64,000 nucleotides of DNA from a virus (lineage: Duplodnaviria > Heunggongvirae > Uroviricota > Caudoviricetes): the IMG/VR virus record IMGVR_UViG_3300016476_000468, positions 103,913 through 167,912 of that record, one strand, 5' to 3'. The position numbers were made by a program, and so were the translations under genes. Positions 1 through 64,000 of this stretch are shown piece by piece; positions within the stretch are counted from its first letter, which is position 1; the number at the start of each line of letters is the position of its first letter. Below the pieces are notes generated by a model. It saw only the letters and a list, made by a program, of their open reading frames with translations, was not told the origin of the DNA and did no database searches.

Positions 1-186
1 ATTACACAATCGCCTTATTCAAACGTCAGTGGGCGATCAACATTAAAAAGTTTAAAGGTATCCAGCTTCCAGGTGGTGTTACTCTTGACGGAGATTCTCT
101 GTATCAAGAAGCTGTAGAAGAAATCTCTAAACTAAAAGAAGACCTAACTAATAAGTCTGCTCCACTAAACTTTATGATGGGCTAAA
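1..186 (+). CDS. 3' end of an upstream virion gene (possibly gp13-like neck protein); partial
   Basis: Open frame from window edge to TAA at 184-186, directly upstream of gp14/gp15/gp17 homologues. Confidence 0.35.
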
Positions 187-1098
187 ATGTCTACAACAAA
201 TGTATACTTCTCACAGGGAACTCGAAACGAGCAGTACCTAGTCGAAGACTTGATCATAGAATCATTGCGCATCTATGGTCAAGAGGTTATGTACATTCCA
301 AGAACACTAGTTTCAAAAGATGAGATTCTAGGAGAAGATCGCCTAAGCCAGTTTAAGTCTGCCTTTCCTATCGAAATGTATTTTGAGAACGTAGACTCAT
401 TCGGTGGACAAGGCGCATTTATTCAGAAGTTCGGTTTGATGATGGAGCAATCTGCGACTTTAGTCGTTGCTCGTCGTCGTTGGGAGCAGTTCGTTGGTCG
501 TTATGGGGTTACAACTGTTCCTACCAGACCAAACGAAGGCGATTTAATTTATTTCCCACTGTCCAAAGGTTTATTCGAGATCAAATTCGTTCAACACCAA
601 GACCCGTTCTATCAACTGGGTAAGTTGTATGTTTACAAGTTACAAGTTGAACTGTTCCAGTATGCATCTGAGCAAATCGACACTGGTATCGCTCAGGTCG
701 ACACATTTGAAACTCTTAAGACATTCAACACTAATACAACAAGAAACCAGACTGGTGGGGTGAAAACTATTACTATCACATCTAATGGAAACGGATACAC
801 ATCTGCGCCAGCAGTTAACTTAATTAGTTCTACTGGTAGTGGAGCAGTGGCTCAAGCCGTAGTTGTTAATGGTAAGGTAACTTCTGTCAACGTTATTAGT
901 AGTGGAACAGGTTATCAAACACCACCAGTAGTAACATTTGTTGGAGGTGGTGGTACTGGTGCACAGGCTGAGTCTCAAATTGAAATTAATATCGATAAAG
1001 CAGAATCTTTCGGCGACAACAATAAGTTTAAACAGCAGTCTTCAACTGTTCTTAACTTTGATGATTCTAACCCATTCGGGGAGATAAACAATGCTTAA
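187..1098 (+). CDS. neck protein, gp14-like, with C-terminal GNGYTSAP/GTGYQTPP repeat insertion
   Basis: Position immediately upstream of gp15; size close to T4 gp14 plus ~50 aa; repeat motif shared with sheath. Confidence 0.45.
   Translation: MSTTNVYFSQGTRNEQYLVEDLIIESLRIYGQEVMYIPRTLVSKDEILGEDRLSQFKSAFPIEMYFENVDSFGGQGAFIQKFGLMMEQSATLVVARRRWEQFVGRYGVTTVPTRPNEGDLIYFPLSKGLFEIKFVQHQDPFYQLGKLYVYKLQVELFQYASEQIDTGIAQVDTFETLKTFNTNTTRNQTGGVKTITITSNGNGYTSAPAVNLISSTGSGAVAQAVVVNGKVTSVNVISSGTGYQTPPVVTFVGGGGTGAQAESQIEINIDKAESFGDNNKFKQQSSTVLNFDDSNPFGEINNA
750..990 (+). repeat. two ~40-aa protein-level repeats (xTSNGNGYTSAPAVNLIS / VISSGTGYQTPPVVTFV) inside gp14-like ORF
   Basis: Seen in translation; same motif family as the sheath repeats at 3780-4275. 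Confidence 0.6.
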
Positions 1099-1834
1099 CG
1101 GAAGCGTTTACTACCATGGCACTATCCGAAAGGGTATTGTAGCATTCGGGCGTTTGTTTAGTGACATCTACATTGACCGTAAACAAGGTGATTCTGTAAA
1201 CGGAACAACGATGCAAAGATTGCAAGTTCCTTTGGCATACGCACCAAAAGAAAAATGGTTAGTTAGATTAGACTCAGATCCTAATCTAGAAAACAATACA
1301 ATGATTTCTTTGCCAAGAATGTCATTTGAAATCACAGACTACTCGTACGACTCTTCTCGTAAAACAAATCGTATGCAGAAAATTAAGTCTGGTGACTCCA
1401 ACGTTCAATCAACTGTGTACACTCCAGTCCCATATAACGTCGGAATCAACTTGTATATTCTAACAAAGACTCAAGAAGATGGTCTACAAATCCTTGAGCA
1501 GATTTTACCAACATTCACCCCAGAATATACACTAACAATCAACACCATAGACGCACTAGGAATCAAGACAGATATTCCTATCGTTCTAAATAATGTGTCA
1601 GTACAAGATGATTATGATGGATCCTTTCAAGAAAGAAGGTTTGTAACTCATACCTTGAACTTCACTATGAAGATGAACCTGTTTGGTCCAGTTTCTGGTC
1701 AGAATGTAATTACTCAAGTCAATGCTTCTGTTGGAAACAACGAAGACTATTCTAATCCAAATAGAACATACACCGCTGAGGGCGATACGCAAACCGTAAC
1801 TGTAACAAGTGAGAATTGGTTAGACACATTCTAA
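1091..1834 (+). CDS. gp15: tail sheath stabilizer / tail terminator, gp15-like
   Basis: Recalled T4 gp15 motifs: GRLFSDIYIDRK~GDLFSNIQIKR, LQILEQILPTF~FQIVEQILPYF, ERRFVTHTLNF~RRRIEWSLTF. Confidence 0.8.
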   Translation: MLNGSVYYHGTIRKGIVAFGRLFSDIYIDRKQGDSVNGTTMQRLQVPLAYAPKEKWLVRLDSDPNLENNTMISLPRMSFEITDYSYDSSRKTNRMQKIKSGDSNVQSTVYTPVPYNVGINLYILTKTQEDGLQILEQILPTFTPEYTLTINTIDALGIKTDIPIVLNNVSVQDDYDGSFQERRFVTHTLNFTMKMNLFGPVSGQNVITQVNASVGNNEDYSNPNRTYTAEGDTQTVTVTSENWLDTF

Positions 1835-3409
1835 ATGGCTGAGTTTTATAATAATAATCCAAACCTGAAGGCGGCTGGTGTACAGATAGCATTCACACCA
1901 GAGCAGATCCAAGAATATATTAAGTGTTCTCAGGATCCAGTTTACTTCATTGAAAATTATTGCCATATCGTCTCTCTTGACCACGGTTTGATTAAGTTCA
2001 AGCTATATGAGTGTCAAAAGAAAAAGATTGATGTCATCCATAACAACCGTAAGGTTATTCTTATGGAAGGGCGTCAGCAGGGTAAGACTACTACTTCTGC
2101 TGCTTATATTCTTTGGTACACAGTATTCCAACCAAACAAGAACGTAGCTATTCTAGCGAACAAAGCTACTGCTGCTCGTGAAGTTTTGGATCGTTACCAG
2201 ATTATGTACGAAGCTCTACCAATGTGGCTACAGCAAGGTGTTACTACTTGGAACAAGGGTGATATTGAACTAGAAAACGGCTCTAAAGTTTTCACTGCAG
2301 CAACTGCTGCTTCTGGTATTCGTGGTAAATCTGTTAACTTACTATACGTTGACGAAGCTGCTATCATTCCGAATACGGTTGCCGAACAGTTCTTTACTTC
2401 TGTTTACCCAACAATTTCTGCTGGTCAGACTACAAAGATTTTGCTGTCATCAACTCCATTGGGTTACAACCACTTCTGGAAGTTCTGGAACGATGCTGAG
2501 AACGGGCGTAATGGATTCGTACCGCTGTTCATTCCTTACTGGGAGATTCCAGGTCGTGATGAAAAGTGGGCTGAAGAACAAAAGGCGATGCTGGGTGAAC
2601 TCAAGTACAACCAAGAGGTTGCTTGTAAGTTCTTAGGTTCTAGCCTAACCCTAATTAATGCTGATATCATAGCACAGATGTCTATCGATCCGACCATCTA
2701 CCAAAAAGAAGGATTGGATGTTTATGTTAGACCATCTGCTGGGCACACTTATTGTCTGATTGCGGACGTAGCAAAGGGTGTTGGTGGAGACCACTCGGCT
2801 TTCCAAGTTATTGACATTACAGAAACCCCGTACAGAATCGTGGCTAAGTACCGCAACAACGAGATTAGTCCACTTCTTTACCCGAACGTTATACACAAAG
2901 TTGCAAAAGAATATAACGAAGCATATGTGCTGATCGAAACTAACATCAGCGAGCAAGTTGCATACATTTTACACGCTGAACTAGAATACGAAAATATCCT
3001 AATGGTGAACAGTTCATCTACTGGGCAATATGTAGGTGGCGGTTTCGGTGGAGGAAAAACACGTTTAGGTGTGAATACAGACAAGCGTGTTAAACGAATC
3101 GGATGCCATAACTTTAAGTCTATGGTTGAAGAGAAAAAGATGATTATTAATGATGCGGATACCATCTCCGAAATCTCTACTTTTATTGAAAAGAAGGGTT
3201 CTTATGAGGCGGATGAGGGATATCACGATGACTTAGTTATGCCTCTCGTGCTATTCGGTTGGCTCACAACCCAGCCATATTTCAAAGAGCTAAATAATGT
3301 AGATCTTCGAAAAGTTATGTATGAAAAGAAAATCCAGGCTATCGAAGAAGAATTGACTCCATTTGGGTTTTATGATGATGGGCAGGAAGCTGCCCCACTA
3401 AACTTCTAA
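1835..3409 (+). CDS. gp17: terminase large subunit (gp17-like), N-terminally short vs T4
   Basis: Walker A GRQQGKTT; IELENGSKV; GYHDDLVMPLVLFGWL nuclease motif; collinear with T4 gp17 from DIVYFAETYC onward. Confidence 0.9.
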   Translation: MAEFYNNNPNLKAAGVQIAFTPEQIQEYIKCSQDPVYFIENYCHIVSLDHGLIKFKLYECQKKKIDVIHNNRKVILMEGRQQGKTTTSAAYILWYTVFQPNKNVAILANKATAAREVLDRYQIMYEALPMWLQQGVTTWNKGDIELENGSKVFTAATAASGIRGKSVNLLYVDEAAIIPNTVAEQFFTSVYPTISAGQTTKILLSSTPLGYNHFWKFWNDAENGRNGFVPLFIPYWEIPGRDEKWAEEQKAMLGELKYNQEVACKFLGSSLTLINADIIAQMSIDPTIYQKEGLDVYVRPSAGHTYCLIADVAKGVGGDHSAFQVIDITETPYRIVAKYRNNEISPLLYPNVIHKVAKEYNEAYVLIETNISEQVAYILHAELEYENILMVNSSSTGQYVGGGFGGGKTRLGVNTDKRVKRIGCHNFKSMVEEKKMIINDADTISEISTFIEKKGSYEADEGYHDDLVMPLVLFGWLTTQPYFKELNNVDLRKVMYEKKIQAIEEELTPFGFYDDGQEAAPLNF

Positions 3410-3424
3410 TGAAAACTTGTAAAT

Positions 3425-3432
3425 CATAAATA
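3425..3432 (+). promoter_or_regulatory. late-promoter-like ATAAATA box with ~55 nt leader and AAGGAG RBS before gp18
   Basis: cATAAATAaaa 58 nt upstream of sheath ATG. Confidence 0.4.
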
Positions 3433-3489
3433 AAATATGTAGACATAAAACCTGTCTAGAGTAAAACTTATTAAATAAGGAGAATTACA

Positions 3490-5658
3490 ATGCCTTTCCA
3501 ACTATCTCCAGGCGTTGCAGTCGTTGAAAAAGATTTTTCAGCAATCGTTCCAGCTGTTTCTAGCTCCCGTGGTGCTTTCGCTGGTCCTTTTGCATGGGGT
3601 CCAGTTTTGGCTCCTACTAGTGTTACCTCTGAAAACGAATTAGTTCGTATCTTCGGTAAACCTACTGATGCTAACGCACAGGCATTCTTTACTGCTGCCA
3701 ACTTCCTATCTTACACTAATAGCATGCTGATTGCTCGTACTGATTCTGCTGCAGCTAGAAACGCTGTTGCCGTTCAGTCTGGTAGTGTTTCTAATATTGC
3801 TGTTACTGCTGGTGGTTCTGGTTACACTGCTATCCCAGCAGTTTCTATTTCTGCTCCACAAGACGCTGGCGGTATCCAAGCTACTGCTAACGCTCTTCTA
3901 AGCGGTGGTGGTGTTACAGCTGTAACAGTTTCTGCTGGCGGCTCTGGTTATACTACTGCTAACGTTTCTTTCTCTGCTCCACAGACACAAGGTGGAACTG
4001 CTGCTACTGGTACAGTTACGCTTTCTGGTGGTGCTGTAACAGGTATCGTTATCACTAGCGCAGGTTCTGGTTATACTTCTGCCCCAGTTGTTACTATTAC
4101 TGGTAACGGAACTGGTGCTGTTATCGGAACAGTTTCTATTTCTGCATCTGCTATCACTGCGATTTTTATCACTAATCCAGGTTCTGGTTACACTAGTGCT
4201 CCAACAGTAACTATCGCTTCTCCAGGCACTGGTGTTACTGCTACTGCTACTGCTACAATCACTACTGCTGGTGTTAAGATTAATAACAGCAACGACTACC
4301 TAGCAAACTTCGTGAACGGTGCTGGTGTGTTCGGTGAGTGGGCTGCACGTTATCCAGGCGCTCTAGGTAACTCTATCCTAGTTTCTATGGCAGACTCTGC
4401 TACATTCGCTAACTGGGCATACAAGTCTTTCTTTGACGCTGCTCCAAGCACTTCTAGTTTTGCTGCTCAAGTTGGTGGTTCTAACGACGAAGTTCACGTT
4501 GTTGTTATCGACGAAGACGGTCTATGGAGCGGTACTCCAGGAACTGTTCTAGAAAAATACTCTTTCGTTTCTAAAGCATCTGATGCTAAAAAGTCTGACG
4601 GAACAAATAACTACTACAAAGACGCAATCAACGCAGGTTCTGATTTCATCTATTGGATGGATCACCCAGCTGCTGTTGCTGCTAACTGGGGTACTTCTGC
4701 AGCTGCTAAGACATTCGCTTCTCTAGGTTCTGCAGTTACACGTTCTCTAAGCGGTGGTGTTGATAGCTTGACTGCTACTGACGGCGAAACAATGACTGCA
4801 TTCAGCCAGTTCGCTGATGACGCACAGTACGACATCTCTCTAATTCCAGTTGGTAAGGCTTCTGCAACTGTTGCTAACCACGTAATCGGTATCGCTGAAT
4901 CTCGTCTAGACTGCGTTGTGTTTGTTTCTGCGCAAGACGTATCTTCTGGCGACCCGATCATCGGTACTGGTTCTGCTGCTACTGACAAGATCGTTGCTTA
5001 CCGTAACGCTCTACCAAGCACTTCTTACGCTGTTCTGGATTCTGGTTACAAGTACCAGTATGACCGTTACAACGACAAGTACCGTTGGATCCCTCTAAAC
5101 GGTGACACTGCTGGTCTATGCGCTCGTACAGACTACACTAACGACCCATGGTTCTCTCCATCTGGTCTAAACCGTGGTCAGATCAAGAACGTTGTTAAGT
5201 TGGCACACAACCCAACTAAAGCAGATCGTGACGTTCTGTACAAAGTTGGTGTTAACCCAGTTGTTTCCTTCCCAGGTGAAGGTACTGTTCTATTCGGTGA
5301 CAAGACATTGCTTGCTAAACCAAGCGCATTCGATCGTATCAACGTTCGTCGTCTGTTCATCGTTATGGAAAAGGCTATCGCTACTGCTGCTAAGTTCCAA
5401 CTATTCGAGTTCAACGATGGCTTCACTCGTGCTCAGTTTAAGAACTTGATCGAGCCGTTCCTACGTGACATCCAAGGTCGTCGTGGTATTACTGACTTCG
5501 CTGTTAAGTGCGACGAGTCTAACAACACTGGACAAGTTATCGACTCTAACCAGTTCGTTGCTGACATCTTCGTCAAGCCAAACCGTTCTATCAACTTTAT
5601 TACTCTGAACTTCGTAGCTGCTCGTTCTAGCATCAGCTTCACTGAGTTGGGTGCGTAA
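3490..5658 (+). CDS. gp18: tail sheath protein gp18-like with four inserted 40-aa GSGYTSAP repeats
   Basis: Position after terminase; C-terminal sheath domain; length 722 aa. Confidence 0.85.
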   Translation: MPFQLSPGVAVVEKDFSAIVPAVSSSRGAFAGPFAWGPVLAPTSVTSENELVRIFGKPTDANAQAFFTAANFLSYTNSMLIARTDSAAARNAVAVQSGSVSNIAVTAGGSGYTAIPAVSISAPQDAGGIQATANALLSGGGVTAVTVSAGGSGYTTANVSFSAPQTQGGTAATGTVTLSGGAVTGIVITSAGSGYTSAPVVTITGNGTGAVIGTVSISASAITAIFITNPGSGYTSAPTVTIASPGTGVTATATATITTAGVKINNSNDYLANFVNGAGVFGEWAARYPGALGNSILVSMADSATFANWAYKSFFDAAPSTSSFAAQVGGSNDEVHVVVIDEDGLWSGTPGTVLEKYSFVSKASDAKKSDGTNNYYKDAINAGSDFIYWMDHPAAVAANWGTSAAAKTFASLGSAVTRSLSGGVDSLTATDGETMTAFSQFADDAQYDISLIPVGKASATVANHVIGIAESRLDCVVFVSAQDVSSGDPIIGTGSAATDKIVAYRNALPSTSYAVLDSGYKYQYDRYNDKYRWIPLNGDTAGLCARTDYTNDPWFSPSGLNRGQIKNVVKLAHNPTKADRDVLYKVGVNPVVSFPGEGTVLFGDKTLLAKPSAFDRINVRRLFIVMEKAIATAAKFQLFEFNDGFTRAQFKNLIEPFLRDIQGRRGITDFAVKCDESNNTGQVIDSNQFVADIFVKPNRSINFITLNFVAARSSISFTELGA
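3780..4275 (+). repeat. four tandem ~40-aa repeats (G-SGYT-AP-V-I-...G-G) in sheath protein
   Basis: GGSGYTAIPAVSIS / GGSGYTTANVSFS / AGSGYTSAPVVTIT / PGSGYTSAPTVTIA at ~120 nt spacing. Confidence 0.8.
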
Positions 5659-5693
5659 TTAGAGAATAAATAAGAAGAACAAAGGAGAATTAA

Positions 5694-6281
5694 ATGGCAA
5701 ATATTGCTGATTTTAAGTCACAAATGATTGGGGGCGGTGCTCGCCCTAATCAGTTCCGTGTTGAACTGACTTTCCCATCATTCGTAACTCTTGGAGCAGT
5801 AGCTGGTCAGCGTGCACAGTTCTTGTGTAAAGCTGCTCAACTACCAGCGTCTACAATTGAGACTATCCCTGTACTATTCAAGGGTCGTCCAGTTAACTTC
5901 GCTGGTGAACGCACTTTCGCTCCATGGACTGTTACGATCTATAACGATACCACTTTCGGTATCCGTAACGCTCTTGAGCAGTGGCAATCTGGTATCCAGA
6001 ACTATGACACTACTTCTGGACGCACAAACCCTACTGACTACCAAGTAGACTTGCAAGTTCACCAACTAGATCGTTCTGGCGCTATCATCAAATCTTATAA
6101 GTTTGTTGATGCATTCCCAACTAGCATCTCTGCTATCGGTTTGGATTATGAACAACAGAATGCGATCGAACAATTCGATGTAGAGTTTACATACAACTTC
6201 TTTACATCTGGCACTGGAGCTTCTTCTGGATTTGGAGTTAATGTTTCTATTGATACACCAGTTGGCTCTATTCCTCTATAA
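5694..6281 (+). CDS. gp19: tail tube protein gp19-like
   Basis: Synteny after sheath; size; late ATAAATA box upstream (5665-5672). Confidence 0.8.
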   Translation: MANIADFKSQMIGGGARPNQFRVELTFPSFVTLGAVAGQRAQFLCKAAQLPASTIETIPVLFKGRPVNFAGERTFAPWTVTIYNDTTFGIRNALEQWQSGIQNYDTTSGRTNPTDYQVDLQVHQLDRSGAIIKSYKFVDAFPTSISAIGLDYEQQNAIEQFDVEFTYNFFTSGTGASSGFGVNVSIDTPVGSIPL

Positions 6282-6300
6282 TTGATAGAAGGATTATATA

Positions 6301-7887
6301 ATGCAATTTTTTGGATTCGAGATTACACGTAAAAAGGAGAAGGAGCTAGGCAGTGTCGTAGCTCCACCTCCAGTCGACGGGAGTACCGTAATAAACACTG
6401 GCGTCAATGCTGGTGGGTATTACGGTATGGTCATAGACGTTGAAGGCATTGTCAAGAACGAGAATGATCTTATCCGTCGTTATCGTGAAGTTTCTCAATA
6501 TTCTGATTGCGATGGCGCAATCGAAGACATCGTCAACGAAGCAATCGTTGTAGACGAGCAGGGTAAGTGCGTCAAGATGAACCTTGATGCAGTAGATGTT
6601 TCACCCAACATCAAGAAAAAGATTAACGAAGAATTTGAGAACGTTCTTAAAGTTCTAAAGTTCGAAGAGCGTGCACACGACATCTTCCGTTCTTGGTATA
6701 TTGACGGACGTCTTTATTACCAGATCCTAATCGACGAAAAGAATCTAAAGCAAGGTATCGTAGAATTACGTTACATTGATCCACGCAAGATTCGTAGAAT
6801 TAAAAACGTTGTTAAAGAAAAGAATCAACAAGGCGTTGAGGTTATCAAGGCTGTTGAAGAGTTCTACCTTTTTAACGACAGAGGTATTACTGAACAAACA
6901 ACACAGGGTGTCAAGCTATCTATTGACTCTGTTGTTTACGTTCCTTCTGGATACCTAGACCAGAACACTGGTATGATGATGTCATACCTACACAAAGCAA
7001 TTAAGGCTGTTAATCAGCTAAAGATGATCGAAGACGCTTTGGTCATCTACCGTATTTCTCGTGCGCCTGAACGTCGTATTTTCTACATTGACGTTGGTAA
7101 CTTACCTAAGGTTAAGGCTGAGCAATATGTTACGGACATTATGAACAAGTTCCGTAATAAAATTGTTTATGACGCTACCACTGGTGAGGTGCGTGATGAT
7201 CGTAAGCATATGTCTATGATGGAAGACTTCTGGATGCCTCGCCGTGAAGGTGGTAAAGGTACAGAAATTACTACACTTCCAGGTGGACAGAATCTTGGCG
7301 ATATCGAAGATATCCAATACTTCCAGAACAAACTGTATCATGCACTGAACGTACCTGTTGGTCGTCTGCAAGAACAACAAGGTTTCTCTATTGGTCGATC
7401 TGTTGAGATCTCCCGTGATGAAATCAAGTTCCACAAATTTGTTTCCCGTCTGCGTAAAAAGTTTGCAACTCTATTCACTGACGCACTGCGTGTTCAGTTG
7501 GCTGCAAAAAACATTATGCGCCCAGAAGAATGGGACGAGATCAAACAAGATATCCGCTACGACTTCGTAGAAGATAACCACTACTCCGAGTTGAAAGACA
7601 ACGAAGTGTTGATGGCTCGTCTTGCTACAATTCAGCAAATGGAACCTTACATCGGTAAGTTCTTCTCTATGAACTGGGTTAAGAAGAACGTTCTTCAACA
7701 GACTGAAGAAGATATCGAACAGATGCAAAAAGAAATGGATGCTGAAGAAGACTTCCATATGGATATGGCATCACGTGATGGTGAGATTGCAGGCGCTACA
7801 CAAGCCGCACAACAGAATTATTTACAAGCAAACGCACCGCAGGCACTTGAAGCGCCTACGAGCGACACACAAACAGGAGCTAAATGA
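6301..7887 (+). CDS. gp20: portal vertex protein gp20-like
   Basis: RSWYIDGRLYYQILID, YLHKAIKAVNQLKMIEDALVIYRISRAPERRIFYIDVGNLP match recalled T4 gp20. Confidence 0.9.
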   Translation: MQFFGFEITRKKEKELGSVVAPPPVDGSTVINTGVNAGGYYGMVIDVEGIVKNENDLIRRYREVSQYSDCDGAIEDIVNEAIVVDEQGKCVKMNLDAVDVSPNIKKKINEEFENVLKVLKFEERAHDIFRSWYIDGRLYYQILIDEKNLKQGIVELRYIDPRKIRRIKNVVKEKNQQGVEVIKAVEEFYLFNDRGITEQTTQGVKLSIDSVVYVPSGYLDQNTGMMMSYLHKAIKAVNQLKMIEDALVIYRISRAPERRIFYIDVGNLPKVKAEQYVTDIMNKFRNKIVYDATTGEVRDDRKHMSMMEDFWMPRREGGKGTEITTLPGGQNLGDIEDIQYFQNKLYHALNVPVGRLQEQQGFSIGRSVEISRDEIKFHKFVSRLRKKFATLFTDALRVQLAAKNIMRPEEWDEIKQDIRYDFVEDNHYSELKDNEVLMARLATIQQMEPYIGKFFSMNWVKKNVLQQTEEDIEQMQKEMDAEEDFHMDMASRDGEIAGATQAAQQNYLQANAPQALEAPTSDTQTGAK

Positions 7888-8276
7888 TGAATGAAAATAT
7901 CAAAGACCTAGTTAATGCTATGTTAGCCAAAGATGCTAACGGCACACAAGCTGCTTTTCAAGCTGCAATGGCAGAAAAGATCTCTGCTAAACTAGATGAT
8001 ATGCGTCAAAACATGGCGCAAAATATGTTTAAAACTGCTGCAGAAGTACCAGCAGCGGATCCTGTTGTAGAAGAAGAATTAAATTTAGAAGTAATTGATA
8101 CTCTTACTGAAGAACAACTAGATGAAGTTTTAACTAAAAAGACTCCAGCAAGCAATGTTATCAGTGACTTTGTTCACAGCGATGATCCACGATTTGAAGG
8201 TAAGTCTAAAAAAGAACGCATCAAGATGGCTCTTGGTGCATACTACGCTAAACACCCAGAGAAATCTAAGAAGTAA
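7884..8276 (+). CDS. small acidic protein, possible prohead core protein
   Basis: Position between portal and prohead protease as gp67/gp68 in T4. Confidence 0.3.
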   Translation: MMNENIKDLVNAMLAKDANGTQAAFQAAMAEKISAKLDDMRQNMAQNMFKTAAEVPAADPVVEEELNLEVIDTLTEEQLDEVLTKKTPASNVISDFVHSDDPRFEGKSKKERIKMALGAYYAKHPEKSKK

Positions 8277-8821
8277 TGTATTACAAAGATTTTACCGATA
8301 CAATTAAAAGACCTGGTGTTGTTGAAAGCATCAGAAGTTATCTTCAACTTATTGAAAAGTTAGAGGATGGTAAAGTCTACATCAATGGAATTGAAACTAA
8401 GTTTGATAGTTTGGAAGAAGCTAGACAGTACGTTAAACAAGATTATATTTCACATCAATTAGAAGAACAAGTATCAAAAGACTTATACGAAGAAATATCT
8501 GACAGTAAAGTAGCTAGCATTATTAGAGAATATTACGAAATCAAAGTCACAGATACGCTTATCGAAAGTTATATTAAACTAGCTTCTTCCAACATTTTTA
8601 CAATAGATCCTGTGGTTCAAAGAATTCGTCAGTTGAACAGGCTAGACACTATCGTTGAAGGTAAGATTCACTATGTGCTTGAGGACGATTCTATCATCGC
8701 AATCACAGAAGAAACGCAAGATCGCCTAAATAAATTATTGTCGAATCAAACAGAGATTATCGAGTACATGAGAGAAAGCAGCAGCAATTTCCTTCATGTT
8801 CTTGAACAACTAGAGGAATAA
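8276..8821 (+). CDS. hypothetical protein (possible prohead core protein)
   Basis: ORF, synteny. Confidence 0.3.
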   Translation: MYYKDFTDTIKRPGVVESIRSYLQLIEKLEDGKVYINGIETKFDSLEEARQYVKQDYISHQLEEQVSKDLYEEISDSKVASIIREYYEIKVTDTLIESYIKLASSNIFTIDPVVQRIRQLNRLDTIVEGKIHYVLEDDSIIAITEETQDRLNKLLSNQTEIIEYMRESSSNFLHVLEQLEE

Positions 8822-8823
8822 AA

Positions 8824-9285
8824 ATGGCTGTCACTTTCACAACAACCAAAAATACAAACCAAGAGACTGTGATTCATTTCGCATCTTCTGCTATAGAAAC
8901 AGGCACTATCACTATTGCTGATCTAACCGCACCAACACAAGAAAGAAACTCTGACGCCCCAAAGGTTGATATTGTTAAATTTGTATGCTCTGGTGAAGTT
9001 GGATCACACGTTAGAATTGATCGTAATAGCAAGCGTGTTATTTCTTGTTCTCCTGAGAACGATGTAAACATTGAATTTAATACAGTGGGTATCCCTGTTA
9101 ATAATGACAACACTTCTGACATTGTTATTGATAATCACTCAGCAAAAGATGTGACTGGTTGGTTAGTTTTGCGTAAATTGGCTGGATGGAACACTAAAGT
9201 TGAAACTGCTACTTACGGTTCTTACGATGATGTTACACGTGTTGGCGCTTCTACAACAGTATCAGGCTCACCAGATAAGGTATAA
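8824..9285 (+). CDS. hypothetical virion-module protein
   Basis: ORF with RBS, synteny. Confidence 0.3.
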   Translation: MAVTFTTTKNTNQETVIHFASSAIETGTITIADLTAPTQERNSDAPKVDIVKFVCSGEVGSHVRIDRNSKRVISCSPENDVNIEFNTVGIPVNNDNTSDIVIDNHSAKDVTGWLVLRKLAGWNTKVETATYGSYDDVTRVGASTTVSGSPDKV

Positions 9286-9288
9286 GAT

Positions 9289-9942
9289 ATGAAACTAATC
9301 AGAGAAGATATTCAAGAAGCCAAGCTGATCGTTGAAGAAAAGCTAGGTAAAGGAAAACAATACTTCATCGAAGGCGTTTTCCTGCAATCCAACATTCAAA
9401 ACCGTAACAAGCGTATGTACCCAGAGCATGTTATGGATAAAGAAGTTGCACGTTATATGCAAGAACAAGTTAAAAATAACCGTGCATATGGCGAACTTGG
9501 TCACCCAGACACTCCATCTATTAACTTGGATCGTGTTTCCCACCTTATCGTAGACCTACGCAAAGAAGGTACAAACTATATCGGTAAGGCAAAGATTTTA
9601 GAAACTCCAATGGGTAATATCGCTCGTGGTCTATTAGATGGCGGCGCAAACCTTGGTGTTTCTTCAAGAGCACTTGGATCTCTTCAACTAAACAAAGAAG
9701 GGGTCAATGTTGTTCAGGATGACTTTATGTTGTCCACTGCTGCGGACATCGTAGCAGACCCATCTGCCCCAGACGCTTTCGTTCGTGGCATCATGGAAAA
9801 CAAAGAGTGGATCTATATTGATGGAAAGTTTGTGGAGCAACACATTGAAGCTACTAAGGCTTCTATTAGAAAGGCTTCTACTCGCCAATTAGAGGAAGCT
9901 AAATTGCACGCTTTCCAAAGTTTTCTGAGTAAAATCAGATAA
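9289..9942 (+). CDS. gp21: prohead core protease gp21-like
   Basis: YGELGHPDTPSINLDRVSH and GGANLGVSSRALGSL match T4 gp21 motifs. Confidence 0.85.
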   Translation: MKLIREDIQEAKLIVEEKLGKGKQYFIEGVFLQSNIQNRNKRMYPEHVMDKEVARYMQEQVKNNRAYGELGHPDTPSINLDRVSHLIVDLRKEGTNYIGKAKILETPMGNIARGLLDGGANLGVSSRALGSLQLNKEGVNVVQDDFMLSTAADIVADPSAPDAFVRGIMENKEWIYIDGKFVEQHIEATKASIRKASTRQLEEAKLHAFQSFLSKIR

Positions 9943-9988
9943 ATAATAAATAATTTAATAGAACTAATCCAGTTACAGGAGATAACGA

Positions 9989-11005
9989 ATGTCTATCGAA
10001 CAAAAAATTGCACAGATTCTTGCTGAATCAAAGCAACAAAAACTAGATGAAGCTAAACTTGCTGGCGCAGAAACAGGTAGCAAAGATGTTGCTGCTGGCG
10101 CTTCTGGTGAGAAGGCTGTCATCCGTCAAGGCAATGCAGTACCTAATGGTGGTGAAACACCTAATCCAGATTCTGCACGCAATAATGTTGACGATGAAAA
10201 AGAAGCAGAGAAGGCACCACAAGGATCTCAGAATCCTAAGAATGGTGACCAGTCTCCAATTCGTCAAGGCGACGCTGTTAAGGGTATGAAAGAAGATATG
10301 GATGCCCTATTCAATGGCGAAGAGCTAACAGAAGATTTTAAAACTAAAGCTGCTACAATTTTTGAAGCAGCAGTTATGGCTCGTGTAAACGCTGAAGTTG
10401 CACGAATCGAAGAAGAATTCGAAGCTAAACTTGCTGAGCAAGTCGAGCAGAATACTCAGGGAATTGTTGAACAAGTTGATGGATATCTTGGCTATATTGC
10501 CGAGCAGTGGATTGCACAGAATGAATTAGCCCTTGAGCGTGGTATCAAGTCTGAAATCTTAGAAGGTTTCATTACTGGCTTGAAAGGTCTCTTTGAAGAG
10601 CACTATATTGATATTCCAGAAGAAAAGTACGACGTACTTGGCGAAATGGAAGAAACAATTTCTGCTTTGGAAGCTAAGCTAAACGAACAAGTTGAAGCCA
10701 ACGTTGAGTTGACTAAGACTTTGGCAGAAGCAAAGCGCCAAGAGATCGTTAAGTCTATCAGTGAAGGTTTGACTGACTCTGAGTCTGAAAAGTTCATGAG
10801 TCTAGTTGAAGAACTTTCTTATGAAGATGCAGAAACATATGAGACTAAAGTAAAAACTATCCGTGAGAATTATTTCTCTGGTAAGAAGACTGAAGTAGCA
10901 TCTGTTGTTACTGACGCTCCAGTAGAAGTGTTGACTGAGGAAAAGAAGGTAGCCCCTGTTGATCCAAAAATGTCTGCATATCTATCAGCACTCAACAAAA
11001 TCTAA
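9989..11005 (+). CDS. gp22: prohead scaffold protein gp22-like (acidic coiled coil)
   Basis: Position; E/K/A-rich coiled-coil composition; ATAAATA box upstream at ~9941. Confidence 0.7.
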   Translation: MSIEQKIAQILAESKQQKLDEAKLAGAETGSKDVAAGASGEKAVIRQGNAVPNGGETPNPDSARNNVDDEKEAEKAPQGSQNPKNGDQSPIRQGDAVKGMKEDMDALFNGEELTEDFKTKAATIFEAAVMARVNAEVARIEEEFEAKLAEQVEQNTQGIVEQVDGYLGYIAEQWIAQNELALERGIKSEILEGFITGLKGLFEEHYIDIPEEKYDVLGEMEETISALEAKLNEQVEANVELTKTLAEAKRQEIVKSISEGLTDSESEKFMSLVEELSYEDAETYETKVKTIRENYFSGKKTEVASVVTDAPVEVLTEEKKVAPVDPKMSAYLSALNKI

Positions 11006-11021
11006 TTAAAGGAAAATAAAA

Positions 11022-12329
11022 ATGACAACTCGTCAAGCTCTAATGGAAAAATGGGCACCAGTGTTGAATCACGAAGGTGCACCAGCTTTCAAAGATCAGT
11101 ACCGTAAAGAGGTTACTGCCGTTCTTTTGGAAAACCAAGAACGTGAAATGCAAAAGCAAGCTGAAGCACTTTTCGAAGCTGCTCCAACTAACAACGGTGG
11201 TACTGGCATCTCCATGGGTGGTGCAGGTACTAACGCTCAGATGGCTGGTTTCGACCCAGTTCTAATCTCTTTGGTTCGTCGTGCAATGCCACAATTGATC
11301 GCTTACGATATCGCTGGCGTTCAACCAATGACTCAACCAACTGGCTTGATCTTCGCAATGAAGTCTCGCTACGCTACTCAAAACGGTACTGAAGCGTTGT
11401 TCAACGAAGCAGATACTGACTTCTCTGGTACTGGCACTCACGCTGGTTCTTCTTGGGATCCAGCAAACAACACTACTGGTACTGGTATGGCTACAGCTGC
11501 TGCTGAACGCCTAGGTGCTGGCGGTCAAGGTGACGGTGCTTTCGGTGAGATGGCATTCTCTATCGAAAAGACTTCTGTAACTGCAAAGACTCGTGCTTTG
11601 AAGGCTGAATACTCTATCGAATTGGCACAAGACTTGAAATCTGTTCACGGTCTTGACGCTGAAGGCGAATTGAGCAACATCCTTTCTACAGAAATCCTTT
11701 CTGAAATCAACCGTGAAGTTGTTCGTACTGTTTACACTGCTGCTAAAGCAGGTGCACAAGTTGGTACTGCTACTGCTGGTACTTTTGACCTAGACGTTGA
11801 CTCTAACGGTCGTTGGTCTGTTGAAAAGTTCAAGGGTCTAATGTTCCAAATCGAACGTGAAGCCAATGCTATCGGTCAACAAACTCGTCGTGGTCGTGGT
11901 AACATCATCATCACTTCTGCAGACGTTGCTTCTGCATTGGCGATGGCTGGTGTCCTTGACTACTCTTCTGCCCTAAACGGCAAGAACAACCTGACTGTAG
12001 ATGATACTTCTACTACTTTCGCTGGTGTTCTAAACGGCAAGTACAAAGTGTATGTTGACCCATATACTGCTAACGTATCTGCTAACCAATTCTTCGTTGT
12101 TGGTTACAAGGGTACTTCTGCTTTCGACGCTGGTCTGTTCTACTGCCCATACGTTCCTCTACAAATGGTTCGTGCAGTTGATCCAAACAGCTTCCAACCA
12201 AAGATTGGTTTCAAGACTCGTTACGGTCTAGTTGCTAACCCATTCACTACACTAGATGCTGGTGCTGATGGTCTTGCTTCTGGCAATAACTACTACTACC
12301 GTAAGGTTCGTGTTACTAACCTAATGTAA
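11022..12329 (+). CDS. gp23: major capsid protein gp23-like
   Basis: Position after scaffold; NIIITSADVASALAMAG motif; size 435 aa. Confidence 0.85.
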   Translation: MTTRQALMEKWAPVLNHEGAPAFKDQYRKEVTAVLLENQEREMQKQAEALFEAAPTNNGGTGISMGGAGTNAQMAGFDPVLISLVRRAMPQLIAYDIAGVQPMTQPTGLIFAMKSRYATQNGTEALFNEADTDFSGTGTHAGSSWDPANNTTGTGMATAAAERLGAGGQGDGAFGEMAFSIEKTSVTAKTRALKAEYSIELAQDLKSVHGLDAEGELSNILSTEILSEINREVVRTVYTAAKAGAQVGTATAGTFDLDVDSNGRWSVEKFKGLMFQIEREANAIGQQTRRGRGNIIITSADVASALAMAGVLDYSSALNGKNNLTVDDTSTTFAGVLNGKYKVYVDPYTANVSANQFFVVGYKGTSAFDAGLFYCPYVPLQMVRAVDPNSFQPKIGFKTRYGLVANPFTTLDAGADGLASGNNYYYRKVRVTNLM

Positions 12330-12348
12330 TTAGTAACCTCGGTACTAA

Positions 12349-12374
12349 AAGGGATCTTCGGATCCCTTTTTTAT
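12349..12374 (+). terminator. rho-independent terminator after gp23 (GGGATC-TTCG-GATCCC + T6)
   Basis: Perfect 6-bp GC stem, tetraloop, U-run. Confidence 0.75.
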
Positions 12375-12390
12375 TTCCTAAATAATCTTT

Positions 12391-12909
12391 ATGGCTACAT
12401 CACTACCCTCTCAGTTAAACCCGTTATCACCAAACGGCTTCCAGTTCTCTGTGCAGAAACTGCCTGACATCACATTCTTTTGTCAGTCTGCTAACTTGCC
12501 AGGAATTATGCTAGGTGAACCAGAGTTTTACACACCATTCTCAAGACAACCAATTCCAGGTGATACTCTATCATATCAACCTTTAGAGTTGCAGTTTTTG
12601 GTAGATGAGAATATGCAAAACTATCGAACAATCTATAACTGGATAGTTGCACTAGGTTTCCCAGAAAGTTACGACCAATACATCACTCACAATAATAATG
12701 ACACTACTGCATACGGTGAGTTGGCTAAAAATTATTCTGACGCCACACTGCAAATCTTAGATAGCAACAACCTAGCAGTTCAGACTGTTCAATTTTACGA
12801 TGTTTTCCCAACAAACATTAGCTCTTTGCAATTTGCATCTACCAACGAAGACGTTCAATACCTTGTCGGTAATGTAACGTTCAGATTCGGATGGTATAAA
12901 CTGTTATAA
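12391..12909 (+). CDS. gp3: tail completion / sheath stabilizer gp3-like
   Basis: Position after gp23 as in cyanomyovirus order; CTAAATAAT motif 12378-12386 upstream. Confidence 0.5.
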   Translation: MATSLPSQLNPLSPNGFQFSVQKLPDITFFCQSANLPGIMLGEPEFYTPFSRQPIPGDTLSYQPLELQFLVDENMQNYRTIYNWIVALGFPESYDQYITHNNNDTTAYGELAKNYSDATLQILDSNNLAVQTVQFYDVFPTNISSLQFASTNEDVQYLVGNVTFRFGWYKLL

Positions 12910-12916
12910 ATCAAAT

Positions 12917-12945
12917 TTGATTTTTTTGCAACTCTACTGTATAAT
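12917..12945 (+). promoter_or_regulatory. sigma70-type promoter TTGATT-N17-TGTATAAT upstream of uvsY
   Basis: Spacing 17, extended -10 TG. Confidence 0.5.
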
Positions 12946-12969
12946 GGTAGAGTCAAATTGAGGTATATT

Positions 12970-13407
12970 ATGAACATTGAACAACTGCAAGAAATGTGGG
13001 ACGCCGATTGTCAGATCGATGACAACTTCCTTGGTGAAAACTCCACAGCAACCCCCAAACTCCACGCTAAGTACGTTAAGCTACTTGTAAATGTCAAACT
13101 CAAACACACCAAGTTGAGTTCGGACTACAACATTCTGCGTAAGAATAAATTTCGTTACTATCGTGGCGAATTGTCACGTGATGAACTAACGGAACTTGGT
13201 TGGCCACAGTGGCAAGGCGTCAAGCCGCTTAAGAATGAGATGGATGAATTTCTCACGGGCGATAGCGAACTAAATACAATGAAGGTCAAGATTGAGTATC
13301 TTGAAACTATGATTTATTATCTTGAATCCGTTCTTGGACAGATCAAAGCCAGAGACTGGCAAATCAAATCTGCTATTGAATGGAAGAAATTTTTAGCAGG
13401 TATGTAA
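12970..13407 (+). CDS. uvsY: recombination mediator UvsY
   Basis: MNIEQLQEMWDADCQIDDNFL resembles T4 UvsY N-terminus; size; followed by uvsW. Confidence 0.75.
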   Translation: MNIEQLQEMWDADCQIDDNFLGENSTATPKLHAKYVKLLVNVKLKHTKLSSDYNILRKNKFRYYRGELSRDELTELGWPQWQGVKPLKNEMDEFLTGDSELNTMKVKIEYLETMIYYLESVLGQIKARDWQIKSAIEWKKFLAGM

Positions 13408-14886
13408 GTGAGTATAGTAACAGTAGAGAAGTTAGATGAAGTTTATGTGCGTGTCTTTTCAGACCCAAGTATCGAGCAAGAACTTTGCGACTTCTTTACG
13501 TATGAATATCCAGGCGCAAGATTTACACCACAATATAGAGCGAGATTGTGGGACGGTAAGGTTCGCCTGTACGATCAACTAAGAAAAACTCTTTACGTTG
13601 GTCTTTACGATTATGTGAAACATTTCTGCGAACGAAATGAATATCAGCTAGTGCTGAAAGGTGACAGTATATTTCCCGAACCAAAATATACAACCGAAAC
13701 TATCGAAGGTTTCGTCAAGACTCTAAAGCTACCAGACAAGATCGAGATTCGTGACTATCAGATTGATGCTATTACAAAGGGCATCAATGATGAACGAGTT
13801 GTGCTGCTATCTCCAACTGGCTCTGGTAAGTCATTCATCATTTATTCCCTAATGCGTTATCACATCAGCAGAGGCAATAAATGCATTCTAATAGTTCCAA
13901 CAACTTCCCTTGTTGAGCAGATGTACTCTGACTTCGAGGACTACTCCAGCGTAAATGGATGGTCAGTTGGCGCACACTGTCAAAAGTTGTACAGTGGATT
14001 CTCTAAAGAGTTTACTAAAGACGTATTGATCACAACTTGGCAGTCTATTTACTTACAACCAAAATCTTGGTTCAGGCAGTTCAATGTTATTTTTGGTGAT
14101 GAGGCACACAGCTTTAAAGCCAAGTCTTTGACCACTGTTATGGAAAAGATGGATACGATTCGTTATCGTATCGGTACAACTGGCACACTAGACAACAAAA
14201 AGGTGCACAAGCTAGTTCTTGAAGGTATCTTTGGTCCAGTTCATAAAGTTATCACGACAAAGAAACTTATGGATTCTGGAAGATTGTCTAGCCTAAATAT
14301 AACTTGTATAGTGCTTAAATACTCTGAGTCGATTCGTAAAGAACGGAATAAAAACACGTACCAAGATGAGATGGACTTTCTTGTTGGGAACGAATCCCGC
14401 AATAAGTTTATTCGGAATCTGGCAGTAAATTCTAAAGGTAACACGCTGGTTCTTTTTCAATACGTTGAAAAGCACGGCAAAGTTCTCTACGATCTTATCA
14501 AGGATAAAGTACACGATAAGCGAAAAGTGTTTTTCGTTTACGGCGGTACTGACACTTCAGATAGAGAAGCCATAAGACATATTACAGAAGATGAAGATGA
14601 TGCAATCATCATCGCATCTTACGGTACATTTTCAACAGGTATTAACATCCCTTCTATTGAGAACGTAATCTTTGCATCGCCAACAAAGTCAAAAATTCGT
14701 AACCTACAATCTATTGGTAGAGGATTGCGAAAAAAAGACGGAAAGGAAGCGTGCAACTTGTATGACATCGCTGACGACTTGCACTGGAAGTCTTGGAAGA
14801 ATCATACGCTGAATCATGCGGCAGAACGTTACAAAACGTATGCCGAAGAAGAATTTGATATTAAAATTATTGAGGTAGATCTTTGA
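13408..14886 (+). CDS. uvsW: UvsW-like SF2 DNA/RNA helicase
   Basis: Walker A SPTGSGKS, DEAH box FGDEAHS, helicase C motifs. Confidence 0.8.
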   Translation: MSIVTVEKLDEVYVRVFSDPSIEQELCDFFTYEYPGARFTPQYRARLWDGKVRLYDQLRKTLYVGLYDYVKHFCERNEYQLVLKGDSIFPEPKYTTETIEGFVKTLKLPDKIEIRDYQIDAITKGINDERVVLLSPTGSGKSFIIYSLMRYHISRGNKCILIVPTTSLVEQMYSDFEDYSSVNGWSVGAHCQKLYSGFSKEFTKDVLITTWQSIYLQPKSWFRQFNVIFGDEAHSFKAKSLTTVMEKMDTIRYRIGTTGTLDNKKVHKLVLEGIFGPVHKVITTKKLMDSGRLSSLNITCIVLKYSESIRKERNKNTYQDEMDFLVGNESRNKFIRNLAVNSKGNTLVLFQYVEKHGKVLYDLIKDKVHDKRKVFFVYGGTDTSDREAIRHITEDEDDAIIIASYGTFSTGINIPSIENVIFASPTKSKIRNLQSIGRGLRKKDGKEACNLYDIADDLHWKSWKNHTLNHAAERYKTYAEEEFDIKIIEVDL

Positions 14887-15350
14887 TGCTAACAGGTAAC
14901 GAATTTTACGTTGTAGTTAGACTTACCACTGGTGAACAGATTATGAGCGCACTCCAACAAGAGGATGACAACTATATTCAGTTGCTACATCCAATGCTTG
15001 TAAGAACAATCCCCAATTTCGAAACTGGTAAAGAGCACGTTACTGCTGCTCCATTATGCGCATTCACAGACGAAGAATCGTTCGTGCTAGATAAAAAGAA
15101 CGTCCTGTTTATCAAACCTCTAAAGGAAGCGTTCGTTCCTCACTATTTAAATATTGTTCGTGAAAGCGAAGGAATAAGATTCACTCCTCGTGGTCGAGAT
15201 CCTAAAGATATCTTGGGACAAGATGAACTCGACTATCTAAAACAGATTGCTGACGCAAAGTCAGCTATCGATCAACTACGTTCTGTTGTAGAAGAAACAG
15301 AAGAAGAGAGACAGAGAGTATTCGTTGAAGGTAACGATACTAAACACTAA
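14883..15350 (+). CDS. hypothetical protein
   Basis: ORF overlapping uvsW stop (ATGA). Confidence 0.4.
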   Translation: MMLTGNEFYVVVRLTTGEQIMSALQQEDDNYIQLLHPMLVRTIPNFETGKEHVTAAPLCAFTDEESFVLDKKNVLFIKPLKEAFVPHYLNIVRESEGIRFTPRGRDPKDILGQDELDYLKQIADAKSAIDQLRSVVEETEEERQRVFVEGNDTKH

Positions 15351-15496
15351 AGAGTTAACGATCATCCCTAACTCCGTTAGTTTACCGCTAAGTCAACGAA
15401 AAAGCAAATTTATTTTGTAATAGAAATAAAACTTGTCTTTTATTGTTAGTTGTTGTATACTTCTCTCTAGCTTTGTGGAAACAAAGGAAAATATAT

Positions 15497-16090
15497 GCTA
15501 TGGCACACTATGTAAATAACGCTGACTTTTTAAAAGCAATTTCAGAGTACAAACAAAAAGTAAAAGAAGCTGAGGAACAAGGTCTTGAAAAGCCCATCGT
15601 TAGCAACTATATCGGGGAATGTATCCTAAAGATCGCTAACCATCTGTCTTACAAACCCAACTTCATTAACTATTCTTATCGTGATGATATGATTCTCGAT
15701 GGTATCGAGAACTGTATTCAGTACATTGATAACTTTGATCCTTCTAAGTCGAACAATCCCTTTGCATACTTTACTCAGATTATCTACTACGCATTCCTTC
15801 GCAGGATCGCCAAGGAAAAGAAACAATCTTATATTAAAGGTAAGCTGATTCAAGATATGCCATTCGAGGCGTTTGAGTTACAAGAGCAAGATGAGAGTGG
15901 TGAGTTTCACAATGCATATCTTGAGTTTATGCAGAACAATCATACTTTCGATGATTCATTCATTGAACGTAAAAAAGAAAAGAAGAAAAAGAAACAAGCA
16001 AGTCTAGATAATTTCATAGGTGAAGAAAATGGCGAACCCGATCCAACAATTGATCAAGGATTTATCAGTAGGGAAACCGACGCTAGCTAA
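15497..16090 (+). CDS. gp55: late-transcription sigma factor gp55
   Basis: MAHYVNNADFLKAI and PFAYFTQIIYYAFLRRI resemble T4 gp55 (YVNNKELLQAI, PHAYITQACFNAFVQRI). Confidence 0.8.
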   Translation, partial: AMAHYVNNADFLKAISEYKQKVKEAEEQGLEKPIVSNYIGECILKIANHLSYKPNFINYSYRDDMILDGIENCIQYIDNFDPSKSNNPFAYFTQIIYYAFLRRIAKEKKQSYIKGKLIQDMPFEAFELQEQDESGEFHNAYLEFMQNNHTFDDSFIERKKEKKKKKQASLDNFIGEENGEPDPTIDQGFISRETDAS

Positions 16091-16198
16091 GTACCCGCCG
16101 ATTCGTCGGCGTAGATCAAAACGACTCAGTCGCAACAGAAGAATCTTGAGACGTTATGCATGGGATGCAACTGATAACATTTTAAATTTGAATAAAAT

Positions 16199-17225
16199 TA
16201 TGAACCAAAGCGAAACTGAAAATAAAATCTTCTTGGGCACATCTGATTTCGATGACCTGATTAAATCCCAAATCTTGGAGCGTCGTGTCTCCGCAGGTAA
16301 AAACACCCTACACCGCCACACAACTGTTCTATGCAACCGTGGAACATGGGCTGAGTGGATGGAAGAACAATTCAAAAACGATCTTATCGTTCAAGGAAAC
16401 CAATCCAATGGTTTTGTTATCGAACGTGAGACTGACAACTATATCTCTTACAACGTTAATAGCAACACGACAGACGTTAGTGTATCTGGTGATGAGGCGT
16501 TCGTTGATTCTATCGTAGCGTTGGTAGAGACTAAGTTCTCTGTTGTGACATCTTACATCGAATGGATCTACTCCAGCGATGGTAACTCTGTCAACGTACC
16601 ACTCAATCGTGAGCGTCTGCCAGTTGATGAGATGTACCCATTCTTGAATGGTGAATCTCTTGAATCTTACTACCAACGCTATATGGATTCCAACGCAAAC
16701 ATCCTGTTGCTGATTGGACCTCCAGGAACTGGTAAGACTACATTCATCCGTGGTCTGCTTGCGCACACAGACTCTTCTGCTATCGTTTCTTACGATGCCA
16801 ACATTCTTGACAAGGATGGTTTCTTTGCTCGCTTCATTGAAGACGATGCCAGCATTATGGTATTGGAAGACAGCGACGCATTCTTGAAGTCTCGTAGCGA
16901 TGGTAACACAATGATGCACCGATTCCTGAACGTTGGTGATGGTCTTGTTACGACCAAAGGTAAGAAGATGGTGTTCTCTACTAACCTGCCGAGTATTCGT
17001 GACATTGATAGCGCACTGGTTCGTCCAGGGCGTTGTTTCGACATCTTGACTTTTGATCTGCTTTCTGTTGCAGAAGCGCAAGCACTTGCTGACAAACTAG
17101 GAGTTAAGTTACCCGTGCGCCCACGTGGTAAAGAAACACAAAAGTATTCTATTGCAGAAGTATTTAATGAGCAGACTCATTCTGAAAAGTCTGTAAACAC
17201 TAACCGAAAGGTAGGTTTCATTTAA
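16199..17225 (+). CDS. P-loop ATPase (AAA-like) of unknown role
   Basis: Walker A GPPGTGKTT, Walker B IMVLEDSD; start set at MNQSETEN because upstream in-frame Arg-rich stretch uses atypical Arg codons. Confidence 0.5.
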
Positions 17226-17386
17226 TGTATAAAGTTAGTTACTACTACACTGGTTCCAATGTCGCATTCAAGTGGTTTGATACGTTTAGCGAAGCTATGG
17301 ATTTCAGTCTAACTATCAAGACTGGAGATGTCATAGAAATTAAACTTTATCCTAAAGAACAAACCAAGAAAGAGGATAGAACATGA
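17225..17386 (+). CDS. small hypothetical protein (53 aa)
   Basis: ORF with TAATG start overlap and ATGA overlap into gp47. Confidence 0.3.
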   Translation: MYKVSYYYTGSNVAFKWFDTFSEAMDFSLTIKTGDVIEIKLYPKEQTKKEDRT

Positions 17387-18435
17387 AGGTAGCCATTATT
17401 ACTGACCAACACTTTGGTGCTCGTAATGACAGCGTAGCCTTTTTGGATTTTTTCGAGAAGTTTTATGAAAACGTATTTTTTCCTACGCTGGATGAAAACA
17501 ATATCGATACTGTTCTTATTCTTGGCGATACTTTTGATCGCCGTAAGTATGTAAACTTCTATGCTCTTGATAGAGCGAAGAAGATGTTCTTTGATAAACT
17601 AGCTAATAGAAATATCAAAGTTCACATGCTTGCTGGCAATCACGACACATACTACAAAAACACAAACGATATTAACTCCCCAGATTTACTTCTGAGGGAG
17701 TATAACAACATCAATGTTATTGATCACCCAGCTACAATCTACATTGATGACACCCCTATCTGTATGATGCCTTGGATCTGCCCAGAGAACTATCAAGACT
17801 CTATTGACACGATCAAAGATACAAAAGCAGAGATCTGTATGGGTCATTTTGAAATTGCTGGCTTCTCGATGTATAAAGGAATGGAAAGCCATGAAGGAAT
17901 GGGTAAAGAAACATTCGACAAATTTGATCTGGTTTTTAGCGGGCATTACCATCACCGTAGTGATGACGGTCACATTTATTACCTCGGTAATCCCTATGAA
18001 CTCACATGGCAAGATTATAATGACCCCAGAGGATTTCACTTGTTCGATCTTAGTACAAGAGGACTCCAGTTTATCCAAAATCCTTATCGTATGTTTGAGC
18101 GAATTGAGTATAACGACAAGGAACGAGAGACCATTGACCTCGATCAACTCGATCTAAAGGGGTTGTGTGTAAAACTTGTTGTTGTCAATAAAACTGACTA
18201 CTATAAATTTGACAAGTTCGTGCAGAAGCTGTATAATAAAGGTTGCGCTGACATTAAGATTATCGAAGATCTTTCTGAATTCAGCGAAGGTGAGATTAAT
18301 GAAGAAATCAGCTTGGAAGATACACTGTCTGTGCTGACACACTACGTTGAGAGTATTGAAACTGATGTCAACAAAGATCAGATCAAAAATTTTATGCGTA
18401 GCCTTTATACCGAAGCAGTGAACATTGAAGTATGA
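17383..18435 (+). CDS. gp47: recombination nuclease subunit gp47 (Mre11/SbcD-like)
   Basis: Calcineurin-like phosphoesterase motifs DQHFG, GDTFD, GNHD, GHFE, GHYH. Confidence 0.85.
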   Translation: MKVAIITDQHFGARNDSVAFLDFFEKFYENVFFPTLDENNIDTVLILGDTFDRRKYVNFYALDRAKKMFFDKLANRNIKVHMLAGNHDTYYKNTNDINSPDLLLREYNNINVIDHPATIYIDDTPICMMPWICPENYQDSIDTIKDTKAEICMGHFEIAGFSMYKGMESHEGMGKETFDKFDLVFSGHYHHRSDDGHIYYLGNPYELTWQDYNDPRGFHLFDLSTRGLQFIQNPYRMFERIEYNDKERETIDLDQLDLKGLCVKLVVVNKTDYYKFDKFVQKLYNKGCADIKIIEDLSEFSEGEINEEISLEDTLSVLTHYVESIETDVNKDQIKNFMRSLYTEAVNIEV

Positions 18436-18755
18436 AACAATTAGAAATTGAATTCTTTTGGCCACTGACCGAACAAACTGAACTCGATTTAGACTTTACG
18501 CCTAGCGTGATGTATGACGAGCAGAAGCGCAGGGAAAAGTGGAACTACAACACCCTGACTATTAATCCCAATGGAACTTACTTGGGTGTTACTAGTGCTA
18601 CTATAGCTCCCAATTTCGAGTTTAGACCGAATCCTAACTCTGTTGGATATTGGCAGGTCTCTCCAGAAGTCAAATACTATGTAACTGCTGAGCCTAACTG
18701 GCTTGTTAAGAAAATGACCAAGCTGTTGCTTGGTTGGAAATGGGGTAAGAATTGA
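18432..18755 (+). CDS. hypothetical protein
   Basis: ORF between gp47 and gp46. Confidence 0.4.
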   Translation: MKQLEIEFFWPLTEQTELDLDFTPSVMYDEQKRREKWNYNTLTINPNGTYLGVTSATIAPNFEFRPNPNSVGYWQVSPEVKYYVTAEPNWLVKKMTKLLLGWKWGKN

Positions 18756-20470
18756 TTATCTTTAAGAGCGTTGAATGGAAGAACTTTCTATCTACAGGAA
18801 ACTCTCCAAACAAAGTCCTATTGAATAAGTCCACCACTACACTGATCATCGGTAAGAACGGTGAAGGAAAGAGCACAATCTTAGATGCATTGTGCTTTTC
18901 ATTGTTTGGTAAACCCTTCCGTAACATCAACAAGGGTCAGTTGGTAAATTCTATCAATGGTAAGGGTTGTCTTGTTACCATTGAGTTCTCTATCGGTTCA
19001 CGTAACTACCGAGTAGTCCGTGGCATAAAACCAAACATTTTTGAGATCTATGTTAATGACGAACTGATGAACCAAGATGCAGCTAGTCGTGACTATCAGA
19101 AGGTTCTTGAGCAGCAGATTCTAAAGTTGAACTACAAGACTTTCACGCAGGTTGTTATTCTAGGTTCTGCTTCTTTTGTTCCATTTATGCAGTTACCTTC
19201 TGGTCAACGCAGAGATGTTATCGAAGATATCCTCGATATTCGCATTTTCTCTACGATGAATCAGTTGTTGAAGGAAAAGATCAATGATACCAAAACAGAA
19301 ATTTCACGGATTGAAAATGAGATTGCTACTGCAAAGACTAAAGTCGAAGCACAAACTGCAATTATTAAAACTATCTCGGAAGCAAAGGCAGATAGTGTTA
19401 GATCCATCCAAGCGAAAATCATTAGCAGCACTGAAGAAATTAGCCGAACTCAACAGGAAATTGATGTCCTCGTCGGAGAAATCACAACTCTTAAAAATCA
19501 GACTACAGACAAAGACAAGATCAAAGAAGATCTATCTAAAGCAAACCAACTGCAGCAACGACTCCTACAAAGGGTCGAAACCTGCGAAAGCCATGTCGAA
19601 TTTTTTGGCGAACATGATATCTGCCCAAGCTGCAGTCAAGATATCTCTGAAGAATACAAGGAAAGTATCCTTAAGGATCTTAATCAAAAACTACAAGAAC
19701 AAAACAGCAAGGTTGAAGAACTCAATGTTGTTCATACCAAACTACAAGAGAGACTTAGTTCTATTAACGAAGTTCTTCAAAAGATCTCAGACAAGAACAT
19801 TGAACTCTCTACTAAAAACTCGTCTATCACGTTACTCAATAGACAAATTAAAGAGGCTGAAGTTGAAATCGCCAACATCCAAGCAGACACGACTAATATC
19901 GATGAGGAAAAGAGTAAGCTGAAGCAATTGGCACAAGATGCTGTTGCCAAGATCAATCAGAAGACTGCTCTTCAAGAGCAACGTAACTTAGAAGAAGTCG
20001 CTAACATTCTGCTGAAGGATACTGGTATCAAGACTGCGATCATCCGTGAATACCTGCCGATTATGAACAAACTGATCAACAAGTATCTGAATGCGATGGA
20101 CGCCTACATCCACTTCGAGTTGGATGAGTCTTTCAACGAGATCGTTAAGTCTCGTCATCGTGATGAGTTTACTTACGCCAGTTTCTCTGAAGGTGAGAAG
20201 ATGCGTATTGACTTGGCTATTCTTTTCACTTGGCGTCAGATCGCTAAGATGAAGAACTCTGTCAATACCAACCTGTTGATTCTTGACGAGATCTTTGACT
20301 CAAGTCTTGATACGGCTGGAACAGATTACTTCTTGAATCTGATGAACCAGTTTGGCGAAAACTCAAACATCTTCGTTATCAGTCACAAGGGTGACCAGCT
20401 GTTCGATAAGTTCCGTTCAGTTATTAAGTTTGAAAAACGTAACGACTTCTCGGTTATTGCAGGAAACTAA
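18752..20470 (+). CDS. gp46: recombination ATPase gp46 (Rad50/SbcC-like)
   Basis: Walker A GKNGEGKST, long coiled coil, CPSC zinc hook, signature SEGE, Walker B LLILDE. Confidence 0.85.
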   Translation: MIIFKSVEWKNFLSTGNSPNKVLLNKSTTTLIIGKNGEGKSTILDALCFSLFGKPFRNINKGQLVNSINGKGCLVTIEFSIGSRNYRVVRGIKPNIFEIYVNDELMNQDAASRDYQKVLEQQILKLNYKTFTQVVILGSASFVPFMQLPSGQRRDVIEDILDIRIFSTMNQLLKEKINDTKTEISRIENEIATAKTKVEAQTAIIKTISEAKADSVRSIQAKIISSTEEISRTQQEIDVLVGEITTLKNQTTDKDKIKEDLSKANQLQQRLLQRVETCESHVEFFGEHDICPSCSQDISEEYKESILKDLNQKLQEQNSKVEELNVVHTKLQERLSSINEVLQKISDKNIELSTKNSSITLLNRQIKEAEVEIANIQADTTNIDEEKSKLKQLAQDAVAKINQKTALQEQRNLEEVANILLKDTGIKTAIIREYLPIMNKLINKYLNAMDAYIHFELDESFNEIVKSRHRDEFTYASFSEGEKMRIDLAILFTWRQIAKMKNSVNTNLLILDEIFDSSLDTAGTDYFLNLMNQFGENSNIFVISHKGDQLFDKFRSVIKFEKRNDFSVIAGN

Positions 20471-20530
20471 AGTATTACTTTTACCCTACTGCAAGTAGGG
20501 TATTGACTTTTCGATAGGTTGATGTATAAT
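20470..20530 (+). promoter_or_regulatory. PeSL-like cassette copy 1: GTATTACTTT box, hairpin CCCTACT-GCAA-GTAGGG, promoter TTGACT-N16-TGTATAAT
   Basis: Shared architecture with copies at 25686, 28135, 29436, 38405. Confidence 0.65.
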
Positions 20531-20556
20531 AAAGTCCTGTCGGAAAGGAGTTTGAA

Positions 20557-20760
20557 ATGGCTGAGATCAAAATGGGTACGGTCTACCGAGTAGACATTAT
20601 CGAATCTGAGCGTGGTTGGGGACAGAAGATCGATGAACAAAAGTTCTTCGACAACTTCGAAGAGGCTGCTGCATATATCGAACGATACAATGCGAGTCTC
20701 CCCGCTGGTCCTGCTCCCGACTGGTATATGATGGCTCGTGGTCCTTACAAGGTGAATTGA
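20557..20760 (+). CDS. hypothetical protein (67 aa)
   Basis: ORF with GGAG RBS downstream of early promoter. Confidence 0.45.
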   Translation: MAEIKMGTVYRVDIIESERGWGQKIDEQKFFDNFEEAAAYIERYNASLPAGPAPDWYMMARGPYKVN

Positions 20761-20762
20761 TT

Positions 20763-21071
20763 ATGAAAAAGATTGTTGTTGCTGCAATGGTTGTTGCACT
20801 GTCCTGCTCCGTCTACGCTAAAGGCGGCGGCGGTGGCGGTGGACACGGTGGTGGCGGTGGTCATGCTAGTTCTGGCGCACACTCCAGTTCTTCTGGTGGA
20901 CACGCTAGTTCTGGCGGTGGTGGTAAGGGAACTTCCTCTGGTAAGAGTGCATCGGTTGCACCTGAGCCGAGTCGTTCTTCCACTACAAGTTCGACTAGCA
21001 GCTGGTTCCCTTGGTTTGGTGGCGGTTCTTCCAAGCAAGAAGAAAAGTGTAAAAAAGAGAAAACCTGCTAA
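20763..21071 (+). CDS. small secreted Gly/His/Ser-rich protein with signal peptide
   Basis: MKKIVVAAMVVALSCSVYA signal peptide, then GGGGGGGHGGGGGH... low complexity, C-terminal CKKEKTC. Confidence 0.5.
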   Translation: MKKIVVAAMVVALSCSVYAKGGGGGGGHGGGGGHASSGAHSSSSGGHASSGGGGKGTSSGKSASVAPEPSRSSTTSSTSSWFPWFGGGSSKQEEKCKKEKTC

Positions 21072-21128
21072 AAATTTCCTATATAAAACAGGGTGGGTGG
21101 TCTGCCCTACGATTCTAAGGAGTTTAGA

Positions 21129-22103
21129 ATGAAAACTGGTATATTCATTGGGCGATTCCAGCCTGTTCATCACGGTCATATCCATGCTATTGGTGTGGCT
21201 GCATCCCAAGTACAGAAACTGTACATCCTCATTGGTTCCGCTAACCAATGCCGTAGTATCAAGAATCCTTGGACGTATGAAGAACGCAAGCAAATGCTTT
21301 CGTTGAAACTTCACGCTGAGCGTATCACGAACTATGAAATTATTCCCCTTAACGATTATCGTTATAGCGATACGCAATGGATGTCTGACGTCCGCGCTAC
21401 TATCGAACACTTCAATATGGGTGCACCGATTCTGTTCGGTCACATCAAAGAAGGTAATGATTACCTGAAGTGGTTCCCTGAATTAAAATTTAAGAGCATT
21501 GAGGCTCAATATAATATCGATGCAACTCACATTCGTGAGGAGATGTTTAAGAATGACGACCCTCTGATGCCAGAAACTGTCCGAGGCGACTATGCTTTCT
21601 ACCAAAAAGAAAAACAACTCTTCAAAGATTATCCATTCCCCGAAACTCTCAACTTCAATTGCTCTGATGCGATCCTCGAATGCCAAGGACATGTGCTTCT
21701 CATCCAACGCAAGTTCAGTCCAGGTCGAGGTGCTTGGGCACTTCCAGGAGGTTTTCGCAACCAGCGTGAAACATTTCTTGACTGTGCCATCCGAGAGTTG
21801 ATTGAAGAAACTAACGTGCGAGTCCCTGAGAAAGTTCTCCGTGGCTCTATCGTGAAAACCGAATTGTTCGACAGTCCTCGTCGTTCGTTCGGTATTCCCC
21901 GAAACACCATGGCTGTGTACATGCGTATTAGTCCGAATCCTGACTACTCGCTGCCTCGTGCTAATGGTGCTGACGATGCTGCTCTGTGCAAGTGGGTGCC
22001 ACTTACTGACGCACTGAACAACATCGAGATGTATGATGACCACAAGGACATCATTTCTAAAGTAACAGGTGTTATGTCAATGCCTGCATTTGCAAAACTG
22101 TAA
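21129..22103 (+). CDS. natV: bifunctional NMN adenylyltransferase / Nudix hydrolase (NadM-Nudix, natV-like)
   Basis: GRFQPVHHGH (HxGH NTase motif), Nudix box GGFRNQRETFLDCAIRELIEETN; AAGGAG RBS. Confidence 0.75.
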   Translation: MKTGIFIGRFQPVHHGHIHAIGVAASQVQKLYILIGSANQCRSIKNPWTYEERKQMLSLKLHAERITNYEIIPLNDYRYSDTQWMSDVRATIEHFNMGAPILFGHIKEGNDYLKWFPELKFKSIEAQYNIDATHIREEMFKNDDPLMPETVRGDYAFYQKEKQLFKDYPFPETLNFNCSDAILECQGHVLLIQRKFSPGRGAWALPGGFRNQRETFLDCAIRELIEETNVRVPEKVLRGSIVKTELFDSPRRSFGIPRNTMAVYMRISPNPDYSLPRANGADDAALCKWVPLTDALNNIEMYDDHKDIISKVTGVMSMPAFAKL

Positions 22104-22119
22104 ACGATTAGGATCGTGT

Positions 22120-22413
22120 ATGAACGAACGAATTCAAGAACTTGCTCGTCAGTCTGGTGCATATCATAAAGATGACGACGGTGAAGAAACTAAGATTGCT
22201 GTTCTAATAGGTAAGGAAGTAGAAAAGTTCGCCGAGTTGATTGTTCGGGAATGTATGGAACTTAATAGAAAACAATCCTGGGATCTTACTGGTGTGATTA
22301 TTGATGTTGAAGAAAGCACTGGTTTTGACGAAGTGTGTATGAATACTGTAAAACGAGTAAAGAATTATCTAGCAGGCGATGACTTGCTAAAACATTTTGG
22401 AGTTGAAGAATGA
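22120..22413 (+). CDS. HFGVEE-family small protein, member 1
   Basis: MNERIQELARQSGAY...KFAELIVRECMEL...KHFGVEE. Confidence 0.6.
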   Translation: MNERIQELARQSGAYHKDDDGEETKIAVLIGKEVEKFAELIVRECMELNRKQSWDLTGVIIDVEESTGFDEVCMNTVKRVKNYLAGDDLLKHFGVEE

Positions 22414-22607
22414 TTTTGAAGTATTTTAGAGAACAAATTGAAGGTGGTGCTACAGATAACTTTTTCTATGGCACTGAAATGAATGGTGAAGTTCGCATTG
22501 AGCGTCATCGTGGTAGTCTTGACTCATTCCCCACTGATCTAAAATTTACGAGAATGGTAGGAAGTGTTCCGTTCTTTACTCAAGAACATTTCGGAGTTGA
22601 AGAATGA
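22410..22607 (+). CDS. HFGVEE-family small protein, member 2 (divergent N-terminus)
   Basis: Ends ...QEHFGVEE; ATGA junction. Confidence 0.5.
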   Translation: MILKYFREQIEGGATDNFFYGTEMNGEVRIERHRGSLDSFPTDLKFTRMVGSVPFFTQEHFGVEE

Positions 22608-22831
22608 ACGCTAAAAGAGGTCTACCCCTGGAAAGCATTGCGACAGACCCTGTAAGAATGCGAGCGAGATGTGAAGCATTGGTAATTGCTATGGTAGGCA
22701 AAGATATGGCTGAGAAATGGTGGAATGGCCCAAACAAGGCATTTTGTGATGACACACCAGAACAGATTTATAGTGTAGCACCCAGTGCGGTGTATGCTTA
22801 TCTAATGCGATCAGCCGAAGGAGAATGGTAA
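22604..22831 (+). CDS. hypothetical small protein within array
   Basis: ORF with ATGA junction. Confidence 0.45.
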   Translation: MNAKRGLPLESIATDPVRMRARCEALVIAMVGKDMAEKWWNGPNKAFCDDTPEQIYSVAPSAVYAYLMRSAEGEW

Positions 22832-23004
22832 TGAACCAACGTAAAGTTCACTACATTGATGTGAGCAAAATGTCCGAAAAAGAACTATGTGAAACATTGA
22901 ACATTCCATATGTTCCGTGGTATTGTGATAGTATCTTTTGGGCATTGGCACTGGTTTTTACTGCGCCCAGTATCCTGATTATTACTTTGGAGATATTCAA
23001 ATGA
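22825..23004 (+). CDS. small hydrophobic (membrane) protein, 59 aa
   Basis: C-terminal FWALALVFTAPSILIITL TM segment; ATGA junction into next gene. Confidence 0.35.
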   Translation: MVMNQRKVHYIDVSKMSEKELCETLNIPYVPWYCDSIFWALALVFTAPSILIITLEIFK

Positions 23005-23204
23005 ACAAACGAATTAAAGAACTGCAGTTTCAAGCTGCCGCACAAGTTAATCCGTTGTTGGAAGGTTCTGAGTGGCAACAAGTGTTTGTTGAGAATTTTG
23101 CCGAGTTGATTATCAAAGAAACACTACAGGTTGCTCGTGCTGGTATAGAGTTCGGCGACGGTATGGAAGATGCTGTTTACAAATATTTCGGAGTTGAAGA
23201 ATGA
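23001..23204 (+). CDS. HFGVEE-family small protein, member 3
   Basis: MNKRIKELQFQAAAQ...FAELIIKETLQ...YKYFGVEE. Confidence 0.6.
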   Translation: MNKRIKELQFQAAAQVNPLLEGSEWQQVFVENFAELIIKETLQVARAGIEFGDGMEDAVYKYFGVEE

Positions 23205-23446
23205 ACGAACGAATTAGAGAACTTGCTAGAGAGGCTGGGTTGCCTACATACAACCCCGAAGGTATTCCAACTAAATTAGAAAAGTTCGCCGAGTTGATTG
23301 TTAGGGAATGTATTCGCATTGGCCAAGAAACCAGCAAAGATATTTTCAAAATGTCAAAGAAAGAAGGTGACATTTTTGAATATGAATCACACGGTGCAGA
23401 ACAAGTAGTTGATAATATCAAAGAGCATTTTGGAGTTGAAAAATGA
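23201..23446 (+). CDS. HFGVEE-family small protein, member 4
   Basis: MNERIRELAREAGLP...KFAELIVRECIRIG...KEHFGVEK. Confidence 0.6.
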   Translation: MNERIRELAREAGLPTYNPEGIPTKLEKFAELIVRECIRIGQETSKDIFKMSKKEGDIFEYESHGAEQVVDNIKEHFGVEK

Positions 23447-23541
23447 GCATAAGCGAAACTATCGTCATACTTGCTATGATTTCACTGTTTGCCTTGGTTG
23501 CAGTGGGTGTATATAAGTTGATTGTAAAAGGTTTTCTATGA
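23443..23541 (+). CDS. 32-aa hydrophobic peptide
   Basis: MSISETIVILAMISLFALVAVGVYKLIVKGFL; ATGA overlaps at both ends. Confidence 0.3.
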   Translation: MSISETIVILAMISLFALVAVGVYKLIVKGFL

Positions 23542-23765
23542 ACGAACGAATTAAAGAACTTGCCCAACAGGCTGGATGCAGTATTGATGGAATGGGCTAT
23601 GGCGAAGGTAATGTAGAAAAGTTCGCCGAGTTGATTATTCGGGAATGTATTGGTTGTTGTGAACAAGTTATCAGTGATCCTGTTCCTGAATCCGTGGATA
23701 GTTGGTTAAATGGTGGCGAACAATGTATCCAAGAGATTAAACAGCATTTTGGAGTTGAAAAATGA
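23538..23765 (+). CDS. HFGVEE-family small protein, member 5
   Basis: MNERIKELAQQAGCS...KFAELIIRECIGCC...KQHFGVEK. Confidence 0.6.
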   Translation: MNERIKELAQQAGCSIDGMGYGEGNVEKFAELIIRECIGCCEQVISDPVPESVDSWLNGGEQCIQEIKQHFGVEK

Positions 23766-24013
23766 AAGTTTCCAATCTACGCAAAATCACAGACCCAACT
23801 ACATTTGAACCAAGTGTAGTAGTAGATGTAGAAATCCCAAGAATGACCTTATACGAACTAACTCTAATGAAAGAGGACATTCGTAAAGACATTATCTACA
23901 CACTCGGAGCGGAGTTATTGGGACAGATTGTTGTTCAGATGGGTATGACTGATGAACAAAAGAAAGACCTAATCAAGGACTTGCTGGGAGTGAACAATGA
24001 CACCGAATCCTAA
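23762..24013 (+). CDS. hypothetical small protein
   Basis: ORF with ATGA junction. Confidence 0.45.
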   Translation: MKVSNLRKITDPTTFEPSVVVDVEIPRMTLYELTLMKEDIRKDIIYTLGAELLGQIVVQMGMTDEQKKDLIKDLLGVNNDTES

Positions 24014-24221
24014 AATCCGAGAACTCATTATGAGTATGGGCATTATTCCTGAAAGCGAACACTATGATATCGCTGAACGAGTTATTGAAGAATGTATGGC
24101 AATGTGTAAAACCGCTGTAGGCAACGCTGACTACAACACTGGCAGACTACATTGTTTAGAAAACATCAAAGAACACTTTGGAGTTAAACGATGGCACTTC
24201 GACAACTGCAAAAGTGCTTGA
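23997..24221 (+). CDS. HFGVEE-family small protein, member 6 (divergent)
   Basis: MTPNPKIRELIMSMG...VIEECMAMC...KEHFGVKR. Confidence 0.5.
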   Translation: MTPNPKIRELIMSMGIIPESEHYDIAERVIEECMAMCKTAVGNADYNTGRLHCLENIKEHFGVKRWHFDNCKSA

Positions 24222-24246
24222 CTTTTATTCAATAGTCAGGTATAAT
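24218..24246 (+). promoter_or_regulatory. early promoter TTGACT-N17-GGTATAAT before nadV
   Basis: Consensus -35/-10. Confidence 0.6.
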
Positions 24247-24290
24247 TAACTTACTCCGAGACGGTCTTGGGGAATTTTTAGGAGCTAAAA

Positions 24291-25685
24291 ATGAGCATTT
24301 CAAAATCAATCATTCTAAACACCGACAGCTATAAAGTTAGCATGTTCAAACAGTATCCTGCAGGTACGACTGGTGTTTATTCCTATATTGAATCACGTGG
24401 TGGACGCTATGATCGCACTGTGATGTTCGGTCTCCAAGCCTTCATTAAGGAGTATCTACTTGATCCAATTACCCAAGCCGACATTGATATTGCTGATGAG
24501 ATACTCACTACTCACGGAGAACCCTTCAACCGAGAAGGATGGGAATATATCCTACGTGTCCACGATGGTTATCTCCCAGTCGTTATTCGTGCAGTTCCTG
24601 AGGGTACAGTGGTTCCTGTTAAAAATGTTTTGGCTACAATTGAAAACACGGATCCTGAATGCTATTGGTTGACTACTTATCTGGAAACTGCTCTTCTGCG
24701 TGCAGTCTGGTATCCAACCACTGTGGCTACTCAAAGCTACACCATTCGCAAAGTGATCATCGAATATCTGGAGAAAACTGGTGACCCTAGCCTTATTGAT
24801 TTCAAACTGCACGACTTCGGTGCTCGTGGCGTTTCTTCTATGGAAAGCGCAGGAATTGGCGGTGCTGCCCACTTGGTTAACTTCATGGGTACTGATACCA
24901 TCACTGGTCTTCTGTATGCTCGTGAGTATTACAATGCTGGTATTGCTGCTTTCTCTATCCCTGCCGCAGAACACAGTACCATCACCAGCTGGGGTCGTGA
25001 CAACGAAGTAAAAGCCTATGACAACATGCTTACTCAGTTTGCTAAGCCTGGTAGTATCGTTGCAGTGGTCAGCGATAGCTATGATATCTTCAACGCTGCA
25101 TCTAAACTCTGGGGTGAAGAACTCAAGCAGAAAGTTATTGACAGTGGCGCTACTGTTGTCATCCGTCCAGACTCTGGCGATCCTGATACTGTTTGCCGTA
25201 AACTTGTAGAAATTCTCGGTCAAAAGTTCGGCTACACTGTCAACGATAAAGGATACAAGGTTCTGAACAACGTCCGCATTATCCAAGGTGACGGTGTCAA
25301 TGAACAAACTATCCGCACCATCCTAGGTGGCTTTGCCGCATACGGTTGGAGTGCAGATAACATTGCATTCGGTATGGGTGGTGCTCTGCTCCAACAAGTC
25401 GATCGTGACACCCAGAAGTTCGCAATGAAGTGTTCTGCTGCTTTGATCAACGGTGAGTGGGTTGATGTGCAGAAAGATCCTGTCACTGACTCTGGTAAGA
25501 AGTCTAAGGCTGGTCGTGTGCAACTTTGGGAAAGTGGTGGTGAGTTTATCTCTTCTGTCAATCGTCCCAATACTTGGACTGATCGTGGAACTGCTTGGGC
25601 ACCTGTGCTGCAAGAAGTATTCCGTGACGGTAAACTTGTAACCGAATACACCTTCGAGCAAGTCCGAGCCAACGCTAAAAAGTAA
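24291..25685 (+). CDS. nadV: nicotinamide phosphoribosyltransferase (NAMPT / NadV)
   Basis: 464 aa; NAMPT-like motifs (HDFGARG, GTDT, SIPAAEHST); pairs with NMNAT. Confidence 0.8.
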   Translation: MSISKSIILNTDSYKVSMFKQYPAGTTGVYSYIESRGGRYDRTVMFGLQAFIKEYLLDPITQADIDIADEILTTHGEPFNREGWEYILRVHDGYLPVVIRAVPEGTVVPVKNVLATIENTDPECYWLTTYLETALLRAVWYPTTVATQSYTIRKVIIEYLEKTGDPSLIDFKLHDFGARGVSSMESAGIGGAAHLVNFMGTDTITGLLYAREYYNAGIAAFSIPAAEHSTITSWGRDNEVKAYDNMLTQFAKPGSIVAVVSDSYDIFNAASKLWGEELKQKVIDSGATVVIRPDSGDPDTVCRKLVEILGQKFGYTVNDKGYKVLNNVRIIQGDGVNEQTIRTILGGFAAYGWSADNIAFGMGGALLQQVDRDTQKFAMKCSAALINGEWVDVQKDPVTDSGKKSKAGRVQLWESGGEFISSVNRPNTWTDRGTAWAPVLQEVFRDGKLVTEYTFEQVRANAKK

Positions 25686-25767
25686 TACTTTAGGCTTACA
25701 AAAAAACCCCACCGAGTGTGGGGTTTTTTAACTTAGGTGTTGTCTTTTTACAAAACCTGATGTATAA
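25686..25767 (+). promoter_or_regulatory. PeSL-like cassette copy 2: GTAATACTTT, terminator CCCCAC-CGAG-TGTGGGG-T6, promoter TTGTCT-N17-TGTATAAT
   Basis: Hairpin with U-run, then promoter. Confidence 0.7.
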
Positions 25768-25783
25768 TACTTCTATTGAATCG

Positions 25784-25960
25784 GAGAACATTATGTGGAG
25801 TGATTTTAGCGACTACGAACTAGCCGAGTTGGCTGGTCGCTATGGGTTGGAAGACAACCTAGTTTTTGATTATGAACTCAGTCTGGCAAATCGTGACGAG
25901 ATTGAGAAACTGTTGACTGAATTTGAATGGGAGATTGTAAATGCAGAACGTAGCATCTGA
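25784..25960 (+). CDS. small acidic hypothetical protein
   Basis: ORF with GGAG RBS after promoter. Confidence 0.4.
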   Translation, partial: ENIMWSDFSDYELAELAGRYGLEDNLVFDYELSLANRDEIEKLLTEFEWEIVNAERSI

Positions 25961-28130
25961 TCTTAGCGCACGACTGTTGGCGACAGAAAACCTTTCTGTT
26001 GTTCGTGCCAAAGCACCCACTGCATCTTTCGATATCAAGTCACGTGTGCTGACTTTGCCCCTGTGGAAAGATATGACTCCCGAGATCGAAGACATGCTCA
26101 TTGGTCACGAAGTCGGTCACGCACTCTACACTGGCGTAGAGTATATGACTCCGATTATGGAAAACCCTAAGCTGAAGTCTTATATGAACGTGCTGGAAGA
26201 CGTTCGTATCGAAAAGATGATGAAGCGCAAGTATCCTGGAATTCGCAAGCGTATGAACGAAGGGTACAAACAACTCAATGAACGTGACTTCTTTGGCGTC
26301 AAAGCCATTCAAGACTTCAACGAATTGCTGTTGATTGACCGCATCAACCTGTACTTCAAAGTCGGTTTCGACTGCGGTGTTAAATTTACACCTGAAGAAA
26401 AGGTGTTTGTCAATCGCGCAGAACGCACTGAGACCATGGAAGAAATTATCCAGCTGGCTCAGGACATCTACGCCTACTCCAAAGAACAAGCTGAAGAGCG
26501 TAAGAAACAACGCATGGAAGCTGGCGAAGACTTTGAAGATGGTGATGATCTGGATGATCCAATCACTGGCGATTTTGACATTGACGAATTCGACGACTTT
26601 GATGAAGACGAAGATGCAAGCGATGACAAACTAAAATCTTCTAAGTCTGGTTCCAACAAAGAAAATGACGAAACTGCATCTGATGATCAGGAAGAAGACC
26701 TAGAGGCGAAGACTGATCGGTTTTTCCAGAAACGTCTGGAAGAATTGGCTGACGACTCTACAGAGTATCTGTATTGGAAGTTTGACACCAACTATTTCGA
26801 AGATCCTGTTGTTGGTTACAAAGCCATCCTGAAAGGCACCAAGTCTGTACATGAGTGGAATGCAGATCTGTATCAAGCGAACGACTATAAGACTCGCTAT
26901 ATGGATGAAGCGCAACGCAAGGAATTCTTTGGCGCTTTCACTAAGGAATTCGATCAATTCAAAACTGATTCTATGCGCACGGTAAACTACCTTGTCAAAG
27001 AATTCGAGATGAAAAAGTCTGCACAACTTTACAAACGTGCTCAGGTTGCCAAAGTTGGCACTCTGGATATGCGTAAGGTTTGGGCTTACAAACTTCAGGA
27101 AGACTTGTTCAAGCGTGTGACTACTTTGCCGCAAGGTAAGAATCACGGTATGGTTATGTTGCTGGACTGGTCTGGTTCTATGGAAAACGTCCTGCAGGAC
27201 ACTCTCAAGCAGGTTATTAACCTTGCTATGTTCTGCCAGCGCATCCAAGTGCCATATCGTGTCTATGCGTTCACCACTGACTATCAAAAAGATCTGTCTT
27301 ATGATGAGCGTTATGAACGTGAACGTAAGATTCGTGAGTACCGTGCAAAGTTTGGTGATCAGAAAGATTTGCTGAGCAACACCAGAGGTTTCCATTTGCT
27401 GGAATTCTTCAACGACAAGATGTCTTCTGTGGAATTCAACGAGATGGCTCGTCGTCTGCTGGACTATCGTTTCCGTTGGAATGATGGCTACAGCACCAGT
27501 GGCACTCCGCTGAATGAAGCACTGGCATGGTGCTATCTGAATCTTGGCGACTTCATCAAGAAGCACAATCTGGAGAAGACTACATTCATCACTCTTACTG
27601 ATGGTGAAGGTGGACAGCTGAACGGCGACGGTCGTCGTCTCGATCCTGTCCGCAACGAATACGTTGATGGCAAGTATGTGCGCACCAAAATGCGCCACTT
27701 TATCCGTGACGATGTTACGAAGAAAACCTATGAGTTGGAAGCCAACTCTAGCCAACAAACAGAAGCGATTCTGCGAATGATCAAAGATCGCCACAATGTT
27801 CGCACTGTTGGTTTTTACATCTGTCGTAATCATCGCCGTGACTTGCAGTCGGTTATCGGTGCAAACCTTCCAGGCTACACTGGTAGTGCTGAAGTGTTGA
27901 TTGAGAATTGGAGAAAACAATTCCGTGACCAAGACTTTGCTTCTGTGAAGAATACTGGTCGTGATGAACTGTTCCTGATTCCGCAATCTTCTACGAAGAT
28001 CCAAGAAGGTGAACTTGAGGTCAAGTCTGATGCAAAAGCTGCAAGTATTGCTCGCAACTTTAGCAAATACCTGAACGTCAAGAAGACTTCTCGGGTTCTA
28101 CTCAATCGTTTCGTGGCTCTCGTAGCCTAA
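25941..28130 (+). CDS. cobT: CobT-like protein (cobaltochelatase CobT family: acidic linker plus C-terminal VWA domain)
   Basis: Poly-acidic stretch DDLDDPITGDFDIDEFDDFDEDEDASDD; VWA/MIDAS-like VMLLDWSGSM; adjacent cobS-like AAA ATPase. Confidence 0.65.
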   Translation: MQNVASDLSARLLATENLSVVRAKAPTASFDIKSRVLTLPLWKDMTPEIEDMLIGHEVGHALYTGVEYMTPIMENPKLKSYMNVLEDVRIEKMMKRKYPGIRKRMNEGYKQLNERDFFGVKAIQDFNELLLIDRINLYFKVGFDCGVKFTPEEKVFVNRAERTETMEEIIQLAQDIYAYSKEQAEERKKQRMEAGEDFEDGDDLDDPITGDFDIDEFDDFDEDEDASDDKLKSSKSGSNKENDETASDDQEEDLEAKTDRFFQKRLEELADDSTEYLYWKFDTNYFEDPVVGYKAILKGTKSVHEWNADLYQANDYKTRYMDEAQRKEFFGAFTKEFDQFKTDSMRTVNYLVKEFEMKKSAQLYKRAQVAKVGTLDMRKVWAYKLQEDLFKRVTTLPQGKNHGMVMLLDWSGSMENVLQDTLKQVINLAMFCQRIQVPYRVYAFTTDYQKDLSYDERYERERKIREYRAKFGDQKDLLSNTRGFHLLEFFNDKMSSVEFNEMARRLLDYRFRWNDGYSTSGTPLNEALAWCYLNLGDFIKKHNLEKTTFITLTDGEGGQLNGDGRRLDPVRNEYVDGKYVRTKMRHFIRDDVTKKTYELEANSSQQTEAILRMIKDRHNVRTVGFYICRNHRRDLQSVIGANLPGYTGSAEVLIENWRKQFRDQDFASVKNTGRDELFLIPQSSTKIQEGELEVKSDAKAASIARNFSKYLNVKKTSRVLLNRFVALVA

Positions 28131-28134
28131 AACG

Positions 28135-28239
28135 AAAGTGTTACTTTCTGTAAGTTGTTGATTTTACACGGAAAATAACCCTACTTTTTGTGGGGTTATT
28201 CCAAAAAGATGTTGACTTTTTTGCAGATTGATGTATAAT
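28135..28239 (+). promoter_or_regulatory. PeSL-like cassette copy 3: GTGTTACTTT, hairpin AACCCTAC-TTTTTG-TGGGGTT, promoter TTGACT-N16-TGTATAAT
   Basis: Seen in sequence. Confidence 0.65.
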
Positions 28240-28273
28240 ATGTGTATGTTCTTGATTATGAATGGAGTTTGTG

Positions 28274-29434
28274 ATGAGTAAAGTTGACGCTGTGGTTCGT
28301 CGTGAGTTTGAGATCAAACTTGCTGAGATGTTTCCCGATACCCAAACGTCTGGTCAGGTGACTCGCCCCCAACTGATTGAAGTTATGGGTGCACTTAAGA
28401 CCGAGAAATTCCCTCTCTGGCTTATGAAGAATAAAGTTGGTCGTGGTATTTACGCCATTGATGGTGGCAAGACTGCACCTGTTGTTGGCAATACTGCTCT
28501 GAAAGATGAACCTGTGGAATCCTATATCGTAGACTACACAAACGTAGAATCACTCATTCCTGTCAAAGACCCGAACTTTGTTCCCTTTGGCAACTTCACT
28601 GATCTTGAAAACATTATCAAGTCTGGTATCTTTTATCCCGCATACATCTCTGGTCCAACTGGTAACGGTAAGTCCACCATGGTGGAGCAGATCTGTGCCA
28701 AGCACAAGAAGCCTCTCATCCGTGTCAACCTGAATATGATGACCGATGAAGAACAACTCATCGGTTCCAAAACCCTCCAGAATGGAAACGTAGAAGTTGT
28801 GGAAGGTCCAGTCCTGATCGCTATGCGCACTGGCTGTACTCTGCTGCTTGACGAAATTGACGCTGGCTCTGCAAATACCTTGCTGTGTCTGCAACCTATC
28901 CTCGAAGGCAAACCCTATTATTTCAAACTCAAGAATGAGATGATCATTCCTGCTAAGGGTTTTAACATCTGTGCCACTGCTAATACTAAGGGTAAAGGTT
29001 CAGACGATGGTCGCTATATCGGTACTAACGTGCTCAACGAAGCATTCCTGGAGCGTTTCGCTGTGACCTTCGAACAAGAGTATCCTTCAGCTAAGGTTGA
29101 AGTTAAGATTGTACAGAATCTTATGGAATCTTACGGTTGTGTGGATGCCGAATTTGCAGAGACTCTCGTTAAGTGGGCTGATGCAATTCGTCGCACATTC
29201 GAAGATGGTGGTGTCGATGAGACAATTACGACTCGTCGTATGACTCACATCGTTCGTGCCTTTGCGATTTTCAAGAATCGTAACAAGGCTGTGGAACTGT
29301 GCTGCAATCGTTTCGATTCTGCAACTAAGGATGCATTCCTGAAGTTGTACGATAACATTGCAAACCCTGCTCCCGAAGCACCTCCTGCGGTAGAAGCACC
29401 TACTCCCTCTCCTGCAGAGGAAATTCCCTTCTAA
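28274..29434 (+). CDS. cobS: CobS-like MoxR-family AAA+ ATPase
   Basis: Walker A GPTGNGKST, Walker B LLLDEID; phage cobS-like length. Confidence 0.75.
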   Translation: MSKVDAVVRREFEIKLAEMFPDTQTSGQVTRPQLIEVMGALKTEKFPLWLMKNKVGRGIYAIDGGKTAPVVGNTALKDEPVESYIVDYTNVESLIPVKDPNFVPFGNFTDLENIIKSGIFYPAYISGPTGNGKSTMVEQICAKHKKPLIRVNLNMMTDEEQLIGSKTLQNGNVEVVEGPVLIAMRTGCTLLLDEIDAGSANTLLCLQPILEGKPYYFKLKNEMIIPAKGFNICATANTKGKGSDDGRYIGTNVLNEAFLERFAVTFEQEYPSAKVEVKIVQNLMESYGCVDAEFAETLVKWADAIRRTFEDGGVDETITTRRMTHIVRAFAIFKNRNKAVELCCNRFDSATKDAFLKLYDNIANPAPEAPPAVEAPTPSPAEEIPF

Positions 29435-29435
29435 A

Positions 29436-29515
29436 AAGTAATACCTAAGTAATCCCTTGCAGCTTGTAGGGGATTACAAAAAGGTGTTGACTTTTGGTGC
29501 AACTTGGTGTATAAT
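29436..29515 (+). promoter_or_regulatory. PeSL-like cassette copy 4: GTAATAC, hairpin AATCCC-TTGCAGCTTGTA-GGGGATT, promoter TTGACT-N17-TGTATAAT
   Basis: Seen in sequence. Confidence 0.65.
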
Positions 29516-29555
29516 ATAGTCTGTAATCGTTGAAAACTTCTTAAAGGAAATTATT

Positions 29556-30044
29556 ATGTTGAAATTTGCTGACCTGACTCTGTCTCAAAAACGTTTCGTT
29601 GTGGCTCTTCTGGAAGCTAATCCCCAGTACAAAAAGGATCCACAGATCACTCTGAAAGAATGCGCTGCATTCTATTACGAGATGCGTGACCAACGCACTG
29701 GTGCTAAGGGTGAGAAGATCGGTTATCCTAACTGGCTCTTCAACAAGAACAAAGTTGAGCGTGGCGTGTACCAAGTACCTGTTCCCACTGCAACTGAACT
29801 GACTGCATTCGCCAAGGAAGTTGCTGCTAAAGCTGCTCCCAAAGCTACTGCTAAAGCAGCTAAGGCTACTGCAGCCAAAGTTGTAAAGGTTAAGCCTGTG
29901 ACGGCTGCTGCACCTGCAGCTGCACCTGCAGAGAAAACTCTGGAAGGCACTCGTCTCCAGAAAGTTATCGATGAATCCATTGCAATAGACGACGAAGTCG
30001 AAGACTTCAACCAGATCCTGCGTGAGAATGGCATCGAAGTCTAA
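29556..30044 (+). CDS. hypothetical protein with Ala/Lys-rich histone-H1-like low-complexity region
   Basis: AKAAPKATAKAAKATAAKVVKVKPVTAAAPAAAPA. Confidence 0.45.
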   Translation: MLKFADLTLSQKRFVVALLEANPQYKKDPQITLKECAAFYYEMRDQRTGAKGEKIGYPNWLFNKNKVERGVYQVPVPTATELTAFAKEVAAKAAPKATAKAAKATAAKVVKVKPVTAAAPAAAPAEKTLEGTRLQKVIDESIAIDDEVEDFNQILRENGIEV

Positions 30045-30057
30045 TTGATTCTTTTCC

Positions 30058-30100
30058 GCTGGCTGATGAGGGACGCCATCCCCTCATCGGCTCTTTTTCG
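30058..30100 (+). terminator. rho-independent terminator (GCTGATGAGGGGA / TCCCCTCATCGGC + T-run)
   Basis: Long GC-rich inverted repeat followed by TCTTTTTCGTTT. Confidence 0.7.
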
Positions 30101-30127
30101 TTTGATGGTTTTATAATGGAGAAATCT

Positions 30128-30391
30128 ATGTCTCGACAAGCAAAGTTGCTTTCCTACCTGAAGACTGGTGCTGAAGTTACTGCTCGCCAGATCCAAGGAT
30201 CTTTTGGTTTGAAGAATCCCCACGACGCAATTCACCAACTGCGTTCACAGGGTAACTGTATTTACTCTAACCGTTCTAAACTTGCTGATGGTACTTCTAC
30301 TATCAAGTACAAGATCGGTGCACCTAGCAAGCGTATGGTCCAGATCGCTAATGCGGTTCTCGGCGCTGACGCATTCATGGCTCGTCGTTAA
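30128..30391 (+). CDS. small basic protein, possible DNA-binding
   Basis: ORF; weak HTH-like segment. Confidence 0.35.
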   Translation: MSRQAKLLSYLKTGAEVTARQIQGSFGLKNPHDAIHQLRSQGNCIYSNRSKLADGTSTIKYKIGAPSKRMVQIANAVLGADAFMARR

Positions 30392-30443
30392 TCAGCCTAT
30401 GGGCATTCGATGAGTGCCCATTATCGGTTTAATGGAGAGAAAG

Positions 30444-30776
30444 ATGGCAACACTAGAAGAAGTAAAAGCATCCCAAAAAGCCACTACTGGTGGTCGAAAG
30501 TTTGATGGTGGTAAACTGCAGTATGGTTTGCTGCCACCCCTAGCATTGGCAGAGACCGTTAGGGTTCTGACCTTTGGAGCAGAGAAGTATGAGCCAGACA
30601 ATTGGAAGCAAGTACCCGATTCCAAGCGTCGTTACTTCGATGCATTGCAACGTCACCTGTGGGCTTACAAAGCAGGTGAAGAACTGGATCCCGAATCTGG
30701 TATCCACCATCTGGCGCATGCAATGTGCTGCCTGATGTTTCTTTATGAACACGATGTGAAATACTCTAAGGAATAA
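30444..30776 (+). CDS. phage dATP/dGTP pyrophosphohydrolase-like domain protein
   Basis: DGGKLQYGLLPP...FGAEKYEPDNW...HHLAH resembles dGTP-diphosphohydrolase N-terminal domain family. Confidence 0.45.
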   Translation: MATLEEVKASQKATTGGRKFDGGKLQYGLLPPLALAETVRVLTFGAEKYEPDNWKQVPDSKRRYFDALQRHLWAYKAGEELDPESGIHHLAHAMCCLMFLYEHDVKYSKE

Positions 30777-30777
30777 T

Positions 30778-31170
30778 ATGTTGTTTTGGAGAAAAACTGC
30801 TGATGACGGTATCGTCGGTAACTACGCTGATGCACTGAAGCGTATTAAAGAACTGGAAACCGAAAACAAGAATCTTTCTTATGCAGTAGATGCATACAAA
30901 AAGCGACTAGAAGATGAGTATTCCAAAGCCAGTTATTCAATTGATTGGAAAAAGATTAATGCTTTTTCTATCGAACGAATGTGGGACAATGGTACCCAAA
31001 AGACTGTGATTGGTTATATGCAACAAGATCCTGTCGTAACTACTGAGGGTGAAGGTGAGTCTAAAGTGACTTATAAAGATGTAGTTCGTGAGTGGACTCT
31101 GTACTGTACCCATGAGGAACACCAACGACTTGTTAAACAATTTAATGAATATGTGAAAGGTAATGAATAA
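30778..31170 (+). CDS. hypothetical protein
   Basis: ORF. Confidence 0.4.
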   Translation: MLFWRKTADDGIVGNYADALKRIKELETENKNLSYAVDAYKKRLEDEYSKASYSIDWKKINAFSIERMWDNGTQKTVIGYMQQDPVVTTEGEGESKVTYKDVVREWTLYCTHEEHQRLVKQFNEYVKGNE

Positions 31171-31418
31171 TGACACTGGCATCTGATGCAGATAAAAAGA
31201 AATTCCACGCAGCTATCGTGGAAATTAGTAACTCAATGACACGTATCGAAGCCGAACGTGACTTGATTAAAGAAACTGTGAAGGATCTTTCTGACAACTT
31301 CCAAGTACCTAAGAAGACTGTTAGCAAGATCGCAAAAACTTACCACAAACAAAACTTCTCTCAAGCTGTTGCTGAGAACGAAGAGTTTGAAGAACTGTAC
31401 GAAAAGGTTACAAAGTAA
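31170..31418 (+). CDS. hypothetical protein
   Basis: ORF, ATGA junction. Confidence 0.4.
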   Translation: MTLASDADKKKFHAAIVEISNSMTRIEAERDLIKETVKDLSDNFQVPKKTVSKIAKTYHKQNFSQAVAENEEFEELYEKVTK

Positions 31419-31594
31419 TGATTAAAATGCTGCTGGCATTTCTCATATCTTTTGGTATCTGTTGGTTCGGTATCAAAGGATACAGAGACTTGACTTTAAA
31501 GGATAAGTGGAGTCTAGCTAAACTTACTGGTTACAGTATCCTTTGTTCTACTCTGGCTATGGTTTTTCTCACTGTGTTTGTTATTTTGTTTTGA
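31418..31594 (+). CDS. small two-TM membrane protein (58 aa)
   Basis: Hydrophobic segments LLAFLISFGICWF and ILCSTLAMVFLTVFVILF. Confidence 0.35.
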   Translation: MIKMLLAFLISFGICWFGIKGYRDLTLKDKWSLAKLTGYSILCSTLAMVFLTVFVILF

Positions 31595-31604
31595 AAGGTA
31601 AATT

Positions 31605-32402
31605 ATGAAAAGCGTTCTGAAAATTTCTGCTCTGGTTGCTGCTGCTGTTCTGGCTACTGGTTGCACTCGTATCGAAACTGGTGAAGTCGGTGTTCGTGTT
31701 GGCTTTGATAAGCAAGTTAAACCTGGAGAGTTGCTCCCTGGATCCTTCAACCAAGTGCTGATCGGTGACGTTCTGACTTTCCCAGTCAAGGATGTTAACG
31801 TTAAACTTGATGATATGACTCCTGTTGCTAAAGACAACAGCACTATGAAAGACCTCGATGCTGTGGTTATCTACAACATCAACCAGCAACAAGTGGCTGA
31901 ACTATACAGTCAAAAGAGTCAAGCGTTCCACGCTAAACATCAAGGCGACATTTACCTGATGTATAACTACATCGTTCAAACTGCTCGTAATGCTATCTAC
32001 AAAGAAGCGCGTAAGTACGAAGCATTGGATATGGCAGATAATCGCCAAGCAATGGAACAAGCTGTTAAAGAAACTATCCAGAAAAGTCTTGCCGAAGAAA
32101 AACTGGATGGCAGTCTTGTTATCAGTCAGGTTCTGATCCGTAACGTTCAACCTGCTGACAGTGTTGTTGCCAGCGCCAACGAATTGGTTCGTGCTAAGAA
32201 CGAACTCAAGCAAAAGGAAGTTGAAGTGAAGACCGCCGAAGCTGAAGCTCGTCGTATGGCGGCACTGAGCAATCAAAGTGCCCAAAGTGTGCAGTTTATG
32301 CAGGCGCAAGCTATGCTGAACATTTCTGAAGGTATTAAGAATGGTAAGGTTCAAACTATCGTTGTTCCTGCTAACTTTAATGCCCTGATGATGCCAAAAT
32401 AA
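31605..32402 (+). CDS. SPFH (band-7/prohibitin)-domain lipoprotein
   Basis: Lipobox LATGC after signal peptide; GEVGVRVGFDKQ...VKDVNVKLDD SPFH-like core; C-terminal coiled coil. Confidence 0.55.
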   Translation: MKSVLKISALVAAAVLATGCTRIETGEVGVRVGFDKQVKPGELLPGSFNQVLIGDVLTFPVKDVNVKLDDMTPVAKDNSTMKDLDAVVIYNINQQQVAELYSQKSQAFHAKHQGDIYLMYNYIVQTARNAIYKEARKYEALDMADNRQAMEQAVKETIQKSLAEEKLDGSLVISQVLIRNVQPADSVVASANELVRAKNELKQKEVEVKTAEAEARRMAALSNQSAQSVQFMQAQAMLNISEGIKNGKVQTIVVPANFNALMMPK

Positions 32403-32426
32403 TTTTAACAAAAAGGAAATTGAATT

Positions 32427-32963
32427 ATGATGACAGTTGGAGATAAGATCGAGAAGTTTGTTGTTACTGGCGTAAACCCAGGAAGCGACCAGTTCTTTGA
32501 TATCACAGAAGAATCTTTCGCAGGTAAGTGGAAGATTATTGTTTACTACCCTAAGGATTTTACTTTCGTATGTCCTACTGAGATTGTTGCTTATGACAAA
32601 CTCTTTCAAGACTTTGCAGACCGTGATGCGGTTCTGTTGACTGGTTCTACAGACAATGAGTTCTGTAAGTTGGCTTGGCAGAAAGCCCACCCTGATCTGG
32701 CTAAGATCAAGCACATTCAGTTTGCTGACACTCAGCGTGAGTGGGACAAATCTCTGATCGACCAGCTTGGTGTGTTCTACAATCCTGCTGGTGCTGCACT
32801 TCGTGCCACTTTCATTGTTGACCCCGACAACGTTATCCAACACGTTACTGTCAACAACCTGAACGTTGGTCGTAGCCCAGAAGAAACCCTGCGTGTTCTT
32901 GACGCACTTCAGACTGGCGAACTGTGCGCTTGCAACCGTACTGTTGGTGGAGAAACTCTATAA
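32427..32963 (+). CDS. peroxiredoxin (AhpC/Prx1 family)
   Basis: FTFVCPTEI peroxidatic Cys motif; C-terminal Cys pair GELCAC. Confidence 0.8.
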   Translation: MMTVGDKIEKFVVTGVNPGSDQFFDITEESFAGKWKIIVYYPKDFTFVCPTEIVAYDKLFQDFADRDAVLLTGSTDNEFCKLAWQKAHPDLAKIKHIQFADTQREWDKSLIDQLGVFYNPAGAALRATFIVDPDNVIQHVTVNNLNVGRSPEETLRVLDALQTGELCACNRTVGGETL

Positions 32964-33469
32964 TGGCATTCATTGACGCTGTAAAACAAGCGTTGCCAGA
33001 TTACGCAAAGGACACCAAGCTAAACTTGGACGCTGTCCTTTTGCGTAGTTCTCTTGATGCTGATGAGGCTATGGGTTGTGCCGTAGCTGCATTGGCTGCA
33101 ACTGGTAACGGTAAACTGCTGGGTGTTTTGCTAGCAGACAATCCTGCAGACGCAAGTGCTGCAATGACTGCTGCAAGTCTAATGGCACAAAACAACGTTT
33201 GGTATCCTTACGTAGAAATGGCAGACGACGAACAACTGAAAGGTCTTCCTGCACAGTTGCGTATGAATGCTATTGCAACGCATGGTGGAACTACCAAAGA
33301 ACGTTTTGAGGCATACTCTCTTGCAGCATCTATCGTAGGTAAGTGCCACTTCTGCGTGAAGGCGCACTACGATGGTTTGAAGAAGATGGGTTATACTGTT
33401 GAACAATTGCGTGACATTGGGCGAATCGCTTCTGTGATGAACGCATGTGCAAAGGTTTTGAACTCTTAA
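32963..33469 (+). CDS. ahpD: AhpD-like alkylhydroperoxidase (carboxymuconolactone decarboxylase family)
   Basis: MAFIDAVKQALPDYAKD... N-terminus; catalytic CHFCVKAH (CxxC-H) motif. Confidence 0.7.
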   Translation: MAFIDAVKQALPDYAKDTKLNLDAVLLRSSLDADEAMGCAVAALAATGNGKLLGVLLADNPADASAAMTAASLMAQNNVWYPYVEMADDEQLKGLPAQLRMNAIATHGGTTKERFEAYSLAASIVGKCHFCVKAHYDGLKKMGYTVEQLRDIGRIASVMNACAKVLNS

Positions 33470-33545
33470 AAATAATTTGCCTGAAACCTAGTTTTCAGGT
33501 AAAATGTTTTATACATAGTAATGTGTTCATTTGAATGGAGAAAAT

Positions 33546-34202
33546 ATGAAACTTAGTAAAGAAACTGTCGGTCTGTTTAAGAACTTTGCTGGCATTAACA
33601 GCAACCTTCTTTTGAAGAGTGGCAACAAGCTGGCTACAATCAGCGCACAGAAAAACGTTATGGCTGACGCAACTGTTAGCGAATCCTTCCCTGACTTTGG
33701 CATCTACGACTTGAATGAGTTCTTGGGTGCAATGTCCTTGTTCGAGGATCCTGAGTTGGACTTCAGCGAGAAGTATGTTACCATCAAGCAAGGTAATATG
33801 AGCATCAAGTATTTCGCTGCTGATGCATCTGTTCTGACTGCTCCCCAAAAGAGCATCACCTTCCCTCAAGCTGAGATTGAGTTCACTATGACTGCAGCAA
33901 TGCTGAATATGGTTCACCGTACTGCATCTGTCTTGCGTGCCTCTGACTTGACTATCGTTGGCGATGGTACGACTGTTACTGCAGTTGTTGGTGACAAGAA
34001 GAACGCCACTGGCAACTCTTTCAGCGAGCCTGTTGGTTCAACCGATAAGACTTTCAAAGTTAACCTGAAAGTAGAAAACCTGAAAATGCTTCCAGGAGAT
34101 TATACAGTTAGCATCTCTAGCAAGAAAATCTCTCGCTTCAAGGGTGCTGGCGATCTAGTTTATTATGTAGCAGTCGAAGCAGATTCCACCTTTGACTTTT
34201 GA
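33546..34202 (+). CDS. gp45: sliding clamp gp45
   Basis: MKLSKETVGLFKNFAGINS...ALEADSTFDF vs recalled T4 gp45 MKLSKDTTALLKNFATINS...ALEADSTHDF. Confidence 0.9.
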   Translation: MKLSKETVGLFKNFAGINSNLLLKSGNKLATISAQKNVMADATVSESFPDFGIYDLNEFLGAMSLFEDPELDFSEKYVTIKQGNMSIKYFAADASVLTAPQKSITFPQAEIEFTMTAAMLNMVHRTASVLRASDLTIVGDGTTVTAVVGDKKNATGNSFSEPVGSTDKTFKVNLKVENLKMLPGDYTVSISSKKISRFKGAGDLVYYVAVEADSTFDF

Positions 34203-34207
34203 TTTAA

Positions 34208-34236
34208 GAGGGAGTATAATAACTCCCTCTCTTTTT
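34208..34236 (+). terminator. terminator hairpin GAGGGAGT-ATAATA-ACTCCCTC + T-run
   Basis: 8-bp stem followed by TCTTTTTGTT. Confidence 0.6.
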
Positions 34237-34250
34237 GTTATGGATGTATT

Positions 34251-34529
34251 ATGAACAAGCGAAAAGATCAAATTGCTAGAGTAGATCGAACGGTTTTACC
34301 GAAGAATGAAATTTACACGACTGACCTTTGGGGTAATAGAGTCACAAAGGTTGTGTGGTGTAGATATCATAAACGGTATGAAGACATTCGATTATTCTAT
34401 AAGGAAAGTTCCTCAAAAGCAAAACACGAGAATCAAGTTCGATCTATGTGTATTGAAGCGTGGGATTTGACCAATGGTAAGATTAATTGGCAACAATCTG
34501 AACCAGCAAGTTTGATAGAATTTATTTGA
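34251..34529 (+). CDS. hypothetical protein
   Basis: ORF. Confidence 0.4.
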   Translation: MNKRKDQIARVDRTVLPKNEIYTTDLWGNRVTKVVWCRYHKRYEDIRLFYKESSSKAKHENQVRSMCIEAWDLTNGKINWQQSEPASLIEFI

Positions 34530-34543
34530 TAGGAATAGTGATT

Positions 34544-35494
34544 ATGGATATTCGTGATGGACAGTTTCTGTGGGTTGAGAAGTATCGCCCTCAAACTATT
34601 GATGATTGTATTCTTCCTGAACGTCTGAAAAAGACTTTCAAGGACTATGTGGCGCAGGGTGAACTGCCACATATGCTACTGTGCGGTACTGCTGGTGTAG
34701 GTAAAACTACTATCGCCAAAGCGCTGTGTAATGAGATTGGCGCAGAGTATATCGTTCTTAACGGCTCTGATACTGGCGGTCATATCGACACTCTGCGAGA
34801 TCTAGTCAAAGGTTTCGCCACTTCTGTTTCCCTTACTGATGCCAAGAAGGTTATCATTATGGATGAGGCAGACTATATGCAGGCAAACTCTACGCAACCT
34901 GCCTTGCGTAACTATATGGAAGAGTTTTCTGCTAACTGCCGTTTCATCTTTACTTGTAACTACAAGCAGAAGATTATTGAACCTCTCCACAGCCGTTGCG
35001 CCGTAATTGAGTTCAAGATCGACTCTGCTGACAAGCCTAAGATCGCTGCTGCATTCTATCGTCGTGCCGTAGATATCCTTACTGCCGAACAGGTAGAGTT
35101 TGACTCTAAGGTTGTAGCCGAACTTATTACCAAACACTTTCCTGACTGGCGTCGTGTGCTGAACGAACTTCAGCGTTACAGCGTTTCTGGTAAGATTGAT
35201 ACTGGTATCCTTGCTAACCTTAGCGAAGACTCTTATAACTCTCTGGTATCGGCTTTAAAGAGTCGTGACTACCCAGCTGTACGTAAGTGGGTTGGTAAGA
35301 ACACTGACATCGATACAATCGAACTGTTCCGTGAGTTGTATGACACTGCCAGCGAAAAGATTGAACCTGCTACGATTCCTAATCTGGTTCTAATCCTCGC
35401 CGACTATCAGTACAAGGCTGCTTTCGTCGCAGACCACGAGCTAAATACTATGGCTGCACTAACCGAAGTTATGATGCAGTGCAAGTTCAAGTGA
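34544..35494 (+). CDS. gp44: clamp loader large subunit gp44 (RFC-like AAA+)
   Basis: WVEKYRP, GTAGVGKTT Walker A, IIMDEAD Walker B, SRC motif. Confidence 0.85.
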   Translation: MDIRDGQFLWVEKYRPQTIDDCILPERLKKTFKDYVAQGELPHMLLCGTAGVGKTTIAKALCNEIGAEYIVLNGSDTGGHIDTLRDLVKGFATSVSLTDAKKVIIMDEADYMQANSTQPALRNYMEEFSANCRFIFTCNYKQKIIEPLHSRCAVIEFKIDSADKPKIAAAFYRRAVDILTAEQVEFDSKVVAELITKHFPDWRRVLNELQRYSVSGKIDTGILANLSEDSYNSLVSALKSRDYPAVRKWVGKNTDIDTIELFRELYDTASEKIEPATIPNLVLILADYQYKAAFVADHELNTMAALTEVMMQCKFK

Positions 35495-35501
35495 GGTTGC
35501 T

Positions 35502-35825
35502 ATGGAAGGATTACTTTTAGTTCTTGGTATTTTTCTAGTAGGTCTTCTTTGTGGATGGAATCTGCGTGAGCACGCCGCACGTAGATTTGTAGATAAATTT
35601 TTGGAAGAGAACCTAGAGGATCTACAACGACAAGCTGGAGAGCATTCGGTTAATATTATCATCGAAAAGCACGGTGAGATGTATTATGTCTTCCAAAAAG
35701 AAGATAGTTCTTTTATGGCACAGGGTAAGACTCGTAGCGAATTAGAAAGCGCACTGGCTAAAAACCATCCAGGAAAACGATTCTTTGCTACTCCAGAAAA
35801 TCTAAAAGAAGTGGGGTTTAAATAA
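35502..35825 (+). CDS. hypothetical protein with N-terminal TM helix
   Basis: ORF. Confidence 0.35.
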   Translation: MEGLLLVLGIFLVGLLCGWNLREHAARRFVDKFLEENLEDLQRQAGEHSVNIIIEKHGEMYYVFQKEDSSFMAQGKTRSELESALAKNHPGKRFFATPENLKEVGFK

Positions 35826-35826
35826 T

Positions 35827-36015
35827 ATGATGAAAATTTTGAGCGAATTCCAAGAGGGAACACGTAACGCTAAAGTTTATAAGACTGCCAATGGCGATTA
35901 TGGTGTTATTGTGTATGATGCCCAAGACGACTTCAATGGTTTTGATTCATTTGATGTATTAGAACTAGCCGAGAATTTTGCAGAAGATTGGGTGACTGGA
36001 CATGTCTCCATTTGA
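35827..36015 (+). CDS. hypothetical small protein
   Basis: ORF. Confidence 0.3.
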   Translation: MMKILSEFQEGTRNAKVYKTANGDYGVIVYDAQDDFNGFDSFDVLELAENFAEDWVTGHVSI

Positions 36016-36385
36016 TTTTGTAAATGCAATCAACTTCAAGAAGAATCTTCTAGCAGAAGACCCGCAAGCAGAAAAGGAGTACGACAAAGGTAAGTGGATC
36101 GTTAACAAAGCATACAGTTATTTTCCAGATACTATTATGCCAGCCAATGCTATGAATGAGCGTTGGTCTATTCCAGCTAAGTGGCAATTTCACTTTTTCC
36201 TAAATACAATTACAAAAGGCAAGCGCCGAAGCGATTGGGTCAAAAAAGAACCTACCACTGAGGCGCTAAAACTTGTAAAAGAGTATTTTGGCTATTCAAG
36301 CGAGAGGGCGAGGGAAGCGTTGAGCATCCTTTCCGAAGAAGACTTGAAAGTGATAGAAGAAAAATTATATAAAGGTGGAAAATAA
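36002..36385 (+). CDS. gp62: clamp loader small subunit gp62-like
   Basis: Position between gp44 and regA; FDFVNAINFKK / YFPDTIMPANAMN resemble T4 gp62 (FFEIIGAINNK / QFPECMPAVYAMN). Confidence 0.55.
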   Translation: MSPFDFVNAINFKKNLLAEDPQAEKEYDKGKWIVNKAYSYFPDTIMPANAMNERWSIPAKWQFHFFLNTITKGKRRSDWVKKEPTTEALKLVKEYFGYSSERAREALSILSEEDLKVIEEKLYKGGK

Positions 36386-36804
36386 TGTCTGTAGAGATGA
36401 TTTACTACGACTGGACGCCCGAGTCCATGCTTGAAGTGACCCTGCCAGAACCTGACAATTTCTTAAAGGTTCGAGAGACTCTTACTCGCATCGGCATCGC
36501 ATCCAGAAAAGAAAACAAATTGTATCAATCCTGCCACATCTTACACAAGCAGGGTAGATATTTCATCGTCCATTTTAAAGAACTATTTGCTTTGGACGGA
36601 AAAGAATCGAATATCACTAGCGGTGATATCGAGAGACGAAACGCTATCGCTGGTTTGCTAGCTGACTGGGATCTATTAAAGATTCTAAATACTCAGCAGG
36701 CAGAACAAAAGGCGTCTCTGTCTCAAATCAAAGTGGTCTCTTACAAAGAAAAAGACCAATGGGAACTTGTGCCAAAATATAATATTGGGAAAAAGGTAAA
36801 ATGA
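36385..36804 (+). CDS. regA: translational repressor RegA
   Basis: FLKVRETLTRIGIASRKENKLYQSCHILHKQGRYFIVHFKE vs T4 FLKVKETLTRMGIANNKDKVLYQSCHILQKKGLYYIVHFKE; WELVPKYNIG. Confidence 0.9.
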   Translation: MSVEMIYYDWTPESMLEVTLPEPDNFLKVRETLTRIGIASRKENKLYQSCHILHKQGRYFIVHFKELFALDGKESNITSGDIERRNAIAGLLADWDLLKILNTQQAEQKASLSQIKVVSYKEKDQWELVPKYNIGKKVK

Positions 36805-36971
36805 TTAAACTTGAATTGACTATTGAAGAAGTAAACACTATTCTGCGTTCACTGGGTAAGCACCCATTTGATGAGATCGCTAACCTAATCGTAAAGATTA
36901 AGCAACAAGGTGAACCACAAGTTGCCGAATTGCAAAAACAACTTGAAGCAGCAAGCGCACCTGCTGCCTAA
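36801..36971 (+). CDS. small hypothetical protein (56 aa)
   Basis: ATGA-coupled ORF after regA. Confidence 0.3.
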   Translation: MIKLELTIEEVNTILRSLGKHPFDEIANLIVKIKQQGEPQVAELQKQLEAASAPAA

Positions 36972-37129
36972 ATAGTATTATCCCTCGGGATGGGAACGTA
37001 AAGACTCTACTACCTTAGGAGCGTCTAAGGCTGGCACTACGATAAGGTGTCCCTGTACCACAGTAAGCAGGATTGACTACGCCGAACGGGTAGTCGCATT
37101 TTATTAACTCGCTTAACAAGGAGAAAACT

Positions 37130-37633
37130 ATGAAGCAATTCATTCCTGCATTCTTTTCGCAAGATGCATTCAAAGATATCGACAAACTCTTTTTGGGTTT
37201 CGATGACCAATTCAAGCGCATGCAAGCACTGCACGACGACTTGACAAAAAACATTCCAAATTATCCTCCATTCAATGTCCGTAAAAACGGTAACACTTAT
37301 ACATTGGAGATCGCTGTTGCTGGTTTCTCACAAAACGAAATCGACATCACAATTGAAGGTGGTAAGCTAATCGTTAAAGGTAACTCTGAGTCTGTAGAAC
37401 CAGATGAGAACTTTGTTTTCAAGGGTATCGCAAACCGTGCATTCACTCGTGCATGGGCTATCGGCGACACTTATGAAGTCAAAGACGCAGAGTTGTTCAA
37501 CGGCATTCTAAAAATTGCACTAGACAAGTTAGTTCCAGAAGAGCAAAAGGCTAAGAAGGTTCCAGTCAAGGCAGGTAAAGGAAAGCAATTCCTTACTGAG
37601 GAGGACAAAGATGAACTTTCTTCTCGCTTGTAA
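37130..37633 (+). CDS. small heat-shock protein (Hsp20/alpha-crystallin family)
   Basis: Alpha-crystallin core PPFNVRKNGNTYTLEIAVAGFSQNEIDITIEGGKLIVKG. Confidence 0.75.
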   Translation: MKQFIPAFFSQDAFKDIDKLFLGFDDQFKRMQALHDDLTKNIPNYPPFNVRKNGNTYTLEIAVAGFSQNEIDITIEGGKLIVKGNSESVEPDENFVFKGIANRAFTRAWAIGDTYEVKDAELFNGILKIALDKLVPEEQKAKKVPVKAGKGKQFLTEEDKDELSSRL

Positions 37634-37902
37634 AGAACTGTTTCGTGATGTTTTTCGTGATAGAACAACTACGCTAGAGCAATTTATTAAGTCACGTAAT
37701 CCTCAAACTGCAAATCAAGTAGAGCAGCTAGAGCGTGAGTATTACGCTAAACGTCAAAGGGGTACAATGGTATGAACCAATGGATTCCAATGACAGACGA
37801 GGATTGGGATTGGGTGAACGGAAAGGTTCCGCCAAACCCTGCTGACAAAAAATAAATCGTCGTAGAAACTTAGGGAGGCTTTTGTCTCCCTAAATAATTT
37901 CT

Positions 37903-38106
37903 ATGATGAGAGCAAAACTATCACCCAACCTAATATCCTTCGTCTTAGTGCGAAGAGGGGATTGGTATCTCAAAGTGTCTGTTTACAAAAACAAATACAT
38001 TATGGTCTTAGCCCAGCATGTCTTTGATATGGAACATACTATTATTCGTTTCTTCTTGGACCAAAACCAAGCAGCTGATTTTATTGAACAACTCGTAGAG
38101 GCATAA
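37903..38106 (+). CDS. hypothetical protein
   Basis: ORF preceded by hairpin TAGGGAG...CTCCCTA and CTAAATAAT motif. Confidence 0.35.
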   Translation: MMRAKLSPNLISFVLVRRGDWYLKVSVYKNKYIMVLAQHVFDMEHTIIRFFLDQNQAADFIEQLVEA

Positions 38107-38400
38107 ATGGATATTAAAGTTTTTAAATTGATCAACGGTGAAGAAGTGATCAGTGAAGTTAGTTCTGGCTCTGAAGCTGGATACTTCTTAGAGAATCCTG
38201 CATCAATTCAACTACAACAAACTGCAAATGGCGTCGGTGTGGGTATTGCCCCATATATGCCATACGCTAAGGGTAAGGTTTATCTTTACAAACACTCAAT
38301 CGCCAGTGAAGCTACTGCTGACGAAAAGATGGAAAATGAATATCGTAGAATTTTCGGCTCAGGTATTCAAGTAGTCTCGGCTGGCTCCATCAAGCTGTAA
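38107..38400 (+). CDS. hypothetical protein
   Basis: ORF. Confidence 0.4.
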   Translation: MDIKVFKLINGEEVISEVSSGSEAGYFLENPASIQLQQTANGVGVGIAPYMPYAKGKVYLYKHSIASEATADEKMENEYRRIFGSGIQVVSAGSIKL

Positions 38401-38404
38401 TCCA

Positions 38405-38531
38405 AAAGTATTACTTTTTAACCCTCCTTCTAGGAGGGTTTTTTCATTGTAAAATCAACAACTTACAATCCCCTCAAACCTGTAGGGTTACTCCAGATAC
38501 CTGTTGACTTTTTTGCAGATTAGGGTATAAT
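38405..38531 (+). promoter_or_regulatory. PeSL-like cassette copy 5: GTATTACTTT, terminator AACCCTCC-TTCTA-GGAGGGTT-T6, promoter TTGACT-N16-GGGTATAAT
   Basis: Seen in sequence. Confidence 0.7.
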
Positions 38532-38546
38532 ATATCTTATGATGAG

Positions 38547-38738
38547 TTGGAAAGGATCTTTGTAATGACTATCGAAGAGCTTAACTTTGAACTGCAGTGT
38601 CTGGCTGACGAAGAACGTCAGGCGATGATCGACATCGAGTACGATGCGTTCATGGACGAAATGTATCGTCTTTGGGAACTGGAGCAGTACGCTGCAGATT
38701 CCTATGACCTTGACGCCGAATTTTATGGAGCATGGTGA
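38547..38738 (+). CDS. small acidic hypothetical protein
   Basis: ORF after early promoter. Confidence 0.4.
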   Translation: MERIFVMTIEELNFELQCLADEERQAMIDIEYDAFMDEMYRLWELEQYAADSYDLDAEFYGAW

Positions 38739-38962
38739 TGACTGAATTCCAAGGTAAACAATACGACGATCGCCATGGCGGTCCATTCGATCGTGGTGCA
38801 GCCGACTCTTACTACGATCGTCCGATTCGACCGCACTTCTTCACTGATGCGACTTATCGCAGCGAAGAAATCGAAGAGCGTTTTATGACCAAGTCTCAGA
38901 TCGATGAGTACATGGCTGGTTACGGTTGGAATGAACAATTTGGTGGAAAGAAGGAGTATTGA
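38732..38962 (+). CDS. hypothetical protein
   Basis: ORF. Confidence 0.4.
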   Translation: MVMTEFQGKQYDDRHGGPFDRGAADSYYDRPIRPHFFTDATYRSEEIEERFMTKSQIDEYMAGYGWNEQFGGKKEY

Positions 38963-39432
38963 TCATGGGTCTGGATATGTATCTGTCTGCTAAGCGATAT
39001 ATGAGCAAGTATTTCGACAAGGCTGACGTTGAGCGAATTGAAAAGATCAACGACATCTTTGGCGTCACTGGTATTGAAGATGGTGACTATGGAGCAGAGG
39101 AAGTCAAATTCCGAGTTGCTTATTGGCGCAAGGCTAACGCAATTCACGATTGGTTCGTGCAGAACGTTCAGGATGGTGTAGACGAATGCCAAGAAGCATG
39201 GGTGTCTCGTGAACAACTACAGGAACTGGTCGAAGTCTGTAAGACTGTGCTTGCCGATATGAGCAAGGCTGAAGAACTTCTGCCGACTCGTAGTGGTTTC
39301 TTCTTTGGTGGTACTGACTATGACGAATGGTACAAAGGAGACTTGGAGTACACAGTTGAGCGACTTGAGAAAATCCTAGCCGACCCTGCATTCGGTAAGG
39401 GTGTTGACTTCTATTATCAATCTAGCTGGTAA
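38959..39432 (+). CDS. hypothetical protein
   Basis: ORF. Confidence 0.4.
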   Translation: MIMGLDMYLSAKRYMSKYFDKADVERIEKINDIFGVTGIEDGDYGAEEVKFRVAYWRKANAIHDWFVQNVQDGVDECQEAWVSREQLQELVEVCKTVLADMSKAEELLPTRSGFFFGGTDYDEWYKGDLEYTVERLEKILADPAFGKGVDFYYQSSW

Positions 39433-39620
39433 TGAAAGCATTCCAAGAAACCACTAAGGACTGGGTAGGTGATGTGGCTAATCACATCTACTACCTGTCC
39501 GATGACAAACGTAAGTTGTATGCATTTTACAATGTTACAACTGGTGTCGTGAAGAAGTTTAGTAAACCTATTGGCTTTGATCCACGCTACCGCACTTTTA
39601 AAGAATTGAAACGCAAATGA
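39432..39620 (+). CDS. hypothetical small protein
   Basis: ORF. Confidence 0.35.
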   Translation: MKAFQETTKDWVGDVANHIYYLSDDKRKLYAFYNVTTGVVKKFSKPIGFDPRYRTFKELKRK

Positions 39621-40921
39621 ATCTGACCAAGTTTTTCGAGAGTCTCGCTGCTAATGCATCTCGCAATTTCAAAATCGAGCAACTAGAAGCGAATCGTGAT
39701 AACGAAACTCTACGTGAAGTTGTGCGCTTGGCTCTTGATCCGTTCACTCAGTTTTACATTCGCAAAATTCCTAACTACACTCCAGACGAAACTGAGGTTG
39801 ATAGCCTGAAGCTGTCTCTTGATCAGTTGTATGACCTGTCCCAGCGAATTGTTACTGGCAATGCTGCAATCGAACACCTGAGAGGAATTCTTTCTCGCTC
39901 AGAAGAGCCTGAAGTTATTGAACGCATCATTCAAAAGGATCTGAAATGTGGTGTATCAATCGCAACTGCAAACGCAGTGTGGACTGGTTTGGTGAGCGAA
40001 TATCCAGTTATGCTTTGCAGCCAGTTCGAGCAAAAACTGGTGGACAAAGTAAAATTCCCAGCACTGGTGCAAACCAAAATGGATGGTATGCGGTTCAACG
40101 CAATCGTCCGAAACGGATCGGTTGAGTATCGTTCTCGTAACGGTAAAGAGATCCAGCTGTTAGGTAATCTCGATGAAGACTTTATCGCACTTGCTGGGGA
40201 TATTGATTGTGTGTTTGACGGAGAATTGATCGTCAACGACAAGGGTGTTATCCTGGATCGCCAGACTGGCAATGGTATCCTGAACAAAGCCAACAAAGGC
40301 ACAATCTCTGATCTGGAAGCACGCAAGGTTCGTGCTACTATCTGGGATGTTATTCCATTCATTCAATTCTCAGAAGGTAAGTGTAACATTCCTTACGGTC
40401 AGCGTTGGGAGTCTCTTGGTATTCTGATTGATACCCACAAACCTAAGAAGGTTTCCCTTGTTCAAAGCTGGGAAGTAGAAAACTACGAAACTGCGCAAGC
40501 GCTGTTTGAAGAACTGCTGCAGCGTGGCGAAGAAGGCATTATCCTCAAAGACAAGTCTGGTATCTGGGAGGATAAACGTGCAAAGCACCAGATTAAATTC
40601 AAAGGGGAGCTAGAGTGTGATCTCGAAATTCTCGCAGTTGAAGAAGGCACTGGCAAGTACGCTGGAAAACTTGGTGCTTTTGTATGTGGCTCCAGACTCC
40701 AAGACGGGAAGCGTCTTACCGTCTCTGTTGGTTCTGGTTTTAATGATGATCATCGAACTAACCTTTGGGATATTCGTGATCAACTCATTGGTAAAATTGT
40801 TGCTGTAAAATACAACATGCGCATTAAAAACAAACAAGGCGAAGAATCTTTGTTCCTTCCAATCTTTGTTGAAGTGCGTAGTGATAAAGATGTTGCAGAT
40901 TCTATTGGAGATATTAAATGA
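39617..40921 (+). CDS. ATP-dependent DNA ligase (gp30-like)
   Basis: Motif I KMDGMR, motif IV EGIILK, motif V KHQIKFK, OB-fold C-terminus. Confidence 0.7.
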   Translation: MNLTKFFESLAANASRNFKIEQLEANRDNETLREVVRLALDPFTQFYIRKIPNYTPDETEVDSLKLSLDQLYDLSQRIVTGNAAIEHLRGILSRSEEPEVIERIIQKDLKCGVSIATANAVWTGLVSEYPVMLCSQFEQKLVDKVKFPALVQTKMDGMRFNAIVRNGSVEYRSRNGKEIQLLGNLDEDFIALAGDIDCVFDGELIVNDKGVILDRQTGNGILNKANKGTISDLEARKVRATIWDVIPFIQFSEGKCNIPYGQRWESLGILIDTHKPKKVSLVQSWEVENYETAQALFEELLQRGEEGIILKDKSGIWEDKRAKHQIKFKGELECDLEILAVEEGTGKYAGKLGAFVCGSRLQDGKRLTVSVGSGFNDDHRTNLWDIRDQLIGKIVAVKYNMRIKNKQGEESLFLPIFVEVRSDKDVADSIGDIK

Positions 40922-41142
40922 TTCTAGAAACTCTTGTGAGACAAAAGCGGTATTTCGATGCAAATAAAAAGAAAGACATAGAATCTGCTCGTGCATTTTT
41001 TAGCAACCACAGCTGGAGTGAAGACGGCGGTTGTCCATTTATTCTAGAGTATCCTTATGTTTCTATTCCAGATATGATTAAAGATAAGTTGATTCACAAG
41101 GTTCTAGGAATTACATTTGACCGTGAGCATCATTGGCGATAG
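40918..41142 (+). CDS. hypothetical protein
   Basis: ORF. Confidence 0.35.
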   Translation: MILETLVRQKRYFDANKKKDIESARAFFSNHSWSEDGGCPFILEYPYVSIPDMIKDKLIHKVLGITFDREHHWR

Positions 41143-41164
41143 AATATACCTATTTGGAGTTGTT

Positions 41165-41710
41165 ATGAATTACGAAGAATTTGAAAAGCATATGGCTGAA
41201 AAATACCCTCGTTATTTTGGTGAGGGTAAACACTACGGTGGATTTGCAATCGGTGAAGGATGGTATCCAATCATTGAAGCATTGGTTGGACAGATTGATC
41301 ATTATACTAAGTGGAAGCGTAGCACTCGTACATATCAACTGCGCCTAGATCGTGCACGTGATAAGGGGCGTGATGCTGTCTTGAAGTTTATCTGTAAAGG
41401 TAAAGAACCAAGTGATTGGGATTTGGATCGTGCAGATGATATTATGGCAACTCCACACGAAATCATCCCACGTGTTGACTGGATTGTAGTTGATCAGATC
41501 AAAGAAAAGTTTGGTGGGCTGCGATTCTATTACCATGGCGGAGACGAACATATTGCTGGTATGGTAACTATGGCAGAGTCTTGGGCACATCGCACATGTG
41601 AGACATGTGGTAATAAAGGTACACAACGTAGCGGTGGATGGATTCGTACTCTGTGTGATGAGCACGAAGCAGAACACCAAGCAAAACTAAAGGAGAGATT
41701 CGGTGAGTAA
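41165..41710 (+). CDS. hypothetical protein with C-terminal zinc-ribbon (CETCGN...LCDEHE)
   Basis: Cys/His cluster. Confidence 0.4.
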   Translation: MNYEEFEKHMAEKYPRYFGEGKHYGGFAIGEGWYPIIEALVGQIDHYTKWKRSTRTYQLRLDRARDKGRDAVLKFICKGKEPSDWDLDRADDIMATPHEIIPRVDWIVVDQIKEKFGGLRFYYHGGDEHIAGMVTMAESWAHRTCETCGNKGTQRSGGWIRTLCDEHEAEHQAKLKERFGE

Positions 41711-42038
41711 ATTTGTTTTAGTTGAAGCACTCTCTCAATACCGCATGCGGTATGTTATTGAGGTTCCAGACAATCACGCAGAAGTTGGTCCAGATAGTTT
41801 TGGCTGCAGCGCAATTACTTGGGCTGAGGACACCGTCGTTATGGAAGAGATGAAAGAGTTTTCCCAGAAGTGGCTCGGTGAAACTATCATTGGATCCAGA
41901 GAAGTTACCAGAGAAGAAATTCTGCAGATGGTCAACGAAGACAATGACTACTGTAATGGAAAGTATGGTGAACCTTGGAGCGATGAAAAGAAGATGCAAG
42001 TCTTTGTGACTGAAATCGGATACAAACCAAAGGATTAA
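41703..42038 (+). CDS. hypothetical protein
   Basis: ORF. Confidence 0.4.
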   Translation: MSKFVLVEALSQYRMRYVIEVPDNHAEVGPDSFGCSAITWAEDTVVMEEMKEFSQKWLGETIIGSREVTREEILQMVNEDNDYCNGKYGEPWSDEKKMQVFVTEIGYKPKD

Positions 42039-42040
42039 TA

Positions 42041-42616
42041 ATGTTTATTTTCGACGTAGAAAGTTTGGGCGTCGAGTCAAATGCTGTCGTTTTATCGGCA
42101 GCTTTGATCCATTTCGACCCAACAAAACGACCAACCTATCAAGACCTGCTGGACGATGCTTGCTTTGTTAAGTTCAAGGCAAAAGAGCAAGTGACCAAGT
42201 ATGGTCGCACTGTTTCCCAATCTACGTTGGAGTGGTGGCAAAACCAACACGAATACGTTAAGCAGGTTTCATTAGATCCTTCTAGCACTGATATTACTGC
42301 AGAAGAGGGTCTGGCTACTCTGCATAACTATATGAATAAGTTTCCAAACGCAAGGAAACAAACTATGTGGGCACGTGGCTCACTCGACCAACTTGTAATC
42401 GACTCCCTTGCTGTTAAGATTGGAGCACTAGAGATTACAGACTACGCACAGTGGCGTGATGTTCGCACTGCAGTTGATATTATGTACGGTTCTACTAATG
42501 GATATTGCGAAGTTGACCACCCACTCTTTTTAAGGCATAATGTTATTAAGCACCATCCTGTGCACGATTGTGCTCTAGATGCAATGATGCTTATGTATGG
42601 AAAACAAAATGTTTGA
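42041..42616 (+). CDS. dexA: exonuclease A (DexA-like, DnaQ fold)
   Basis: MFIFDVESLG (DxE), TLEWWQNQ, HHPVHDCALDAMML vs T4 DexA MFDFIIDFET, TIEWWKNQ, HDSIHDCAKDILMM. Confidence 0.8.
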   Translation: MFIFDVESLGVESNAVVLSAALIHFDPTKRPTYQDLLDDACFVKFKAKEQVTKYGRTVSQSTLEWWQNQHEYVKQVSLDPSSTDITAEEGLATLHNYMNKFPNARKQTMWARGSLDQLVIDSLAVKIGALEITDYAQWRDVRTAVDIMYGSTNGYCEVDHPLFLRHNVIKHHPVHDCALDAMMLMYGKQNV

Positions 42617-42869
42617 TCGTGCTCCACTCGTTGAGTATTACAACAAAGGTATTTTCTTAAACTATCGTAGAAAATACGAAGAGTATTACAACGAGTATAC
42701 AAAAAGTCGTAATGCCTATGAAGGTATCGATTTTATTTCCATTCAACTTGACAACAAGGTATTTGATTGGGAGAATTCGTATTATGATGGGCACACTATC
42801 AAGCGACTAACAATTCTAGGTATTGCCTTTGCTAAAGGCTATTCCTATCAATGGGAAGATCTGAGTTAA
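42597..42869 (+). CDS. hypothetical protein
   Basis: ORF. Confidence 0.4.
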   Translation: MENKMFDRAPLVEYYNKGIFLNYRRKYEEYYNEYTKSRNAYEGIDFISIQLDNKVFDWENSYYDGHTIKRLTILGIAFAKGYSYQWEDLS

Positions 42870-45355
42870 TGGAATTTTATACTAGCGTCCACCCAATGGG
42901 CGATAAAATGCTCATTCGTGGGTATGATAAAGGTAGAGCATATCAGCGTAAGGTGGACTTCTCCCCTACGCTGTATGTTACTTCTAAGAAGCAAACTAAG
43001 TGGAGAACTCTTGAAGGCACTTATGTCGATGAAGTGCAACCTGGATCCATCAAAGAAACACGTGAGTTCGTAAAACGATACGAAGGTGTAGAAGGGTTTG
43101 AGGTATATGGCAACACCAACTATTCATACCAGTATATCAGTGATATGTATCCCGATGATATTAACTGGGATATGGAACAGATCAAAGTGTTCACTATCGA
43201 CATTGAGACTGCTACTGAGGGTGGCTTTCCTGATATCAAATCTGCAAACGAAGAAGTTCTGTTGATCACTGTCAAGGATCTACAGAGCAAGCGCATCATC
43301 ACGTTCGGGTCTAAAGCATTCGTGCACAATCGTGACGATGTCATTTATGTTCACGCTAATAACGAACACCATCTACTTCAAGAGTTTCTTTCCTTCTGGG
43401 AAAAGAGTTATCCCGATGTAATCACTGGTTGGAACACTGACTTCTTTGACGTACCGTATCTGATCAAGCGTGTCACTCGTGAACTGGGTGAGCGTGAGGC
43501 ACAACGTATCAGCCCATGGCGTTATCTAAATGAGCGTAAAACGTTCATCAAAGGTAACGAAGAACTGCACTACGACATTCTCGGTATCAGTCAGCTGGAC
43601 TATCTGGAACTTTACAAGAAGTATACCTACACCAAACAGGAATCCTATCGCCTTGATTACATTGCTGAGCAAGAACTAGGCGACAAGAAGAAAGAAAACC
43701 CTGGAGATTCTTTCCGTGATTTCTACACACATCACTGGCAACAATTCGTAGAGTATAACATCCACGACGTAGAGTTGGTTGATAAACTGGAAGACAAGAT
43801 GCGTTTGATTGAACTGCATCTGACTATGGCATACAATGCCAAGATCAATCCTGAAGATGTTTACTCACAAGTACGTATGTGGGATACGATCATCTATAAC
43901 CATCTGCGCAAAAAAGGAATCGTGATTCCGCAGAAAAGCGTAAGTGGTAAAGATGCGCAATTCGAAGGTGCGTTCGTTAAGGATCCTATCATCGGTGGTC
44001 ACAAATGGGTTGCTTCTTTTGACTTGAACTCACTGTATCCTCACCTGATTATGCAGTACAACATCTCTCCAGAGACTCTTACATCAGAGAAGCTGAGTGT
44101 TACTGTTGACAAGCTACTTAACAAAGAGATTGATACATCTTACTGCCACAAACGTGACTTGGCTCTTACTGCCAACGGCTGGACTTATCGTAAAGACATC
44201 AAAGGTTTTATGCCTGAGTTGATGGAGACGATGTATGTCAATCGTTCCAAGTTTAAGAAACAGATGTTGAAGGTTCAGCAAGAGTATGAAAAGGACAAGT
44301 CTCAAAAGCACCTGCTGAAAGAGATTAGCCGACTGAACAACCTGCAGATGGCAATGAAGATTGCCCTGAACTCTGCTTACGGTGCGATGGGTAACCAGTA
44401 CTTCCGTTACTTTGATATTCGTATGGCTGAAGGTATTACCACCAGCGGTCAGCTGTCCATTCGTTGGATGTCTAACAAGCTGAATGCGTTTATGAACAAG
44501 ACGCTAAAAACTGTTGACCAAGATTACGTTATTGCGATCGATACTGACTCAATCTACTTGTCTCTTGAGAAGTTGGTTGAGACTGTTGCTGCTGACAAGG
44601 ACACTGCTGGCAAGATCAAGTTTATGGACAAGATCTGCGAGGATGTTTTCCAGCCATTCATTGACAGTGGCTATACCGAACTGGCTCAATATATGAATGC
44701 GTATGCGCAAAAGATGCAGATGAAGCGAGAAGTTCTTGCTGACAAAGGTATCTGGACTGCCAAGAAGCGTTATATTCTCCGAGTGCATAACTCTGAGGGT
44801 GTTCAGTTTGCCAAGCCCAAGATCAAGGTTATGGGTCTGGAGATGGTCAAGTCTTCAACTCCTGCGGTGATTCGTGATAAGCTGCACGATTCTATTGACG
44901 TTATTCTAGAAGGCGAGGAGCGAGCACTACATAATTATGTGGCAGACTTTAGAAAAGAGTTTGATGCTTTGCCGATTGAAGACATCGCATTCCCTCGTAG
45001 TTGTAACGGTGTGAAGCAATATGCTGGATCTCCGATCTATCAAAAGGGAACTCCGATTCAGGTTCGTGCTGCCCTGTTGTATAACCATCACTGTAAACGC
45101 CATGGGCTGGACAAGAAGTATCAGGCTATCCGTGATGGAGACAAGATCAAGTTCGTGTACCTGCGTACTCCGAATCCGATCCACGAGAATGTCATTGCAT
45201 TCCCACAGGAACTGCCAAAGGAACTTGGATTGAATGACTACATAGATTATGACTTACAATTCGAAAAGGTTTTTCTTGATGCGCTTCAGATTGTTATCGA
45301 GCCACTAGGCTGGAAGACTCAAGAAGAATCTTCACTGGAGGATTTCTTTGGATAA
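42851..45355 (+). CDS. gp43: DNA polymerase gp43 (family B)
   Basis: Exo motifs FDIET, pol motifs DxxSLYPH, KIALNSAYG, AIDTDS. Confidence 0.9.
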   Translation: MGRSELMEFYTSVHPMGDKMLIRGYDKGRAYQRKVDFSPTLYVTSKKQTKWRTLEGTYVDEVQPGSIKETREFVKRYEGVEGFEVYGNTNYSYQYISDMYPDDINWDMEQIKVFTIDIETATEGGFPDIKSANEEVLLITVKDLQSKRIITFGSKAFVHNRDDVIYVHANNEHHLLQEFLSFWEKSYPDVITGWNTDFFDVPYLIKRVTRELGEREAQRISPWRYLNERKTFIKGNEELHYDILGISQLDYLELYKKYTYTKQESYRLDYIAEQELGDKKKENPGDSFRDFYTHHWQQFVEYNIHDVELVDKLEDKMRLIELHLTMAYNAKINPEDVYSQVRMWDTIIYNHLRKKGIVIPQKSVSGKDAQFEGAFVKDPIIGGHKWVASFDLNSLYPHLIMQYNISPETLTSEKLSVTVDKLLNKEIDTSYCHKRDLALTANGWTYRKDIKGFMPELMETMYVNRSKFKKQMLKVQQEYEKDKSQKHLLKEISRLNNLQMAMKIALNSAYGAMGNQYFRYFDIRMAEGITTSGQLSIRWMSNKLNAFMNKTLKTVDQDYVIAIDTDSIYLSLEKLVETVAADKDTAGKIKFMDKICEDVFQPFIDSGYTELAQYMNAYAQKMQMKREVLADKGIWTAKKRYILRVHNSEGVQFAKPKIKVMGLEMVKSSTPAVIRDKLHDSIDVILEGEERALHNYVADFRKEFDALPIEDIAFPRSCNGVKQYAGSPIYQKGTPIQVRAALLYNHHCKRHGLDKKYQAIRDGDKIKFVYLRTPNPIHENVIAFPQELPKELGLNDYIDYDLQFEKVFLDALQIVIEPLGWKTQEESSLEDFFG

Positions 45356-45947
45356 CGTAACACCACTATTTTCTACGCCGATCTTTCAATCAAAGATCGA
45401 ACCAATAAGTATTCAAGAGAGAGATTACATCATCTCTCTTGAGTATGATGGTATGTATTCGAAAGACAAGTATGTATTGAATCACCCTCAACTGTCTTCT
45501 GTCAAGAATAAAGTTGAGGGTACTCTAACTAAGTATGCATATGATGTATTACGTATCGCTCCTTGGAATGAGTTCTATATCACGAACTCATGGGTTGTAA
45601 AACACGATAAAGGGTGTAGTGCTCAACTGCATCGCCACGATAACTCTCTTTTGTCTGGTGTCGTTTATATCCAAACAGATGACCAGTCTGGTGAGATTTC
45701 ATTTGATCTAGGAACTGCGTCTGCGATCTTTCCGTCAGCTGTGCGCATTGAGTATACTGAGTACAATCTTTTCAACTCTCCTTCTTGGTCGCATTACCCA
45801 TACGATAATGATATTTTGATCTTTCCTTCTCACGTACTACATAAGGTATCTGAAACTAAATCAGAAAGAACAAGATACTCACTTTCGTTTAATACTTTCG
45901 TTCGTGGTAATCTTGGACAAGATATGTCAGTGTTGGATTTAAAATGA
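45348..45947 (+). CDS. 2OG-Fe(II) oxygenase (cyanophage-type, paralogue of 51458..52054)
   Basis: LHRHDNS...H motif; paralogy NSWVVKHD.../QSWLNFND..., RYSLSFNTF/RTSLAFNTF. Confidence 0.65.
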   Translation: MDNVTPLFSTPIFQSKIEPISIQERDYIISLEYDGMYSKDKYVLNHPQLSSVKNKVEGTLTKYAYDVLRIAPWNEFYITNSWVVKHDKGCSAQLHRHDNSLLSGVVYIQTDDQSGEISFDLGTASAIFPSAVRIEYTEYNLFNSPSWSHYPYDNDILIFPSHVLHKVSETKSERTRYSLSFNTFVRGNLGQDMSVLDLK

Positions 45948-46492
45948 GCAATATCAGAATCATTAAAACTGGGATCAATGTTTCAAAGATACTGGCTCAA
46001 CTGCACCAGTACCCAGAAGACTGGGGTTCTCAACGTAACGTTGCTGGTGTTGAGTCGATGCTTGATCGAGGATTCCCTCAGGTTGATGCTGGTGTTTTAC
46101 AGCTTGTGATGGGTGGTGTTGAGTCGCTTGACCAATACGTTGGAGATACAGAGATTTGCATTCCAACACCAGCTTATGAACGACACACTGAAGTCATTAG
46201 ATTTCTAAAACGCAACTTTAAAAAATTTAGTCGATGCGGATTCCTATCCTTGCCAGTCGGTGGAGAAGTTGGAAAGCATATTGACATTGGTACATACTAC
46301 CAAACTAGAGATCGTTACCATCTGTCCATTCAAGGCAGATACATATACACTGTAGGAGATGAATCCGTTACAGTGGAACCTGGAACCCTGTTGTGGTTCA
46401 ACAATAAATTACCTCATGGGACACAAAACATTGGCGACTGCGTTCGTGTTACATTCGTTTTCGATGTACCACATTCCAAGAATAATCCATAA
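45944..46492 (+). CDS. cupin / Asp-Asn beta-hydroxylase-like 2OG oxygenase
   Basis: GKHIDIG (HxD) ... LPHGTQN (H) in cupin-like context. Confidence 0.4.
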   Translation: MSNIRIIKTGINVSKILAQLHQYPEDWGSQRNVAGVESMLDRGFPQVDAGVLQLVMGGVESLDQYVGDTEICIPTPAYERHTEVIRFLKRNFKKFSRCGFLSLPVGGEVGKHIDIGTYYQTRDRYHLSIQGRYIYTVGDESVTVEPGTLLWFNNKLPHGTQNIGDCVRVTFVFDVPHSKNNP

Positions 46493-46521
46493 TTGTCCTG
46501 CAATACTTTTTAGGAGATAAT

Positions 46522-46773
46522 ATGAAAGTGTACAAATTTTACGCCGAGTGGTGCCAGCCTTGCAAGGCATTGTCTAAAGTTATTCAAGATGCTAAGGACA
46601 AGATTAATGTTGAGATCGTTGAGTTTGACATCGACGCAGAAATGATGACTGCTATTAACTATGGAATTCGTAGCGTACCTACGATGGTTCTGGTTGATGA
46701 TAACGAGAAAGAAATCAAAAGATTAAATGGCTTGGTCAATGAACAAAAACTGCTGGAATTTTTAAATGCTTGA
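46522..46773 (+). CDS. thioredoxin
   Basis: WCQPC active site, 83 aa. Confidence 0.8.
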   Translation: MKVYKFYAEWCQPCKALSKVIQDAKDKINVEIVEFDIDAEMMTAINYGIRSVPTMVLVDDNEKEIKRLNGLVNEQKLLEFLNA

Positions 46774-46789
46774 TCTGAAAAGGAATGTT

Positions 46790-47146
46790 ATGCATAATGT
46801 AAAGATGAACCGTAAGGAGTTGCTGAAGATCGTCAAAGACAATCTTAAGAAACACGTTGCGGAATATAATGAGTCTGTTGAAGACTATAAGGTAGCTGTT
46901 ATTAAGGTTGCACAAGAGAACCTTAAGAAAGCAAAGACTGGTGATCTGGCGCTGTTTAAATTCCGTGCTATGCCTCAGACTCCAACTTCATACGAAGATA
47001 ACTACAACCGTGCAATCCGTATGCTTGAGTTGTCTGTTGAAGATGTTATCGATGTTGAGGAACATATCTTCAACCAGTTGGTTCTCGACGAGTGGGGTTG
47101 GAAACAAAACTTTGTTGCACAATCTGCGCTGTATAAATCTATCTAA
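46790..47146 (+). CDS. hypothetical protein
   Basis: ORF. Confidence 0.4.
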   Translation: MHNVKMNRKELLKIVKDNLKKHVAEYNESVEDYKVAVIKVAQENLKKAKTGDLALFKFRAMPQTPTSYEDNYNRAIRMLELSVEDVIDVEEHIFNQLVLDEWGWKQNFVAQSALYKSI

Positions 47147-47154
47147 GGAATACT

Positions 47155-48225
47155 ATGGGCATTCTTGACAAAATCAAAAAGAACAGCACCATTAAGGACT
47201 CTGCTGTTCTTGCTAACTCTAAGTTCTTCACTAAGAAGGATATGATTCCAACCAGCATCCCTGTCATTAACGTGGCATTGTCTGGTCGTCTTGATGGTGG
47301 TCTAACTCCAGGTCTTACTATGTGGGCTGGTCCATCTAAACACTTCAAGACTGCATTCAGCCTGTTGATGGCTAAATCTTATTTGGACAAATATGAAGAT
47401 GCTGCGCTGCTTTTTTACGATTCTGAGTTCGGTACTCCTCAGAGCTACTTTGATGCTTTTGGTATTGACACTGACAGGGTGCTCCATACTCCTATTACAG
47501 ATGTTGAGCAACTAAAGTTCGACATTATGCAGCAGCTACAAAACGTAGAACGTGGTGAACGTCTAATGATTGTAGTTGATTCCATCGGTAACTTGGCTTC
47601 TAAGAAAGAAGTTGAGGACGCACTTGATGGTAAGTCTGTTGCCGACATGAGTCGTGCCAAGCAGATGAAGTCTCTGTTCCGTATGGTCACACCTCACCTG
47701 ACTCTTAAGGATATCCCAATGGTAGTTGTTAACCACACCTACAAAGAAATTGGTTTGTATCCTAAGGATATCGTTGGTGGCGGTACTGGCTCTTATTACT
47801 CTGCTGACAATATCTTTATCTTGGGTCGTCAGCAAGAAAAAGATGGCACTGAAGTTACTGGTTACAACTTCATCATCAACGTAGAAAAGTCACGTTATGT
47901 TAAAGAAAAATCTAAAATCCCTGTCGCTGTATCTTTCGATGGTGGTATTAGCAAGTGGAGCGGTCTACTTGATCTTGCACTCGAATCAGGACATGTGGTC
48001 AAACCTAGCAATGGTTGGTATTCGAAAGTAGATGAAGACGGTGTTGTTGAAGACAAGAAGTATCGTATCAAGGATACCGAATCTAAAGACTTCTGGATGT
48101 CTATCCTTACTAGCAAATCGTTCTATGATTTCGTAAAGAACAAGTATTCAGTTGGTAATGTTTCTATGGTTCAGGCAGACGAACTGGACAAAGCATTGGA
48201 AGAATTGGAGTTTGAAGATGAGTGA
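47155..48225 (+). CDS. uvsX: recombinase UvsX (RecA family)
   Basis: RecA-fold Walker A GPSKHFKT, multimerisation/loop motifs, size 356 aa. Confidence 0.85.
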   Translation: MGILDKIKKNSTIKDSAVLANSKFFTKKDMIPTSIPVINVALSGRLDGGLTPGLTMWAGPSKHFKTAFSLLMAKSYLDKYEDAALLFYDSEFGTPQSYFDAFGIDTDRVLHTPITDVEQLKFDIMQQLQNVERGERLMIVVDSIGNLASKKEVEDALDGKSVADMSRAKQMKSLFRMVTPHLTLKDIPMVVVNHTYKEIGLYPKDIVGGGTGSYYSADNIFILGRQQEKDGTEVTGYNFIINVEKSRYVKEKSKIPVAVSFDGGISKWSGLLDLALESGHVVKPSNGWYSKVDEDGVVEDKKYRIKDTESKDFWMSILTSKSFYDFVKNKYSVGNVSMVQADELDKALEELEFEDE

Positions 48226-48406
48226 GCCATCTAGATTTAAACAAGAGTGGGAAACAAAGAAACTACTCAATCGTGCCAAAAAGAAAGCCAAGAAGTCTCT
48301 ACAGAAACAAGGTTTTGGTCGCAAGGAAGCTGCAAAGCAAGTTAATGCTGCAGTAAATCGTATTGCGGCAAGACCTGTTCAACGTAGCAATGGTCGTGGT
48401 GGATAA
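48219..48406 (+). CDS. small basic protein
   Basis: ORF, K/R-rich. Confidence 0.3.
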
Positions 48407-48705
48407 TGAGCGAGCATCTGGCTAAACCATTCGTTGTTCTTCAAAGTGCATCAACTGGAGCTTACAGGCTAAAGTTGACAAGTGGTCCATACTCAGGTAT
48501 AATCTTTTCTTACGGTCAGGTTAAATTTGAGGAAATGGGTGACACTTGTAAACTGCACTTTGAATATGAAGTGCACGAAGATGCAGGTGTCACTTATACT
48601 GCCAATGAACTTGAACACTATCTTGGTGATTTGTTGCAGGTGATTATCATAGAACAGCTGCAACAAAATGAAATAACATATACTGGTGGAGTTGATGAGA
48701 ATTGA
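48406..48705 (+). CDS. hypothetical protein
   Basis: ORF. Confidence 0.4.
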   Translation: MSEHLAKPFVVLQSASTGAYRLKLTSGPYSGIIFSYGQVKFEEMGDTCKLHFEYEVHEDAGVTYTANELEHYLGDLLQVIIIEQLQQNEITYTGGVDEN

Positions 48706-50086
48706 GCAACAGATTCTGAGCAGACTAATTTATGATGAGCACTATTGCCGAAAAGTAATTCCCTTTATTAAACGAGATTATTTTGCTGACAAGAAAGAGT
48801 CCGTCGTAGCTAGTATTGTCTCAGAGTTTTTCAACAAGTATAACAAACCTCTAACAAAAGAGATTCTTTCCATTGAGGTTGGCAACAGAAAAGATTTAAC
48901 CGATAAAGAATTGGCTGATGTCAATTCTTATATCGAAACTCTAACTGATGTTCCAGTCAATGAAGACTGGATGATGGAAAACACAGAGAAGTTTTGTAAG
49001 GATCGTGCAGTTTACAATGCGATCCTAGAATCAATCTCTATTATTGATGGTCGTAATAAGGTACATACTAAAGATGCTATTCCTCATATCTTATCTGATG
49101 CTCTTGCCGTGTCTTTTGATAGCCACATTGGTCACGACTACCTTGAAGACCACCAATCCCGCTATGAGTTCTACCATCGTGTCGAGGAGAAAATTCCTTT
49201 CGACTTGGAGATGTTTAACAAAATCACCAAAGGTGGACTGAGCAAGAAAACACTTAACATTGCACTGGCTGGTACTGGTGTTGGTAAGTCATTGTTTATG
49301 TGTCACGTTGGCGCTGGATGCCTGACCCAAGGTAAAAACGTCTTATACATAACAATGGAAATGGCAGAAGAACGTATCGCTGAACGTATCGACGCTAATC
49401 TGTTGAACCTGACTATGGATGAGTTGAAGGTTATTGACAAAGACATTTACGAGAGTCGTATTAGTAAAATTACTAAAAAGACTCAGGGTAAGTTGATTGT
49501 CAAAGAATATCCTACAGCTGGCGCTCACGCTGGTCATTTCCGTGCGTTGCTTGAGGAATTGAAACTCAAGCGAGAGTTTATTCCTGACATCATCTTCATC
49601 GACTACTTGAACATCTGTGCAAGTCAACGTATGAAGCAAGGTGGCTCTGTAAACTCTTATACATATGTTAAGGCAATCGCAGAAGAGTTGCGTGGTTTGG
49701 CAGTTGAGTTTAATGTTCCAATCGTATCAGCTACCCAAACTACCAGATCTGGATATACGAATTCAGATCCAGGATTGGAAGATACCTCAGAATCTTTTGG
49801 TCTGCCTGCGACAGCTGACTTTATGTTTGCATTGGTTAGCAACGAAGAACTGGAAGCATTGAATCAAATCATTGTCAAGCAATTGAAAAACAGGTATAAT
49901 GATCCTAGTTACTTCAAGAGATTCGTTGTTGGTATTGATAGATCTAAAATGAAGTTATATGATGTAGAGGCTTCTGCTCAAGTTGGCTTGGCAGATTCTG
50001 GACAAGATGATGGACCAGTTTTTGATAAGAGTGATTTTGGTAAGAGAGCTAAAGCTGAGGGAAGTTTTGACGGTTGGAAGTTCTAA
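48695..50086 (+). CDS. gp41: replicative DNA helicase gp41 (DnaB family)
   Basis: MRIEQQILSRLIYDEHYCRKV vs T4 MVEIILSHLIFDQAYFSKV; Walker A AGTGVGKS; GLPATADFMFALV. Confidence 0.9.
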   Translation: MRIEQQILSRLIYDEHYCRKVIPFIKRDYFADKKESVVASIVSEFFNKYNKPLTKEILSIEVGNRKDLTDKELADVNSYIETLTDVPVNEDWMMENTEKFCKDRAVYNAILESISIIDGRNKVHTKDAIPHILSDALAVSFDSHIGHDYLEDHQSRYEFYHRVEEKIPFDLEMFNKITKGGLSKKTLNIALAGTGVGKSLFMCHVGAGCLTQGKNVLYITMEMAEERIAERIDANLLNLTMDELKVIDKDIYESRISKITKKTQGKLIVKEYPTAGAHAGHFRALLEELKLKREFIPDIIFIDYLNICASQRMKQGGSVNSYTYVKAIAEELRGLAVEFNVPIVSATQTTRSGYTNSDPGLEDTSESFGLPATADFMFALVSNEELEALNQIIVKQLKNRYNDPSYFKRFVVGIDRSKMKLYDVEASAQVGLADSGQDDGPVFDKSDFGKRAKAEGSFDGWKF

Positions 50087-50096
50087 GGAGATATAA

Positions 50097-51461
50097 ATGG
50101 TTAAGGTAATTGTGGCAAAACAAAAATATGACGCATCACATCTGCTGGGTCAGTTTGTGGATGAGCGCCACTACGACATTCTCGTTGAAGAGGATTGCGA
50201 CGTCTATGCACCACCAGATTGCGATCTGGGCACCCAAGCTGAATGCAGCACGGACTGTGGTTCTTGCGACAAGGGTATGGATGAGCGCAAGATTATTTTC
50301 AAGTTCCGTAAAAACTTCTTCAGCAAAGAAGAGCAAGATGCTGCATACCTTGGTCTAAGAGAAGCTGCAGTTGAAACTCAGAACCGTGGTATTGCTGCTG
50401 GTCCACGTGGCGAAAAGCTAGGTAATCGTGAGTGGGTTACTGACTATGAATACGACATCATTGACTTCTTCTCTAATCCCAAAGCTAACATTATGGGCAC
50501 TGATCCAGTCGATGAGATTAAAGCTGCTCACGCTGGTAAGCAAAGTCAACCATCTAATAAGAACAATGTTTGGAGTATTCAGGCTGTTAAGAAAGACAAC
50601 TTTGTTTTCGAAGACTGGGTTGAACGAACACGCAAACTGATGCCTGAAGAACAAAAGGCTGAAGCAAAGCGTGTTGTGCAAAAGTATGTTTGTTCTACAA
50701 CTTACGCCAATGGTGTTTTCTCTGGTATCGCTGGTTGGTTTGATCGTTATCCACGTATTCCTTATGGTCGTGCGACATCTTACACTGAGCGCAACCCAGA
50801 GAAGTTTGCGATGGCTTTCCCATTCCTACAAACTCTGGCTGCAGGTTTCAAAGAGTTGCTTCCTTGGAGATACAACAACCAGATGGAAGCAGCAAAGAAG
50901 ATTGACCCACGCTTCTTGGTTCCTGGAACTCCGTTCACTACTATTACTGTGAACAAGACATTCCGTACTGCTGCTCACTACGATGCAGGTGACTTGAACG
51001 AGGGGCTTTCTAACTTGTTGGTTCTGTCTAACAACGGTAACTACAAAGGTGGTTATTTGATTGCTCCAGAGTATCGTGTTGCTGTCAATGTCCGTCCAGG
51101 TGACTTGCTGTTGATTAACAACCACGAAGTTATGCACGGTAATACTCCAATCGAACTTCTTGACGAAACTGCAGAGCGTATCTCTCTGGTTTGCTACTTC
51201 CGTGAGAATATGCTAACTCTAGGTAGCAAAGAGTATGAAGACTGCCGTTACGAATTCGTTGAATCTCGTCGTCTGAACAAAGAACATCCAGGTCACAAGA
51301 ACGAGGATGGTTCTGAGCGTCACCTGTGGAATGGTGTTTCACAAGGTATGTGGACTTCTCAAGAATGGTATGACTTCTGCGAAGATAAACTTGGTCACGA
51401 TGAATTGGTCAAGTATCATCCAGAAGCTGTTAAATCTACGATTGAAGATTTCTTCGGATGA
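50097..51461 (+). CDS. large 2OG-Fe(II) dioxygenase-like protein (HxD...H), Cys-rich N-terminus; candidate nucleic-acid base oxygenase
   Basis: AAHYDAGD ... NNHEVMHG spacing ~60 aa; cluster context. Confidence 0.4.
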   Translation: MVKVIVAKQKYDASHLLGQFVDERHYDILVEEDCDVYAPPDCDLGTQAECSTDCGSCDKGMDERKIIFKFRKNFFSKEEQDAAYLGLREAAVETQNRGIAAGPRGEKLGNREWVTDYEYDIIDFFSNPKANIMGTDPVDEIKAAHAGKQSQPSNKNNVWSIQAVKKDNFVFEDWVERTRKLMPEEQKAEAKRVVQKYVCSTTYANGVFSGIAGWFDRYPRIPYGRATSYTERNPEKFAMAFPFLQTLAAGFKELLPWRYNNQMEAAKKIDPRFLVPGTPFTTITVNKTFRTAAHYDAGDLNEGLSNLLVLSNNGNYKGGYLIAPEYRVAVNVRPGDLLLINNHEVMHGNTPIELLDETAERISLVCYFRENMLTLGSKEYEDCRYEFVESRRLNKEHPGHKNEDGSERHLWNGVSQGMWTSQEWYDFCEDKLGHDELVKYHPEAVKSTIEDFFG

Positions 51462-52054
51462 TTTTAGAAGTATTCGCAGAGCCGATCTATAAAGGTGAGA
51501 TGGTTTTCTCTGAGAGAGAACTATCTTACTTTCGCACAGTTAGGCAAAGGGGTGACTACAAAAACACCTATGGTAACTACACATCTAATGACAGCTTTGT
51601 TTTAGAAAACGAAGAACTGGTTGATGTAAAGGCTAGAGTGCATCAACATCTGGATTATTATCTTAAGAATATCATAGGCGCTGCTAACGTTAGTCTGCAG
51701 GTCACACAGTCTTGGTTAAACTTCAATGACTACAATTCTTCACACCATACACACATTCACGTTAACAGTATTGTCAGTGGAGTGATTTATACTACTCCAG
51801 ATCCTGCGTCATTGGTTGTTTTTAGAAAACAGGATTATTTCCCTCTAAGACCGATGATAACTATTATGACAGAGTATAATAATCCGATGAAAGTTATCCC
51901 AGTCAAACAAGGTGATATTGTTTTGTTCTCTTCTCAACTACCACACGGTGTTCAAGCGAACCAAACAAACAAAACCAGAACATCATTGGCGTTTAATACC
52001 TTCTACAAAGGTACGCTTGGAAGTGAAAAGAATTTAACCTACTTGGAGCTATAA
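51458..52054 (+). CDS. 2OG-Fe(II) oxygenase (paralogue of 45348..45947)
   Basis: HTHIH...LPHGV; paralogy. Confidence 0.65.
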   Translation: MILEVFAEPIYKGEMVFSERELSYFRTVRQRGDYKNTYGNYTSNDSFVLENEELVDVKARVHQHLDYYLKNIIGAANVSLQVTQSWLNFNDYNSSHHTHIHVNSIVSGVIYTTPDPASLVVFRKQDYFPLRPMITIMTEYNNPMKVIPVKQGDIVLFSSQLPHGVQANQTNKTRTSLAFNTFYKGTLGSEKNLTYLEL

Positions 52055-52770
52055 TGTGTGCAGTAATCGGGGCTATCATTCAACAGCCCGCACGTGATGA
52101 CTTTGAAATGATCAAGCGAGTATTCCACGAGTCACGTATTCGTGGTCTTCACGCCACAGGTATTTCGTTCCTACCTAAGTGGTCTAGTGGTATCGAGAAC
52201 ATTAAAGAGCCGATCCCAGCGGATCAGTTTATTCAGAAGTTTATGCACAACGACAATCTAGCCGATATGGTTGCCGATGATGGAAACCTTTACCTAATTG
52301 GTCACTGTCGTTACAGCACTTCAGATTTAGAATACAACCAGCCAATCTGGAACAACTATATGAGCGTGGTGCACAATGGTGTTATCACTCAAGAACTGCC
52401 AGAGAACTGGGAGCAGTTGTATGGTTACAAGTGTGATGGTAAGAATGATACCGAGTTGCTACTGCATACATTTGCAGCTGATAAGTCTCCGCTAGTAGAG
52501 TGGAAAGATTCCTCTCTTGCAGTTTGTGTTCTTGATAGAAACCGTACACTAACTGCATTCCGAAATGGCAAGCGACCATTATATTTGACAAATCTTGAAA
52601 ATGGTTGTATAATTACTTCTACTGCTGATGTTATTAAACGTGCAGGTATTGAGGAAGAACCATATCTAATCAATATGAATATGTACTGCGTTTTCGACGG
52701 AGACCTAACCATGTCTATCGAAAACGTAGAAATCGAAGGTGCGGTGGATCTACAAGATGCTATTTGTTAA
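52054..52770 (+). CDS. stand-alone class-II (Ntn) glutamine amidotransferase domain
   Basis: N-terminal MCAVIGAI (Cys2 nucleophile), LIGHCRYSTSD, VVHNGVITQ as in PurF/AsnB/GlmS GATase domains. Confidence 0.65.
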   Translation: MCAVIGAIIQQPARDDFEMIKRVFHESRIRGLHATGISFLPKWSSGIENIKEPIPADQFIQKFMHNDNLADMVADDGNLYLIGHCRYSTSDLEYNQPIWNNYMSVVHNGVITQELPENWEQLYGYKCDGKNDTELLLHTFAADKSPLVEWKDSSLAVCVLDRNRTLTAFRNGKRPLYLTNLENGCIITSTADVIKRAGIEEEPYLINMNMYCVFDGDLTMSIENVEIEGAVDLQDAIC

Positions 52771-53398
52771 CTCAACTAAAGTCGAACAACTAATCAAAGA
52801 TAGTCCAGCTGGTAAGAATACCAAGTTCTTATCGGCTGCACATTCGTTGTGGTTTCGTTTTAAGAACTATGAAAAGTGTCCACCGATGGCACTAGAAGAT
52901 AATGGTGAAGTTGTTTGCTTAATCTTCGCAACATTTAATCGAGATGGTTACGCCAATCTCTACGAAATTGTCACACTAGAAGGAAAAGAAGGAAAGGGAT
53001 ATGCGTCAAAGTGCTGGGACGCATGGATTGATTATGCGGTCAAAGAGAGAAATACTAAGCGACTTAAGATATCATGTACACCATCTTCGGTCACATGGCA
53101 TTACAGAAATGGTCTCATCTTCTGGGCAGTTGACCCCACAGGCTCGCTACGTTCTGACCAGCCTCTTTACGCCACACGTGCAGAACAGATCGCATTTAGA
53201 GACTTCGCTACAGTTAGCCCAAAGCAAGCTCTACCGCCACCGAAAGTTAGAGAGCAGTTTAGGAAAGAAGGCTTAGAACATTACGACTGGGGTGATAAAA
53301 AGAAAGCCAAAACGCAAGCAGCAATCACTGCAGTTGGCAATGCTTGGTTGCGTGACGCACTACTTGATGAACCTTCCCTTGAAGAATTTTTAGCATAA
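52757..53398 (+). CDS. GNAT-like acetyltransferase-fold protein (tentative)
   Basis: LYEIVTLEGKEGKGYASK resembles GNAT motif A (RxxGxG). Confidence 0.3.
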   Translation: MLFVNSTKVEQLIKDSPAGKNTKFLSAAHSLWFRFKNYEKCPPMALEDNGEVVCLIFATFNRDGYANLYEIVTLEGKEGKGYASKCWDAWIDYAVKERNTKRLKISCTPSSVTWHYRNGLIFWAVDPTGSLRSDQPLYATRAEQIAFRDFATVSPKQALPPPKVREQFRKEGLEHYDWGDKKKAKTQAAITAVGNAWLRDALLDEPSLEEFLA

Positions 53399-54417
53399 TG
53401 GATTATCGACTAAAAGAAAACCGCAGAGAAGCGTTCATTCGTTGGTATGCTTGGTCTCTGAAGTATGATGACTGCGATCCAGCAGTTTGGGCAACCAATT
53501 ACCTACACAACCGTTACAGCCACAACGATGAAGAGCGTATTTGGTTTGCTTGGTTGTATGGTAATACGTATCAGTTGCCAACTGCATGGGTGTTGAAGAA
53601 CGAATTCCCAGATTACGAACTAGCAACTGTAGATCGCATCACTCAGTGGAATACTACTAACTATAAACGACTACGTTACCAAACAGATACGAAGTGGAAC
53701 AAGGGACATCTTCCTGCTATGTTCGCCTCTTATCAAAAATTTATCGGCGACAAAACACAACGTGAAGCAATGGAGAATTACTATGGATCCACTGACGAGG
53801 AGAACTTTGACAATCTGTGGGCAGTCATTAAAGATAGCTTGCATAAGTTTGGTCGTTATTCCACTTGGTTCTATCTTCAGCATCTTAAGCATACTGCTGG
53901 CATCCGTATTAATCCTACTTCTCTCATGCTTAGTGATTATGATGGTTCCCGTTCTCATCGTAATGGATTACTTCTTGCCCTTGGCAGGGATGACGATTAT
54001 GATAGAAAACTTACTGGAGCAGATTATTCGAACTTGGAATCACAGGCTAGCGAGATTCTATGCGAAACGCAGGAGAGATTTCCACAACTAGCAAACCATG
54101 TTGACTTCTTTACGATGGAAACCTGCTTGTGTTCGTTCAAGAAAATCTTTCGTGAAAAGCATGGTCGATATCTTGGTTACTATCTGGATCGTCAGGCTGA
54201 AGAAATCATTCAAGCTGAGAAAGATGGTTGGTACGGAATTGAGTGGCAGGTTATGTGGGATGCTAGAAATGAAACCATTGACCTAAGACTTGACGACAAA
54301 CGCGGTATCAATAAAGAAAGATTCTCTAACTTTGTTCGTACTGGTAAACTTGAAAATTTAGAATGGATGTTCGAAGACGAAGAACCTGTTCTAACTGGAT
54401 TAGAAGCATTCGCTTAA
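53398..54417 (+). CDS. hypothetical protein; candidate base-modification transferase (no family assignable from sequence alone)
   Basis: Conserved position between GATase/GNAT and P-loop kinase. Confidence 0.3.
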   Translation: MDYRLKENRREAFIRWYAWSLKYDDCDPAVWATNYLHNRYSHNDEERIWFAWLYGNTYQLPTAWVLKNEFPDYELATVDRITQWNTTNYKRLRYQTDTKWNKGHLPAMFASYQKFIGDKTQREAMENYYGSTDEENFDNLWAVIKDSLHKFGRYSTWFYLQHLKHTAGIRINPTSLMLSDYDGSRSHRNGLLLALGRDDDYDRKLTGADYSNLESQASEILCETQERFPQLANHVDFFTMETCLCSFKKIFREKHGRYLGYYLDRQAEEIIQAEKDGWYGIEWQVMWDARNETIDLRLDDKRGINKERFSNFVRTGKLENLEWMFEDEEPVLTGLEAFA

Positions 54418-54427
54418 AGGAAATAGT

Positions 54428-55036
54428 ATGTCATTTGTTGATAAATTAGGCGTTCAAGATCAGATTAGCGTACAGCTTATCAAGAACACCTTGAAGACTC
54501 GTAAGATCATCGCCGTTGGTGGGCAACCTGGAACTGGTAAGACTACCTTGTTCCGTAAGTATATGGAAGGTAAAGACTGGATCGTTGGTGAGCCTGCCAA
54601 GCTGGTCTCTGCTTCCTATAATCCAGATCGTGACCTATACATCCTAGGCAAGTACGAGGAAGGCGAAACCTTTGCAGGAACAGATCGCCTCTCGATGGCG
54701 GTCCAACCTCCCTTGCAGGAATGGATCGCTTCCCATAATTGCAACATTCTTTTCGAGGGCGACCGAGTCTTCAACCAGTCTTTCTTGGAGTTCTGTATGG
54801 GTCTACCCAATACCGAACTGCAAGTGGTTTATCTCAAGGCTCCAAAGGAACTACTAGAGCAGCGTTATAAGGAGCGAGGCTCTGATCAGTCTGAGCAATT
54901 CCTAAGAGGGCGGGAGACTAAATATAGTAATCTACTATCTAACTTTGAATTAATGCCGTATATTACTGAGTTTGCAAACACTAATTTAGAGGAGCAAGCG
55001 AAAGTCCTAGCTTTCTTGGATAAACATCTGGGTTGA
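54428..55036 (+). CDS. P-loop nucleoside/nucleotide-kinase-like protein (candidate DNA base kinase)
   Basis: Walker A GGQPGTGKTT; ~200 aa kinase-like; not similar to recalled T4 dNMP kinase gp1. Confidence 0.45.
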   Translation: MSFVDKLGVQDQISVQLIKNTLKTRKIIAVGGQPGTGKTTLFRKYMEGKDWIVGEPAKLVSASYNPDRDLYILGKYEEGETFAGTDRLSMAVQPPLQEWIASHNCNILFEGDRVFNQSFLEFCMGLPNTELQVVYLKAPKELLEQRYKERGSDQSEQFLRGRETKYSNLLSNFELMPYITEFANTNLEEQAKVLAFLDKHLG

Positions 55037-55058
55037 GGTTAGGGCTTTCTAGGGAGCT

Positions 55059-55757
55059 ATGAATTTCCTAGAGAAGGCTAATTTCGACTGGATGGAAATG
55101 CTCAACTTCTATGAGCGTCCATTTAGAGCTAAACTCATCCCCGCAAAAGTTTGGAGAGACTTAGACGAGTACAGAAATGACTCGACTGGTCTCTCCAATT
55201 ATTTTAAGAAGTGGCGAACTAAGATAGAGTTCCGCCCACCACCAAAGAAGTCAGAAGTCTGGAATAAGTACGTAGCAGTTGGTGGAGAATATGCACCAGA
55301 TGAACGACAATGTAGTATCCAGATCTACACTCTGAACTTTGACAAGCACGTATTCTGTCAAAAGACTTGGGAAAAATTCAAGTATCGTCTGATGCAGACG
55401 CTGATGCATGAACTAATACACTTTATGCAATACGATCGTCGCTATGACGAATCTAGCAGTTACATAGTTCCATACAAGCGAGTCGGACACAGTAGAAAGG
55501 ATGCTGAGCGCAGATACCTATCTGAATTCGACGAGATTCAAGCGTATGCACACTGCGTATACCTAGACTTCAAGATGAAGAGACCGAACGTTCCTGTGGG
55601 TGTACTTCTTAATCGTTGTAAAAACCGTCGAGACTCTTCAACACTGCATTATTTCCTAAAGACGTTTGACTACGACTTCAAGAATAATATCTCCCCTCAG
55701 AAAATCATCCAGCAGATCAACAAGTGGGATAGAAAGTATTCAAGACACTTGAACTAA
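55059..55757 (+). CDS. hypothetical protein with HExxH (MHELIHFM) metallopeptidase-like motif
   Basis: Motif only. Confidence 0.3.
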   Translation: MNFLEKANFDWMEMLNFYERPFRAKLIPAKVWRDLDEYRNDSTGLSNYFKKWRTKIEFRPPPKKSEVWNKYVAVGGEYAPDERQCSIQIYTLNFDKHVFCQKTWEKFKYRLMQTLMHELIHFMQYDRRYDESSSYIVPYKRVGHSRKDAERRYLSEFDEIQAYAHCVYLDFKMKRPNVPVGVLLNRCKNRRDSSTLHYFLKTFDYDFKNNISPQKIIQQINKWDRKYSRHLN

Positions 55758-55785
55758 ATAGTTAGTTCTGTATAATAAACTAACT

Positions 55786-57162
55786 ATGGCAAATTACGAC
55801 TACGGGAAAATGGCTGATACAGCCAAGCTGATCGAAGCCCATTTTAAAAAGAAGGGTATTGGTGTAGCGATCAAAACATCTCGTTACCAGACCCAAATCA
55901 AAGCAGTTGAAGTTGCTTATCCAGACAGTTTAGATAAACTGTTGAAATTGGCAGGATTAATAGCAACCATATCAGACTTGACACCAACAGAAGAAAAGTC
56001 TATCTCTGGTAAGTATAAAGCCAAACTTATAAAAATTACAACTGCTTCTGGTGGTGCCAAAAAGGGTGACATCTTTTTCTTGGTGAATACCTATACAGAA
56101 AAGGGTACTCTTAAGACTAAAGACTTAGCTCCAGATAAACTAGGGTTGACCACGGCTAGTGGATACACTTCTCTTTCTGCATTTGATAAAGCAGTTTATG
56201 ATGGTATTGAAAAACTCAAAGTCGGTTCTGAAATTAAGACAGCGTTGGTTCAGTTGTATAAATCTGTAGCAGAAAACAAAACTAAAACTGACAGTGTGCC
56301 TATGAATGCCGCAGCTAAGAAAGCTATGGCTGCAGTGAAGCCTCAAGACAAACAAGCAATAGGTAAGGATTTTGGTGAGATCCTTTCTCTTCGTTGGTAT
56401 CTAACTCAACCACACGGCGCAGGATGGACTAAGTTTGGTTTCTCTGTAATCAGTAACGAAGCCTTGATTGACTTTTACGTTGACCGTAAAGTAGGAAACA
56501 AAACTATCCGTTCTGATGTATCTGCCAAGTTCGAAGCTGGGGCTGCTCCATCCATTGGCGCGATCGTAGAAAATCTGGACAAAGTGTATAAGACCCCCAA
56601 AGCAGAAGAGCTAAAGGCGATTAATGTTCTTAAGGCTCTTGCGGGCAAAGACGATAACACTTCTACTAAGATTCTTAAAGCATTCGAGACTCTTAAACTA
56701 CCTGCTTACAACAAACTAAAGTCTATTGTAGGTAAGCAAAACTTCACCATCTTAGACGTTTCTACCTCTATTCAAAAGATCGCAACTGCTAGTAAAACTC
56801 CAGCTAATCGTTTGAAGATGTTCCAGACTGAGTATGGTCCAATCTACGAAGAACTAGGCAAGACTGCTTCCAAGGACTCTCTGGATATCGTTTTTGCTGG
56901 GGCTACATACAAGAAATACTACTCTCTAGTTTTGGCTCCTATGGGGTATGCTCTTGTTGACTATATGAACAAGAACAAGATCTACCAAGAGATACTAAAC
57001 AATATCAGTCGAGAGATGAAGACCGAGCAGGTCTACCTAAACTTCACTGGAGATAAGCTAAGTTTCGAGAAGAAGCTATTCTCTAATGCTGAGTTTAAGT
57101 TCGCTTACGGAGCGAATGCCAAGGACTCTGATAATACAGGTATCAAGTTCTCTATGAAATAA
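55786..57162 (+). CDS. hypothetical protein (458 aa)
   Basis: ORF preceded by TGTATAAT box flanked by inverted repeat AGTTAGTT/AACTAACT. Confidence 0.45.
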   Translation: MANYDYGKMADTAKLIEAHFKKKGIGVAIKTSRYQTQIKAVEVAYPDSLDKLLKLAGLIATISDLTPTEEKSISGKYKAKLIKITTASGGAKKGDIFFLVNTYTEKGTLKTKDLAPDKLGLTTASGYTSLSAFDKAVYDGIEKLKVGSEIKTALVQLYKSVAENKTKTDSVPMNAAAKKAMAAVKPQDKQAIGKDFGEILSLRWYLTQPHGAGWTKFGFSVISNEALIDFYVDRKVGNKTIRSDVSAKFEAGAAPSIGAIVENLDKVYKTPKAEELKAINVLKALAGKDDNTSTKILKAFETLKLPAYNKLKSIVGKQNFTILDVSTSIQKIATASKTPANRLKMFQTEYGPIYEELGKTASKDSLDIVFAGATYKKYYSLVLAPMGYALVDYMNKNKIYQEILNNISREMKTEQVYLNFTGDKLSFEKKLFSNAEFKFAYGANAKDSDNTGIKFSMK

Positions 57163-57207
57163 GACTGTTCCTAAATAATTACATAATTACTTTATAGATG
57201 GATTCCA

Positions 57208-58056
57208 ATGAAAGATTACAAACAACTCTTAAGAGAATTACCGTCCAGAACCGTCGTTTTAGCTTGTGGGAGATTTAACCCTCCTACATTAGCCCACGAA
57301 ATGTTGGTTAAGACAGTCAAAAAACTGGCTGAGTCTAAAAACGCAGACCACGTAATCTATGCATCCAATATAAGCGATGCTAAAAAGAATCCATTAGTAG
57401 TAGAAAAGAAACTTCAGTATATTGAACTGGTGTTTCCTAAGACCAACTTTGTAGAGTCTGGGGATAATATCGGCGATGTTATCAAGAAATTGAAGGAGAG
57501 TTATAAGAATATTATCGTTGTTACTAGCGGCGACAAAGTTCAATCATTGAAAAAGTATATGGTTGAAACTGTTTCAATTGGTGACAAGGATCCTGATAGC
57601 GAAGACTCTGTCAGAAGTCTGGCAGCAAAAGGTTTATACGAAGAGTTTAAGAAGAATCTTCCTACCTCTATCCGTGACCTTGACAGTCGTCGCTTGATGA
57701 ATGACATTCGTATTGGTTCTGGTTTAGAACCAATCAAAGAACAAATTAACTTGGTGAAAGACGACTTGAGAGAACAATACTTTAGAGGTGAGATCTTCAA
57801 TGTAGGCGACATCGTTGAGAACGGTGGTGTTGAGTATGAGATCGTAAAGCGTGGGTCAAATCATTTGCTTTTGAAAGACGAAGCAGGTAAACTTGTCTCT
57901 AAGTGGATCCAGGAAGTCAAACAAGTAAAAAAGTCTAAGTTTAAATTTAAAGATGGTCAGAAAGCAATTCCAGCTGAGCATGGCACAACGCCTCTTAGTG
58001 GTAAACCATTCGATCCATTTTTCAAAGAGTCATTTAAAGAGTGGAGAAACAAGTAA
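57208..58056 (+). CDS. CTS-bearing predicted internal head protein; HIGH-superfamily nucleotidyltransferase-like (GRFNPPTLAHE)
   Basis: N-terminus MKDYKQLLRE ~ T4 CTS MKTYQEFIAE; paralogue of 60841. Confidence 0.45.
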   Translation: MKDYKQLLRELPSRTVVLACGRFNPPTLAHEMLVKTVKKLAESKNADHVIYASNISDAKKNPLVVEKKLQYIELVFPKTNFVESGDNIGDVIKKLKESYKNIIVVTSGDKVQSLKKYMVETVSIGDKDPDSEDSVRSLAAKGLYEEFKKNLPTSIRDLDSRRLMNDIRIGSGLEPIKEQINLVKDDLREQYFRGEIFNVGDIVENGGVEYEIVKRGSNHLLLKDEAGKLVSKWIQEVKQVKKSKFKFKDGQKAIPAEHGTTPLSGKPFDPFFKESFKEWRNK

Positions 58057-58493
58057 TGGATGAATTAGTGACATCTCTTAGAATTGCGCTTGCGAATACA
58101 TTTGTGATGTATTTCAAAGTGCATCAGTTTCATTGGAACGTAGAAGGTGATGACTTCCCTCAATGGCATGGTTTCTTAGGAGACCTGTATGAAGATGTTT
58201 ATGGTGCTGTTGACCCACTTGCTGAAAACATTCGTAAGTTGGATGCATATGCTCCACGTAGCTTAGAAGAGATGTGGAATCATAAAACTATCGCCGAATC
58301 TACTGGCGATGTTAAAGACATTAAGTCTATTCTAAATGAAATTCAAAAAGCTAACCTAGAAGTTCTTGCAAGTCTCAAGAAGGCTTACGATCTAGGTGAA
58401 GAAAATAAAACCTACGGCTTGTGCAATTTCTTGGCAGATCGTATTGATACGCACGAGAAGCACAGCTGGATGTTAAAGGCGTCAATGAAATGA
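58056..58493 (+). CDS. dps: Dps / ferritin-like protein
   Basis: ALANTFVMYFKVHQFHWNVEGDDFPQWHGFLGDLYEDV four-helix ferritin-like signature typical of Dps. Confidence 0.65.
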   Translation: MDELVTSLRIALANTFVMYFKVHQFHWNVEGDDFPQWHGFLGDLYEDVYGAVDPLAENIRKLDAYAPRSLEEMWNHKTIAESTGDVKDIKSILNEIQKANLEVLASLKKAYDLGEENKTYGLCNFLADRIDTHEKHSWMLKASMK

Positions 58494-59665
58494 AATCATT
58501 TATCGACTTTCTAAAAGAAGAAGCTGAAGCAGAAGGTGCTAAGCTAAAACACATTCACCATGCTGAAGACCGTCCACTGATGCATGGCAAAGAAGGTTTC
58601 GAGCATACGCATGGTGCATTGACTCAAGCCCATGAGCACATGAAGGCTGGTAAAAAGTCTAGTGGTCTAACGATGAAGTACGATGGTTCTCCATCTGTAG
58701 TTTACGGTCACCACCCAGAAACTAAAAAGTTCTTTGTTGCTTCCAAATCTGCGTTCAATAAGAACCCTAAGTTAAATTACTCCCACGAAGACATCGAAAA
58801 GAACCATGGACATGCTCCAGGTCTTGTGACAAAACTAAAAGCTGCATTGGATCACCTGCCTAAAGTTGCACCTAAGAAGGGTGTCTATCAAGGTGATATT
58901 ATGCACAGTGGTGATGTTGAACATAAAAAAGATGGTGTTTCTTTCAAGCCAAACACTATCACTTATACCGCTAAAGGTGAGCAAGCCAAAGCGCACAAAG
59001 AGGCTAAACTAGGTGTTGTTACTCATACAAAGTATGAAGGTAAGAACATGGCTTCTATGAAAGCTACACCACATGTTAGCGACAAAGAGTTTGGTACTCA
59101 CAAAGATGTAGCGCACCACACTGCCGAGCACGACACTTCTAAGATTCACTATCCAGAAAGTGCTCACAAAGAATTCCAAAGTCATATGGATGCTGCTAAA
59201 AAGATCCACGACACCCACGGTAAAGACATGTACAAGGCTACAGAAAAACATCGTGGTGAAAATACTCATATGACTACTTACATCAACAGTACTGTTAGAA
59301 ATGATGAGAAGCCATCTGCTGAAGGTTTCCAGAAACATATTACAGCGCAAGGTGAGAAAGCTGCGGCTAAAGTCAAGACAGAAAAGTCTCAAGCAGCAAA
59401 ACGTGCCGAGCACGCTGAACACGTATCTCATGTCGAGGCAAACAAAGAACACTATAATAATTTGTTTGCTATGCATCACCACTTACAACAAGCCAAGAAT
59501 ACTCTAGTTAAACACCTAGAGACTCATGAGGGTGGTTATGAGCATCACATCAATGGTACAAAATCCAAGCCAGAAGGTTTCGTTGTCAATCACAAAGATG
59601 AACCAACCAAGTTGGTAAACCGTTCTGAGTTCGCAAAAGCTAACTTACTAAAGGTAAAGAAATGA
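58490..59665 (+). CDS. CTS-bearing His-rich protein with RNA-ligase-1-like nucleotidyltransferase motifs
   Basis: MKSFIDFLKE N-terminus; TMKYDGSPSVVYG...FFVASKSA ~ T4 Rnl1 LTKEDGSLVSTY...LFKSKGS; C-terminal EGFVVNHKD (motif IV-like). Confidence 0.4.
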   Translation: MKSFIDFLKEEAEAEGAKLKHIHHAEDRPLMHGKEGFEHTHGALTQAHEHMKAGKKSSGLTMKYDGSPSVVYGHHPETKKFFVASKSAFNKNPKLNYSHEDIEKNHGHAPGLVTKLKAALDHLPKVAPKKGVYQGDIMHSGDVEHKKDGVSFKPNTITYTAKGEQAKAHKEAKLGVVTHTKYEGKNMASMKATPHVSDKEFGTHKDVAHHTAEHDTSKIHYPESAHKEFQSHMDAAKKIHDTHGKDMYKATEKHRGENTHMTTYINSTVRNDEKPSAEGFQKHITAQGEKAAAKVKTEKSQAAKRAEHAEHVSHVEANKEHYNNLFAMHHHLQQAKNTLVKHLETHEGGYEHHINGTKSKPEGFVVNHKDEPTKLVNRSEFAKANLLKVKK

Positions 59666-59901
59666 TCTCATTTAAAGAATATATTACAGAAGGTCTAGCT
59701 GACGATATCCTAGCAGTAGCAAAGAAAGCTGGTATTAATGCTAAGAAAGCTCCTCCACTAGAGGATCGTAAGAAAGCAACTGCTAAGTTAATCAAGCACC
59801 GTGCAAGAGAAGCTAAGAGAAATCCTCCACCACCAAGAGAGATGCCACCACGTAAGACTGGCTTTGGCTCTGGTGCTGAAGACGACACTAAAGGAACTTA
59901 A
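59662..59901 (+). CDS. CTS-bearing small basic protein (79 aa)
   Basis: MISFKEYITE N-terminus; K/R/P-rich. Confidence 0.4.
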   Translation: MISFKEYITEGLADDILAVAKKAGINAKKAPPLEDRKKATAKLIKHRAREAKRNPPPPREMPPRKTGFGSGAEDDTKGT

Positions 59902-60840
59902 ATGAAATCATTTACAGATTACCTAAACGAAGGCGAGCGTGGTTTGTGGGATAACATCCATGCCAAGCGTAAGCGTATTGCTGCTGGATCTGGTGAGCGC
60001 ATGCGTAAACCTGGAAGCAAAGGTGCGCCAACTGCAGCTGCACTAAAGGCATCACAAAACGAAAGTGTAGTGGAACAAGCTCCAGTCGCTCCTACTTTAG
60101 ATAAAAAATATATCAAGGGTACGCCAGAGCACAAAGCATATAAAGCAACTAAGAAGCCGATCAATGGTCACCCAACCAATGTTAAAGAAGAGTTATCTGC
60201 TGATGAACAATTTGATTTAATAGAACAGATGGCTCAAGAAATCTCTGAAGAACTACAGATGGATCTGGAGCAAGTTTGGGAAGAGTTGGACGAGTTTAAC
60301 GATAACGAACTTGTAGAAGCCTGCAACTGCTGGACAGGTTACAAGCGTAAGCCTGGAACTAAACCATGTGAAGAAGGTTCTTGTGTAAAAGAAGAGTCTG
60401 AACTTGATGAGGGTATGAAACAAAATCTAAGAAAGTATGTTCCTGGATATGCCAAGCGTGAAATTGATAAAAAGATGGATGCTGGAAAATTTGGTAAAGA
60501 TGATGTAGCCAAGGATGCTAATTACTATCGCTATAAAAACATACAAGACAAGATAAAAAAAGAAGAAGTTGAACTAGACGAAGCCGCAGTTGATGCTAAA
60601 GGTTACAAGTCTTCTACTGGTGGCTTGACGCAAAAAGGTCGTGATGCTTACAATCGTAAAGAAGGCTCTAACCTAAAGGCTCCAGTAACTACACCACCTT
60701 CTAAATTAAAGAAGGGTAGCAAGGCATACAATCGTCGCAAGTCTTTCTGCGCACGTATGAGTGGCGTAGAAGGTCCAATGCGCAAACCAAATGGTGAACC
60801 AACACGCAAGGCGTTGGCACTAAGAAAGTGGAACTGCTAA
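59902..60840 (+). CDS. CTS-bearing K/E-rich predicted internal protein
   Basis: MKSFTDYLNE N-terminus; disordered basic/acidic composition. Confidence 0.45.
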   Translation: MKSFTDYLNEGERGLWDNIHAKRKRIAAGSGERMRKPGSKGAPTAAALKASQNESVVEQAPVAPTLDKKYIKGTPEHKAYKATKKPINGHPTNVKEELSADEQFDLIEQMAQEISEELQMDLEQVWEELDEFNDNELVEACNCWTGYKRKPGTKPCEEGSCVKEESELDEGMKQNLRKYVPGYAKREIDKKMDAGKFGKDDVAKDANYYRYKNIQDKIKKEEVELDEAAVDAKGYKSSTGGLTQKGRDAYNRKEGSNLKAPVTTPPSKLKKGSKAYNRRKSFCARMSGVEGPMRKPNGEPTRKALALRKWNC

Positions 60841-61454
60841 TGTTATCCTTTCTATCATTCCTAAAAGAAGCCAAGGCTGAGAAACATGCAGTCATGGCTT
60901 TTGGTCGTATGAACCCTCCGACTGCTGGTCACGAAGAAGTGGTTAAGAAGATGCATGATGTAGCCAAAGAGCATGGCGCCGAGCATCACTTGGTTCTTTC
61001 TCATAGCCAAGATGCTAAGAAGAACCCACTTCCAGCTGATAAAAAAGTTGAGCATGCTAAGAATGCATTCCCTGGAACTAATGTTCGTGCAGCATCTAAA
61101 GAAAAGCCAACTATCTTACACCATGCAGCAGACTTACACAAAGCTGGTGTGAAACACTTACACGTTGTAGCAGGTTCTGATCGCCATCAGGCAATGCATG
61201 AGTTGTTGCATAAATACAATGACGGTAAAGAACACGCTCATGGTTCTTATAAGTTCAAATCTATTACGTTACATTCATCTGGCGAACGTGATCCAGACTC
61301 TGAAGGTACTTCTGGTGTTTCTGGAACTAAGATGCGTGAGCATGCTGGTTCTGGTAACAAAGAAGAATTCCATAAGAACTTACCTTCTAAGATGAAGCCT
61401 GAGCACAAAGATGCATTATACCACGACTTACGTAAACATATGGGGCACGAATGA
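60841..61454 (+). CDS. CTS-bearing His-rich HIGH-superfamily nucleotidyltransferase-like protein
   Basis: MLSFLSFLKE N-terminus; GRMNPPTAGHEEV ~ PPAT/NMNAT GTFDPITNGH motif; His-rich tail. Confidence 0.45.
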
Positions 61455-62119
61455 AACAAACAAACGAAGGTACTATCCAACCAAATGGAACAGATAAGAT
61501 CGAGCTTGGTGTTCCCGATGTAGCAACTAAAAAGAAAACGGATAAAGAAATGAAAGATCAACAAAACGAATCTTGGACATTTGACACCGCTGCTATGGCC
61601 AAACAAGAACTAGCAGACGCTAAGAACAAACAACACCGTAAGCGTGGTAAGGTTGCTAACCTTCTGCGTAAACTAGGTATGAAAGAAGAGTTCGAAGGAA
61701 ACCCAATGCAAGAAGAATTAAAAGGTGGTCAAGTTAATCTTGACAAGAACAAAAACGGTAAGTTGGATAAGCAAGACTTCAAACTTCTTCGTAAAAAACT
61801 TCAAGAAGCAAAGATGGGCAAACCTGTCGATGTTGATAAGGTTCATGCGGCTGGCGAGAAACCACACGAAGAAAAGTGGGAAGACGCTAAGAAAGTCAAG
61901 AAAGAATCCTACACTGCTGAAGAACTTCTACAAGCATTGAAAGAAGGACTATGGCCAGGTACTCCAGAACACACTGCTAAATTTGGCGACAAGTACAAAC
62001 AGCAACAAGGTGGTGGCGCTGGTATGAAAAAAGGAACTCGTTATGGTGGCTCTGCACAAAAGCCAGAAAAAGAAGATGACAACGATGCTGACGACAAGCC
62101 AGCAAAGAAGAATAAATAA
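61451..62119 (+). CDS. K/E-rich disordered protein
   Basis: ORF, low complexity. Confidence 0.4.
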   Translation: MKQTNEGTIQPNGTDKIELGVPDVATKKKTDKEMKDQQNESWTFDTAAMAKQELADAKNKQHRKRGKVANLLRKLGMKEEFEGNPMQEELKGGQVNLDKNKNGKLDKQDFKLLRKKLQEAKMGKPVDVDKVHAAGEKPHEEKWEDAKKVKKESYTAEELLQALKEGLWPGTPEHTAKFGDKYKQQQGGGAGMKKGTRYGGSAQKPEKEDDNDADDKPAKKNK

Positions 62120-62147
62120 GATTACAGCCTAGATCAAGGAGATTAAA

Positions 62148-62438
62148 ATGGCACTATGGGGAAATACAGATAACGCAGAAAGCAAGCCAAAGTTTGTTAG
62201 CCAAGATGCTAATGGTACTATTGGTGGCACTGCTGGCGTAGCAATCACTTACGGCGTTGACGCTGTAGAAGAAAACGTAGCTTCTAACAAAGCCAAGGGT
62301 ATGCAGCACGCAGGATGGGTTCGTCGTGTTACATACACTGATGCACAAGGTAATGTTCGCAACAAGACTGAAACTCTAGTTGCTATGGGTTCTATGACAG
62401 GTGACGCAGCAGACGACGCAGTTGTTGCTGACGCTTAA
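62148..62438 (+). CDS. hypothetical protein
   Basis: ORF with GGAG RBS. Confidence 0.45.
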   Translation: MALWGNTDNAESKPKFVSQDANGTIGGTAGVAITYGVDAVEENVASNKAKGMQHAGWVRRVTYTDAQGNVRNKTETLVAMGSMTGDAADDAVVADA

Positions 62439-62440
62439 TA

Positions 62441-62465
62441 ATTCTGGAGGGCTAGTCCCTCCATT
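62441..62465 (+). terminator. hairpin GGAGGGCTAGTCCCTCC followed by ATTTGATT
   Basis: 7-bp GC-rich stem. Confidence 0.45.
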
Positions 62466-62848
62466 TGATTATGCAAACAAAATTGGATGAAAGTAACTTT
62501 TTAGTATATGCAATGCATCACTATGACAACCCGCAGTGTCATAGTATAGCAGAATTCGAAGATGACTTAAAGAAGATCTTATATCTTAAAAAGTTACTGA
62601 CTCGTTATAAAATTAATGGTGAGTTAAGAGAAAGATTAATTCTTAACCACATCATAGTTCTTTATAACATTTTTGGAGACGCAGCAACTAATATGCTGTT
62701 CTACAAAATAGAAGAATCCAATTGGGATGCTTTGATAACATTTTTAGTTTATCTAGAACGAATGCCAGAAGCAATACCACAGTATGGAATAAAACTTTCT
62801 GACATTAAGTTAGACGAAAAGATTATAGCTACGTTAAGGGATATCTAA
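62465..62848 (+). CDS. hypothetical protein
   Basis: ORF. Confidence 0.4.
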   Translation: MIMQTKLDESNFLVYAMHHYDNPQCHSIAEFEDDLKKILYLKKLLTRYKINGELRERLILNHIIVLYNIFGDAATNMLFYKIEESNWDALITFLVYLERMPEAIPQYGIKLSDIKLDEKIIATLRDI

Positions 62849-63381
62849 TGAGTCGTATTGTAGACAACGCAATGGCACTAAGGATTGTCAGAATGCTTGT
62901 CACTAATTTTAGTGACACGGCAGCATTCAAACTTGGTATTATTGATGCACGTGGAAACACTTTAAGACCATCAAGTACCCTTAAGACAACACAAGAAAAA
63001 GATGCATTTAGTTATTTGCATCGTCTTGTTTTTAATATGAAGAAACTAATCAACAGACTTCCAGGTGGCGAAAGTAGCCTAAAGAGTCTTGTTGGTGCTC
63101 TTTGGTTAGTCAGAGAATACTATGAGAGTGGTTCCAGAACAACTTCTCTTATGGAGTCACGCTACAAAGAAGTTATGCGTATGTTAGATAACAATGTTGT
63201 GTTAGCAGAAGAACAACTTGTTGTCCGTAAAGTTCTGGCTGAAGAAGGTGTTGCTGCTATTGGCGGTGCGCCAACAAATAATACTAGCGGTCCAGTTGCT
63301 ACACAAGAACCAAAGATCGGTAAGAAAAATATCAAGAAGTACCAAGTGATGTCCCGTAGATCTACACCAGTGGAGTGTTGA
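62848..63381 (+). CDS. hypothetical protein
   Basis: ORF. Confidence 0.4.
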   Translation: MSRIVDNAMALRIVRMLVTNFSDTAAFKLGIIDARGNTLRPSSTLKTTQEKDAFSYLHRLVFNMKKLINRLPGGESSLKSLVGALWLVREYYESGSRTTSLMESRYKEVMRMLDNNVVLAEEQLVVRKVLAEEGVAAIGGAPTNNTSGPVATQEPKIGKKNIKKYQVMSRRSTPVEC

Positions 63382-63382
63382 T

Positions 63383-63811
63383 ATGTGGATACTGGATTGG
63401 CTACCGTTCTGGGTTTTTCATCTCATCACTTTGATGGGAGTTCTTACATTAATTGCTGCGCAATTTTTTAAGTTCATCCCATTCATCACTCAATATCGCT
63501 TACCACTTCAGGTCGGCGGTATTCTTATTTTAGCCTTCGGTCTTTATATGGAAGGTGGTATTGCCACCCAAGAAAAGTGGGAAGCCCGTGTTAAAGAAGT
63601 TGAAGCAAAGGTTGCTGAGGCAGAAGCTAAATCTGCTAAGGTGAACACTAAGATTATCGAAAAGGTTAATACCAAAGTAGAAATAGTAAAAGTTCGTGGC
63701 GATGAAATCGTTAAATATGTTGACAGAGAAATTGTAAAATATGATGACCAGTGCAAAATTCCTAAGGAGTTTGTGAAGGCACATAACGATGCAGCGGAGC
63801 CAACGAAATGA
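63383..63811 (+). CDS. inner-membrane spanin (i-spanin)-like protein
   Basis: N-terminal TM segments then charged coiled-coil periplasmic domain; ATGA-coupled to lipoprotein gene. Confidence 0.5.
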   Translation: MWILDWLPFWVFHLITLMGVLTLIAAQFFKFIPFITQYRLPLQVGGILILAFGLYMEGGIATQEKWEARVKEVEAKVAEAEAKSAKVNTKIIEKVNTKVEIVKVRGDEIVKYVDREIVKYDDQCKIPKEFVKAHNDAAEPTK

Positions 63812-64000
63812 TTAAGACTATACTATCATTAACTGTAGCACTACTATTAGCTGGTTGTGCTACACCAGTTCCAGTGACAGCAAAGTTTCCAGAACCTCCA
63901 GGTAAACTTTCTACTACAGCATGCCCTAATCTACAAAAATTAAACGACGATGCTAAGCTAAGTGATGTAGCAAAGACAGTGACTGTTAATTATACAGAAT
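63808..64000 (+). CDS. outer-membrane lipoprotein spanin (o-spanin)-like; partial at window end
   Basis: MIKTILSLTVALLLAGCATP lipobox; Pro-rich; overlaps i-spanin stop. Confidence 0.5.
   Translation, partial: MIKTILSLTVALLLAGCATPVPVTAKFPEPPGKLSTTACPNLQKLNDDAKLSDVAKTVTVNYTE

Follow-up and report, generated by a model that had tools for sequence, protein, structure and literature searches.

The tail sheath protein and the gp14-like neck protein of this phage carry the same tandem repeat of about 40 amino acids, marked by a GSGY motif. The module is probably an exposed accessory decoration, dispensable to the core machine, which belongs to a very large and uncurated family; in function it most likely serves weak adhesion or the docking of fibres. 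The repeat is documented below with its family, position, variability and predicted fold class, and the module is taken to be exposed in the virion of the query phage by analogy with T4.

Repeat units in the sheath and neck proteins

The window, that is, the whole 64-kb stretch of DNA analysed here, contains the following genes and repeat units.

187-1098, + strand: gp14-like neck protein gene, 303 aa (Pfam PF11649, phrog_460)
757-876, + strand: neck unit N1, aa 191-230, GVKTITITSNGNGYTSAPAVNLISSTGSGAVAQAVVVNGK (unit HMM i-E 4.6e-17; sheath-only HMM i-E 2.3e-7)
877-996, + strand: neck unit N2, aa 231-270, VTSVNVISSGTGYQTPPVVTFVGGGGTGAQAESQIEINI (unit HMM i-E 8.3e-17; sheath-only HMM i-E 0.0068)
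1054-1086, + strand: conserved gp14 C-terminal peptide NFDDSNPFGEI (alignment with cyanophage and pelagiphage gp14)
1091-1834, + strand: gp15 tail sheath stabiliser, no repeat module (Pfam PF16724, E 1.1e-71)
1835-3409, + strand: large terminase, TerL (Pfam Terminase_6N, Terminase_6C)
3490-5658, + strand: tail sheath gene, 722 aa (PF04984, PF17482, PF22671; phrog_23, E 2.8e-125)
3784-3909, + strand: sheath unit S1, aa 99-140 (unit HMM i-E 3.5e-16; three predicted strands)
3910-4032, + strand: sheath unit S2, aa 141-181 (unit HMM i-E 8.3e-12)
4033-4149, + strand: sheath unit S3, aa 182-220 (unit HMM i-E 5.9e-14)
4150-4269, + strand: sheath unit S4, aa 221-260 (unit HMM i-E 5.5e-16)
5694-6281: tail tube
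6301-7887: portal

The sheath gene has the large terminase on one side and the tube and portal genes on the other, which is the context of a T4-type gp18. Its product matches T4 gp18 at E 7e-100 (BLASTP) and exceeds the Pfam cut-offs for PF04984 (Phage_sheath_1, subtilisin-like; 57.7 bits versus 31.4) and PF17482 (Phage_sheath_1C; 60.9 versus 26.9). The neck protein matches PF11649 (T4_neck-protein) over its core at aa 11-185 (E 1.2e-33, 117 bits) and phrog_460 (head closure Hc2) at E 1.5e-91, and its last 120 aa fall outside the Pfam match. It is composed of a conserved core (aa 1-185), the two-unit module and the conserved C-terminal peptide, and since the latter is also present in aligned cyanophage and pelagiphage gp14 proteins that have another middle domain, the module occupies a slot between two conserved parts.

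Four units of about 40 aa each are arranged in tandem in the sheath (aa 99-260, nt 3784-4269) and two in the neck protein (aa 191-270, nt 757-996), with G-x-G-Y motifs at residues 109, 151, 192 and 231 of the former and 201 and 240 of the latter. The first-pass annotation had described the same repeat in both proteins, with four and two copies, and the two strings that it quoted are indeed found there; the gap between the neck and sheath units is about 2.8 kb and not 2.5 kb, a minor correction. The unit consensus, xVxxIxxTNxGSGYTxAPxVTxxxGxGxGAxAxA, has about 39 match columns, in which G11 and Y14 are invariant and G13, P18, one later G and one A are nearly so. Run over all six-frame ORFs of the window, an HMM trained on just the four sheath units retrieves the neck ORF (E 2.6e-9) and no other match. 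Composition-adjusted BLASTP yields three alignments between neck and sheath, which span 66-73 aa at 39-41% identity (E 3e-9 to 7e-9). Judged by sequence, the resemblance of the two proteins exceeds chance or composition.

Protein identity among the units ranges from 26 to 54%, DNA identity between neck and sheath units from 42 to 52%, and the codons are the same at only 4-7 of the 10-19 identical residues in unit comparisons. A search for DNA repeats found only short 60-76% cores inside the sheath gene, with a period of 117-126 nt, and no repeat common to neck and sheath. The low DNA identity and the few shared codons bear out the earlier view that the repeat has been kept as protein and was not lately duplicated as DNA. 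In addition, G, A, S and T account for 65% of the module, only 0.6% of its residues are charged versus 18% elsewhere in the sheath, and it diverges faster than the core (mean pairwise identity 61% versus 82-84%).

Predicted fold and the extent of the family

AlphaFold predicts the isolated module as an all-beta structure with three strands per unit (pLDDT 91.6, pTM 0.77), and the repeats also fold within the full sheath model, with a pLDDT of about 90. The isolated modules gave no usable match in Pfam, NCBIfam or PDB sequences, and no significant match to a CBM family by sequence or fold; a literature search on the motif returned nothing relevant. Among Ig, Big and fn3 profiles, only Big_7 responded, at 11.9 bits versus a cut-off of 24.1 (E 0.36), and the module is not predicted as a seven-strand beta-sandwich like that of solved Ig domains. 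The module is not Ig-like. In BFVD, 33 structural matches were obtained at E<=1e-3, and the superposition of those covering about 80 columns gives 1.9-2.6 A; the match types include P22 gp10-like, long tail fibre, baseplate wedge, endosialidase and neck proteins.

A profile of the unit matches 16,193 cluster representatives at E<=1e-3 and 6,897 at <=1e-10. Family members hold up to 51 stretches per protein and reach 7,277 aa; among them are giant virion proteins and some proteins having cellular-type domains, and a few bear GH64, multicopper oxidase, PilX_N, NHL, fn3 or dockerin domains. All six units of the window fit this family, with conserved G, Y and P columns and a tandem arrangement. 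Unit matches at E 1e-8 to 1e-20 lie within PHROG profiles for virion structural protein (phrog_701, phrog_19630), baseplate wedge (phrog_708, phrog_2885, phrog_438), tail fibre (phrog_5342) and Hc2 (phrog_460), and the sequences are therefore already present in phage databases. A hub-lysozyme PHROG family is matched as well. PHROGs, however, cluster whole proteins, and the repeat itself is neither delimited, named nor described as a domain; it is so far unnamed in databases, although its sequences are deposited. There is reasonable ground to regard the GSGY 40-aa repeat as a very large, uncurated family used on exposed parts of phage virion proteins.

Filled, swapped and empty slots in relatives

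The sheath has about 4,900 homologues and the neck protein about 7,300. At the site used in the query sheath, 3, 4, 6 or 8 units were detected in homologues, 9 motifs are visible in the 967-aa sheath of P0119, and a 61%-identical sheath of 651 aa, which is T4's size, has 2 units. Across relatives, the number of units per protein varies from 0 to about 10, and some slots are empty or contain a different module. Among 41 IMG/VR loci holding both genes, units are found in both proteins in 11, in the sheath only in 6, in the neck protein only in 4 and in neither in 20 (odds ratio 9.2, Fisher p 0.003, a raw value not corrected for phylogeny). Furthermore, L053, L061 and L086 have units at a second site of the sheath, Xanthomonas phage X1 has them at a third, and the gp15 of L086 ends in a C-terminal pair. 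Both slots, in the sheath and in gp14, behave as cassettes.

The cultured relatives compared (Pelagibacter phage HTVC008M, Methylophilales phage Melnitz, cyanophages S-SSM5 and S-WAM1) share with the query the gp13-gp14-gp15 ... TerL-gp18-gp19-gp20 neighbourhood and, in full-length alignment, a 40-50% identical conserved sheath core. Unlike the query, their sheaths have no GSGY units by unit HMM and alignment and carry an unrelated insert at a second site, and their gp14 contains a different middle module of about 57 aa. When the module was compared with cultured phages by tblastn, the low-complexity filter removed most matches and 6 records remained. A tblastn coverage of 96-98% had pointed to a GSGY module in cyanophage and Melnitz gp14, a candidate that was rejected as the unit HMM and the alignment show a different middle domain. 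A second module common to cyanophage gp14 and sheath is only marginal (BLASTP E 0.001 in S-WAM1 and 2.5 in S-SSM5); an iterated HMM of this cyanophage-type module detects it in gp13, gp14, gp15 and one sheath (L088), with no match in the S-SSM5 or S-WAM1 sheaths.

Exposure, origin and role of the module

In T4, gp18 domain I contacts the baseplate and serves in the docking of the retracted long tail fibres; its structures are PDB 3FOA and 3FO8. The domain (residues 98-188) has six strands and protrudes outward without inter-subunit contacts (PMC3004832). By BLASTP, query sheath residues 96-183 align with T4 gp18 97-178, with units 1-2 in register with domain I, and the insertion slot proposed earlier to be external is external in T4. 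The flanks of the insertion correspond as well, with query ARNAVA and VKINN matching T4 AKNSSP and GKIITD, and GVKINNSNDY after S4 aligns with GKIITDSG, where the T4 chain re-enters domain II. The assertion that the module is absent from canonical T4 proteins stands for gp14, which is without it, but not for gp18, which has a domain at exactly this site.

Four units fill the sheath slot that matches the outward-protruding domain I, and two fill the gp14 slot between the neck core and the C-terminal peptide. In both slots relatives differ in units, module or emptiness with the contractile and neck cores conserved, and variable slots within conserved cores point to an accessory decoration, exposed to solvent and not required by the core machine. 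Along the whole tail, neck to baseplate, the module would present a nearly uncharged surface rich in Thr, Ser, Ala and Gly, and its likeliest role may be the low-affinity binding of polysaccharide on cells or particles, or of the phage's own retracted fibres. Ig-like/Big accessory domains of phage structural proteins, such as those of Hoc, pb10 and the 'additional domains' of sheath proteins, are small and beta-rich like the GSGY module, and surface-exposed and dispensable, as the module probably is too.

A possible but less well-favoured alternative is that the sheath module corresponds to T4 gp18 domain I by vertical inheritance, with tandem amplification and the same roles, and that the gp14 copy extends the docking surface to the neck; if two units make one six-stranded barrel, the query phage would hold two domain I copies. 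The insertion point is the same, both G-x-x-Y motifs are aligned (query 109 and 151 with T4 107 and 146, with a Y-to-Y spacing of 39-42 residues), the six strands of domain I equal two times three, and the superposition of the 80-column BFVD matches and the T4-sized, 2-unit sheath of a close relative fit this descent. However, every sequence-only test of homology was non-significant (hmmsearch E 0.02-0.2, hhalign probability 2-9%, Smith-Waterman shuffle z 0-1), and the nearest cultured relatives are empty at the sheath site. The best structural match found for the sheath module is the T4 gp18 domain at this site, although Foldseek of the module against the PDB found nothing and did not recover gp18. 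T4 has a single copy, with a helix where the second GSGY loop would be, whereas the query sheath has four units. Moreover, the module, unlike domain I, recurs at two further sites of the sheath and in gp14, gp15, fibre and baseplate proteins, a distribution that fits shuffling better than vertical inheritance. Sheaths with an odd number of units (3), and the resemblance of S1 to S2 and of S3 to S4, count against a simple duplication in which two units equal one barrel.

It is unlikely that the module is mainly a structural outer layer that stiffens or thickens the sheath and neck through contacts between neighbours, with the copy number setting the outer tail diameter. The pTM of 0.77 suggests that four units form one rigid body and not beads on a string, the copy number ranges from 2 to about 10, and accessory sheath domains have been put forward as stabilisers in phage 812 and others (PMC9230969), but T4 domain I at the same site makes no gp18-gp18 contacts (PMC3004832), many relatives are without any module, and no part of the protein evolves faster than the module. 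Somewhat less probable still is the idea that the GSGY unit is ancestral to the outermost domain of the sheath, so that T4 domain I would be a degenerate copy of two units, and forms a neck-to-baseplate rail on which the phage's own retracted fibres park. If this were true, the module would make a continuous, chemically uniform surface over gp14 (and, in relatives, gp15) and each ring of the sheath, and the number of units and the type of module would evolve together with the fibres.

The Ig-like module suggested by the first-pass annotation, here an Ig-like or Big-type adhesion domain with weak glycan binding like that of Hoc and other phage Ig-like domains, is very improbable. Many accessory domains of sheath proteins are Ig-like, and they have been proposed to help adhesion or stability (PMC9230969); Ig-like and Big domains resemble the GSGY module in being shuffled among virion proteins with variable copy number, and the weak Big_7 match would suit this reading. 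Nevertheless, no Ig or Big family reaches the threshold, the period is 40 aa and three strands instead of about 90 aa and seven, the copy number shifts by 40-aa steps, and the module belongs to another fold class, with no Pfam match and no solved Foldseek relative. Finally, a low-complexity G/A/S/T/V filler without a fold, with a merely compositional neck-sheath resemblance, would suit the residue composition and the filtered tblastn matches but is effectively refuted by the predicted fold, the invariant G/Y/P columns with their fixed spacing, the composition-adjusted BLASTP, the gain and loss by whole units and the BFVD structural matches.

Accessory domains of phage tails are regarded as modulators of adsorption and of virion stability, and most of those described are Ig-like. 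The GSGY repeat places in such a role a non-Ig module that comprises more than 16,000 sequence clusters but has neither a Pfam entry nor a solved structure, in the setting of an abundant uncultured T4-like phage group known from metagenomes. Delimiting it as a domain would help to annotate giant virion proteins that are listed in their thousands as 'hypothetical', and the link to T4 domain I, if true, would tie a genetically tractable model to the family. The slots in gp13, gp14, gp15 and gp18, which are filled, swapped or empty among close relatives, offer a system for testing the decoration role.

The repeat in the sheath and neck proteins

The first 8 kb of the window form a T4-like morphogenesis block, which includes the following genes:

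187-1098, gp14-like neck protein (303 aa)
1091-1834, gp15 sheath stabiliser
1835-3409, large terminase
3490-5658, tail sheath (722 aa)
5694-6281, tail tube
6301-7887, portal

Four sheath units (aa 99-260) and two neck units (aa 191-270), referred to here as GSGY units, are defined by their G-x-G-Y motifs, which start at residues 109, 151, 192 and 231 of the sheath protein and 201 and 240 of the neck protein. That both proteins carry the same repeat, as the first-pass annotation had proposed, is confirmed by an HMM built from the sheath units alone, which recovers the neck ORF (E 2.6e-9) and has no other match when the whole window is translated in six frames. Composition-adjusted BLASTP of the neck against the sheath protein gives E 3e-9. 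Protein identity among the units is 26-54%, while DNA identity between neck and sheath units is 42-52%, codons at identical residues mostly differ, and no neck-sheath DNA repeat was found. These results bear out the annotation's further claim that the repeat was not recently copied as DNA but is kept at the protein level, and mean that the copies are old.

A 40-sequence alignment of the unit yields the consensus xVxxIxxTNxGSGYTxAPxVTxxxGxGxGAxAxA, in which the G and Y are invariant. AlphaFold2 confidently predicts three beta-strands per unit, with a pLDDT of ~90 for the module inside the full sheath model and 91.6 (pTM 0.77) for sheath residues 90-270 alone. Sequence searches of Pfam, NCBIfam and the PDB with the module returned no match, and Foldseek against 350,542 PDB chains found nothing (best E 1.3); no test run identified it as an Ig-like or Big domain. 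The family is large. When 1.84 billion cluster representatives were searched exhaustively by HMM, 16,193 proteins scored E<=1e-3, and 1,188 of them E<=1e-30; some have up to 51 units, in proteins reaching 7,277 aa. Unit matches fall within PHROG families annotated as virion structural protein, baseplate wedge, tail fibre, hub-lysozyme and Hc2, and Foldseek against BFVD gave 33 matches at E<=1e-3, which include P22 gp10-like proteins, a long tail fibre, baseplate wedge proteins, an endosialidase, a cyanophage neck protein and two giant-virus proteins. A few of the 35 repeat-rich proteins scanned add GH64, multicopper-oxidase, PilX_N, NHL, fn3 or dockerin domains, thus the unit is also employed on proteins with cellular-type domains.

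Insertion sites and their variability

The window sheath aligns with T4 gp18 in a single continuous BLASTP alignment (E 7e-100), where units 1-2 (96-183) lie opposite gp18 residues 97-178 with both G-x-x-Y motifs in register, and units 3-4 correspond to a gap in gp18. Domain I of gp18 (residues 98-188) protrudes from the tail, takes no part in gp18-gp18 contacts, contacts the baseplate and docks the retracted long tail fibres (PMC3004832). The positional equivalence of the module to domain I is solid. Homology, which the motif register would favour, is possible yet rather doubtful: the unit HMM reaches only E 0.02-0.2 on T4 gp18, over TISTPGSNY alone, hhalign against a 13-phage T-even alignment gives a probability of 2-9%, and shuffle tests give z<=1.

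Among the 120 closest sheath homologues, 3, 4, 6 or 8 units occupy the same site, and 9 motifs are visible in a 967-aa protein. A 651-aa sheath (61% identical) has 2. The 120 closest neck homologues all have 2. No part of the sheath evolves faster than the module (mean pairwise identity 61% versus 82-84% in the core), which is nearly uncharged, with a single charged residue in 162, against 18% in other sheath regions. In a 390-aa neck homologue (P0148, 82% identical), a non-repeat insert of ~85 aa separates the two units, so they tolerate separation in sequence.

The closest cultured relatives have no GSGY units in sheath or gp14. In the sheaths of these relatives an unrelated insert occupies a second site. 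Their gp14 shares the conserved core and the C-terminal ...SNPFG peptide, but a different middle domain of ~57 aa lies between the two. Among 80 IMG/VR loci, 41 had both genes, with units in both in 11, in the sheath only in 6, in the neck only in 4 and in neither in 20 (odds ratio 9.2, Fisher p 0.003, uncorrected for phylogeny). The sheath and neck slots are cassettes.

Units also occur elsewhere. The second sheath site carries them in three compared loci (L053, L061, L086), and the sheath of the cultured Xanthomonas phage X1 (L021:86-2062), which lacks an insert at the T4 domain I site, has two at residues 241-317 (i-E 2e-11 and 3e-14), in a third loop near window sheath residues 390-400. 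L086:1452-2450 encodes a gp15 tail-sheath stabiliser (PF16724, E 4e-69) whose C-terminal extension bears two units, so that a third protein of the neck/tail junction, gp15, has a slot for the module. Further ORFs with units were found in L062, L074 and L063.

Neighbouring genes, relatives and a second module

No close DNA-level relative was found among cultured phages, with a single 219-nt match at 75%. The closest cultured sheaths (44-55% identity over aligned segments) belong to Pelagibacter phages HTVC008M and Mosig, Methylophilales phage Melnitz and cyanomyophages. The clade is common in metagenomes, where sheath and neck homologues number in the thousands, several on 164-175 kb contigs.

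The gp13 of the window phage lies immediately before the window start and is seen on contigs whose gp14 is identical. It carries an unrelated second module of ~57 aa at about residues 75-135:

L022:155-1114, gp13
L023:1559-2518, gp13
L024:1436-2395, gp13
L025:1117-2076, gp13

Its pattern is FTVGETVTG...V..WD...R.L.L....G.F..GE..TG, it has no Pfam match, and no copy lies inside the window. This module fills the gp14 middle slot in S-SSM5, S-WAM1 and many IMG/VR loci, and is also found at the gp15 C-terminus (e.g. L067:6461-7465) and in one sheath (L088). On the 8.3-kb ENA contig L022, an RND-efflux membrane-fusion-type gene (6588-8308, opposite strand) follows the sheath in place of the tail tube, an arrangement that looks like a chimeric assembly. 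Upstream of gp13, L023:3-1556 encodes a fibre-like protein whose repeats are rich in Thr, Ser and Gly (...GGTLGVTGATTLSSTL...) and whose C-terminal region resembles an intramolecular-chaperone (S74-like) end; the part seen contains no GSGY units.

Within the block, the gp15 stop abuts the large-terminase start (window 1834-1835). The small-terminase (gp16) gene that separates the two in T4, HTVC008M, Melnitz and S-SSM5 is not there, so TerS must either be encoded at another place or be missing. A repeat search also revealed similar A/T-rich 30-nt motifs (70% identity) at 3458-3487 and 5663-5692, both ending AAGGAGAATTA directly 5' of the sheath and tail tube start codons, which may represent a common late promoter or ribosome-binding region.

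Proposed role and significance

The GSGY module is best read as an exposed accessory decoration. It is gained and lost against a conserved background of core machinery (sheath domains III and IV, the gp14 barrel), the slot it occupies lies on the outside in T4, and fibres, baseplates and other exposed structures carry its relatives. We infer that it is probably exposed in the virion of the window phage. By analogy, its role would be weak binding, either to surface polysaccharide, as is usually proposed for the accessory domains of sheaths (PMC9230969), or, as in T4, to retracted fibres of the phage itself. A reasonable alternative is an outer layer with a purely structural function. That surface domains on sheath and other virion proteins can be shuffled and dispensable is already known; what is new is the module family itself, a large one that has no solved structure and has not been described as a domain. 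Its presence in matching slots of the neck and sheath proteins offers a tidy, testable system.

Follow-up and report, generated by a model that had tools for sequence, protein, structure and literature searches.

Judged by its genes, the DNA analysed here, a 64,000-nt window of an IMG/VR record, comes from an uncultured T4-like myovirus whose relatives form a clade in IMG/VR. It carries T4-like genes for gp47, gp46, gp45, gp44, gp62, RegA and a ligase, and the nearest cultured phages, Melnitz and the cyanomyoviruses, are only ~49% identical at the protein level. A megablast search of 20 kb of the window against INPHARED returned no match, and nothing was found in the window with Rfam at the gathering threshold or with ARAGORN. 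Five composite intergenic cassettes (B1-B5) lie within 20.4-38.5 kb, between gp46 and the ligase gene. They are listed here with partial and promoter-only copies and with the gene block that B1 and B2 bracket.

12917..12945, + strand: promoter-only copy, TTGATT-N17-TATAAT; its spacer, TTTTTGCA, is like the spacers of B3 and B5
20469..20530, + strand: cassette B1, after gp46 (Rad50-like); box 20469-20481, overlapping the TAA stop codon; hairpin 20482-20502, without a T-run; -35 element 20503-20508; -10 element 20525-20530
20531..25678, + strand: natV-nadV block, bracketed by B1 and B2; small ORFs, natV (NMNAT-Nudix), a small paralogous ORF family and nadV
24218..24272, + strand: half cassette; promoter 24218-24246, overlapping the end of a small ORF; weak hairpin 24254-24272 behind it
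25679..25768, + strand: cassette B2, after nadV; box 25679-25691, holding the nadV stop codon (TAA, 25683-25685); predicted intrinsic terminator 25701-25729, including a T6 run; -35 element (TTGTCT) 25740-25745; -10 element 25763-25768
28135..28239, + strand: cassette B3, after cobT; box 28135-28147, with one mismatch; IHF-consensus element 28149-28168 (reverse); hairpin 28170-28202; -35 element 28212-28217; -10 element 28234-28239
29435..29515, + strand: cassette B4, after cobS; box 29435-29447, with two mismatches; hairpin 29449-29477, with a 13-bp stem and without a T-run; -35 element 29487-29492; -10 element 29510-29515
34192..34230, + strand: compact cassette at the end of the gp45 clamp gene; promoter 34192-34220, its -10 element inside the loop of hairpin 34207-34230; T-run behind the hairpin
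38405..38531, + strand: cassette B5, after a 97-aa ORF; box 38405-38417; predicted intrinsic terminator 38420-38440 plus T6 run; IHF-consensus element 38448-38467 (forward); second hairpin 38471-38487; -35 element 38504-38509; -10 element 38526-38531

A preliminary description of this DNA had proposed the five cassettes, and all of them were recovered where it had placed them, far above chance; the composite signal is real and non-random. The order within a cassette is box, stable GC hairpin and then promoter on the coding strand. The box, AAAGTAWTACTTT, is a 13-bp palindrome with three exact copies (20469, 25679 and 38405) and two near copies (28135 and 29435), and the three exact copies compare with 0.007 expected from base composition and 0.01 in Markov shuffles. 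Each of the five boxes overlaps the stop codon of the upstream gene or sits 0-5 nt after it. Among relatives, all 17 exact copies of the box lie between a stop codon and a promoter, nearly always with a hairpin in between. A search of IMG/VR with a 14-mer of the box gave, among the matches listed, almost only single-copy occurrences, which were taken as chance matches. Several possible functions of the box were considered and set aside: a promoter (no -10 element lies at a fixed distance), a phased activator site (the centres lie at about -62, -81, -90, -105 and -127, by hand-counted estimates), a stop module for all frames (it supplies one stop only) and a RegA site (the position is wrong, and the IHF-type element occurs in both orientations). 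It is best described as a putative site for sequence-specific protein binding or for junction formation.

When the segments are folded, the cassette hairpins are stable (-9 to -18 kcal/mol; z-scores -2.5 to -5). A T-run as in intrinsic terminators follows only the B2 hairpin and the first B5 hairpin, in agreement with the two T6 runs reported earlier, and three of the five hairpins lack one. The earlier view that all five share a CCCT/AGGG core did not hold, since the B2 hairpin has CCCCAC/GTGGGG, and the distance from hairpin end to -35 element, given before as 10-60 nt, is 0-63 nt across the five cassettes. RNAalifold applied to the cobT-cobS hairpins found little covariation in an alignment that is partly out of register, the stems being largely conserved in sequence (CCCTAC/GTAGGG). 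The promoter pattern TTG[A/T]CT-N16/17-TATAAT occurs seven times on the + strand and never on the - strand, versus 0.06 expected, and a GGAG-type SD and an ATG follow 25-45 nt downstream. The -35 and -10 elements with 16-17 nt spacing stand as first described; the "extended -10" does not, because the TG lies at -14/-13, directly against TATAAT, and is therefore not the canonical TGn form; the promoter scan likewise scored no such TG. Promoter-only copies do exist at 12917 and 24218, and the list is longer than was supposed, with further copies at 18209, 34192, 48475, 49872, 52585 and 55749. In a repeat search, the largest repeat family of the region (D1) consists of a hairpin arm plus promoter (four copies, 53 nt, 62-83% identity).

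The cassette anatomy first described, consisting of box, hairpin and promoter, is correct as far as it goes but omitted a 20-bp element, TGTAAAATCAACAACTTACA, present in B3 (28149-28168, - strand) and B5 (38448-38467, + strand). The IHF binding-site consensus is WATCAANNNNTTR with a 5' A/T tract (PMC1874591), and the element matches it, carrying A-ATCAA-CAAC-TTA after an A-tract. As in IHF sites and RIP/BIME elements, it occurs in either orientation and between hairpins at gene 3' ends. It differs from ordinary IHF sites in that the N positions are conserved too (YAA) and in that its ends are inverted (TGTAA/TTACA) and can pair into a hairpin. The pattern AATCAANNNCTTA has 89 copies in 2.09 Mb of relatives, versus a mean of 10.6 for shuffled patterns. 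An 18-mer of the element gave >120 matches in genome contigs from many phyla, none of which pointed to the host of the phage. The 18-mer recurs in many bacteria beside tRNA genes and within transposon-like ends; it forms the centre of MITE-like repeats in Thiomargarita/Beggiatoa MAGs and is found in Acinetobacter within an apparent Tn7-like end. The 20-bp element is accordingly treated as a candidate site for a DNA-bending host protein.

Promoter-early stem-loops (PeSLs) are known from the T4-type phages RB49/phi1, T4/PST and KVP40/nt-1 (Arbiol et al. 2010, PMC2839356; Comeau et al. 2014, PMC4122927). These papers define a PeSL by a stem-loop that closely precedes an early promoter of sigma70-like type, which in turn is followed by an AT-rich lead and an SD/ATG. 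A genome holds several such elements, which cluster in hyperplastic regions close to indels, and for RB49 both terminator activity and mini-circles were shown experimentally (PMC2839356; PMC4122927). Every sequence-level feature of this definition is present in the window, which upholds the PeSL-like anatomy proposed in the preliminary description. In all five cassettes a stem-loop directly precedes a near-consensus sigma70 promoter, which reads into the downstream gene and has an A-rich lead and an SD/ATG behind it, and the copies are similar to one another. They cluster in a variable region between conserved replication genes, next to indels, with the caveat that cobT and cobS are conserved in place. 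Gene blocks are present or absent between two copies, and promoter-only half elements occur, as with PeSLs. The differences are that the clade is uncultured and distant from the cultured T4-like phages, that several cassettes flank conserved rather than variable genes, that the RB49 terminators and mini-circles are experimental whereas the present cassettes are known from sequence, and that these carry the 13-bp stop-codon palindrome and the IHF-consensus element in either orientation. The terms "IHF" and "palindrom" do not occur in PMC2839356, and the parts of PMC4122927 consulted mention neither feature. By their sequence features, the cassettes are a variant of the known PeSLs, new by the palindromic box and the IHF-type element.

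The gene order of the clade is gp47-gp46-[variable]-cobT-cobS. A hairpin and promoter directly after gp46 are found in about 35 of 39 relatives, and the spacers between cobT and cobS and after the 97-aa ORF contain one or more predicted terminators and a promoter clade-wide, with differing hairpin sequences. In Melnitz, the nearest cultured relative, no cassettes follow gp46, and 27 kb examined contained none of the motifs. At the gp46 locus the natV-nadV block is confined to the window and its closest relatives, among them L001, L036 and a few others. Most relatives are without it and have one cassette at the site, which in L020, for example, is homologous to B2. Some relatives have nadV elsewhere; in contig 3300043410_000565, cobT adjoins gp46 and nadV lies >100 kb away. 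The box sequence is duplicated on either side of natV-nadV in the window, and in L423 a 26-nt box sequence flanks natV-nadV on both sides. In L001, 3.2 kb bounded by cassettes replaces the sequence directly after the B2 box. The genes directly after B2, the promoter at 34192 and B5 vary between close relatives: the 92-aa gene behind 34192 and the gene after B5 are absent from close relatives, and the former is absent or replaced in relatives. The half cassette at 24218..24272 lies at the right edge of a 2.2-kb small-ORF block missing in the two close relatives. By a rough hand count, indels occur at 5/9 promoter junctions versus 10/59 other junctions, a ~3-fold enrichment (Fisher one-sided p = 0.02).

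The proposal that the cassettes bracket shuffled accessory genes is only partly right. It is supported for the natV-nadV block and for the genes after B2, 34192 and B5. It is not supported for cobT, cobS and the AK-rich gene, which over 50 of 80 relatives have at the same position, the very observation that the preliminary description had named as counting against it. Because these genes are bracketed yet conserved in place, cassettes alone do not make a gene mobile. Moreover, a comparison with the two closest genomes gives about 15 indels, of which 9 or 10 are flanked by no early-promoter cassette on either side, and one junction of the 2.2-kb small-ORF block falls inside a ribosome-binding site. 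The clearest recent exchange is a tract of 3.8 kb (21430-25230) that is 100% identical to L402. Its two breakpoints fall within the natV and nadV coding sequences, which shows that ordinary homologous recombination is not confined to particular places.

The reading preferred here, with a probability of roughly 0.7, is that these are PeSL-type composite regulatory cassettes with a role in the exchange of gene blocks. The GC hairpin would close the upstream transcription unit, the two hairpins with T-runs acting as canonical intrinsic terminators and the three without probably as attenuators or 3'-end stabilisers. A near-consensus host sigma70 promoter would then restart transcription at once, so that nadV, the small acidic ORF with cobT, cobS and the following genes would form separate, presumably early, units. 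As the same ~50-130 bp recurs between unrelated genes, with the palindromic box as left edge and the promoter as right edge, the recombination machinery of the phage could exchange, insert or delete the blocks between cassettes. The natV-nadV block has the appearance of such an insertion, and the AAAGTAWTACTTT box and the IHF-consensus element would be two extra modules of the cassette in this lineage. A stronger version holds that a protein of the phage or host recognises box and IHF-type bend site together as a dedicated joint for recombination, and that lytic T4-like phages of this clade use this joint to capture and move gene blocks in an integron-like manner, with the box travelling with the 3' end of the captured gene and sometimes supplying its stop; this version is highly doubtful.

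The cassettes might instead be purely regulatory, resembling one another through use of the same RNA polymerase and common ancestry, with nearby gains and losses being products of generic recombination that survive only in non-essential intergenic DNA. The conservation in place of cobT and cobS between cassettes, the exchange breakpoints within genes, the many indels away from cassettes, and the one junction in a ribosome-binding site all fit this explanation, which nevertheless appears unlikely. It does not readily account for the same box on both sides of natV-nadV and, in extended form, behind at least five different, unrelated genes, for the 83% identity of B3 and B5 across 53 nt though they are 10 kb apart, or for the enrichment of indels at promoter junctions, a rough hand count as noted. 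Somewhat less probable still is a box that serves as an operator-like site, bound by a phage-encoded or host protein that blocks or modulates read-through where early genes end; its place at the edges of modules would then be secondary. Stoperators, the L5 repressor sites of cluster A mycobacteriophages, offer the precedent: the box shares with them a length of 13 bp, repetition, and a location in short gaps between genes, at stop codons or close to them. Its arms are invariant, its centre base is free (W) and compensatory changes are absent; it is kept exactly in relatives where the adjacent hairpin sequence is replaced, and its extended form has a third half-site, TACTTT, 12 bp away (about one helical turn). 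Stoperators, however, are asymmetric, lie in one orientation, number ~24-30 per genome and belong to a temperate phage with a known repressor, whereas the present box is a palindrome that occurs only five times in 64 kb, each time together with a hairpin and promoter, and no candidate repressor or other binding protein was found for it. The AAGT/ACTT arms with centres of 3, 4 or 10 nt in related lineages fit a small hairpin better than a rigid dimer, and the right half of the box resembles the TTTACTTTT -35 region of relatives' promoters.

Finally, box, IHF-like element and hairpins could together constitute a selfish repeat of REP/RIP or MITE type, with the promoters as incidental neighbours. 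The order hairpin, IHF-consensus element, hairpin in B5 recalls E. coli RIP elements, and the 18-mer does lie in the Thiomargarita/Beggiatoa repeats and the apparent Acinetobacter Tn7-like end. E. coli RIP/BIME elements, though, consist of two inverted copies of one palindromic unit around an IHF site and reach high copy number, while in B5 the two hairpins around the element differ, in B3 the element is followed by one hairpin only, and copies are few. Neither terminal inverted repeats nor target duplications mark the unit, its modules occur in varying combinations and orders, and copies at orthologous sites are vertically inherited. Such an origin is extremely improbable.

Few concrete mechanisms have been put forward for accessory-gene swapping in T4-like phages, and PeSLs are one of these; to our knowledge, descriptions of them so far come only from cultured enterobacterial and vibrio phages. 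Until a cultured member or a reporter system exists, the present cassettes will be of limited practical value. They extend the range of PeSLs to a large uncultured clade represented by hundreds of IMG/VR contigs, and they provide a clear case in the NAD-salvage block, which has a cassette on each side here and which relatives lack ("empty" sites) or carry at other locations. The palindromic box and the IHF-type site offer testable handles by which site-directed exchange may be told apart from homology-driven exchange.

The source phage of the window is a T4-like myovirus, and the (+) strand carries every gene from ~0.2 kb onward. No near DNA match to the window was found among 50,697 deposited phage records, and its gp46 shares only ~49% identity with Methylophilales phage Melnitz and with cyanomyoviruses. 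Relatives in IMG/VR number in the hundreds, and their gp46 identities range between 90% and 49%. The name cobT for a 729-aa ORF, which has no match in Pfam, is adopted from the preliminary description as an assumption.

Genes and cassettes (B1-B5) of the region
17383-20470 (+), gp47-like and gp46-like recombination nuclease subunits
20469-20530 (+), cassette B1; box overlaps the stop codon of gp46
21093-22103 (+), natV, NMNAT-Nudix protein
24291-25685 (+), nadV, nicotinamide phosphoribosyltransferase
25679-25768 (+), cassette B2; stop codon of nadV lies inside the box
28135-28239 (+), cassette B3; box 4 nt past the cobT stop
29435-29515 (+), cassette B4; box abuts the stop of cobS
38405-38531 (+), cassette B5; box 4 nt past the stop of a 97-aa ORF
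Region around the cassettes (+), CobS-type AAA protein; Ala/Lys-rich (AK-rich) protein; dATP/dGTP diphosphohydrolase-like protein; Band7, AhpC and CMD proteins; gp45 clamp, gp44/gp62 clamp loader and RegA; Hsp20; ATP-dependent ligase

The five cassette sites named in the preliminary description are all borne out with minor corrections. Each begins with a box, a perfect 13-bp palindrome (AAAGTAWTACTTT) present in three exact copies (0.007 expected) and two degenerate ones, all at the extreme end of a gene. A GC hairpin follows 0-26 nt behind the box; in B2 and B5 it comes with a T6 run, making a canonical intrinsic terminator, and in B1, B3 and B4 it lacks a T-run. The promoter consists of TTGACT (TTGTCT once), 16-17 nt of spacer and TATAAT, is preceded by GTG in most copies and often by an A-run, and is followed by a Shine-Dalgarno (SD) sequence and a start codon. 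The coding strand has seven such promoters and the opposite strand none (0.06 expected). In an independent repeat search, no repeat family of the region was larger than that formed by hairpin arm plus promoter; across 53 nt, B3 and B5 share 83% identity.

Compact "hairpin-in-promoter" cassettes were also observed. At 34192-34230 the -10 lies within the loop of a terminator-like hairpin, and L404, L405, L428, L452, L460, L464 and L467 have compact cassettes downstream of nadV. In many contigs besides the window, the 5' arm of a CCCC/GGGG hairpin contains the -35, with the -10 directly behind the 3' arm.

Among candidate functions for the box, a putative sequence-specific recognition site, either protein-binding or a junction site, ranks first. 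Its arms are invariant while the centre base is free, compensatory changes were not seen, it stays exact even where the adjacent terminator has been swapped for an unrelated hairpin, and its extended form includes a third half-site (TACTTT) 12 bp away. A rigid dimer site is disfavoured, as palindromes of other lineages have the same AAGT/ACTT arms around centres of 3, 4 or 10 nt, and still other lineages have tandem CCCTCTAAA repeats at the same places. This variable arm spacing better suits the second-ranked reading, a small 3'-UTR hairpin. Also counting against a rigid dimer site, the right half of the box resembles the TTTACTTTT -35 region found in promoters of relatives. A -35 remnant ranks third. 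Behind the homologue of the 97-aa ORF in L216, L218, L220, L224 and L226, the place of the box, immediately before the terminator, is taken by tandem CCCTCTAAA(G) repeats and other C-rich, G-poor tracts; these could be Rho-utilisation-like sequences.

An element absent from the preliminary description, TGTAAAATCAACAACTTACA, lies in B5 at 38448-38467, and its exact reverse complement lies in B3 at 28149-28168. Its core AATCAACAACTTA, behind an A-tract, agrees with the IHF consensus WATCAANNNNTTR (as cited in PMC1874591). Contigs of relatives, 2.09 Mb in all, contain 89 copies of AATCAANNNCTTA in near-equal orientations (47 vs 42), where composition-matched control patterns average 10.6. A predicted early promoter follows within 200 nt in 49 of 82 non-redundant copies (background 6.8%), and the TAA stop of cobT forms part of the element in many relatives. 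The element may have a structural role, because its inverted ends can form a hairpin. An 18-mer of it has >120 matches in 185,579 bacterial and archaeal genomes (~17 estimated by chance); they spread over many phyla, and the scan gave no host clue. Some copies lie directly beside tRNA genes, and one context, in Acinetobacter, was interpreted as a Tn7-like transposon end. In giant sulfur bacteria the 18-mer (GTAAAATCAACAACTTAC) is the centre of a many-copy, ~130-bp MITE-like repeat with terminal inverted repeats GAGGCTGTAAAAGAAC..., found in Thiomargarita/Beggiatoa MAGs (L282, L289, L297, L321, L329, L358, L360 and others, Thiomargarita MAG DYNO01; L311, L335 and L352, Ca. Albibeggiatoa). Such contexts (tRNA genes, MITE-like centres, a transposon end) are where DNA-bending sites are expected.

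Gene order across the clade is gp47-gp46-[0.1-1.3 kb]-cobT-cobS-AK-rich gene-two further genes. Among the gp46 loci compared, natV-nadV stands between gp46 and cobT only in the window, L001 and L036; a separate comparison added a few further genomes. Most relatives have a single cassette in this gap, followed by a small acidic ORF or cobT itself, and that of L020 is a plain homologue of B2. Contig 3300043410_000565 has gp46 directly next to cobT, and its natV-nadV is >100 kb off. The block has a box on either side in the window and is flanked in L423 by a 26-nt repeat, TAAT(A/C)CTTTAGGTTTACTTTTTAAAG.

Upstream of natV (~21060-21100; also L423, L434, L457-L467 and L476) a conserved, late-promoter-like TATATAAA or CTAAATAG motif precedes a short hairpin, e.g. 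GAGTCTGGTAGTCAGACTC, so a late-type promoter and a 5' stem-loop may serve natV, whose true start may differ from the GTG listed at 21093. The interval 22103-24290 holds small paralogous ORFs in tandem, a family with overlapping stop/start codons and conserved 5' (ATGAACGAACGAATTAAAGAACT) and 3' (CATTTTGGAGTTGAAAAATGA) ends; of the close relatives compared, only contig 3300016667_000188 has the block in full.

The proposal that cassettes shuffle the genes they bracket is supported by natV-nadV, which is present or absent at cassettes, whereas >50 relatives keep cobT, cobS and the AK-rich gene in place though cassette-bracketed. Also in its favour, the box stays with the stop codon of nadV when that gene sits in other genomic settings, and its extended form turns up behind at least five different genes in IMG/VR. 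In L001 the sequence directly behind the B2 box is replaced by 3.2 kb with cassettes at its bounds. The gene behind promoter 34192 and two small genes behind B5 are missing in both close relatives, and the region from the 97-aa ORF to the ligase varies from ~100 bp to >1 kb across the clade. By a rough hand count, indels occur at 5 of 9 promoter junctions and 10 of 59 others (p = 0.02). Against it, many indels have neither end at a cassette, and the join of the 2.2-kb small-ORF block falls within a ribosome-binding site. The window is 100% identical to L402 (IMGVR_UViG_3300016667_000188) over 21430-25230 (3.8 kb), with flanks of ~80% (left) and ~93% (right) and both breakpoints within coding sequence (natV and nadV), a recent homologous exchange between two related phages. 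Cassettes thus appear to be favoured joints, with others also used; many are probably just conserved regulatory punctuation.

Other variable loci were noted. The block at 31418-33469 (58-aa ORF, Band7/SPFH, AhpC-type peroxiredoxin and CMD (AhpD-like) proteins) is missing in L036/L201 and present in L202, and an A-rich stop-codon context marks each junction (AAAGTAAT / AAAATAAT). A 2OG-Fe(II) oxygenase gene (45348-45947), missing in both closest relatives, lies directly 3' of an 834-aa ORF presumed from position only to be gp43 DNA polymerase. A sub-threshold ROSE_3 RNA thermometer match at 37073-37135 (+) (23.7 bits vs gathering score 43, E = 0.01) spans the SD and start codon of the phage Hsp20 (small heat-shock protein) gene (37130-37633); the 158-nt upstream spacer varies in part among relatives (36997-37098) and, folded as a whole, does not exceed shuffled sequences in stability (z = -0.23).

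As defined in two papers, the promoter-early stem-loops (PeSLs) of T4-type phages comprise a sigma70-like early promoter with a stem-loop immediately before it, plus an AT-rich lead and SD/ATG; they are repeated, enriched in hyperplastic regions and adjoin insertions, deletions and replacements between close relatives, and recombination of neighbouring copies was demonstrated by inverse PCR (PMC2839356; PMC4122927). IHF and palindromes are mentioned nowhere in the text of PMC2839356 (2010), nor in the consulted portion of PMC4122927 (2014). The suggested likeness to PeSLs extends to every sequence-level feature. A dedicated, site-directed exchange mechanism is possible but unsupported, and seems improbable; a contribution of the cassettes to moving gene blocks is plausible, at about even odds. 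A regulatory role is very likely (probability about 0.85), and the cassettes are best regarded as a new PeSL variant from an uncultured T4-like clade.

Follow-up and report, generated by a model that had tools for sequence, protein, structure and literature searches.

The tandem array of small genes at positions 22120-24221 of the window (i.e., the whole 64-kb stretch of DNA analyzed), which derives from a freshwater T4-like myovirus, combines three conserved sequence blocks with mosaic cassettes, a recurrent stop/start junction, a copy number that varies between relatives, and purifying selection on the encoded proteins. It is probably an early, translationally chained cassette array in which homology patches embedded in the coding sequence drive modular shuffling. 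According to this scheme, ten small genes would be transcribed early and joined in such a way that translation passes from gene to gene. Each family gene follows the plan block-cassette-block-cassette-block, with both cassettes drawn from a large pool, and the tail block would at the same time act as the translation-initiation region of the gene that follows. The blocks would provide the phage's own homologous recombination with short patches of homology. Crossovers at these sites would exchange half-genes, remove or duplicate whole genes, and attach a tail to unrelated neighbours such as F2, the outcome being a combinatorial repertoire. Block recombination as the underlying mechanism is suggested by the sequence comparisons described below.

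The array is located in a variable region of the phage genome and is enclosed by NAD-salvage genes, as an earlier note on this DNA had it; Pfam matches identify these as NMNAT/Nudix and NAMPT. All ten ORFs listed in that note, including two short hydrophobic peptides, were recovered at the same positions (Table 1). Its claim of an early-type transcription unit was likewise borne out, consensus promoters of the sigma-70 type being present at 20503 and 24218. Six TTGACTTTT...GTATAAT sites occur in the window (0.11 expected), among them the upstream element, which likely marks the start of the transcription unit holding the array. The layout of the downstream element resembles the PeSL elements discussed below. 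No TTGACT..TATAAT was detected on the coding strand between 22120 and 24217, the blocks themselves being devoid of such hexamers, and no terminator-like hairpin was found on the + strand within the array. The late-type motif ATAAATA is absent from the vicinity of the array and occurs in the window only near structural genes; TATAAATA, included in the late-promoter search, is absent from the window. Judged by these signals, the array would be expressed early.

Table 1. Features of the array and its flanks (positions refer to the window).
Position	Strand	Feature	Remarks
20482..20530	+	Stem-loop, directly followed by consensus early promoter TTGACT-16-TATAAT	
21093..22103	+	NatV-like bifunctional NMN adenylyltransferase/Nudix gene	Upstream flank; Pfam CTP_transf_like and NUDIX; identical gene in L001
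22120..22413	+	F1, 97 aa, three blocks complete	HMM E 4e-24; identical to P0086
22410..22607	+	F2, 65 aa, other small family (..GGATDNFFYGTE..RIERHRG..)	No match to family HMM
22604..22831	+	75-aa ORF (..WWNGPNKAF..TPEQ..), unrelated to family	80% identity in other T4-like contigs
22825..23004	+	57/59-aa ORF, hydrophobic helix at C-terminal end	Orthologues in L042 and L036 at 71-77% identity
23001..23204	+	F3, 67 aa (MNKRIKEL.., ..NFAELIIKET.., ..YFGVEE)	HMM E 2e-16
23201..23446	+	F4, 81 aa, family member	HMM E 4e-31
23443..23541	+	32-aa hydrophobic peptide ORF	Gene call in JGI contig too
23538..23765	+	F5, 75 aa, with commonest C cassette (IGCCEQVISDPVP..)	HMM E 2e-41
23762..24013	+	83-aa ORF, tail ..KKDLIKDLLGVNNDTES	Tail is a second portable 3' module
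23997..24221	+	F6, 74 aa, divergent, final array gene	HMM E 2e-20
23187..23224	+	Full junction element, best example: tail (TTCGGAGTTGAAGAATGA), ATGA overlap, head (ATGAACGAACGAATT..)	
22396-22413, 22590-22607, 23429-23446, 23748-23765	+	Further tail blocks	
22120-22143, 23001-23024, 23538-23561	+	Further head blocks	
23282..23299; also 22225-22242, 23094-23111, 23619-23636	+	Middle block AAGTTCGCCGAGTTGATT	N/C cassette crossover point
24218..24272	+	Consensus early promoter TTGACT-17-TATAAT, then stem-loop with T run	Ahead of NAMPT gene
24291..25685	+	NadV-like nicotinamide phosphoribosyltransferase gene	Downstream flank; Pfam NAMPT_N and NAPRTase

Where six paralogues had been counted before, five (F1, F3, F4, F5, and F6) belong to one family, with E values of the family HMM between 2e-16 and 2e-41 and no other ORF of the window being matched, whereas F2 is unrelated and carries a grafted tail. 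Similarly, the three elements ascribed to all six are found in F1, F3, F4, and F5; the blocks of F6 are degenerate, and F2 shares with the family only the tail EHFGVEE and the junction. The F2 orthologues of other phages have different endings, namely ...FFRPCAYDEQGGEQGWAER, the tail of the 83-aa ORF, or a short tail. The 83-aa-ORF tail is also fused to the family members P0019, P0043, and P0114 and to an F2-like gene in L020. F6 has lost the stop codon of its tail and is thus extended by 9 additional residues (HFGVKRWHFDNCKSA), its true stop lying within the -35 box of the promoter that follows; F6 orthologues in L017 end in ..ERFGVE. Translation of F3 starts at the ATG at 23001 and not at the TTG upstream of it, and the unrelated 75-aa ORF at 22604..22831 shows a dN/dS of 0.17.

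The three blocks are fixed down to synonymous sites (ATGAACGAACGAATTAAAGAACTT; GAAAAGTTCGCCGAGTTGATT; CATTTCGGAGTTGAAGAATGA). The head comprises the first ~8 codons, the middle the EKFAELIVREC codons, and the tail the last ~7 codons together with the stop. They account for the repeated DNA that had been noticed beneath the genes, and within the 64-kb window they are confined to 22120-24221, with four head (0.00 expected), four middle (0.03 expected), and five tail copies (0.21 expected). With the codon usage in the variable parts of the same genes as baseline, the preferred codons are AAC for Asn (92% versus 43%), CGA for Arg (95% versus 26%), and CTT for Leu (77% versus 17%) in the head; GCC for Ala (89% versus 25%), GAG for Glu (81% versus 21%), and TTG for Leu (87% versus 29%) in the middle; and GGA for Gly (96% versus 32%) and GTT for Val (90% versus 47%) in the tail. 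The tail motif is found at 192 sites on the gene strand and at none on the opposite strand; 22 of the 192 lie on ORFs without a match to the family HMM. When otherwise unrelated loci are compared by blastn, the matches consist of the blocks only (40-60 nt, 85-98% identity), and the junction element is 91-98% identical to the junctions of such loci (L066, L056, L064). The synonymous conservation of head and tail could in part be due to a translation-initiation constraint instead of recombination, the middle block alone being without that alternative. Alternatively, the demands of protein folding may keep the blocks conserved, recombination only making use of them.

The chain of ATGA overlaps described in the earlier note holds for most of the array. 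Eight of the nine internal junctions are ATGA or TAATG, a TAATG overlap resulting when the 57/59-aa ORF is started at 22832, as in the JGI call; the exception is the 83-aa ORF, which overlaps F6 by 17 nt and contains a GGAG 6 nt ahead of the F6 ATG. Among family members elsewhere, an ATGA overlap is present at the end in 222 of 292 and at the start in 272 of 292. The stop/start overlap requires the second codon of family genes to begin with A, i.e., to encode Asn or Lys, and the strong preference for GGA in the Gly-Val codons of the tail places a GGAG 8 nt upstream of the next ATG. Both the overlaps and the position of GGAG are consistent with the translational coupling that had been proposed, and coupling may be functional along the array. 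This may serve as a warning that C-terminal "motifs" such as FGVEE can be the ribosome-binding sites of the next gene and not protein features.

The segments between the blocks are unrelated cassettes of varied length that cannot be aligned and occur in many combinations. Altogether, 247 N types and 190 C types were found in 304 combinations, and a single C cassette type, that of F5, is joined to 49 N cassette types. Cassettes of the window reappear recombined in database proteins: P0081 consists of the N cassette of F4 and the C cassette of F1, P0074 of F1 N and F5 C, P0031 of F4 N and F6 C, and P0055 of F5 N and F4 C, while P0114 joins F3 N and F5 C to the tail of the 83-aa ORF. In genes of L017 and L015, the sequence changes from F4-like to F5-like within the invariant middle block. 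A recombination-driven expansion or shuffling, as considered in the earlier note, fits these observations. Chimeric assembly could explain some of the database mosaics, but exact repeats do not exceed 26 nt, and the same recombinant proteins turn up in several contigs that are independent of one another. The description as rapidly evolving stands for diversification through shuffling and falls for fast point substitution, dN/dS within one cassette type amounting to about 0.1 (values of 0.08-0.17 in the whole analysis, with dS 0.6-0.85). From values around 0.1 it is evident that the family products are real, constrained proteins. The whole array is identical to that of a relative which is otherwise ~10% divergent, and a tract of ~3.5 kb (about 21500-25000) shows one difference from a contig which is otherwise ~10% divergent. 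Judging from this near-identical tract, recombination is active at the locus; the ends of this recent exchange fall within natV and nadV instead of at the family blocks. The target pattern of a diversity-generating retroelement was not found, the cassettes being unalignable and the blocks being the sole repeats of the array.

The family proteins, with a length of ~65-100 aa, form 6371 clusters at 50% identity and more than 7800 clusters at 90% identity, and are present in more than 490 IMG/VR stretches. Copy number varies between 1 and 12 per locus (20 kb), always on one strand, which is in line with the expansion considered in the earlier note. Outside metagenomic phage contigs and freshwater MAG bins the family was not seen, and its occurrences in bacterial genomes, all in MAG bins of freshwater taxa, are probably mis-binned phage contigs and yielded no host assignment. 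Profiles of Pfam-A, PHROGs v4, and NCBIfam gave no significant match to the ten ORFs of the window or to 50 diverse members. Isolated chance matches were seen in the profile searches, e.g., to GerD in one of the 50 diverse members. Megablast and tblastn against the deposited phages of INPHARED yielded no significant match; a weak one led to a divergent, unannotated family member in MW202520, a metagenome-derived record. A literal motif search of full-text papers returned no mention, and no functional hint was obtained from any database searched. With thousands of clusters, up to a dozen copies per phage, and its absence from Pfam, PHROGs, and NCBIfam, the family represents a sizeable part of freshwater viral "dark matter".

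AF2 models of F4 (pLDDT 81) and F5 (pLDDT 77) show the same three-helix layout, and the family is predicted to fold into a helical hairpin against which a short N-terminal helix packs. A zinc site was discarded as a family hallmark, since C-x3-C...C-x6-H is present in only about a third of the members. A profile search of the PDB gave no significant match (best E 0.027), and Foldseek against the PDB gave none below E 2.5. The best PDB profile match, to the PARP14 macrodomain, tempting because the array is flanked by NAD-salvage genes, comprises a 23-residue helix with a domain E of 7.5 and is regarded as due to chance. In BFVD, the only matches are uncharacterised "uncultured Caudovirales phage" proteins, which are themselves members of the family. 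It may be supposed, with low confidence, that the proteins act on host targets early in infection.

That the blocks are dedicated, selected recombination signals within coding sequence, combining hundreds of N with hundreds of C cassettes on one helical-hairpin scaffold, is a tentative and rather unlikely proposition; in that case, aquatic phages would possess an ever-changing repertoire of small early binders, e.g., host-defence inhibitors or takeover factors, and the locus would be a phage counterpart of antigenic-variation loci.

Somewhat less likely still is an ordinary paralogous family that arose by tandem duplication and divergence, with the blocks forming the folded core and the DNA-level features being by-products. 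In the AF2 models the blocks map to helix 1, to the beginning of helix 2, and to the last part of helix 3, and would come together in the hairpin base. The conservation of the Cys of ..REC (370 of 384 members) and of the His of HFG (326 of 384), together with the purifying selection on the cassettes, would agree with such an origin. However, the synonymous sites of the blocks are fixed to a degree that codon usage elsewhere in the same genes does not approach, the tail is present on unrelated ORFs, and unalignable cassettes in many combinations are not the pattern of divergence after duplication.

An RNA-level signal, either a shared operator for a translational repressor or a nuclease at GGAG-type initiation regions or a long-range pairing by which each start codon is masked until arrival of the ribosome from upstream, is considered improbable. 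Head and tail blocks do surround the start codon and ribosome-binding site, and the consensus sequences of head and middle are able to pair over 16 bp (-14.6 kcal/mol, z = -3.7 versus shuffles). This pairing is, however, absent from the minimum-energy folds of F1, F3, F4, and F5. Among 229 distinct members, one-sided changes usually break pairs, and the 26 double changes are not in excess over the 16-48 of slid-register controls. The head-middle pairing was rejected as unsupported on account of the folds and the missing covariation, and no Rfam match was obtained anywhere in the array.

Slightly more doubtful again is a function of the N-terminal ~10 residues as a capsid-targeting leader of the T-even internal-protein type, by which a repertoire directed, e.g., against host defences would be packaged in the head and injected together with the DNA. 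The phage is T4-like, and MNERIKELA is the best-conserved protein segment of an otherwise hypervariable, multicopy family. The segment contains an I-x-E motif, which resembles the T4 prohead-protease cleavage consensus. A leader would leave the conservation of the middle and tail blocks unexplained, position 10, the equivalent of the T4 cleavage site, is not conserved, and ATAAATA motifs precede structural genes, the array having no late-type promoter nearby. Furthermore, a divergent member is encoded by a 33.6-kb phage with erf, SSB, and RusA-type genes.

An assembly artefact across short repeats, suggested by the metagenomic origin of all data and by the repetition of blocks within and between co-occurring phages, is highly improbable for the array and its mosaic relatives, since three independent assemblies, for which different assemblers were used (JGI 3300016667, ENA ERZ27292648, and ERZ1744930), contain the array in identical form, its longest exact repeat (26 nt) is well short of the final k-mer suggested by the contig name k141_573047, and recombinant proteins occur on many contigs from several sources; the array, for which the earlier note had asked this very question, is real.

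By its anatomy, the array is a clean natural system for asking in what way phage gene repertoires are shaped by short homology patches, to what extent the conservation of small phage proteins is due to DNA-level or translation-level constraint, and whether phages keep combinatorial libraries of small host-directed proteins. Its nearest parallels include the PeSL (promoter-early stem-loop) cassettes, intergenic elements composed of a sigma-70-type promoter and a terminator stem-loop. In T4-type phages, such short conserved motifs mediate modular shuffling within the hyperplastic regions (Arbiol et al. 2010, PMC2839356; Comeau et al. 2014, PMC4122927). In both systems, T4-like phages have a short conserved DNA motif in several copies among their small non-essential early genes, and the motif is the exchange point between unrelated sequences, leading to insertions, deletions, and replacements. 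In contrast to PeSL, the patches of the array are located inside the coding sequence, at the start, middle, and end of genes, are devoid of promoter or stem-loop, and permit the exchange of half-genes as well as whole genes; PeSL-like elements are found in the window at the edges of the unit only (20482-20530 and 24218-24272).

The gp38 adhesins of T2/T6-type phages contain conserved glycine-rich motifs between hypervariable segments (Trojet et al. 2011, PMC3157838). As in the array family, conserved structural motifs alternate with interchangeable hypervariable segments in one small phage protein; however, gp38 is a tail-fibre adhesin present in single copy and made up of four segments, whereas the array family is multicopy, early, and by its context nonstructural, and is unrelated in sequence. 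The T-even internal-protein loci, as far as they are outlined in PMC3012670 (citing Repoila et al. 1994), comprise tandem small genes with a shared N-terminal leader and a polymorphic remainder, IPI* being an anti-restriction protein among them. Going by that outline, the array resembles these loci in its tandem small genes with a conserved N-terminal stretch and high variability elsewhere, but the internal proteins share the leader only, whereas the array family has three conserved blocks and is without a late promoter. No similarity to T4 internal proteins was detected in any search.

The pilE/pilS loci of Neisseria consist of tandem copies in which conserved blocks flank hypervariable mini-cassettes and guide recombination, with one expressed locus and silent donors. 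The array shares with them the tandem copies and the short conserved blocks around hypervariable cassettes. Unlike in pilE/pilS, every copy of the array is a complete, apparently expressed ORF, and in place of the programmed switching of the Neisseria system, exchange in the array is seen between genomes.

The array between the NAD-salvage genes natV and nadV (assigned by Pfam matches on an identical JGI contig) consists of ten successive + strand ORFs of 32-97 amino acids within positions 22120-24221. A family profile HMM picks out five of them, F1, F3, F4, F5 and F6, with E-values of 2e-16 to 2e-41, and has no further match anywhere in the 64-kb window. The earlier note had counted six paralogues; five belong to the family, whereas the sixth, F2, is a member of a different small family (..GGATDNFFYGTE..RIERHRG..). 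Since F2 orthologues in other phages end otherwise, namely with ...FFRPCAYDEQGGEQGWAER, with the tail of the 83-aa ORF or with short unrelated tails, all that F2 has of the family is a grafted tail. In the divergent member F6 the stop codon of the tail is gone (GAA TGA to CGA TGG), a vestigial GGAG-N8-ATG is kept and the ORF ends only within the nadV promoter's -35 box; the F6 tail looks like a decayed junction closing the array. With these corrections on F2 and F6 the observation is essentially right, and an assembly artefact is ruled out by the identical array in three independent assemblies and a longest exact internal repeat of 26 nt. The 75-aa ORF represents another small family (..WW.S.NKAF...TP..), present in more than one copy per phage, which moves as a pair with the F2-like gene, in no fewer than two distinct genomic settings.

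Positions of features in the window and, where a locus is named, in database loci
Feature	Position	Strand	Remark
Stem-loop	20482-20502		just before promoter
Promoter	20503	+
104-aa ORF	20757-21071		hydrophobic leader, then long Gly/Ser/His-rich low-complexity stretch
natV	21093-22103		NMN adenylyltransferase/Nudix; upstream flank
F1	start 22120	+	family member
F2	22410-22607	+	outside family
75-aa ORF	22604-22831	+
F3	start 23001	+	family member
F4	start 23201	+	family member
F5	start 23538	+	family member
83-aa ORF, tail	23940-24013	+	portable
F6	start 23997	+	family member
F6, tail	24174-24221	+
F6, GGAG-N8-ATG	24181-24194	+
Promoter	24218	+	overlaps F6 stop
Stem-loop	24254-24272		after promoter
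nadV	24291-25685		nicotinamide phosphoribosyltransferase; downstream flank
Promoters	28212, 29487, 34192, 38504	+
75-aa ORF family	L011 1857-2045, 3313-3540; L017 1-174
F2-like gene	L020 10264-10509		ends in 83-aa ORF tail
Divergent family copy	L106 2911-3249		MW202520.1

Three DNA blocks recur in these genes, the head block ATGAACGAACGAATTAAAGAACTT at the start, the middle block AAGTTCGCCGAGTTGATT at the centre and the tail block TTYGGAGTTGAAGAATGA at the end. They occur at four, four and five sites (0.00, 0.03 and 0.21 expected, respectively), all confined to the array within the window. Codon choice was compared in some 300 different members drawn from a range of loci; as background, those genes' own variable stretches were used (values in parentheses). 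In the head block, Asn is AAC in 92% (43%), Arg CGA in 95% (26%) and Leu CTT in 77% (17%); in the middle block, Lys is AAG in 89% (34%), Ala GCC in 89% (25%), Glu GAG in 81% (21%) and Leu TTG in 87% (29%); and in the tail block, Gly is GGA in 96% (32%) and Val GTT in 90% (47%). The blocks are conserved as DNA as well as protein, and between otherwise unrelated loci they are the sole nucleotide matches (40-60 nt, 85-98% identity).

Within the array, neighbouring genes meet at nine junctions, eight of which are ATGA or TAATG overlaps, so that the stop/ATG overlap claimed for each gene holds with one exception. The tail reads CAT TTC GGA GTT GAA GAA TGA; its Gly-Val codons provide a GGAG 8 nt 5' of the next ATG, with which the stop codon is shared as ATGA in 222 of 292 members (ATGA at the gene start: 272 of 292). 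The overlap explains the use of Asn, Lys, Ser or Thr as second residue, with codons that all begin with A. In the loci, the tail motif is found at 192 sites on the gene strand and at none on the opposite strand, and 22 of these are ends of ORFs missed by the family HMM. From this GGAG/ATGA anatomy and the occurrence on non-family ORFs, the "C-terminal motif" would for the most part be the ribosome-binding region belonging to the gene that follows, moving along with that gene. The 83-aa ORF ends in a second portable tail, of ~24 residues (..EDKKQLIKDLLGVNNDT(K/E)S). This tail holds the start of the following gene along with that gene's ribosome-binding site, in the window as ..LLGVNNDTES with GGAG 6 nt 5' of the F6 ATG; elsewhere it is found on an F2-like gene and fused right after the HFG of the family members P0019, P0043 and P0114.

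Homologues of one cassette type differ mainly synonymously. Judged from dN/dS values of 0.11 for the F5 C cassette (dS 0.85, n=23) and 0.08 for F6, the family ORFs are real proteins under constraint, and the supposed rapid evolution is not borne out; the value for the 75-aa ORF is 0.17. The anti-defence function suggested along with rapid evolution would be no more than a candidate role. AF2 models of F5 (pLDDT 77) and F4 (pLDDT 81) have a common helix layout, in which helix 1 corresponds to the head block, the middle block opens helix 2 and the tail block closes helix 3, with the helix 1-2 linker and the hairpin tip made up of the variable cassettes. Nearly all members (370 of 384) have the Cys of ..REC, and about one third also carry C-x3-C in helix 2 and C-x6-H in helix 3, a possible metal site with a geometry that would be suited to stapling the hairpin.

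Among the database relatives, P0081 combines the N part of F4 with the C part of F1, P0074 F1 with F5, P0031 F4 with F6, P0055 F5 with F4, and P0114 F3 with F5 plus the 83-aa ORF tail; by their sequences, cassettes of the window itself are recombined in these proteins. In the 405 parsed proteins, 247 N cassette types are joined to 190 C types in 304 different ways, a single C type being paired with 49 N types. In nucleotide alignments, genes of the loci L017 and L015 are F4-like before the invariant middle block and F5-like beyond. Both the cassette combinations and this switch support the recombination-driven expansion proposed earlier. Unrelated N-terminal sequences are attached at the middle block in P0134, P0135 and P0138, and P0169, P0153, P0193 and P0204 are read-through fusions beyond the tail. 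The read-through extensions are Cys-rich and zinc-ribbon-like (e.g., CPLCGEDGGTTCGMPGC); small Cys-rich genes may often lie downstream of family members. The related stretch L012 (IMGVR_UViG_3300016667_000188) is ~10% divergent from the window over 17.6 kb, the 104-aa ORF being the most divergent gene (76% nucleotide identity). From ~21500 to ~25000 (~3.5 kb), there is one difference, and the array is without divergence by point mutation. As the borders of this tract lie inside natV and nadV, it points to a very recent homologous exchange, via the flanking genes, through which two phage lineages came to share the entire array; recombination is active at this locus.

Six perfect TTGACTTTT-N-GTATAAT promoters are present in the window (0.11 expected); the array interior has none on its coding strand, and late-type ATAAATA motifs are found near structural genes only. 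From this arrangement, the array probably lies within a single early polycistronic unit from ~20530 to ~24250.

The family comprises >7800 clusters at 90% identity (profile search; lower bound) and 6371 at 50% identity (exhaustive search, E <= 1e-3), and is carried by >490 IMG/VR stretches. Across 80 IMG/VR loci, none longer than 20 kb, copies number 1-12, invariably on a single strand; the copy-number variation that the earlier note had named as a test is thus found. Core-gene neighbours vary by phage (natV/nadV, ligase, others). Isolated chance matches aside, the ten ORFs and 50 diverse members have no match in Pfam, PHROG or NCBIfam; in the PDB there is no sequence match to the family, fold comparison was uninformative, and BFVD matches are solely uncharacterised proteins of "uncultured Caudovirales phage". 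Of 185,579 species genomes, those with the family are all MAG bins of freshwater taxa, including Aquiluna, Rhodoferax, Luteolibacter and Haliscomenobacter. In tblastn, none of 50,697 phage records was matched significantly; one weak match led to a divergent copy (MNDRIKELAEQAG...IERFAELV...) in an unannotated gap of MW202520.1, a 33.6-kb circular metagenome-derived genome from Manatee Spring. This small phage has erf, SSB and RusA-type genes, so T4-like phages are not the only carriers of the family's N-terminal half. The window phage, without close relative among deposited phage genomes, encodes the T4-type proteins tail sheath, gp20 portal, UvsW, gp47/gp46-type nuclease, DNA ligase, family B polymerase and DnaB-type helicase, and a CobT-like protein with 34% identity to cyanomyovirus counterparts.

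An internal protein with a capsid-targeting leader (PMC3012670) would be attractive by analogy, but the promoters give no support and the middle and tail blocks would be left unexplained. A pure protein family, its blocks conserved as protein alone, fails on the synonymous-site conservation and the combinatorial cassettes. An RNA-structure explanation of block conservation was tested and is unsupported.

The most economical reading is that the array would be a form of the modular shuffling reported from T4-type hyperplastic regions (PMC2839356, PMC4122927) that is embedded in coding sequence, i.e., an established sort of phage genome plasticity, here in a new variant on a large unannotated protein family. 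The short conserved patches would serve the phage recombination machinery as crossover places between otherwise unrelated sequences, and may either be kept for promoting recombination or merely be exploited by it. The promoters at 20503 and 24218 with their adjacent stem-loops resemble the PeSL elements of T4-type phages. Unlike in T4-type shuffling, however, the patches lie inside genes, also code for the conserved core of the protein and, at the gene ends, for the ribosome hand-over signal.

Follow-up and report, generated by a model that had tools for sequence, protein, structure and literature searches.

Phage T4 carries small, hypervariable anti-restriction proteins in its head, the internal proteins IPI, IPII and IPIII, which bear a ten-residue N-terminal capsid targeting sequence (CTS; MKTYQEFIAE). 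T4 Alt is a packaged, gp21-processed and injected ADP-ribosyltransferase, and its N-terminus (MELITELFDE) shows a similar pattern of hydrophobic residues with Glu at position 10. In IPIII, targeting depends on residues 4 and 7 and processing on residues 8 and 10 (PMC9026906, summarising Mullaney and Black 1996), while a T4 tag with Asp10 still targets, the [LI]-x-E motif being needed for processing and not for targeting (PMC9026906). The window, the whole 64 kb stretch of viral DNA analysed here, comes from a distant, Kyanoviridae-like relative of T4 with a major capsid protein about 45% identical to gp23. Five of its ORFs, at 57208, 58490, 59662, 59902 and 60840, begin with the common pattern M-x-x-[FY]-x-x-[FYL]-[LI]-x-E. 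As with the T4 internal proteins, a ten-residue N-terminal tag thus stands on otherwise unrelated basic proteins, and as in T4 the same phage encodes a gp21-family protease and a gp22 scaffold. The decapeptide is likely to be a T4-type CTS, that is, a removable N-terminal propeptide. The cluster comprises the following features:

57171..57179, + strand: late-promoter-like motif CTAAATAAT, 29 nt upstream of the first tagged gene
57208..58056, + strand: tagged HIGH-motif nucleotidyltransferase 1, 282 aa; tag MKDYKQLLRE at 57208-57237
58041/58056..58493, + strand: untagged Dps/ferritin-like gene (Pfam Ferritin 3.6e-20; PHROG 3636 4e-28)
58490..59665, + strand: tagged DUF6267 protein, 391 aa, 11% His; tag MKSFIDFLKE
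59662..59901, + strand: tagged basic protein, 79 aa; tag MISFKEYITE; mature pI 10.2
59902..60840, + strand: tagged modular protein, 312 aa; tag MKSFTDYLNE; Pfam DUF6321 3.9e-25
60840..61454, + strand: tagged HIGH-motif nucleotidyltransferase 2, 204 aa, 12% His; tag MLSFLSFLKE
61451..62119, + strand: untagged K/E-rich basic protein with an EF-hand-like loop (weak EF-hand Pfam matches; pI 9.3)
62148..62438, + strand: cyanophage virion structural protein homologue, directly downstream (PHROG 613 head protein 2.9e-14)

An earlier note on this sequence had described five consecutive tagged ORFs. All five exist, with N-termini exactly as quoted there, but they are not strictly consecutive, as the untagged Dps-like gene lies between the first and second, and the start given for the last (60841) is out of frame: its ATG lies at 60840 and shares bases with the stop codon before it. 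The specificity of the tag was assessed with a relaxed pattern, M-x-x-[FYW]-x-x-[FYLIMW]-[ILVM]-x-E, which is looser than that of the note, at any ATG, GTG or TTG, on both strands, that had 30 or more open codons behind it. Across the 64 kb window it matched the five tagged starts and nothing else, and in a positive control (41 kb of T4, both strands) it matched only IPII and IPIII (MKTYQEFIAE). In a set made up of the window and 80 related viral contigs, the pattern occurred in 195 of 1591 first ATGs of + strand ORFs (12%), compared with 23 of 6602 later in-frame ATGs (0.35%) and none of 1453 - strand ATGs. The tag is therefore real and far beyond chance.

Over 200 metagenomic homologues keep the tag, and it is portable among unrelated proteins: in the 80 related contigs, 15 or more families without relationship to one another bear it. 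In alignments built on the protein bodies, M1, F4 and E10 show little or no variation, position 7 takes an aromatic residue or Leu, and L, I or V occupies position 8, while the intervening residues and the linker after the tag vary among hundreds of homologues. Like the T4 CTS, the tag has aromatics at 4 and 7, L/I at 8 and Glu at 10, and its conserved positions (4, 7, 8 and 10) match the functional determinants of the T4 sequence. The resemblance reported in the earlier note holds up, the consensus MKSFKQFLKE being identical or conservative to MKTYQEFIAE at 8 of 10 positions. Behind the tag come variable linkers, or spacers of 75-100 aa ahead of the catalytic domain, and structure predictions render the tag region as disordered or as a low-confidence helix. 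The residue following Glu10 (P1') is often Glu, and T4 gp21 sites usually have a small residue there. Because conserved positions are encoded by synonymous codons (TTT/TTC; TTA/CTA/CTC; TCA/TCG/TCT/AGT) and the five window tags share only 16-24 of 30 nucleotides, selection on the tag acts at the protein level.

The machinery that such a tag would require is encoded far upstream:

8276..8821, + strand: prohead core protein candidate in the gp68 position, between portal and protease
9289..9942, + strand: gp21-type prohead serine protease (Peptidase_S77 1.2e-39; PHROG 207 head maturation protease 8e-78)
9989..11005, + strand: gp22-type scaffolding core protein (PHROG 237 head scaffolding protein 2e-83)
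11022..12329, + strand: major capsid protein, 45% identity to T4 gp23

The protease, whose assignment in the earlier note is borne out by both family matches, is 37% identical to T4 gp21, conserves His85 and Ser140 and has an N-terminal DIQE motif; it is presumed to be the enzyme that processes the tag, and the scaffold is presumed to be the tag's docking partner. The scaffold contains 18 [LI]xE sites against 6.8 expected (T4 gp22: 16 against 5.7), and the gp68-position protein, which had no match in a family search, contains 10 against 5.0 (P = 0.01; T4 gp68: 5 against 1.9), so that the enrichment in scaffold, gp68-like protein and protease is nearly the same as in T4. Where the major capsid protein aligns with the FLTE|A cleavage site of T4, its sequence includes ALFE-AAPT, which makes ALFE|A a candidate gp21 site. 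Among the cargo, the DUF6267 family has fewer internal [LI]xE sites than expected (0.64 versus 2.42), as does the CTase-2 family (0.02 versus 0.84), a statistic built on related, non-independent sequences. The only such site in the 60840 protein is that of the tag, as in T4 IPII and IPIII. Internal sites are enriched, not depleted, in the 57208 and 59902 proteins, and cyanophage CTases have several.

Tagged homologues of the two nucleotidyltransferases have been detected by mass spectrometry in virions of three cyanophages, in support of the note's claim that the nucleotidyltransferases are packaged: T4-GC190 of S-SM1 (MKKFSAFLNE; PMC3037559), ORF91 of S-SCSM1 (MKSFLQFLKE; PMC9602691) and SSZBM1_140 of S-SZBM1 (MRFRQFIIE, a variant one residue shorter; PMC9146016), in proteomes of whole particles with head and tail unseparated. 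The latter two are homologous to the 57208 protein, while the T4-GC190 'cytidylyltransferase / NMNAT-like' virion protein is homologous to both 57208 and 60840; in T4-GC190 proteins, 75-100 aa of spacer follow the tag, where the window has instead two short paralogues. In addition, S-CREM2 ORF154, a cytidylyltransferase by annotation alone, was found in virions (PMC10665884), and the S-RIM2 cytidylyltransferase copy also bears the tag. DUF6267 homologues without the tag occur in several cyanophages (S-PM2, S-SZBM1, S-RIM2 and S-SM1). In S-SCSM1 and S-SZBM1, two neighbours that lack the tag are proteins of the virion, and the tag is therefore not the sole route into it; BLASTP matches of the 62148 protein include S-PM2d145, S-SCSM1 ORF95 and SSZBM1_136. 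The tag probably accounts for the repeated finding of relatives of the two enzymes in purified cyanophage particles. A full-text literature search combining 'capsid targeting sequence' with 'cyanophage' returned only a T4 review, and in the literature searched on the cyanophage cytidylyltransferase, virion association is reported and a targeting signal is not proposed.

The virion proteomes resolve the homologues at the level of the whole particle and the whole protein (PMC9602691, PMC9146016), and the decapeptide may instead be a virion-incorporation or partner-binding tag that is not a gp21-cleaved head CTS. Its partner may then be a tail, baseplate or neck component, a chaperone or DNA, and the tag might remain on the mature protein. 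The untagged virion neighbours and the frequent Glu at P1' are consistent with such a tag. We nevertheless consider it unlikely, given that Glu10 is invariant and [LI]-x-E is kept at positions 8-10, which in T4 serves processing and not targeting (PMC9026906), that the tag is so close to the T4 head CTS, and that the cargo is basic, like the DNA-associated internal proteins.

Translational coupling of the cluster genes through ATGA-type overlaps, together with a codon 2 that is commonly AAA, would also suit a shared 5' end that acts at the nucleic-acid or translation level and has no role in protein sorting. It could be a translation-initiation or downstream-box element, or short homology for modular gene shuffling as proposed for the hyperplastic regions of T4-like phages, a group in which shuffling at conserved gene boundaries has been documented (PMC2839356, PMC4122927). 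This is very improbable, as it is specific amino-acid positions that are conserved, through synonymous codons and in tags so dissimilar pairwise in nucleotides; the pattern persists in homologues 62-95% identical and recurs in distant phages (T4, DLP6, Melnitz and cyanophages), and such an element would not account for the tagged homologues found in virions. Inheritance of one N-terminus by tandem paralogues could apply at most to the two nucleotidyltransferases, which are indeed paralogues (30% identity), but their alignment runs from residue 14 on, with the tag outside it, and the other cargo is unrelated (ligase-like versus Rossmann HIGH versus DUF6321 versus none). Chance predicts well below 0.1 matches per window. 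Both are effectively refuted by the pattern counts, the spread over unrelated families and the alignment that starts after the tag.

The earlier note's core reading, an internal-protein-like capsid-targeting propeptide on unrelated packaged proteins, is supported by every test of this analysis: the conserved positions, the upkeep of the tag in hundreds of homologues, its portability, the gp21/gp22 machinery and the tagged homologues in cyanophage virions. With the decapeptide as a CTS, the tagged proteins would be made late in infection alongside the head genes. CTAAATAAT occurs five times, always on the + strand, against 0.85 expected, and CTAAATA, which has been proposed as the late promoter in the T4-like phage Aeh1 (PMC1524935), occurs 14 times, again all on the + strand; from its consensus match, CTAAATAAT may drive late expression here. 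A short N-terminal helix with aromatics at 4 and 7 would dock on the gp22/gp68-type scaffolding core, so that the proteins would be enclosed once the gp23 shell assembles. The gp21-type protease would then break down the scaffold by cleaving its numerous [LI]xE sites and cut the tag after Glu10, residues 8-10 forming [LI]-x-E, releasing mature basic proteins (pI 9-10) that would be retained in the head with the DNA. By analogy with T4 IPI-III and Alt, the cargo would most probably be ejected into the host with the DNA, where, as a guess, it could perform nucleic-acid end-joining or nucleotide-cofactor chemistry required ahead of phage gene expression, possibly as counter-defence.

Read as such, the locus is a CTS/internal-protein system in a distant T4-like lineage (a marine or freshwater phage) with enzyme cargo. 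Unlike the T4 internal proteins, with which it has no sequence similarity, this cargo is made up mainly of enzymes, 200-400 aa or longer, with lineage-wide conservation. The likeness to Alt lies in an enzyme carried in the head and presumably delivered with the DNA; the chemistry differs, ADP-ribosylation versus ligase-like and HIGH-motif nucleotidyl transfer, without homology. The five tagged proteins are all basic (pI 9.0-9.9; 9.3 for the 57208 protein). Both HIGH-superfamily proteins, recognised as such in the earlier note and resembling adenylyl/cytidylyl-transferases, match Pfam CTP_transf_like (cut-off 21 bits) and PHROG families: the 57208 protein, which has a small beta-rich C-terminal domain, at 4e-5 (24.3 bits) and PHROG cytidyltransferase 2e-33, and the 60840 protein at 1.5e-4 (22.4 bits) and PHROG 3041 1.3e-59. 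The AF2 model of the latter (pLDDT 87) matches NadD, PPAT, NMNAT, FAD synthetase and ATP sulfurylase in Foldseek (E from 5.6e-5), and 108 of 120 of its homologues have the strict tag, most others having near-variants.

The DUF6267 protein (58490), arranged as tag, acidic linker and folded body, is a ligase-fold nucleotidyltransferase with a helical insertion; what the earlier note called Rnl1-like is ligase-like in fold, though not specifically Rnl1. Compared with ATP-dependent RNA/DNA ligases (Rnl2/Rnl5, REL1 and Chlorella virus ligase), it gave no sequence-level match and no significant Foldseek match, and unlike them it has a helical insertion of ~120 aa between the N-terminal part and the EGFVV strand; its ligase-like activity and substrate are putative, and 'metal binding' and 'RNA repair' as cargo roles are speculation. 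Of the two proteins described in the note as K/E-rich and disordered, the 79-aa protein has no family match in Pfam or PHROG and is present, tag included, in two close relatives (L004 and L005). The 312-aa protein is more than a disordered chain: behind a basic N-module (PHROG 16028 covers residues 13-50) come an acidic stretch, a CxCW...C..C knuckle and, at the C-terminus, the DUF6321 domain, and in its relatives the Cys knuckle directly follows the tag. Room for the Dps-like gene is kept in related contigs. The untagged 61451..62119 gene probably belongs to the tagged-gene module, its product having a 33-aa segment in common with the tagged L077 protein (70% identity, E 6e-11).

The window is a T4-like myovirus stretch in which almost every gene lies on the + strand. 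Five of its ORFs share a ten-residue N-terminus (the tag), and reading the ORFs bore out the N-termini listed in the earlier note. The run of five genes described there also stood, except that the last ATG lies at 60840 rather than 60841 and that an untagged ORF separates the first and second tagged genes. The genes of this cluster and of head assembly are as follows.

Tagged cluster and head-assembly genes of the window
9289..9942, gp21-type protease
9989..11005, gp22-type scaffold
11022..12329, major capsid protein (MCP)
57208-58056, tagged HIGH-motif nucleotidyltransferase 1, 282 aa
58041/58056..58493, untagged Dps/ferritin-like protein (Pfam Ferritin 3.6e-20), between the first and second tagged genes
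58490 (start), tagged DUF6267 protein, 391 aa
59662 (start), tagged basic protein, 79 aa
59902-60840, tagged DUF6321 protein, 312 aa
60840 (start), tagged HIGH-motif nucleotidyltransferase 2 (CTase-2), 204 aa
61451-62119, untagged K/E-rich protein

In all five tagged ORFs position 4 is F or Y, position 7 is F, Y or L, and residues 8-10 read [LI]-x-E, the gp21 motif at the sequence level. A loosened pattern, M-x-x-[FYW]-x-x-[FYLIMW]-[ILVM]-x-E, was applied on both strands to every ATG, GTG or TTG with 30 or more open codons after it, and matched only the five tagged starts in the 64 kb window and only ipII and ipIII, both MKTYQEFIAE, in 41 kb of phage T4. Across 80 related IMG/VR contigs and the window, it matched 195 of 1591 first ATGs of + strand ORFs (12%; probable false positives being MDWYADFVCE, MQAYGPYVHE and one 37-aa ORF), compared with 23 of 6602 later in-frame ATGs and no - strand ATG out of 1453. 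These counts show the motif to be real, specific to the N-terminus and far beyond chance.

The tag is also conserved among homologues collected via whole-protein similarity (62-95% identity). The strict motif was present in 115 of 120 DUF6267 homologues and 108 of 120 homologues of the 204-aa nucleotidyltransferase, and the remainder were mostly near-variants, for example shorter by one residue. In alignments built on the protein bodies (A1 and A4), M1, F4 and E10 were invariant or nearly so, with E10 invariant, while positions 2, 3, 5, 6 and 9 varied. DUF6267 proteins have an acidic linker, of differing length, between the tag and the conserved KLKHIHHAEDRP; in cyanophage nucleotidyltransferases 75-100 residues separate the tag from the catalytic domain; and in AF2 models the tag is disordered or forms a low-confidence helix. 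Other genes in the syntenic cluster of cyanophages carry a shorter N-terminal form, F-x-x-L-x-E, with MLSFKALSE, MLSFKELQE and MDSKTFNSLSE seen across genes of three related loci (L088 7548-8297, S-RIM2; L089 20845-21333, S-SM1; L086 2218-3189, S-SCSM1 ORF89). One such gene encodes an annotated virion protein, and the short form may represent a second register of the signal.

The tagged proteins of the window span four different families or folds, and in the 80 related contigs at least 15 families begin with the tag yet resemble one another nowhere else, as counted with a 60%-coverage criterion. These families include DUF6267, two nucleotidyltransferase paralogue types (some reaching 995 aa), DUF6321/Cys-knuckle proteins, Gly-rich peptides of 63-77 aa, a 208-aa family and several families of 320-465 aa without a Pfam assignment. 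A Pfam scan of ten further tagged cargo families returned almost nothing except DUFs. Single-linkage clustering of the tagged cargo was discarded, as it merged 190 proteins through fusions and low-complexity regions. Four tagged genes were found within the syntenic cluster of the Methylophilales phage Melnitz and one tagged DUF6267 gene in Stenotrophomonas phage DLP6.

The machinery that would act on such a tag is present. The MCP is approximately 62-64% identical to those of cyanophages P-TIM40, P-RSM6 and S-WAM1, Melnitz and Pelagibacter phage HTVC008M, and 45% identical to T4 gp23; at the DNA level, megablast of the 55-63 kb region against GenBank phages gave no match to any sequenced phage. 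The gp21 homologue that the earlier note had placed at 9289..9942 was confirmed as a Peptidase_S77 member (1.2e-39) that keeps T4 His85 and Ser140, and the scaffold gene matches the PHROG scaffold family (2e-83). Sites of the gp21 type, [LI]xE, were enriched in the scaffold (18 versus 6.8 expected), the gp68-position protein (10 versus 5.0) and the protease (6 versus 3.0), nearly equal to the enrichment in T4 gp22 (16 versus 5.7), gp68 (5 versus 1.9) and gp21 (7 versus 2.5). In addition, the window MCP carries ALFE|A at the position of the T4 gp23 cleavage site FLTE|A. Judging from the S77 protease, the gp22-type scaffold, the T4-like site enrichment and this capsid site, the gp21-type specificity on which the tag relies appears to be conserved between T4 and the window.

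The likeness to the T4 capsid targeting sequence (CTS) extends to its functional positions. The consensus over 223 tagged ORFs, MKSFKQFLKE, matches MKTYQEFIAE by identity or conservative substitution at eight positions, in agreement with the earlier proposal of a CTS match. Encapsidation of T4 IPIII requires the first ten residues alone (Mullaney and Black 1996, summarised in PMC9026906); residues 4 and 7 are the main targeting determinants and residues 8 and 10 serve processing, with Asp10 stopping cleavage while targeting remains (PMC9026906). The four positions conserved in the window tag (4, 7, 8 and 10) are these same positions. The five ORFs thus probably encode internal head proteins that carry a CTS, mature through cleavage by the gp21 homologue and are delivered together with the DNA, and the cluster most likely belongs to the T4 CTS/internal-protein kind, in a distant, environmentally abundant lineage and with conserved enzymes as cargo. 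By analogy with the T4 internal proteins, Alt and CTS fusions (PMC9026906), we infer that the tagged proteins would be ejected into the host along with the DNA.

Other origins of the shared N-terminus fare poorly. Chance matching is effectively excluded by the pattern counts, with five starts only in 64 kb. Paralogy could account for a common start in the two nucleotidyltransferases, which are 30% identical paralogues, but it is effectively excluded as the source of the tag because the aligned part begins downstream of it and the cargo families are unrelated. A nucleic-acid-level explanation of the shared 5' end is likewise effectively excluded: codons at the conserved positions differ synonymously and the five window tags share just 16-24 of 30 nucleotides, which indicates selection on the peptide rather than on DNA or mRNA.

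The main rival is that the decapeptide is a virion-incorporation tag that is uncleaved or not head-specific, which we regard as unlikely; the conserved site at residues 8-10 counts against it, and in its favour the proteomic detections of relatives in S-SM1, S-SCSM1 and S-SZBM1 come from whole virions, head and tail together. These detections of tagged relatives nevertheless lend indirect support to the CTS reading. The 'citidylyltransferase' T4-GC190, which begins MKKFSAFLNE, was found in S-SM1 virions (Sullivan et al. 2010, PMC3037559), and S-SCSM1 ORF91 ('NMNAT'), which begins MKSFLQFLKE, is annotated as a virion protein, as are its neighbours ORF89, 90, 92 and 93 (PMC9602691). Similarly, SSZBM1_140, with the one-residue-shorter variant MRFRQFIIE, and SSZBM1_139 were found in S-SZBM1 virions (PMC9146016), and ORF154 (a cytidylyltransferase by annotation alone) and ORF155-156 in those of S-CREM2 (PMC10665884). 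The S-SCSM1, S-SZBM1 and S-RIM2 nucleotidyltransferases are homologous to both HIGH-motif enzymes of the window (57208 and 60840). Some untagged cluster neighbours are also virion proteins. The cyanophage virion-proteome papers cited here record the presence of these proteins in virions and propose no targeting signal for them, and a full-text literature search for 'capsid targeting sequence' with 'cyanophage' returned a T4 review only.

DUF6267 proteins without the tag occur in S-PM2, S-SZBM1, S-RIM2 and S-SM1, and in S-PM2 the untagged protein is fused to a nucleotidyltransferase. The untagged cyanophage form begins at a conserved N(K/T)HLEHLED (L002 5983-7758, which is S-PM2; also loci L003, L088 and L089). 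The S-PM2 homologue was reported as undetected in virions and the tagged S-SM1 enzyme as detected (PMC3037559), a natural contrast that is suggestive and is confounded by differing method sensitivity.

The distribution of [LI]xE sites within the cargo gave a mixed picture. Internal sites were depleted in the DUF6267 (0.64 versus 2.42 expected) and CTase-2 (0.02 versus 0.84) families, values drawn from related, non-independent sequences, and in T4 IPII and IPIII the tag site is the sole [LI]xE site. Two tagged neighbours of the 57208 and 59902 proteins likewise have a single site, located in the tag. A general rule that packaged cargo avoids internal sites was rejected, as no depletion was seen in the 57208 and 59902 proteins, T4 Alt or the cyanophage CTases; 57208-58056 and 59902-60840 encode 7-8 sites each, compared with 2.7-3.5 expected, and if the protease recognises these, both proteins would end up fragmented. 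The Dps/ferritin-like protein (58041-58493) is enriched in such sites (6 versus 2.0 expected).

All five tagged proteins are basic (pI 9.0-9.9), and the mature 79-aa protein has a pI of 10.2. Histidine makes up 11-12% of the 58490 and 60840 proteins; the untagged Dps/ferritin-like gene sits inside the tagged cluster beside these two. The assignment of 57208 and 60840 to the HIGH nucleotidyltransferases held, with Pfam CTP_transf_like scores of 24.3 and 22.4 bits (cut-off 21) and PHROG cytidyltransferase matches of 2e-33 and 1.3e-59. The (H/T)xGH-type motif G22-R-M-N-P-P-T28-x-G30-H31 is invariant in alignment A4, and Foldseek placed the 60840 enzyme near NadD, PPAT and NMNAT (E 5.6e-5 to 1e-3, TM about 0.5), with FAD synthetase and ATP sulfurylase also among the nearest folds and scores similar across neighbours. 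The same phage encodes a separate untagged NAD-salvage pair, an NMNAT-Nudix fusion (21093-22103; CTP_transf_like 9e-12, NUDIX 5e-17) and NAMPT (24291-25685; NAPRTase 1e-63 plus NAMPT_N), so the tagged enzymes need not serve NAD salvage.

The DUF6267 protein (58490) is predicted to have the nucleotidyltransferase domain fold of the ATP-dependent polynucleotide ligase/covalent nucleotidyltransferase superfamily. Across 33 sequences K63-Y-D-G66, E362-G363 and K374 do not vary; they are candidate counterparts of ligase motifs I (KxDG, with the catalytic lysine), IV (EG...) and V (K). The more specific Rnl1-like identity given to it earlier did not survive, as neither sequence nor profile placed it in Rnl1/RNA_ligase. 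Searching the PDB by sequence with DUF6267 and CTase-2 gave nothing useful, and a literature search by the DUF6267 family name gave no paper. The 59902 protein has a Cys knuckle and a DUF6321 domain. BLASTP of the 55786, 59662, 59902 and 61451 proteins against syntenic genes of six reference phages gave no match at 1e-3.

A wider reading can be advanced only tentatively, in which the decapeptide would be an ancient portable label across the whole T4 superfamily, loading a conserved enzyme kit into the heads of aquatic phages for early ejection. Its range would take in coliphages as well as marine and freshwater myoviruses of cyanophage- and pelagiphage-like type, and in the aquatic lineages each head would carry a ligase-fold nucleotidyltransferase and HIGH-motif adenylyltransferases, often mutually fused. 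These enzymes would enter with the DNA and work ahead of any phage gene expression, for example resealing or modifying nucleic-acid ends or rebuilding a nucleotide cofactor under host-defence attack. On this wider reading, a simple N-terminal motif search of metagenomes would expose the whole 'injectome' of T4-like phages that have not been cultured. If the CTS reading of the five ORFs is true, the T4 CTS rule (4 + 7 for targeting, 8 + 10 for cleavage) would be valid far beyond T-even phages, and sequence alone could predict which proteins the abundant uncultured myoviruses of aquatic habitats package and eject. [quoted passage not shown] The delivered cargo would be enzymes, including the ligase-fold DUF6267 protein, not small inhibitors; marine phage needs in the first seconds of infection would become directly testable; and those engineering T4-like phages other than coliphages could use the tag as a handle for packaging proteins.

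Several further features of the window were observed. The 61451-62119 protein and a tagged protein of a related locus (L077, 11711-12478) share a 33-aa EF-hand-like segment, LDKNKNGKLDxQDFKxLRK (70% identity, E 6e-11), which suggests that modules were exchanged or the tag was lost. Immediately upstream of the cluster, 55786-57162 encodes a 458-aa basic protein (pI 9.5) preceded by CTAAATA at 55754; neither Pfam nor PHROG placed it in a family, and BLASTP did not match it to the syntenic reference cyanophage proteins of 390-445 aa, among which S-SCSM1 ORF90 is an annotated virion protein. CTAAATA occurs 14 times in the window, exclusively on the + strand (e.g. 1586, 3290, 12378, 37890 and 57171), and the extended motif CTAAATAAT five times (0.85 expected); three of these copies lie a short way ahead of gene starts (12391, 37903 and 57208). 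The T4 late promoter TATAAATA was not found in the window, and CTAAATAAT resembles the late promoter proposed for Aeh1 (PMC1524935), a weak lead that this lineage may likewise use CTAAATA(AT) as its late promoter. Finally, 22069-24221 holds small paralogous ORFs of 65-114 aa arranged in tandem, which match no Pfam family; they share a 5' end (ATGAACGAACGAATT..., MNERI[KR]ELA), an internal EKFAELI segment and a 3' end (...HFGVEE) that overlaps the next ATG, with 3-5 copies per repeat.
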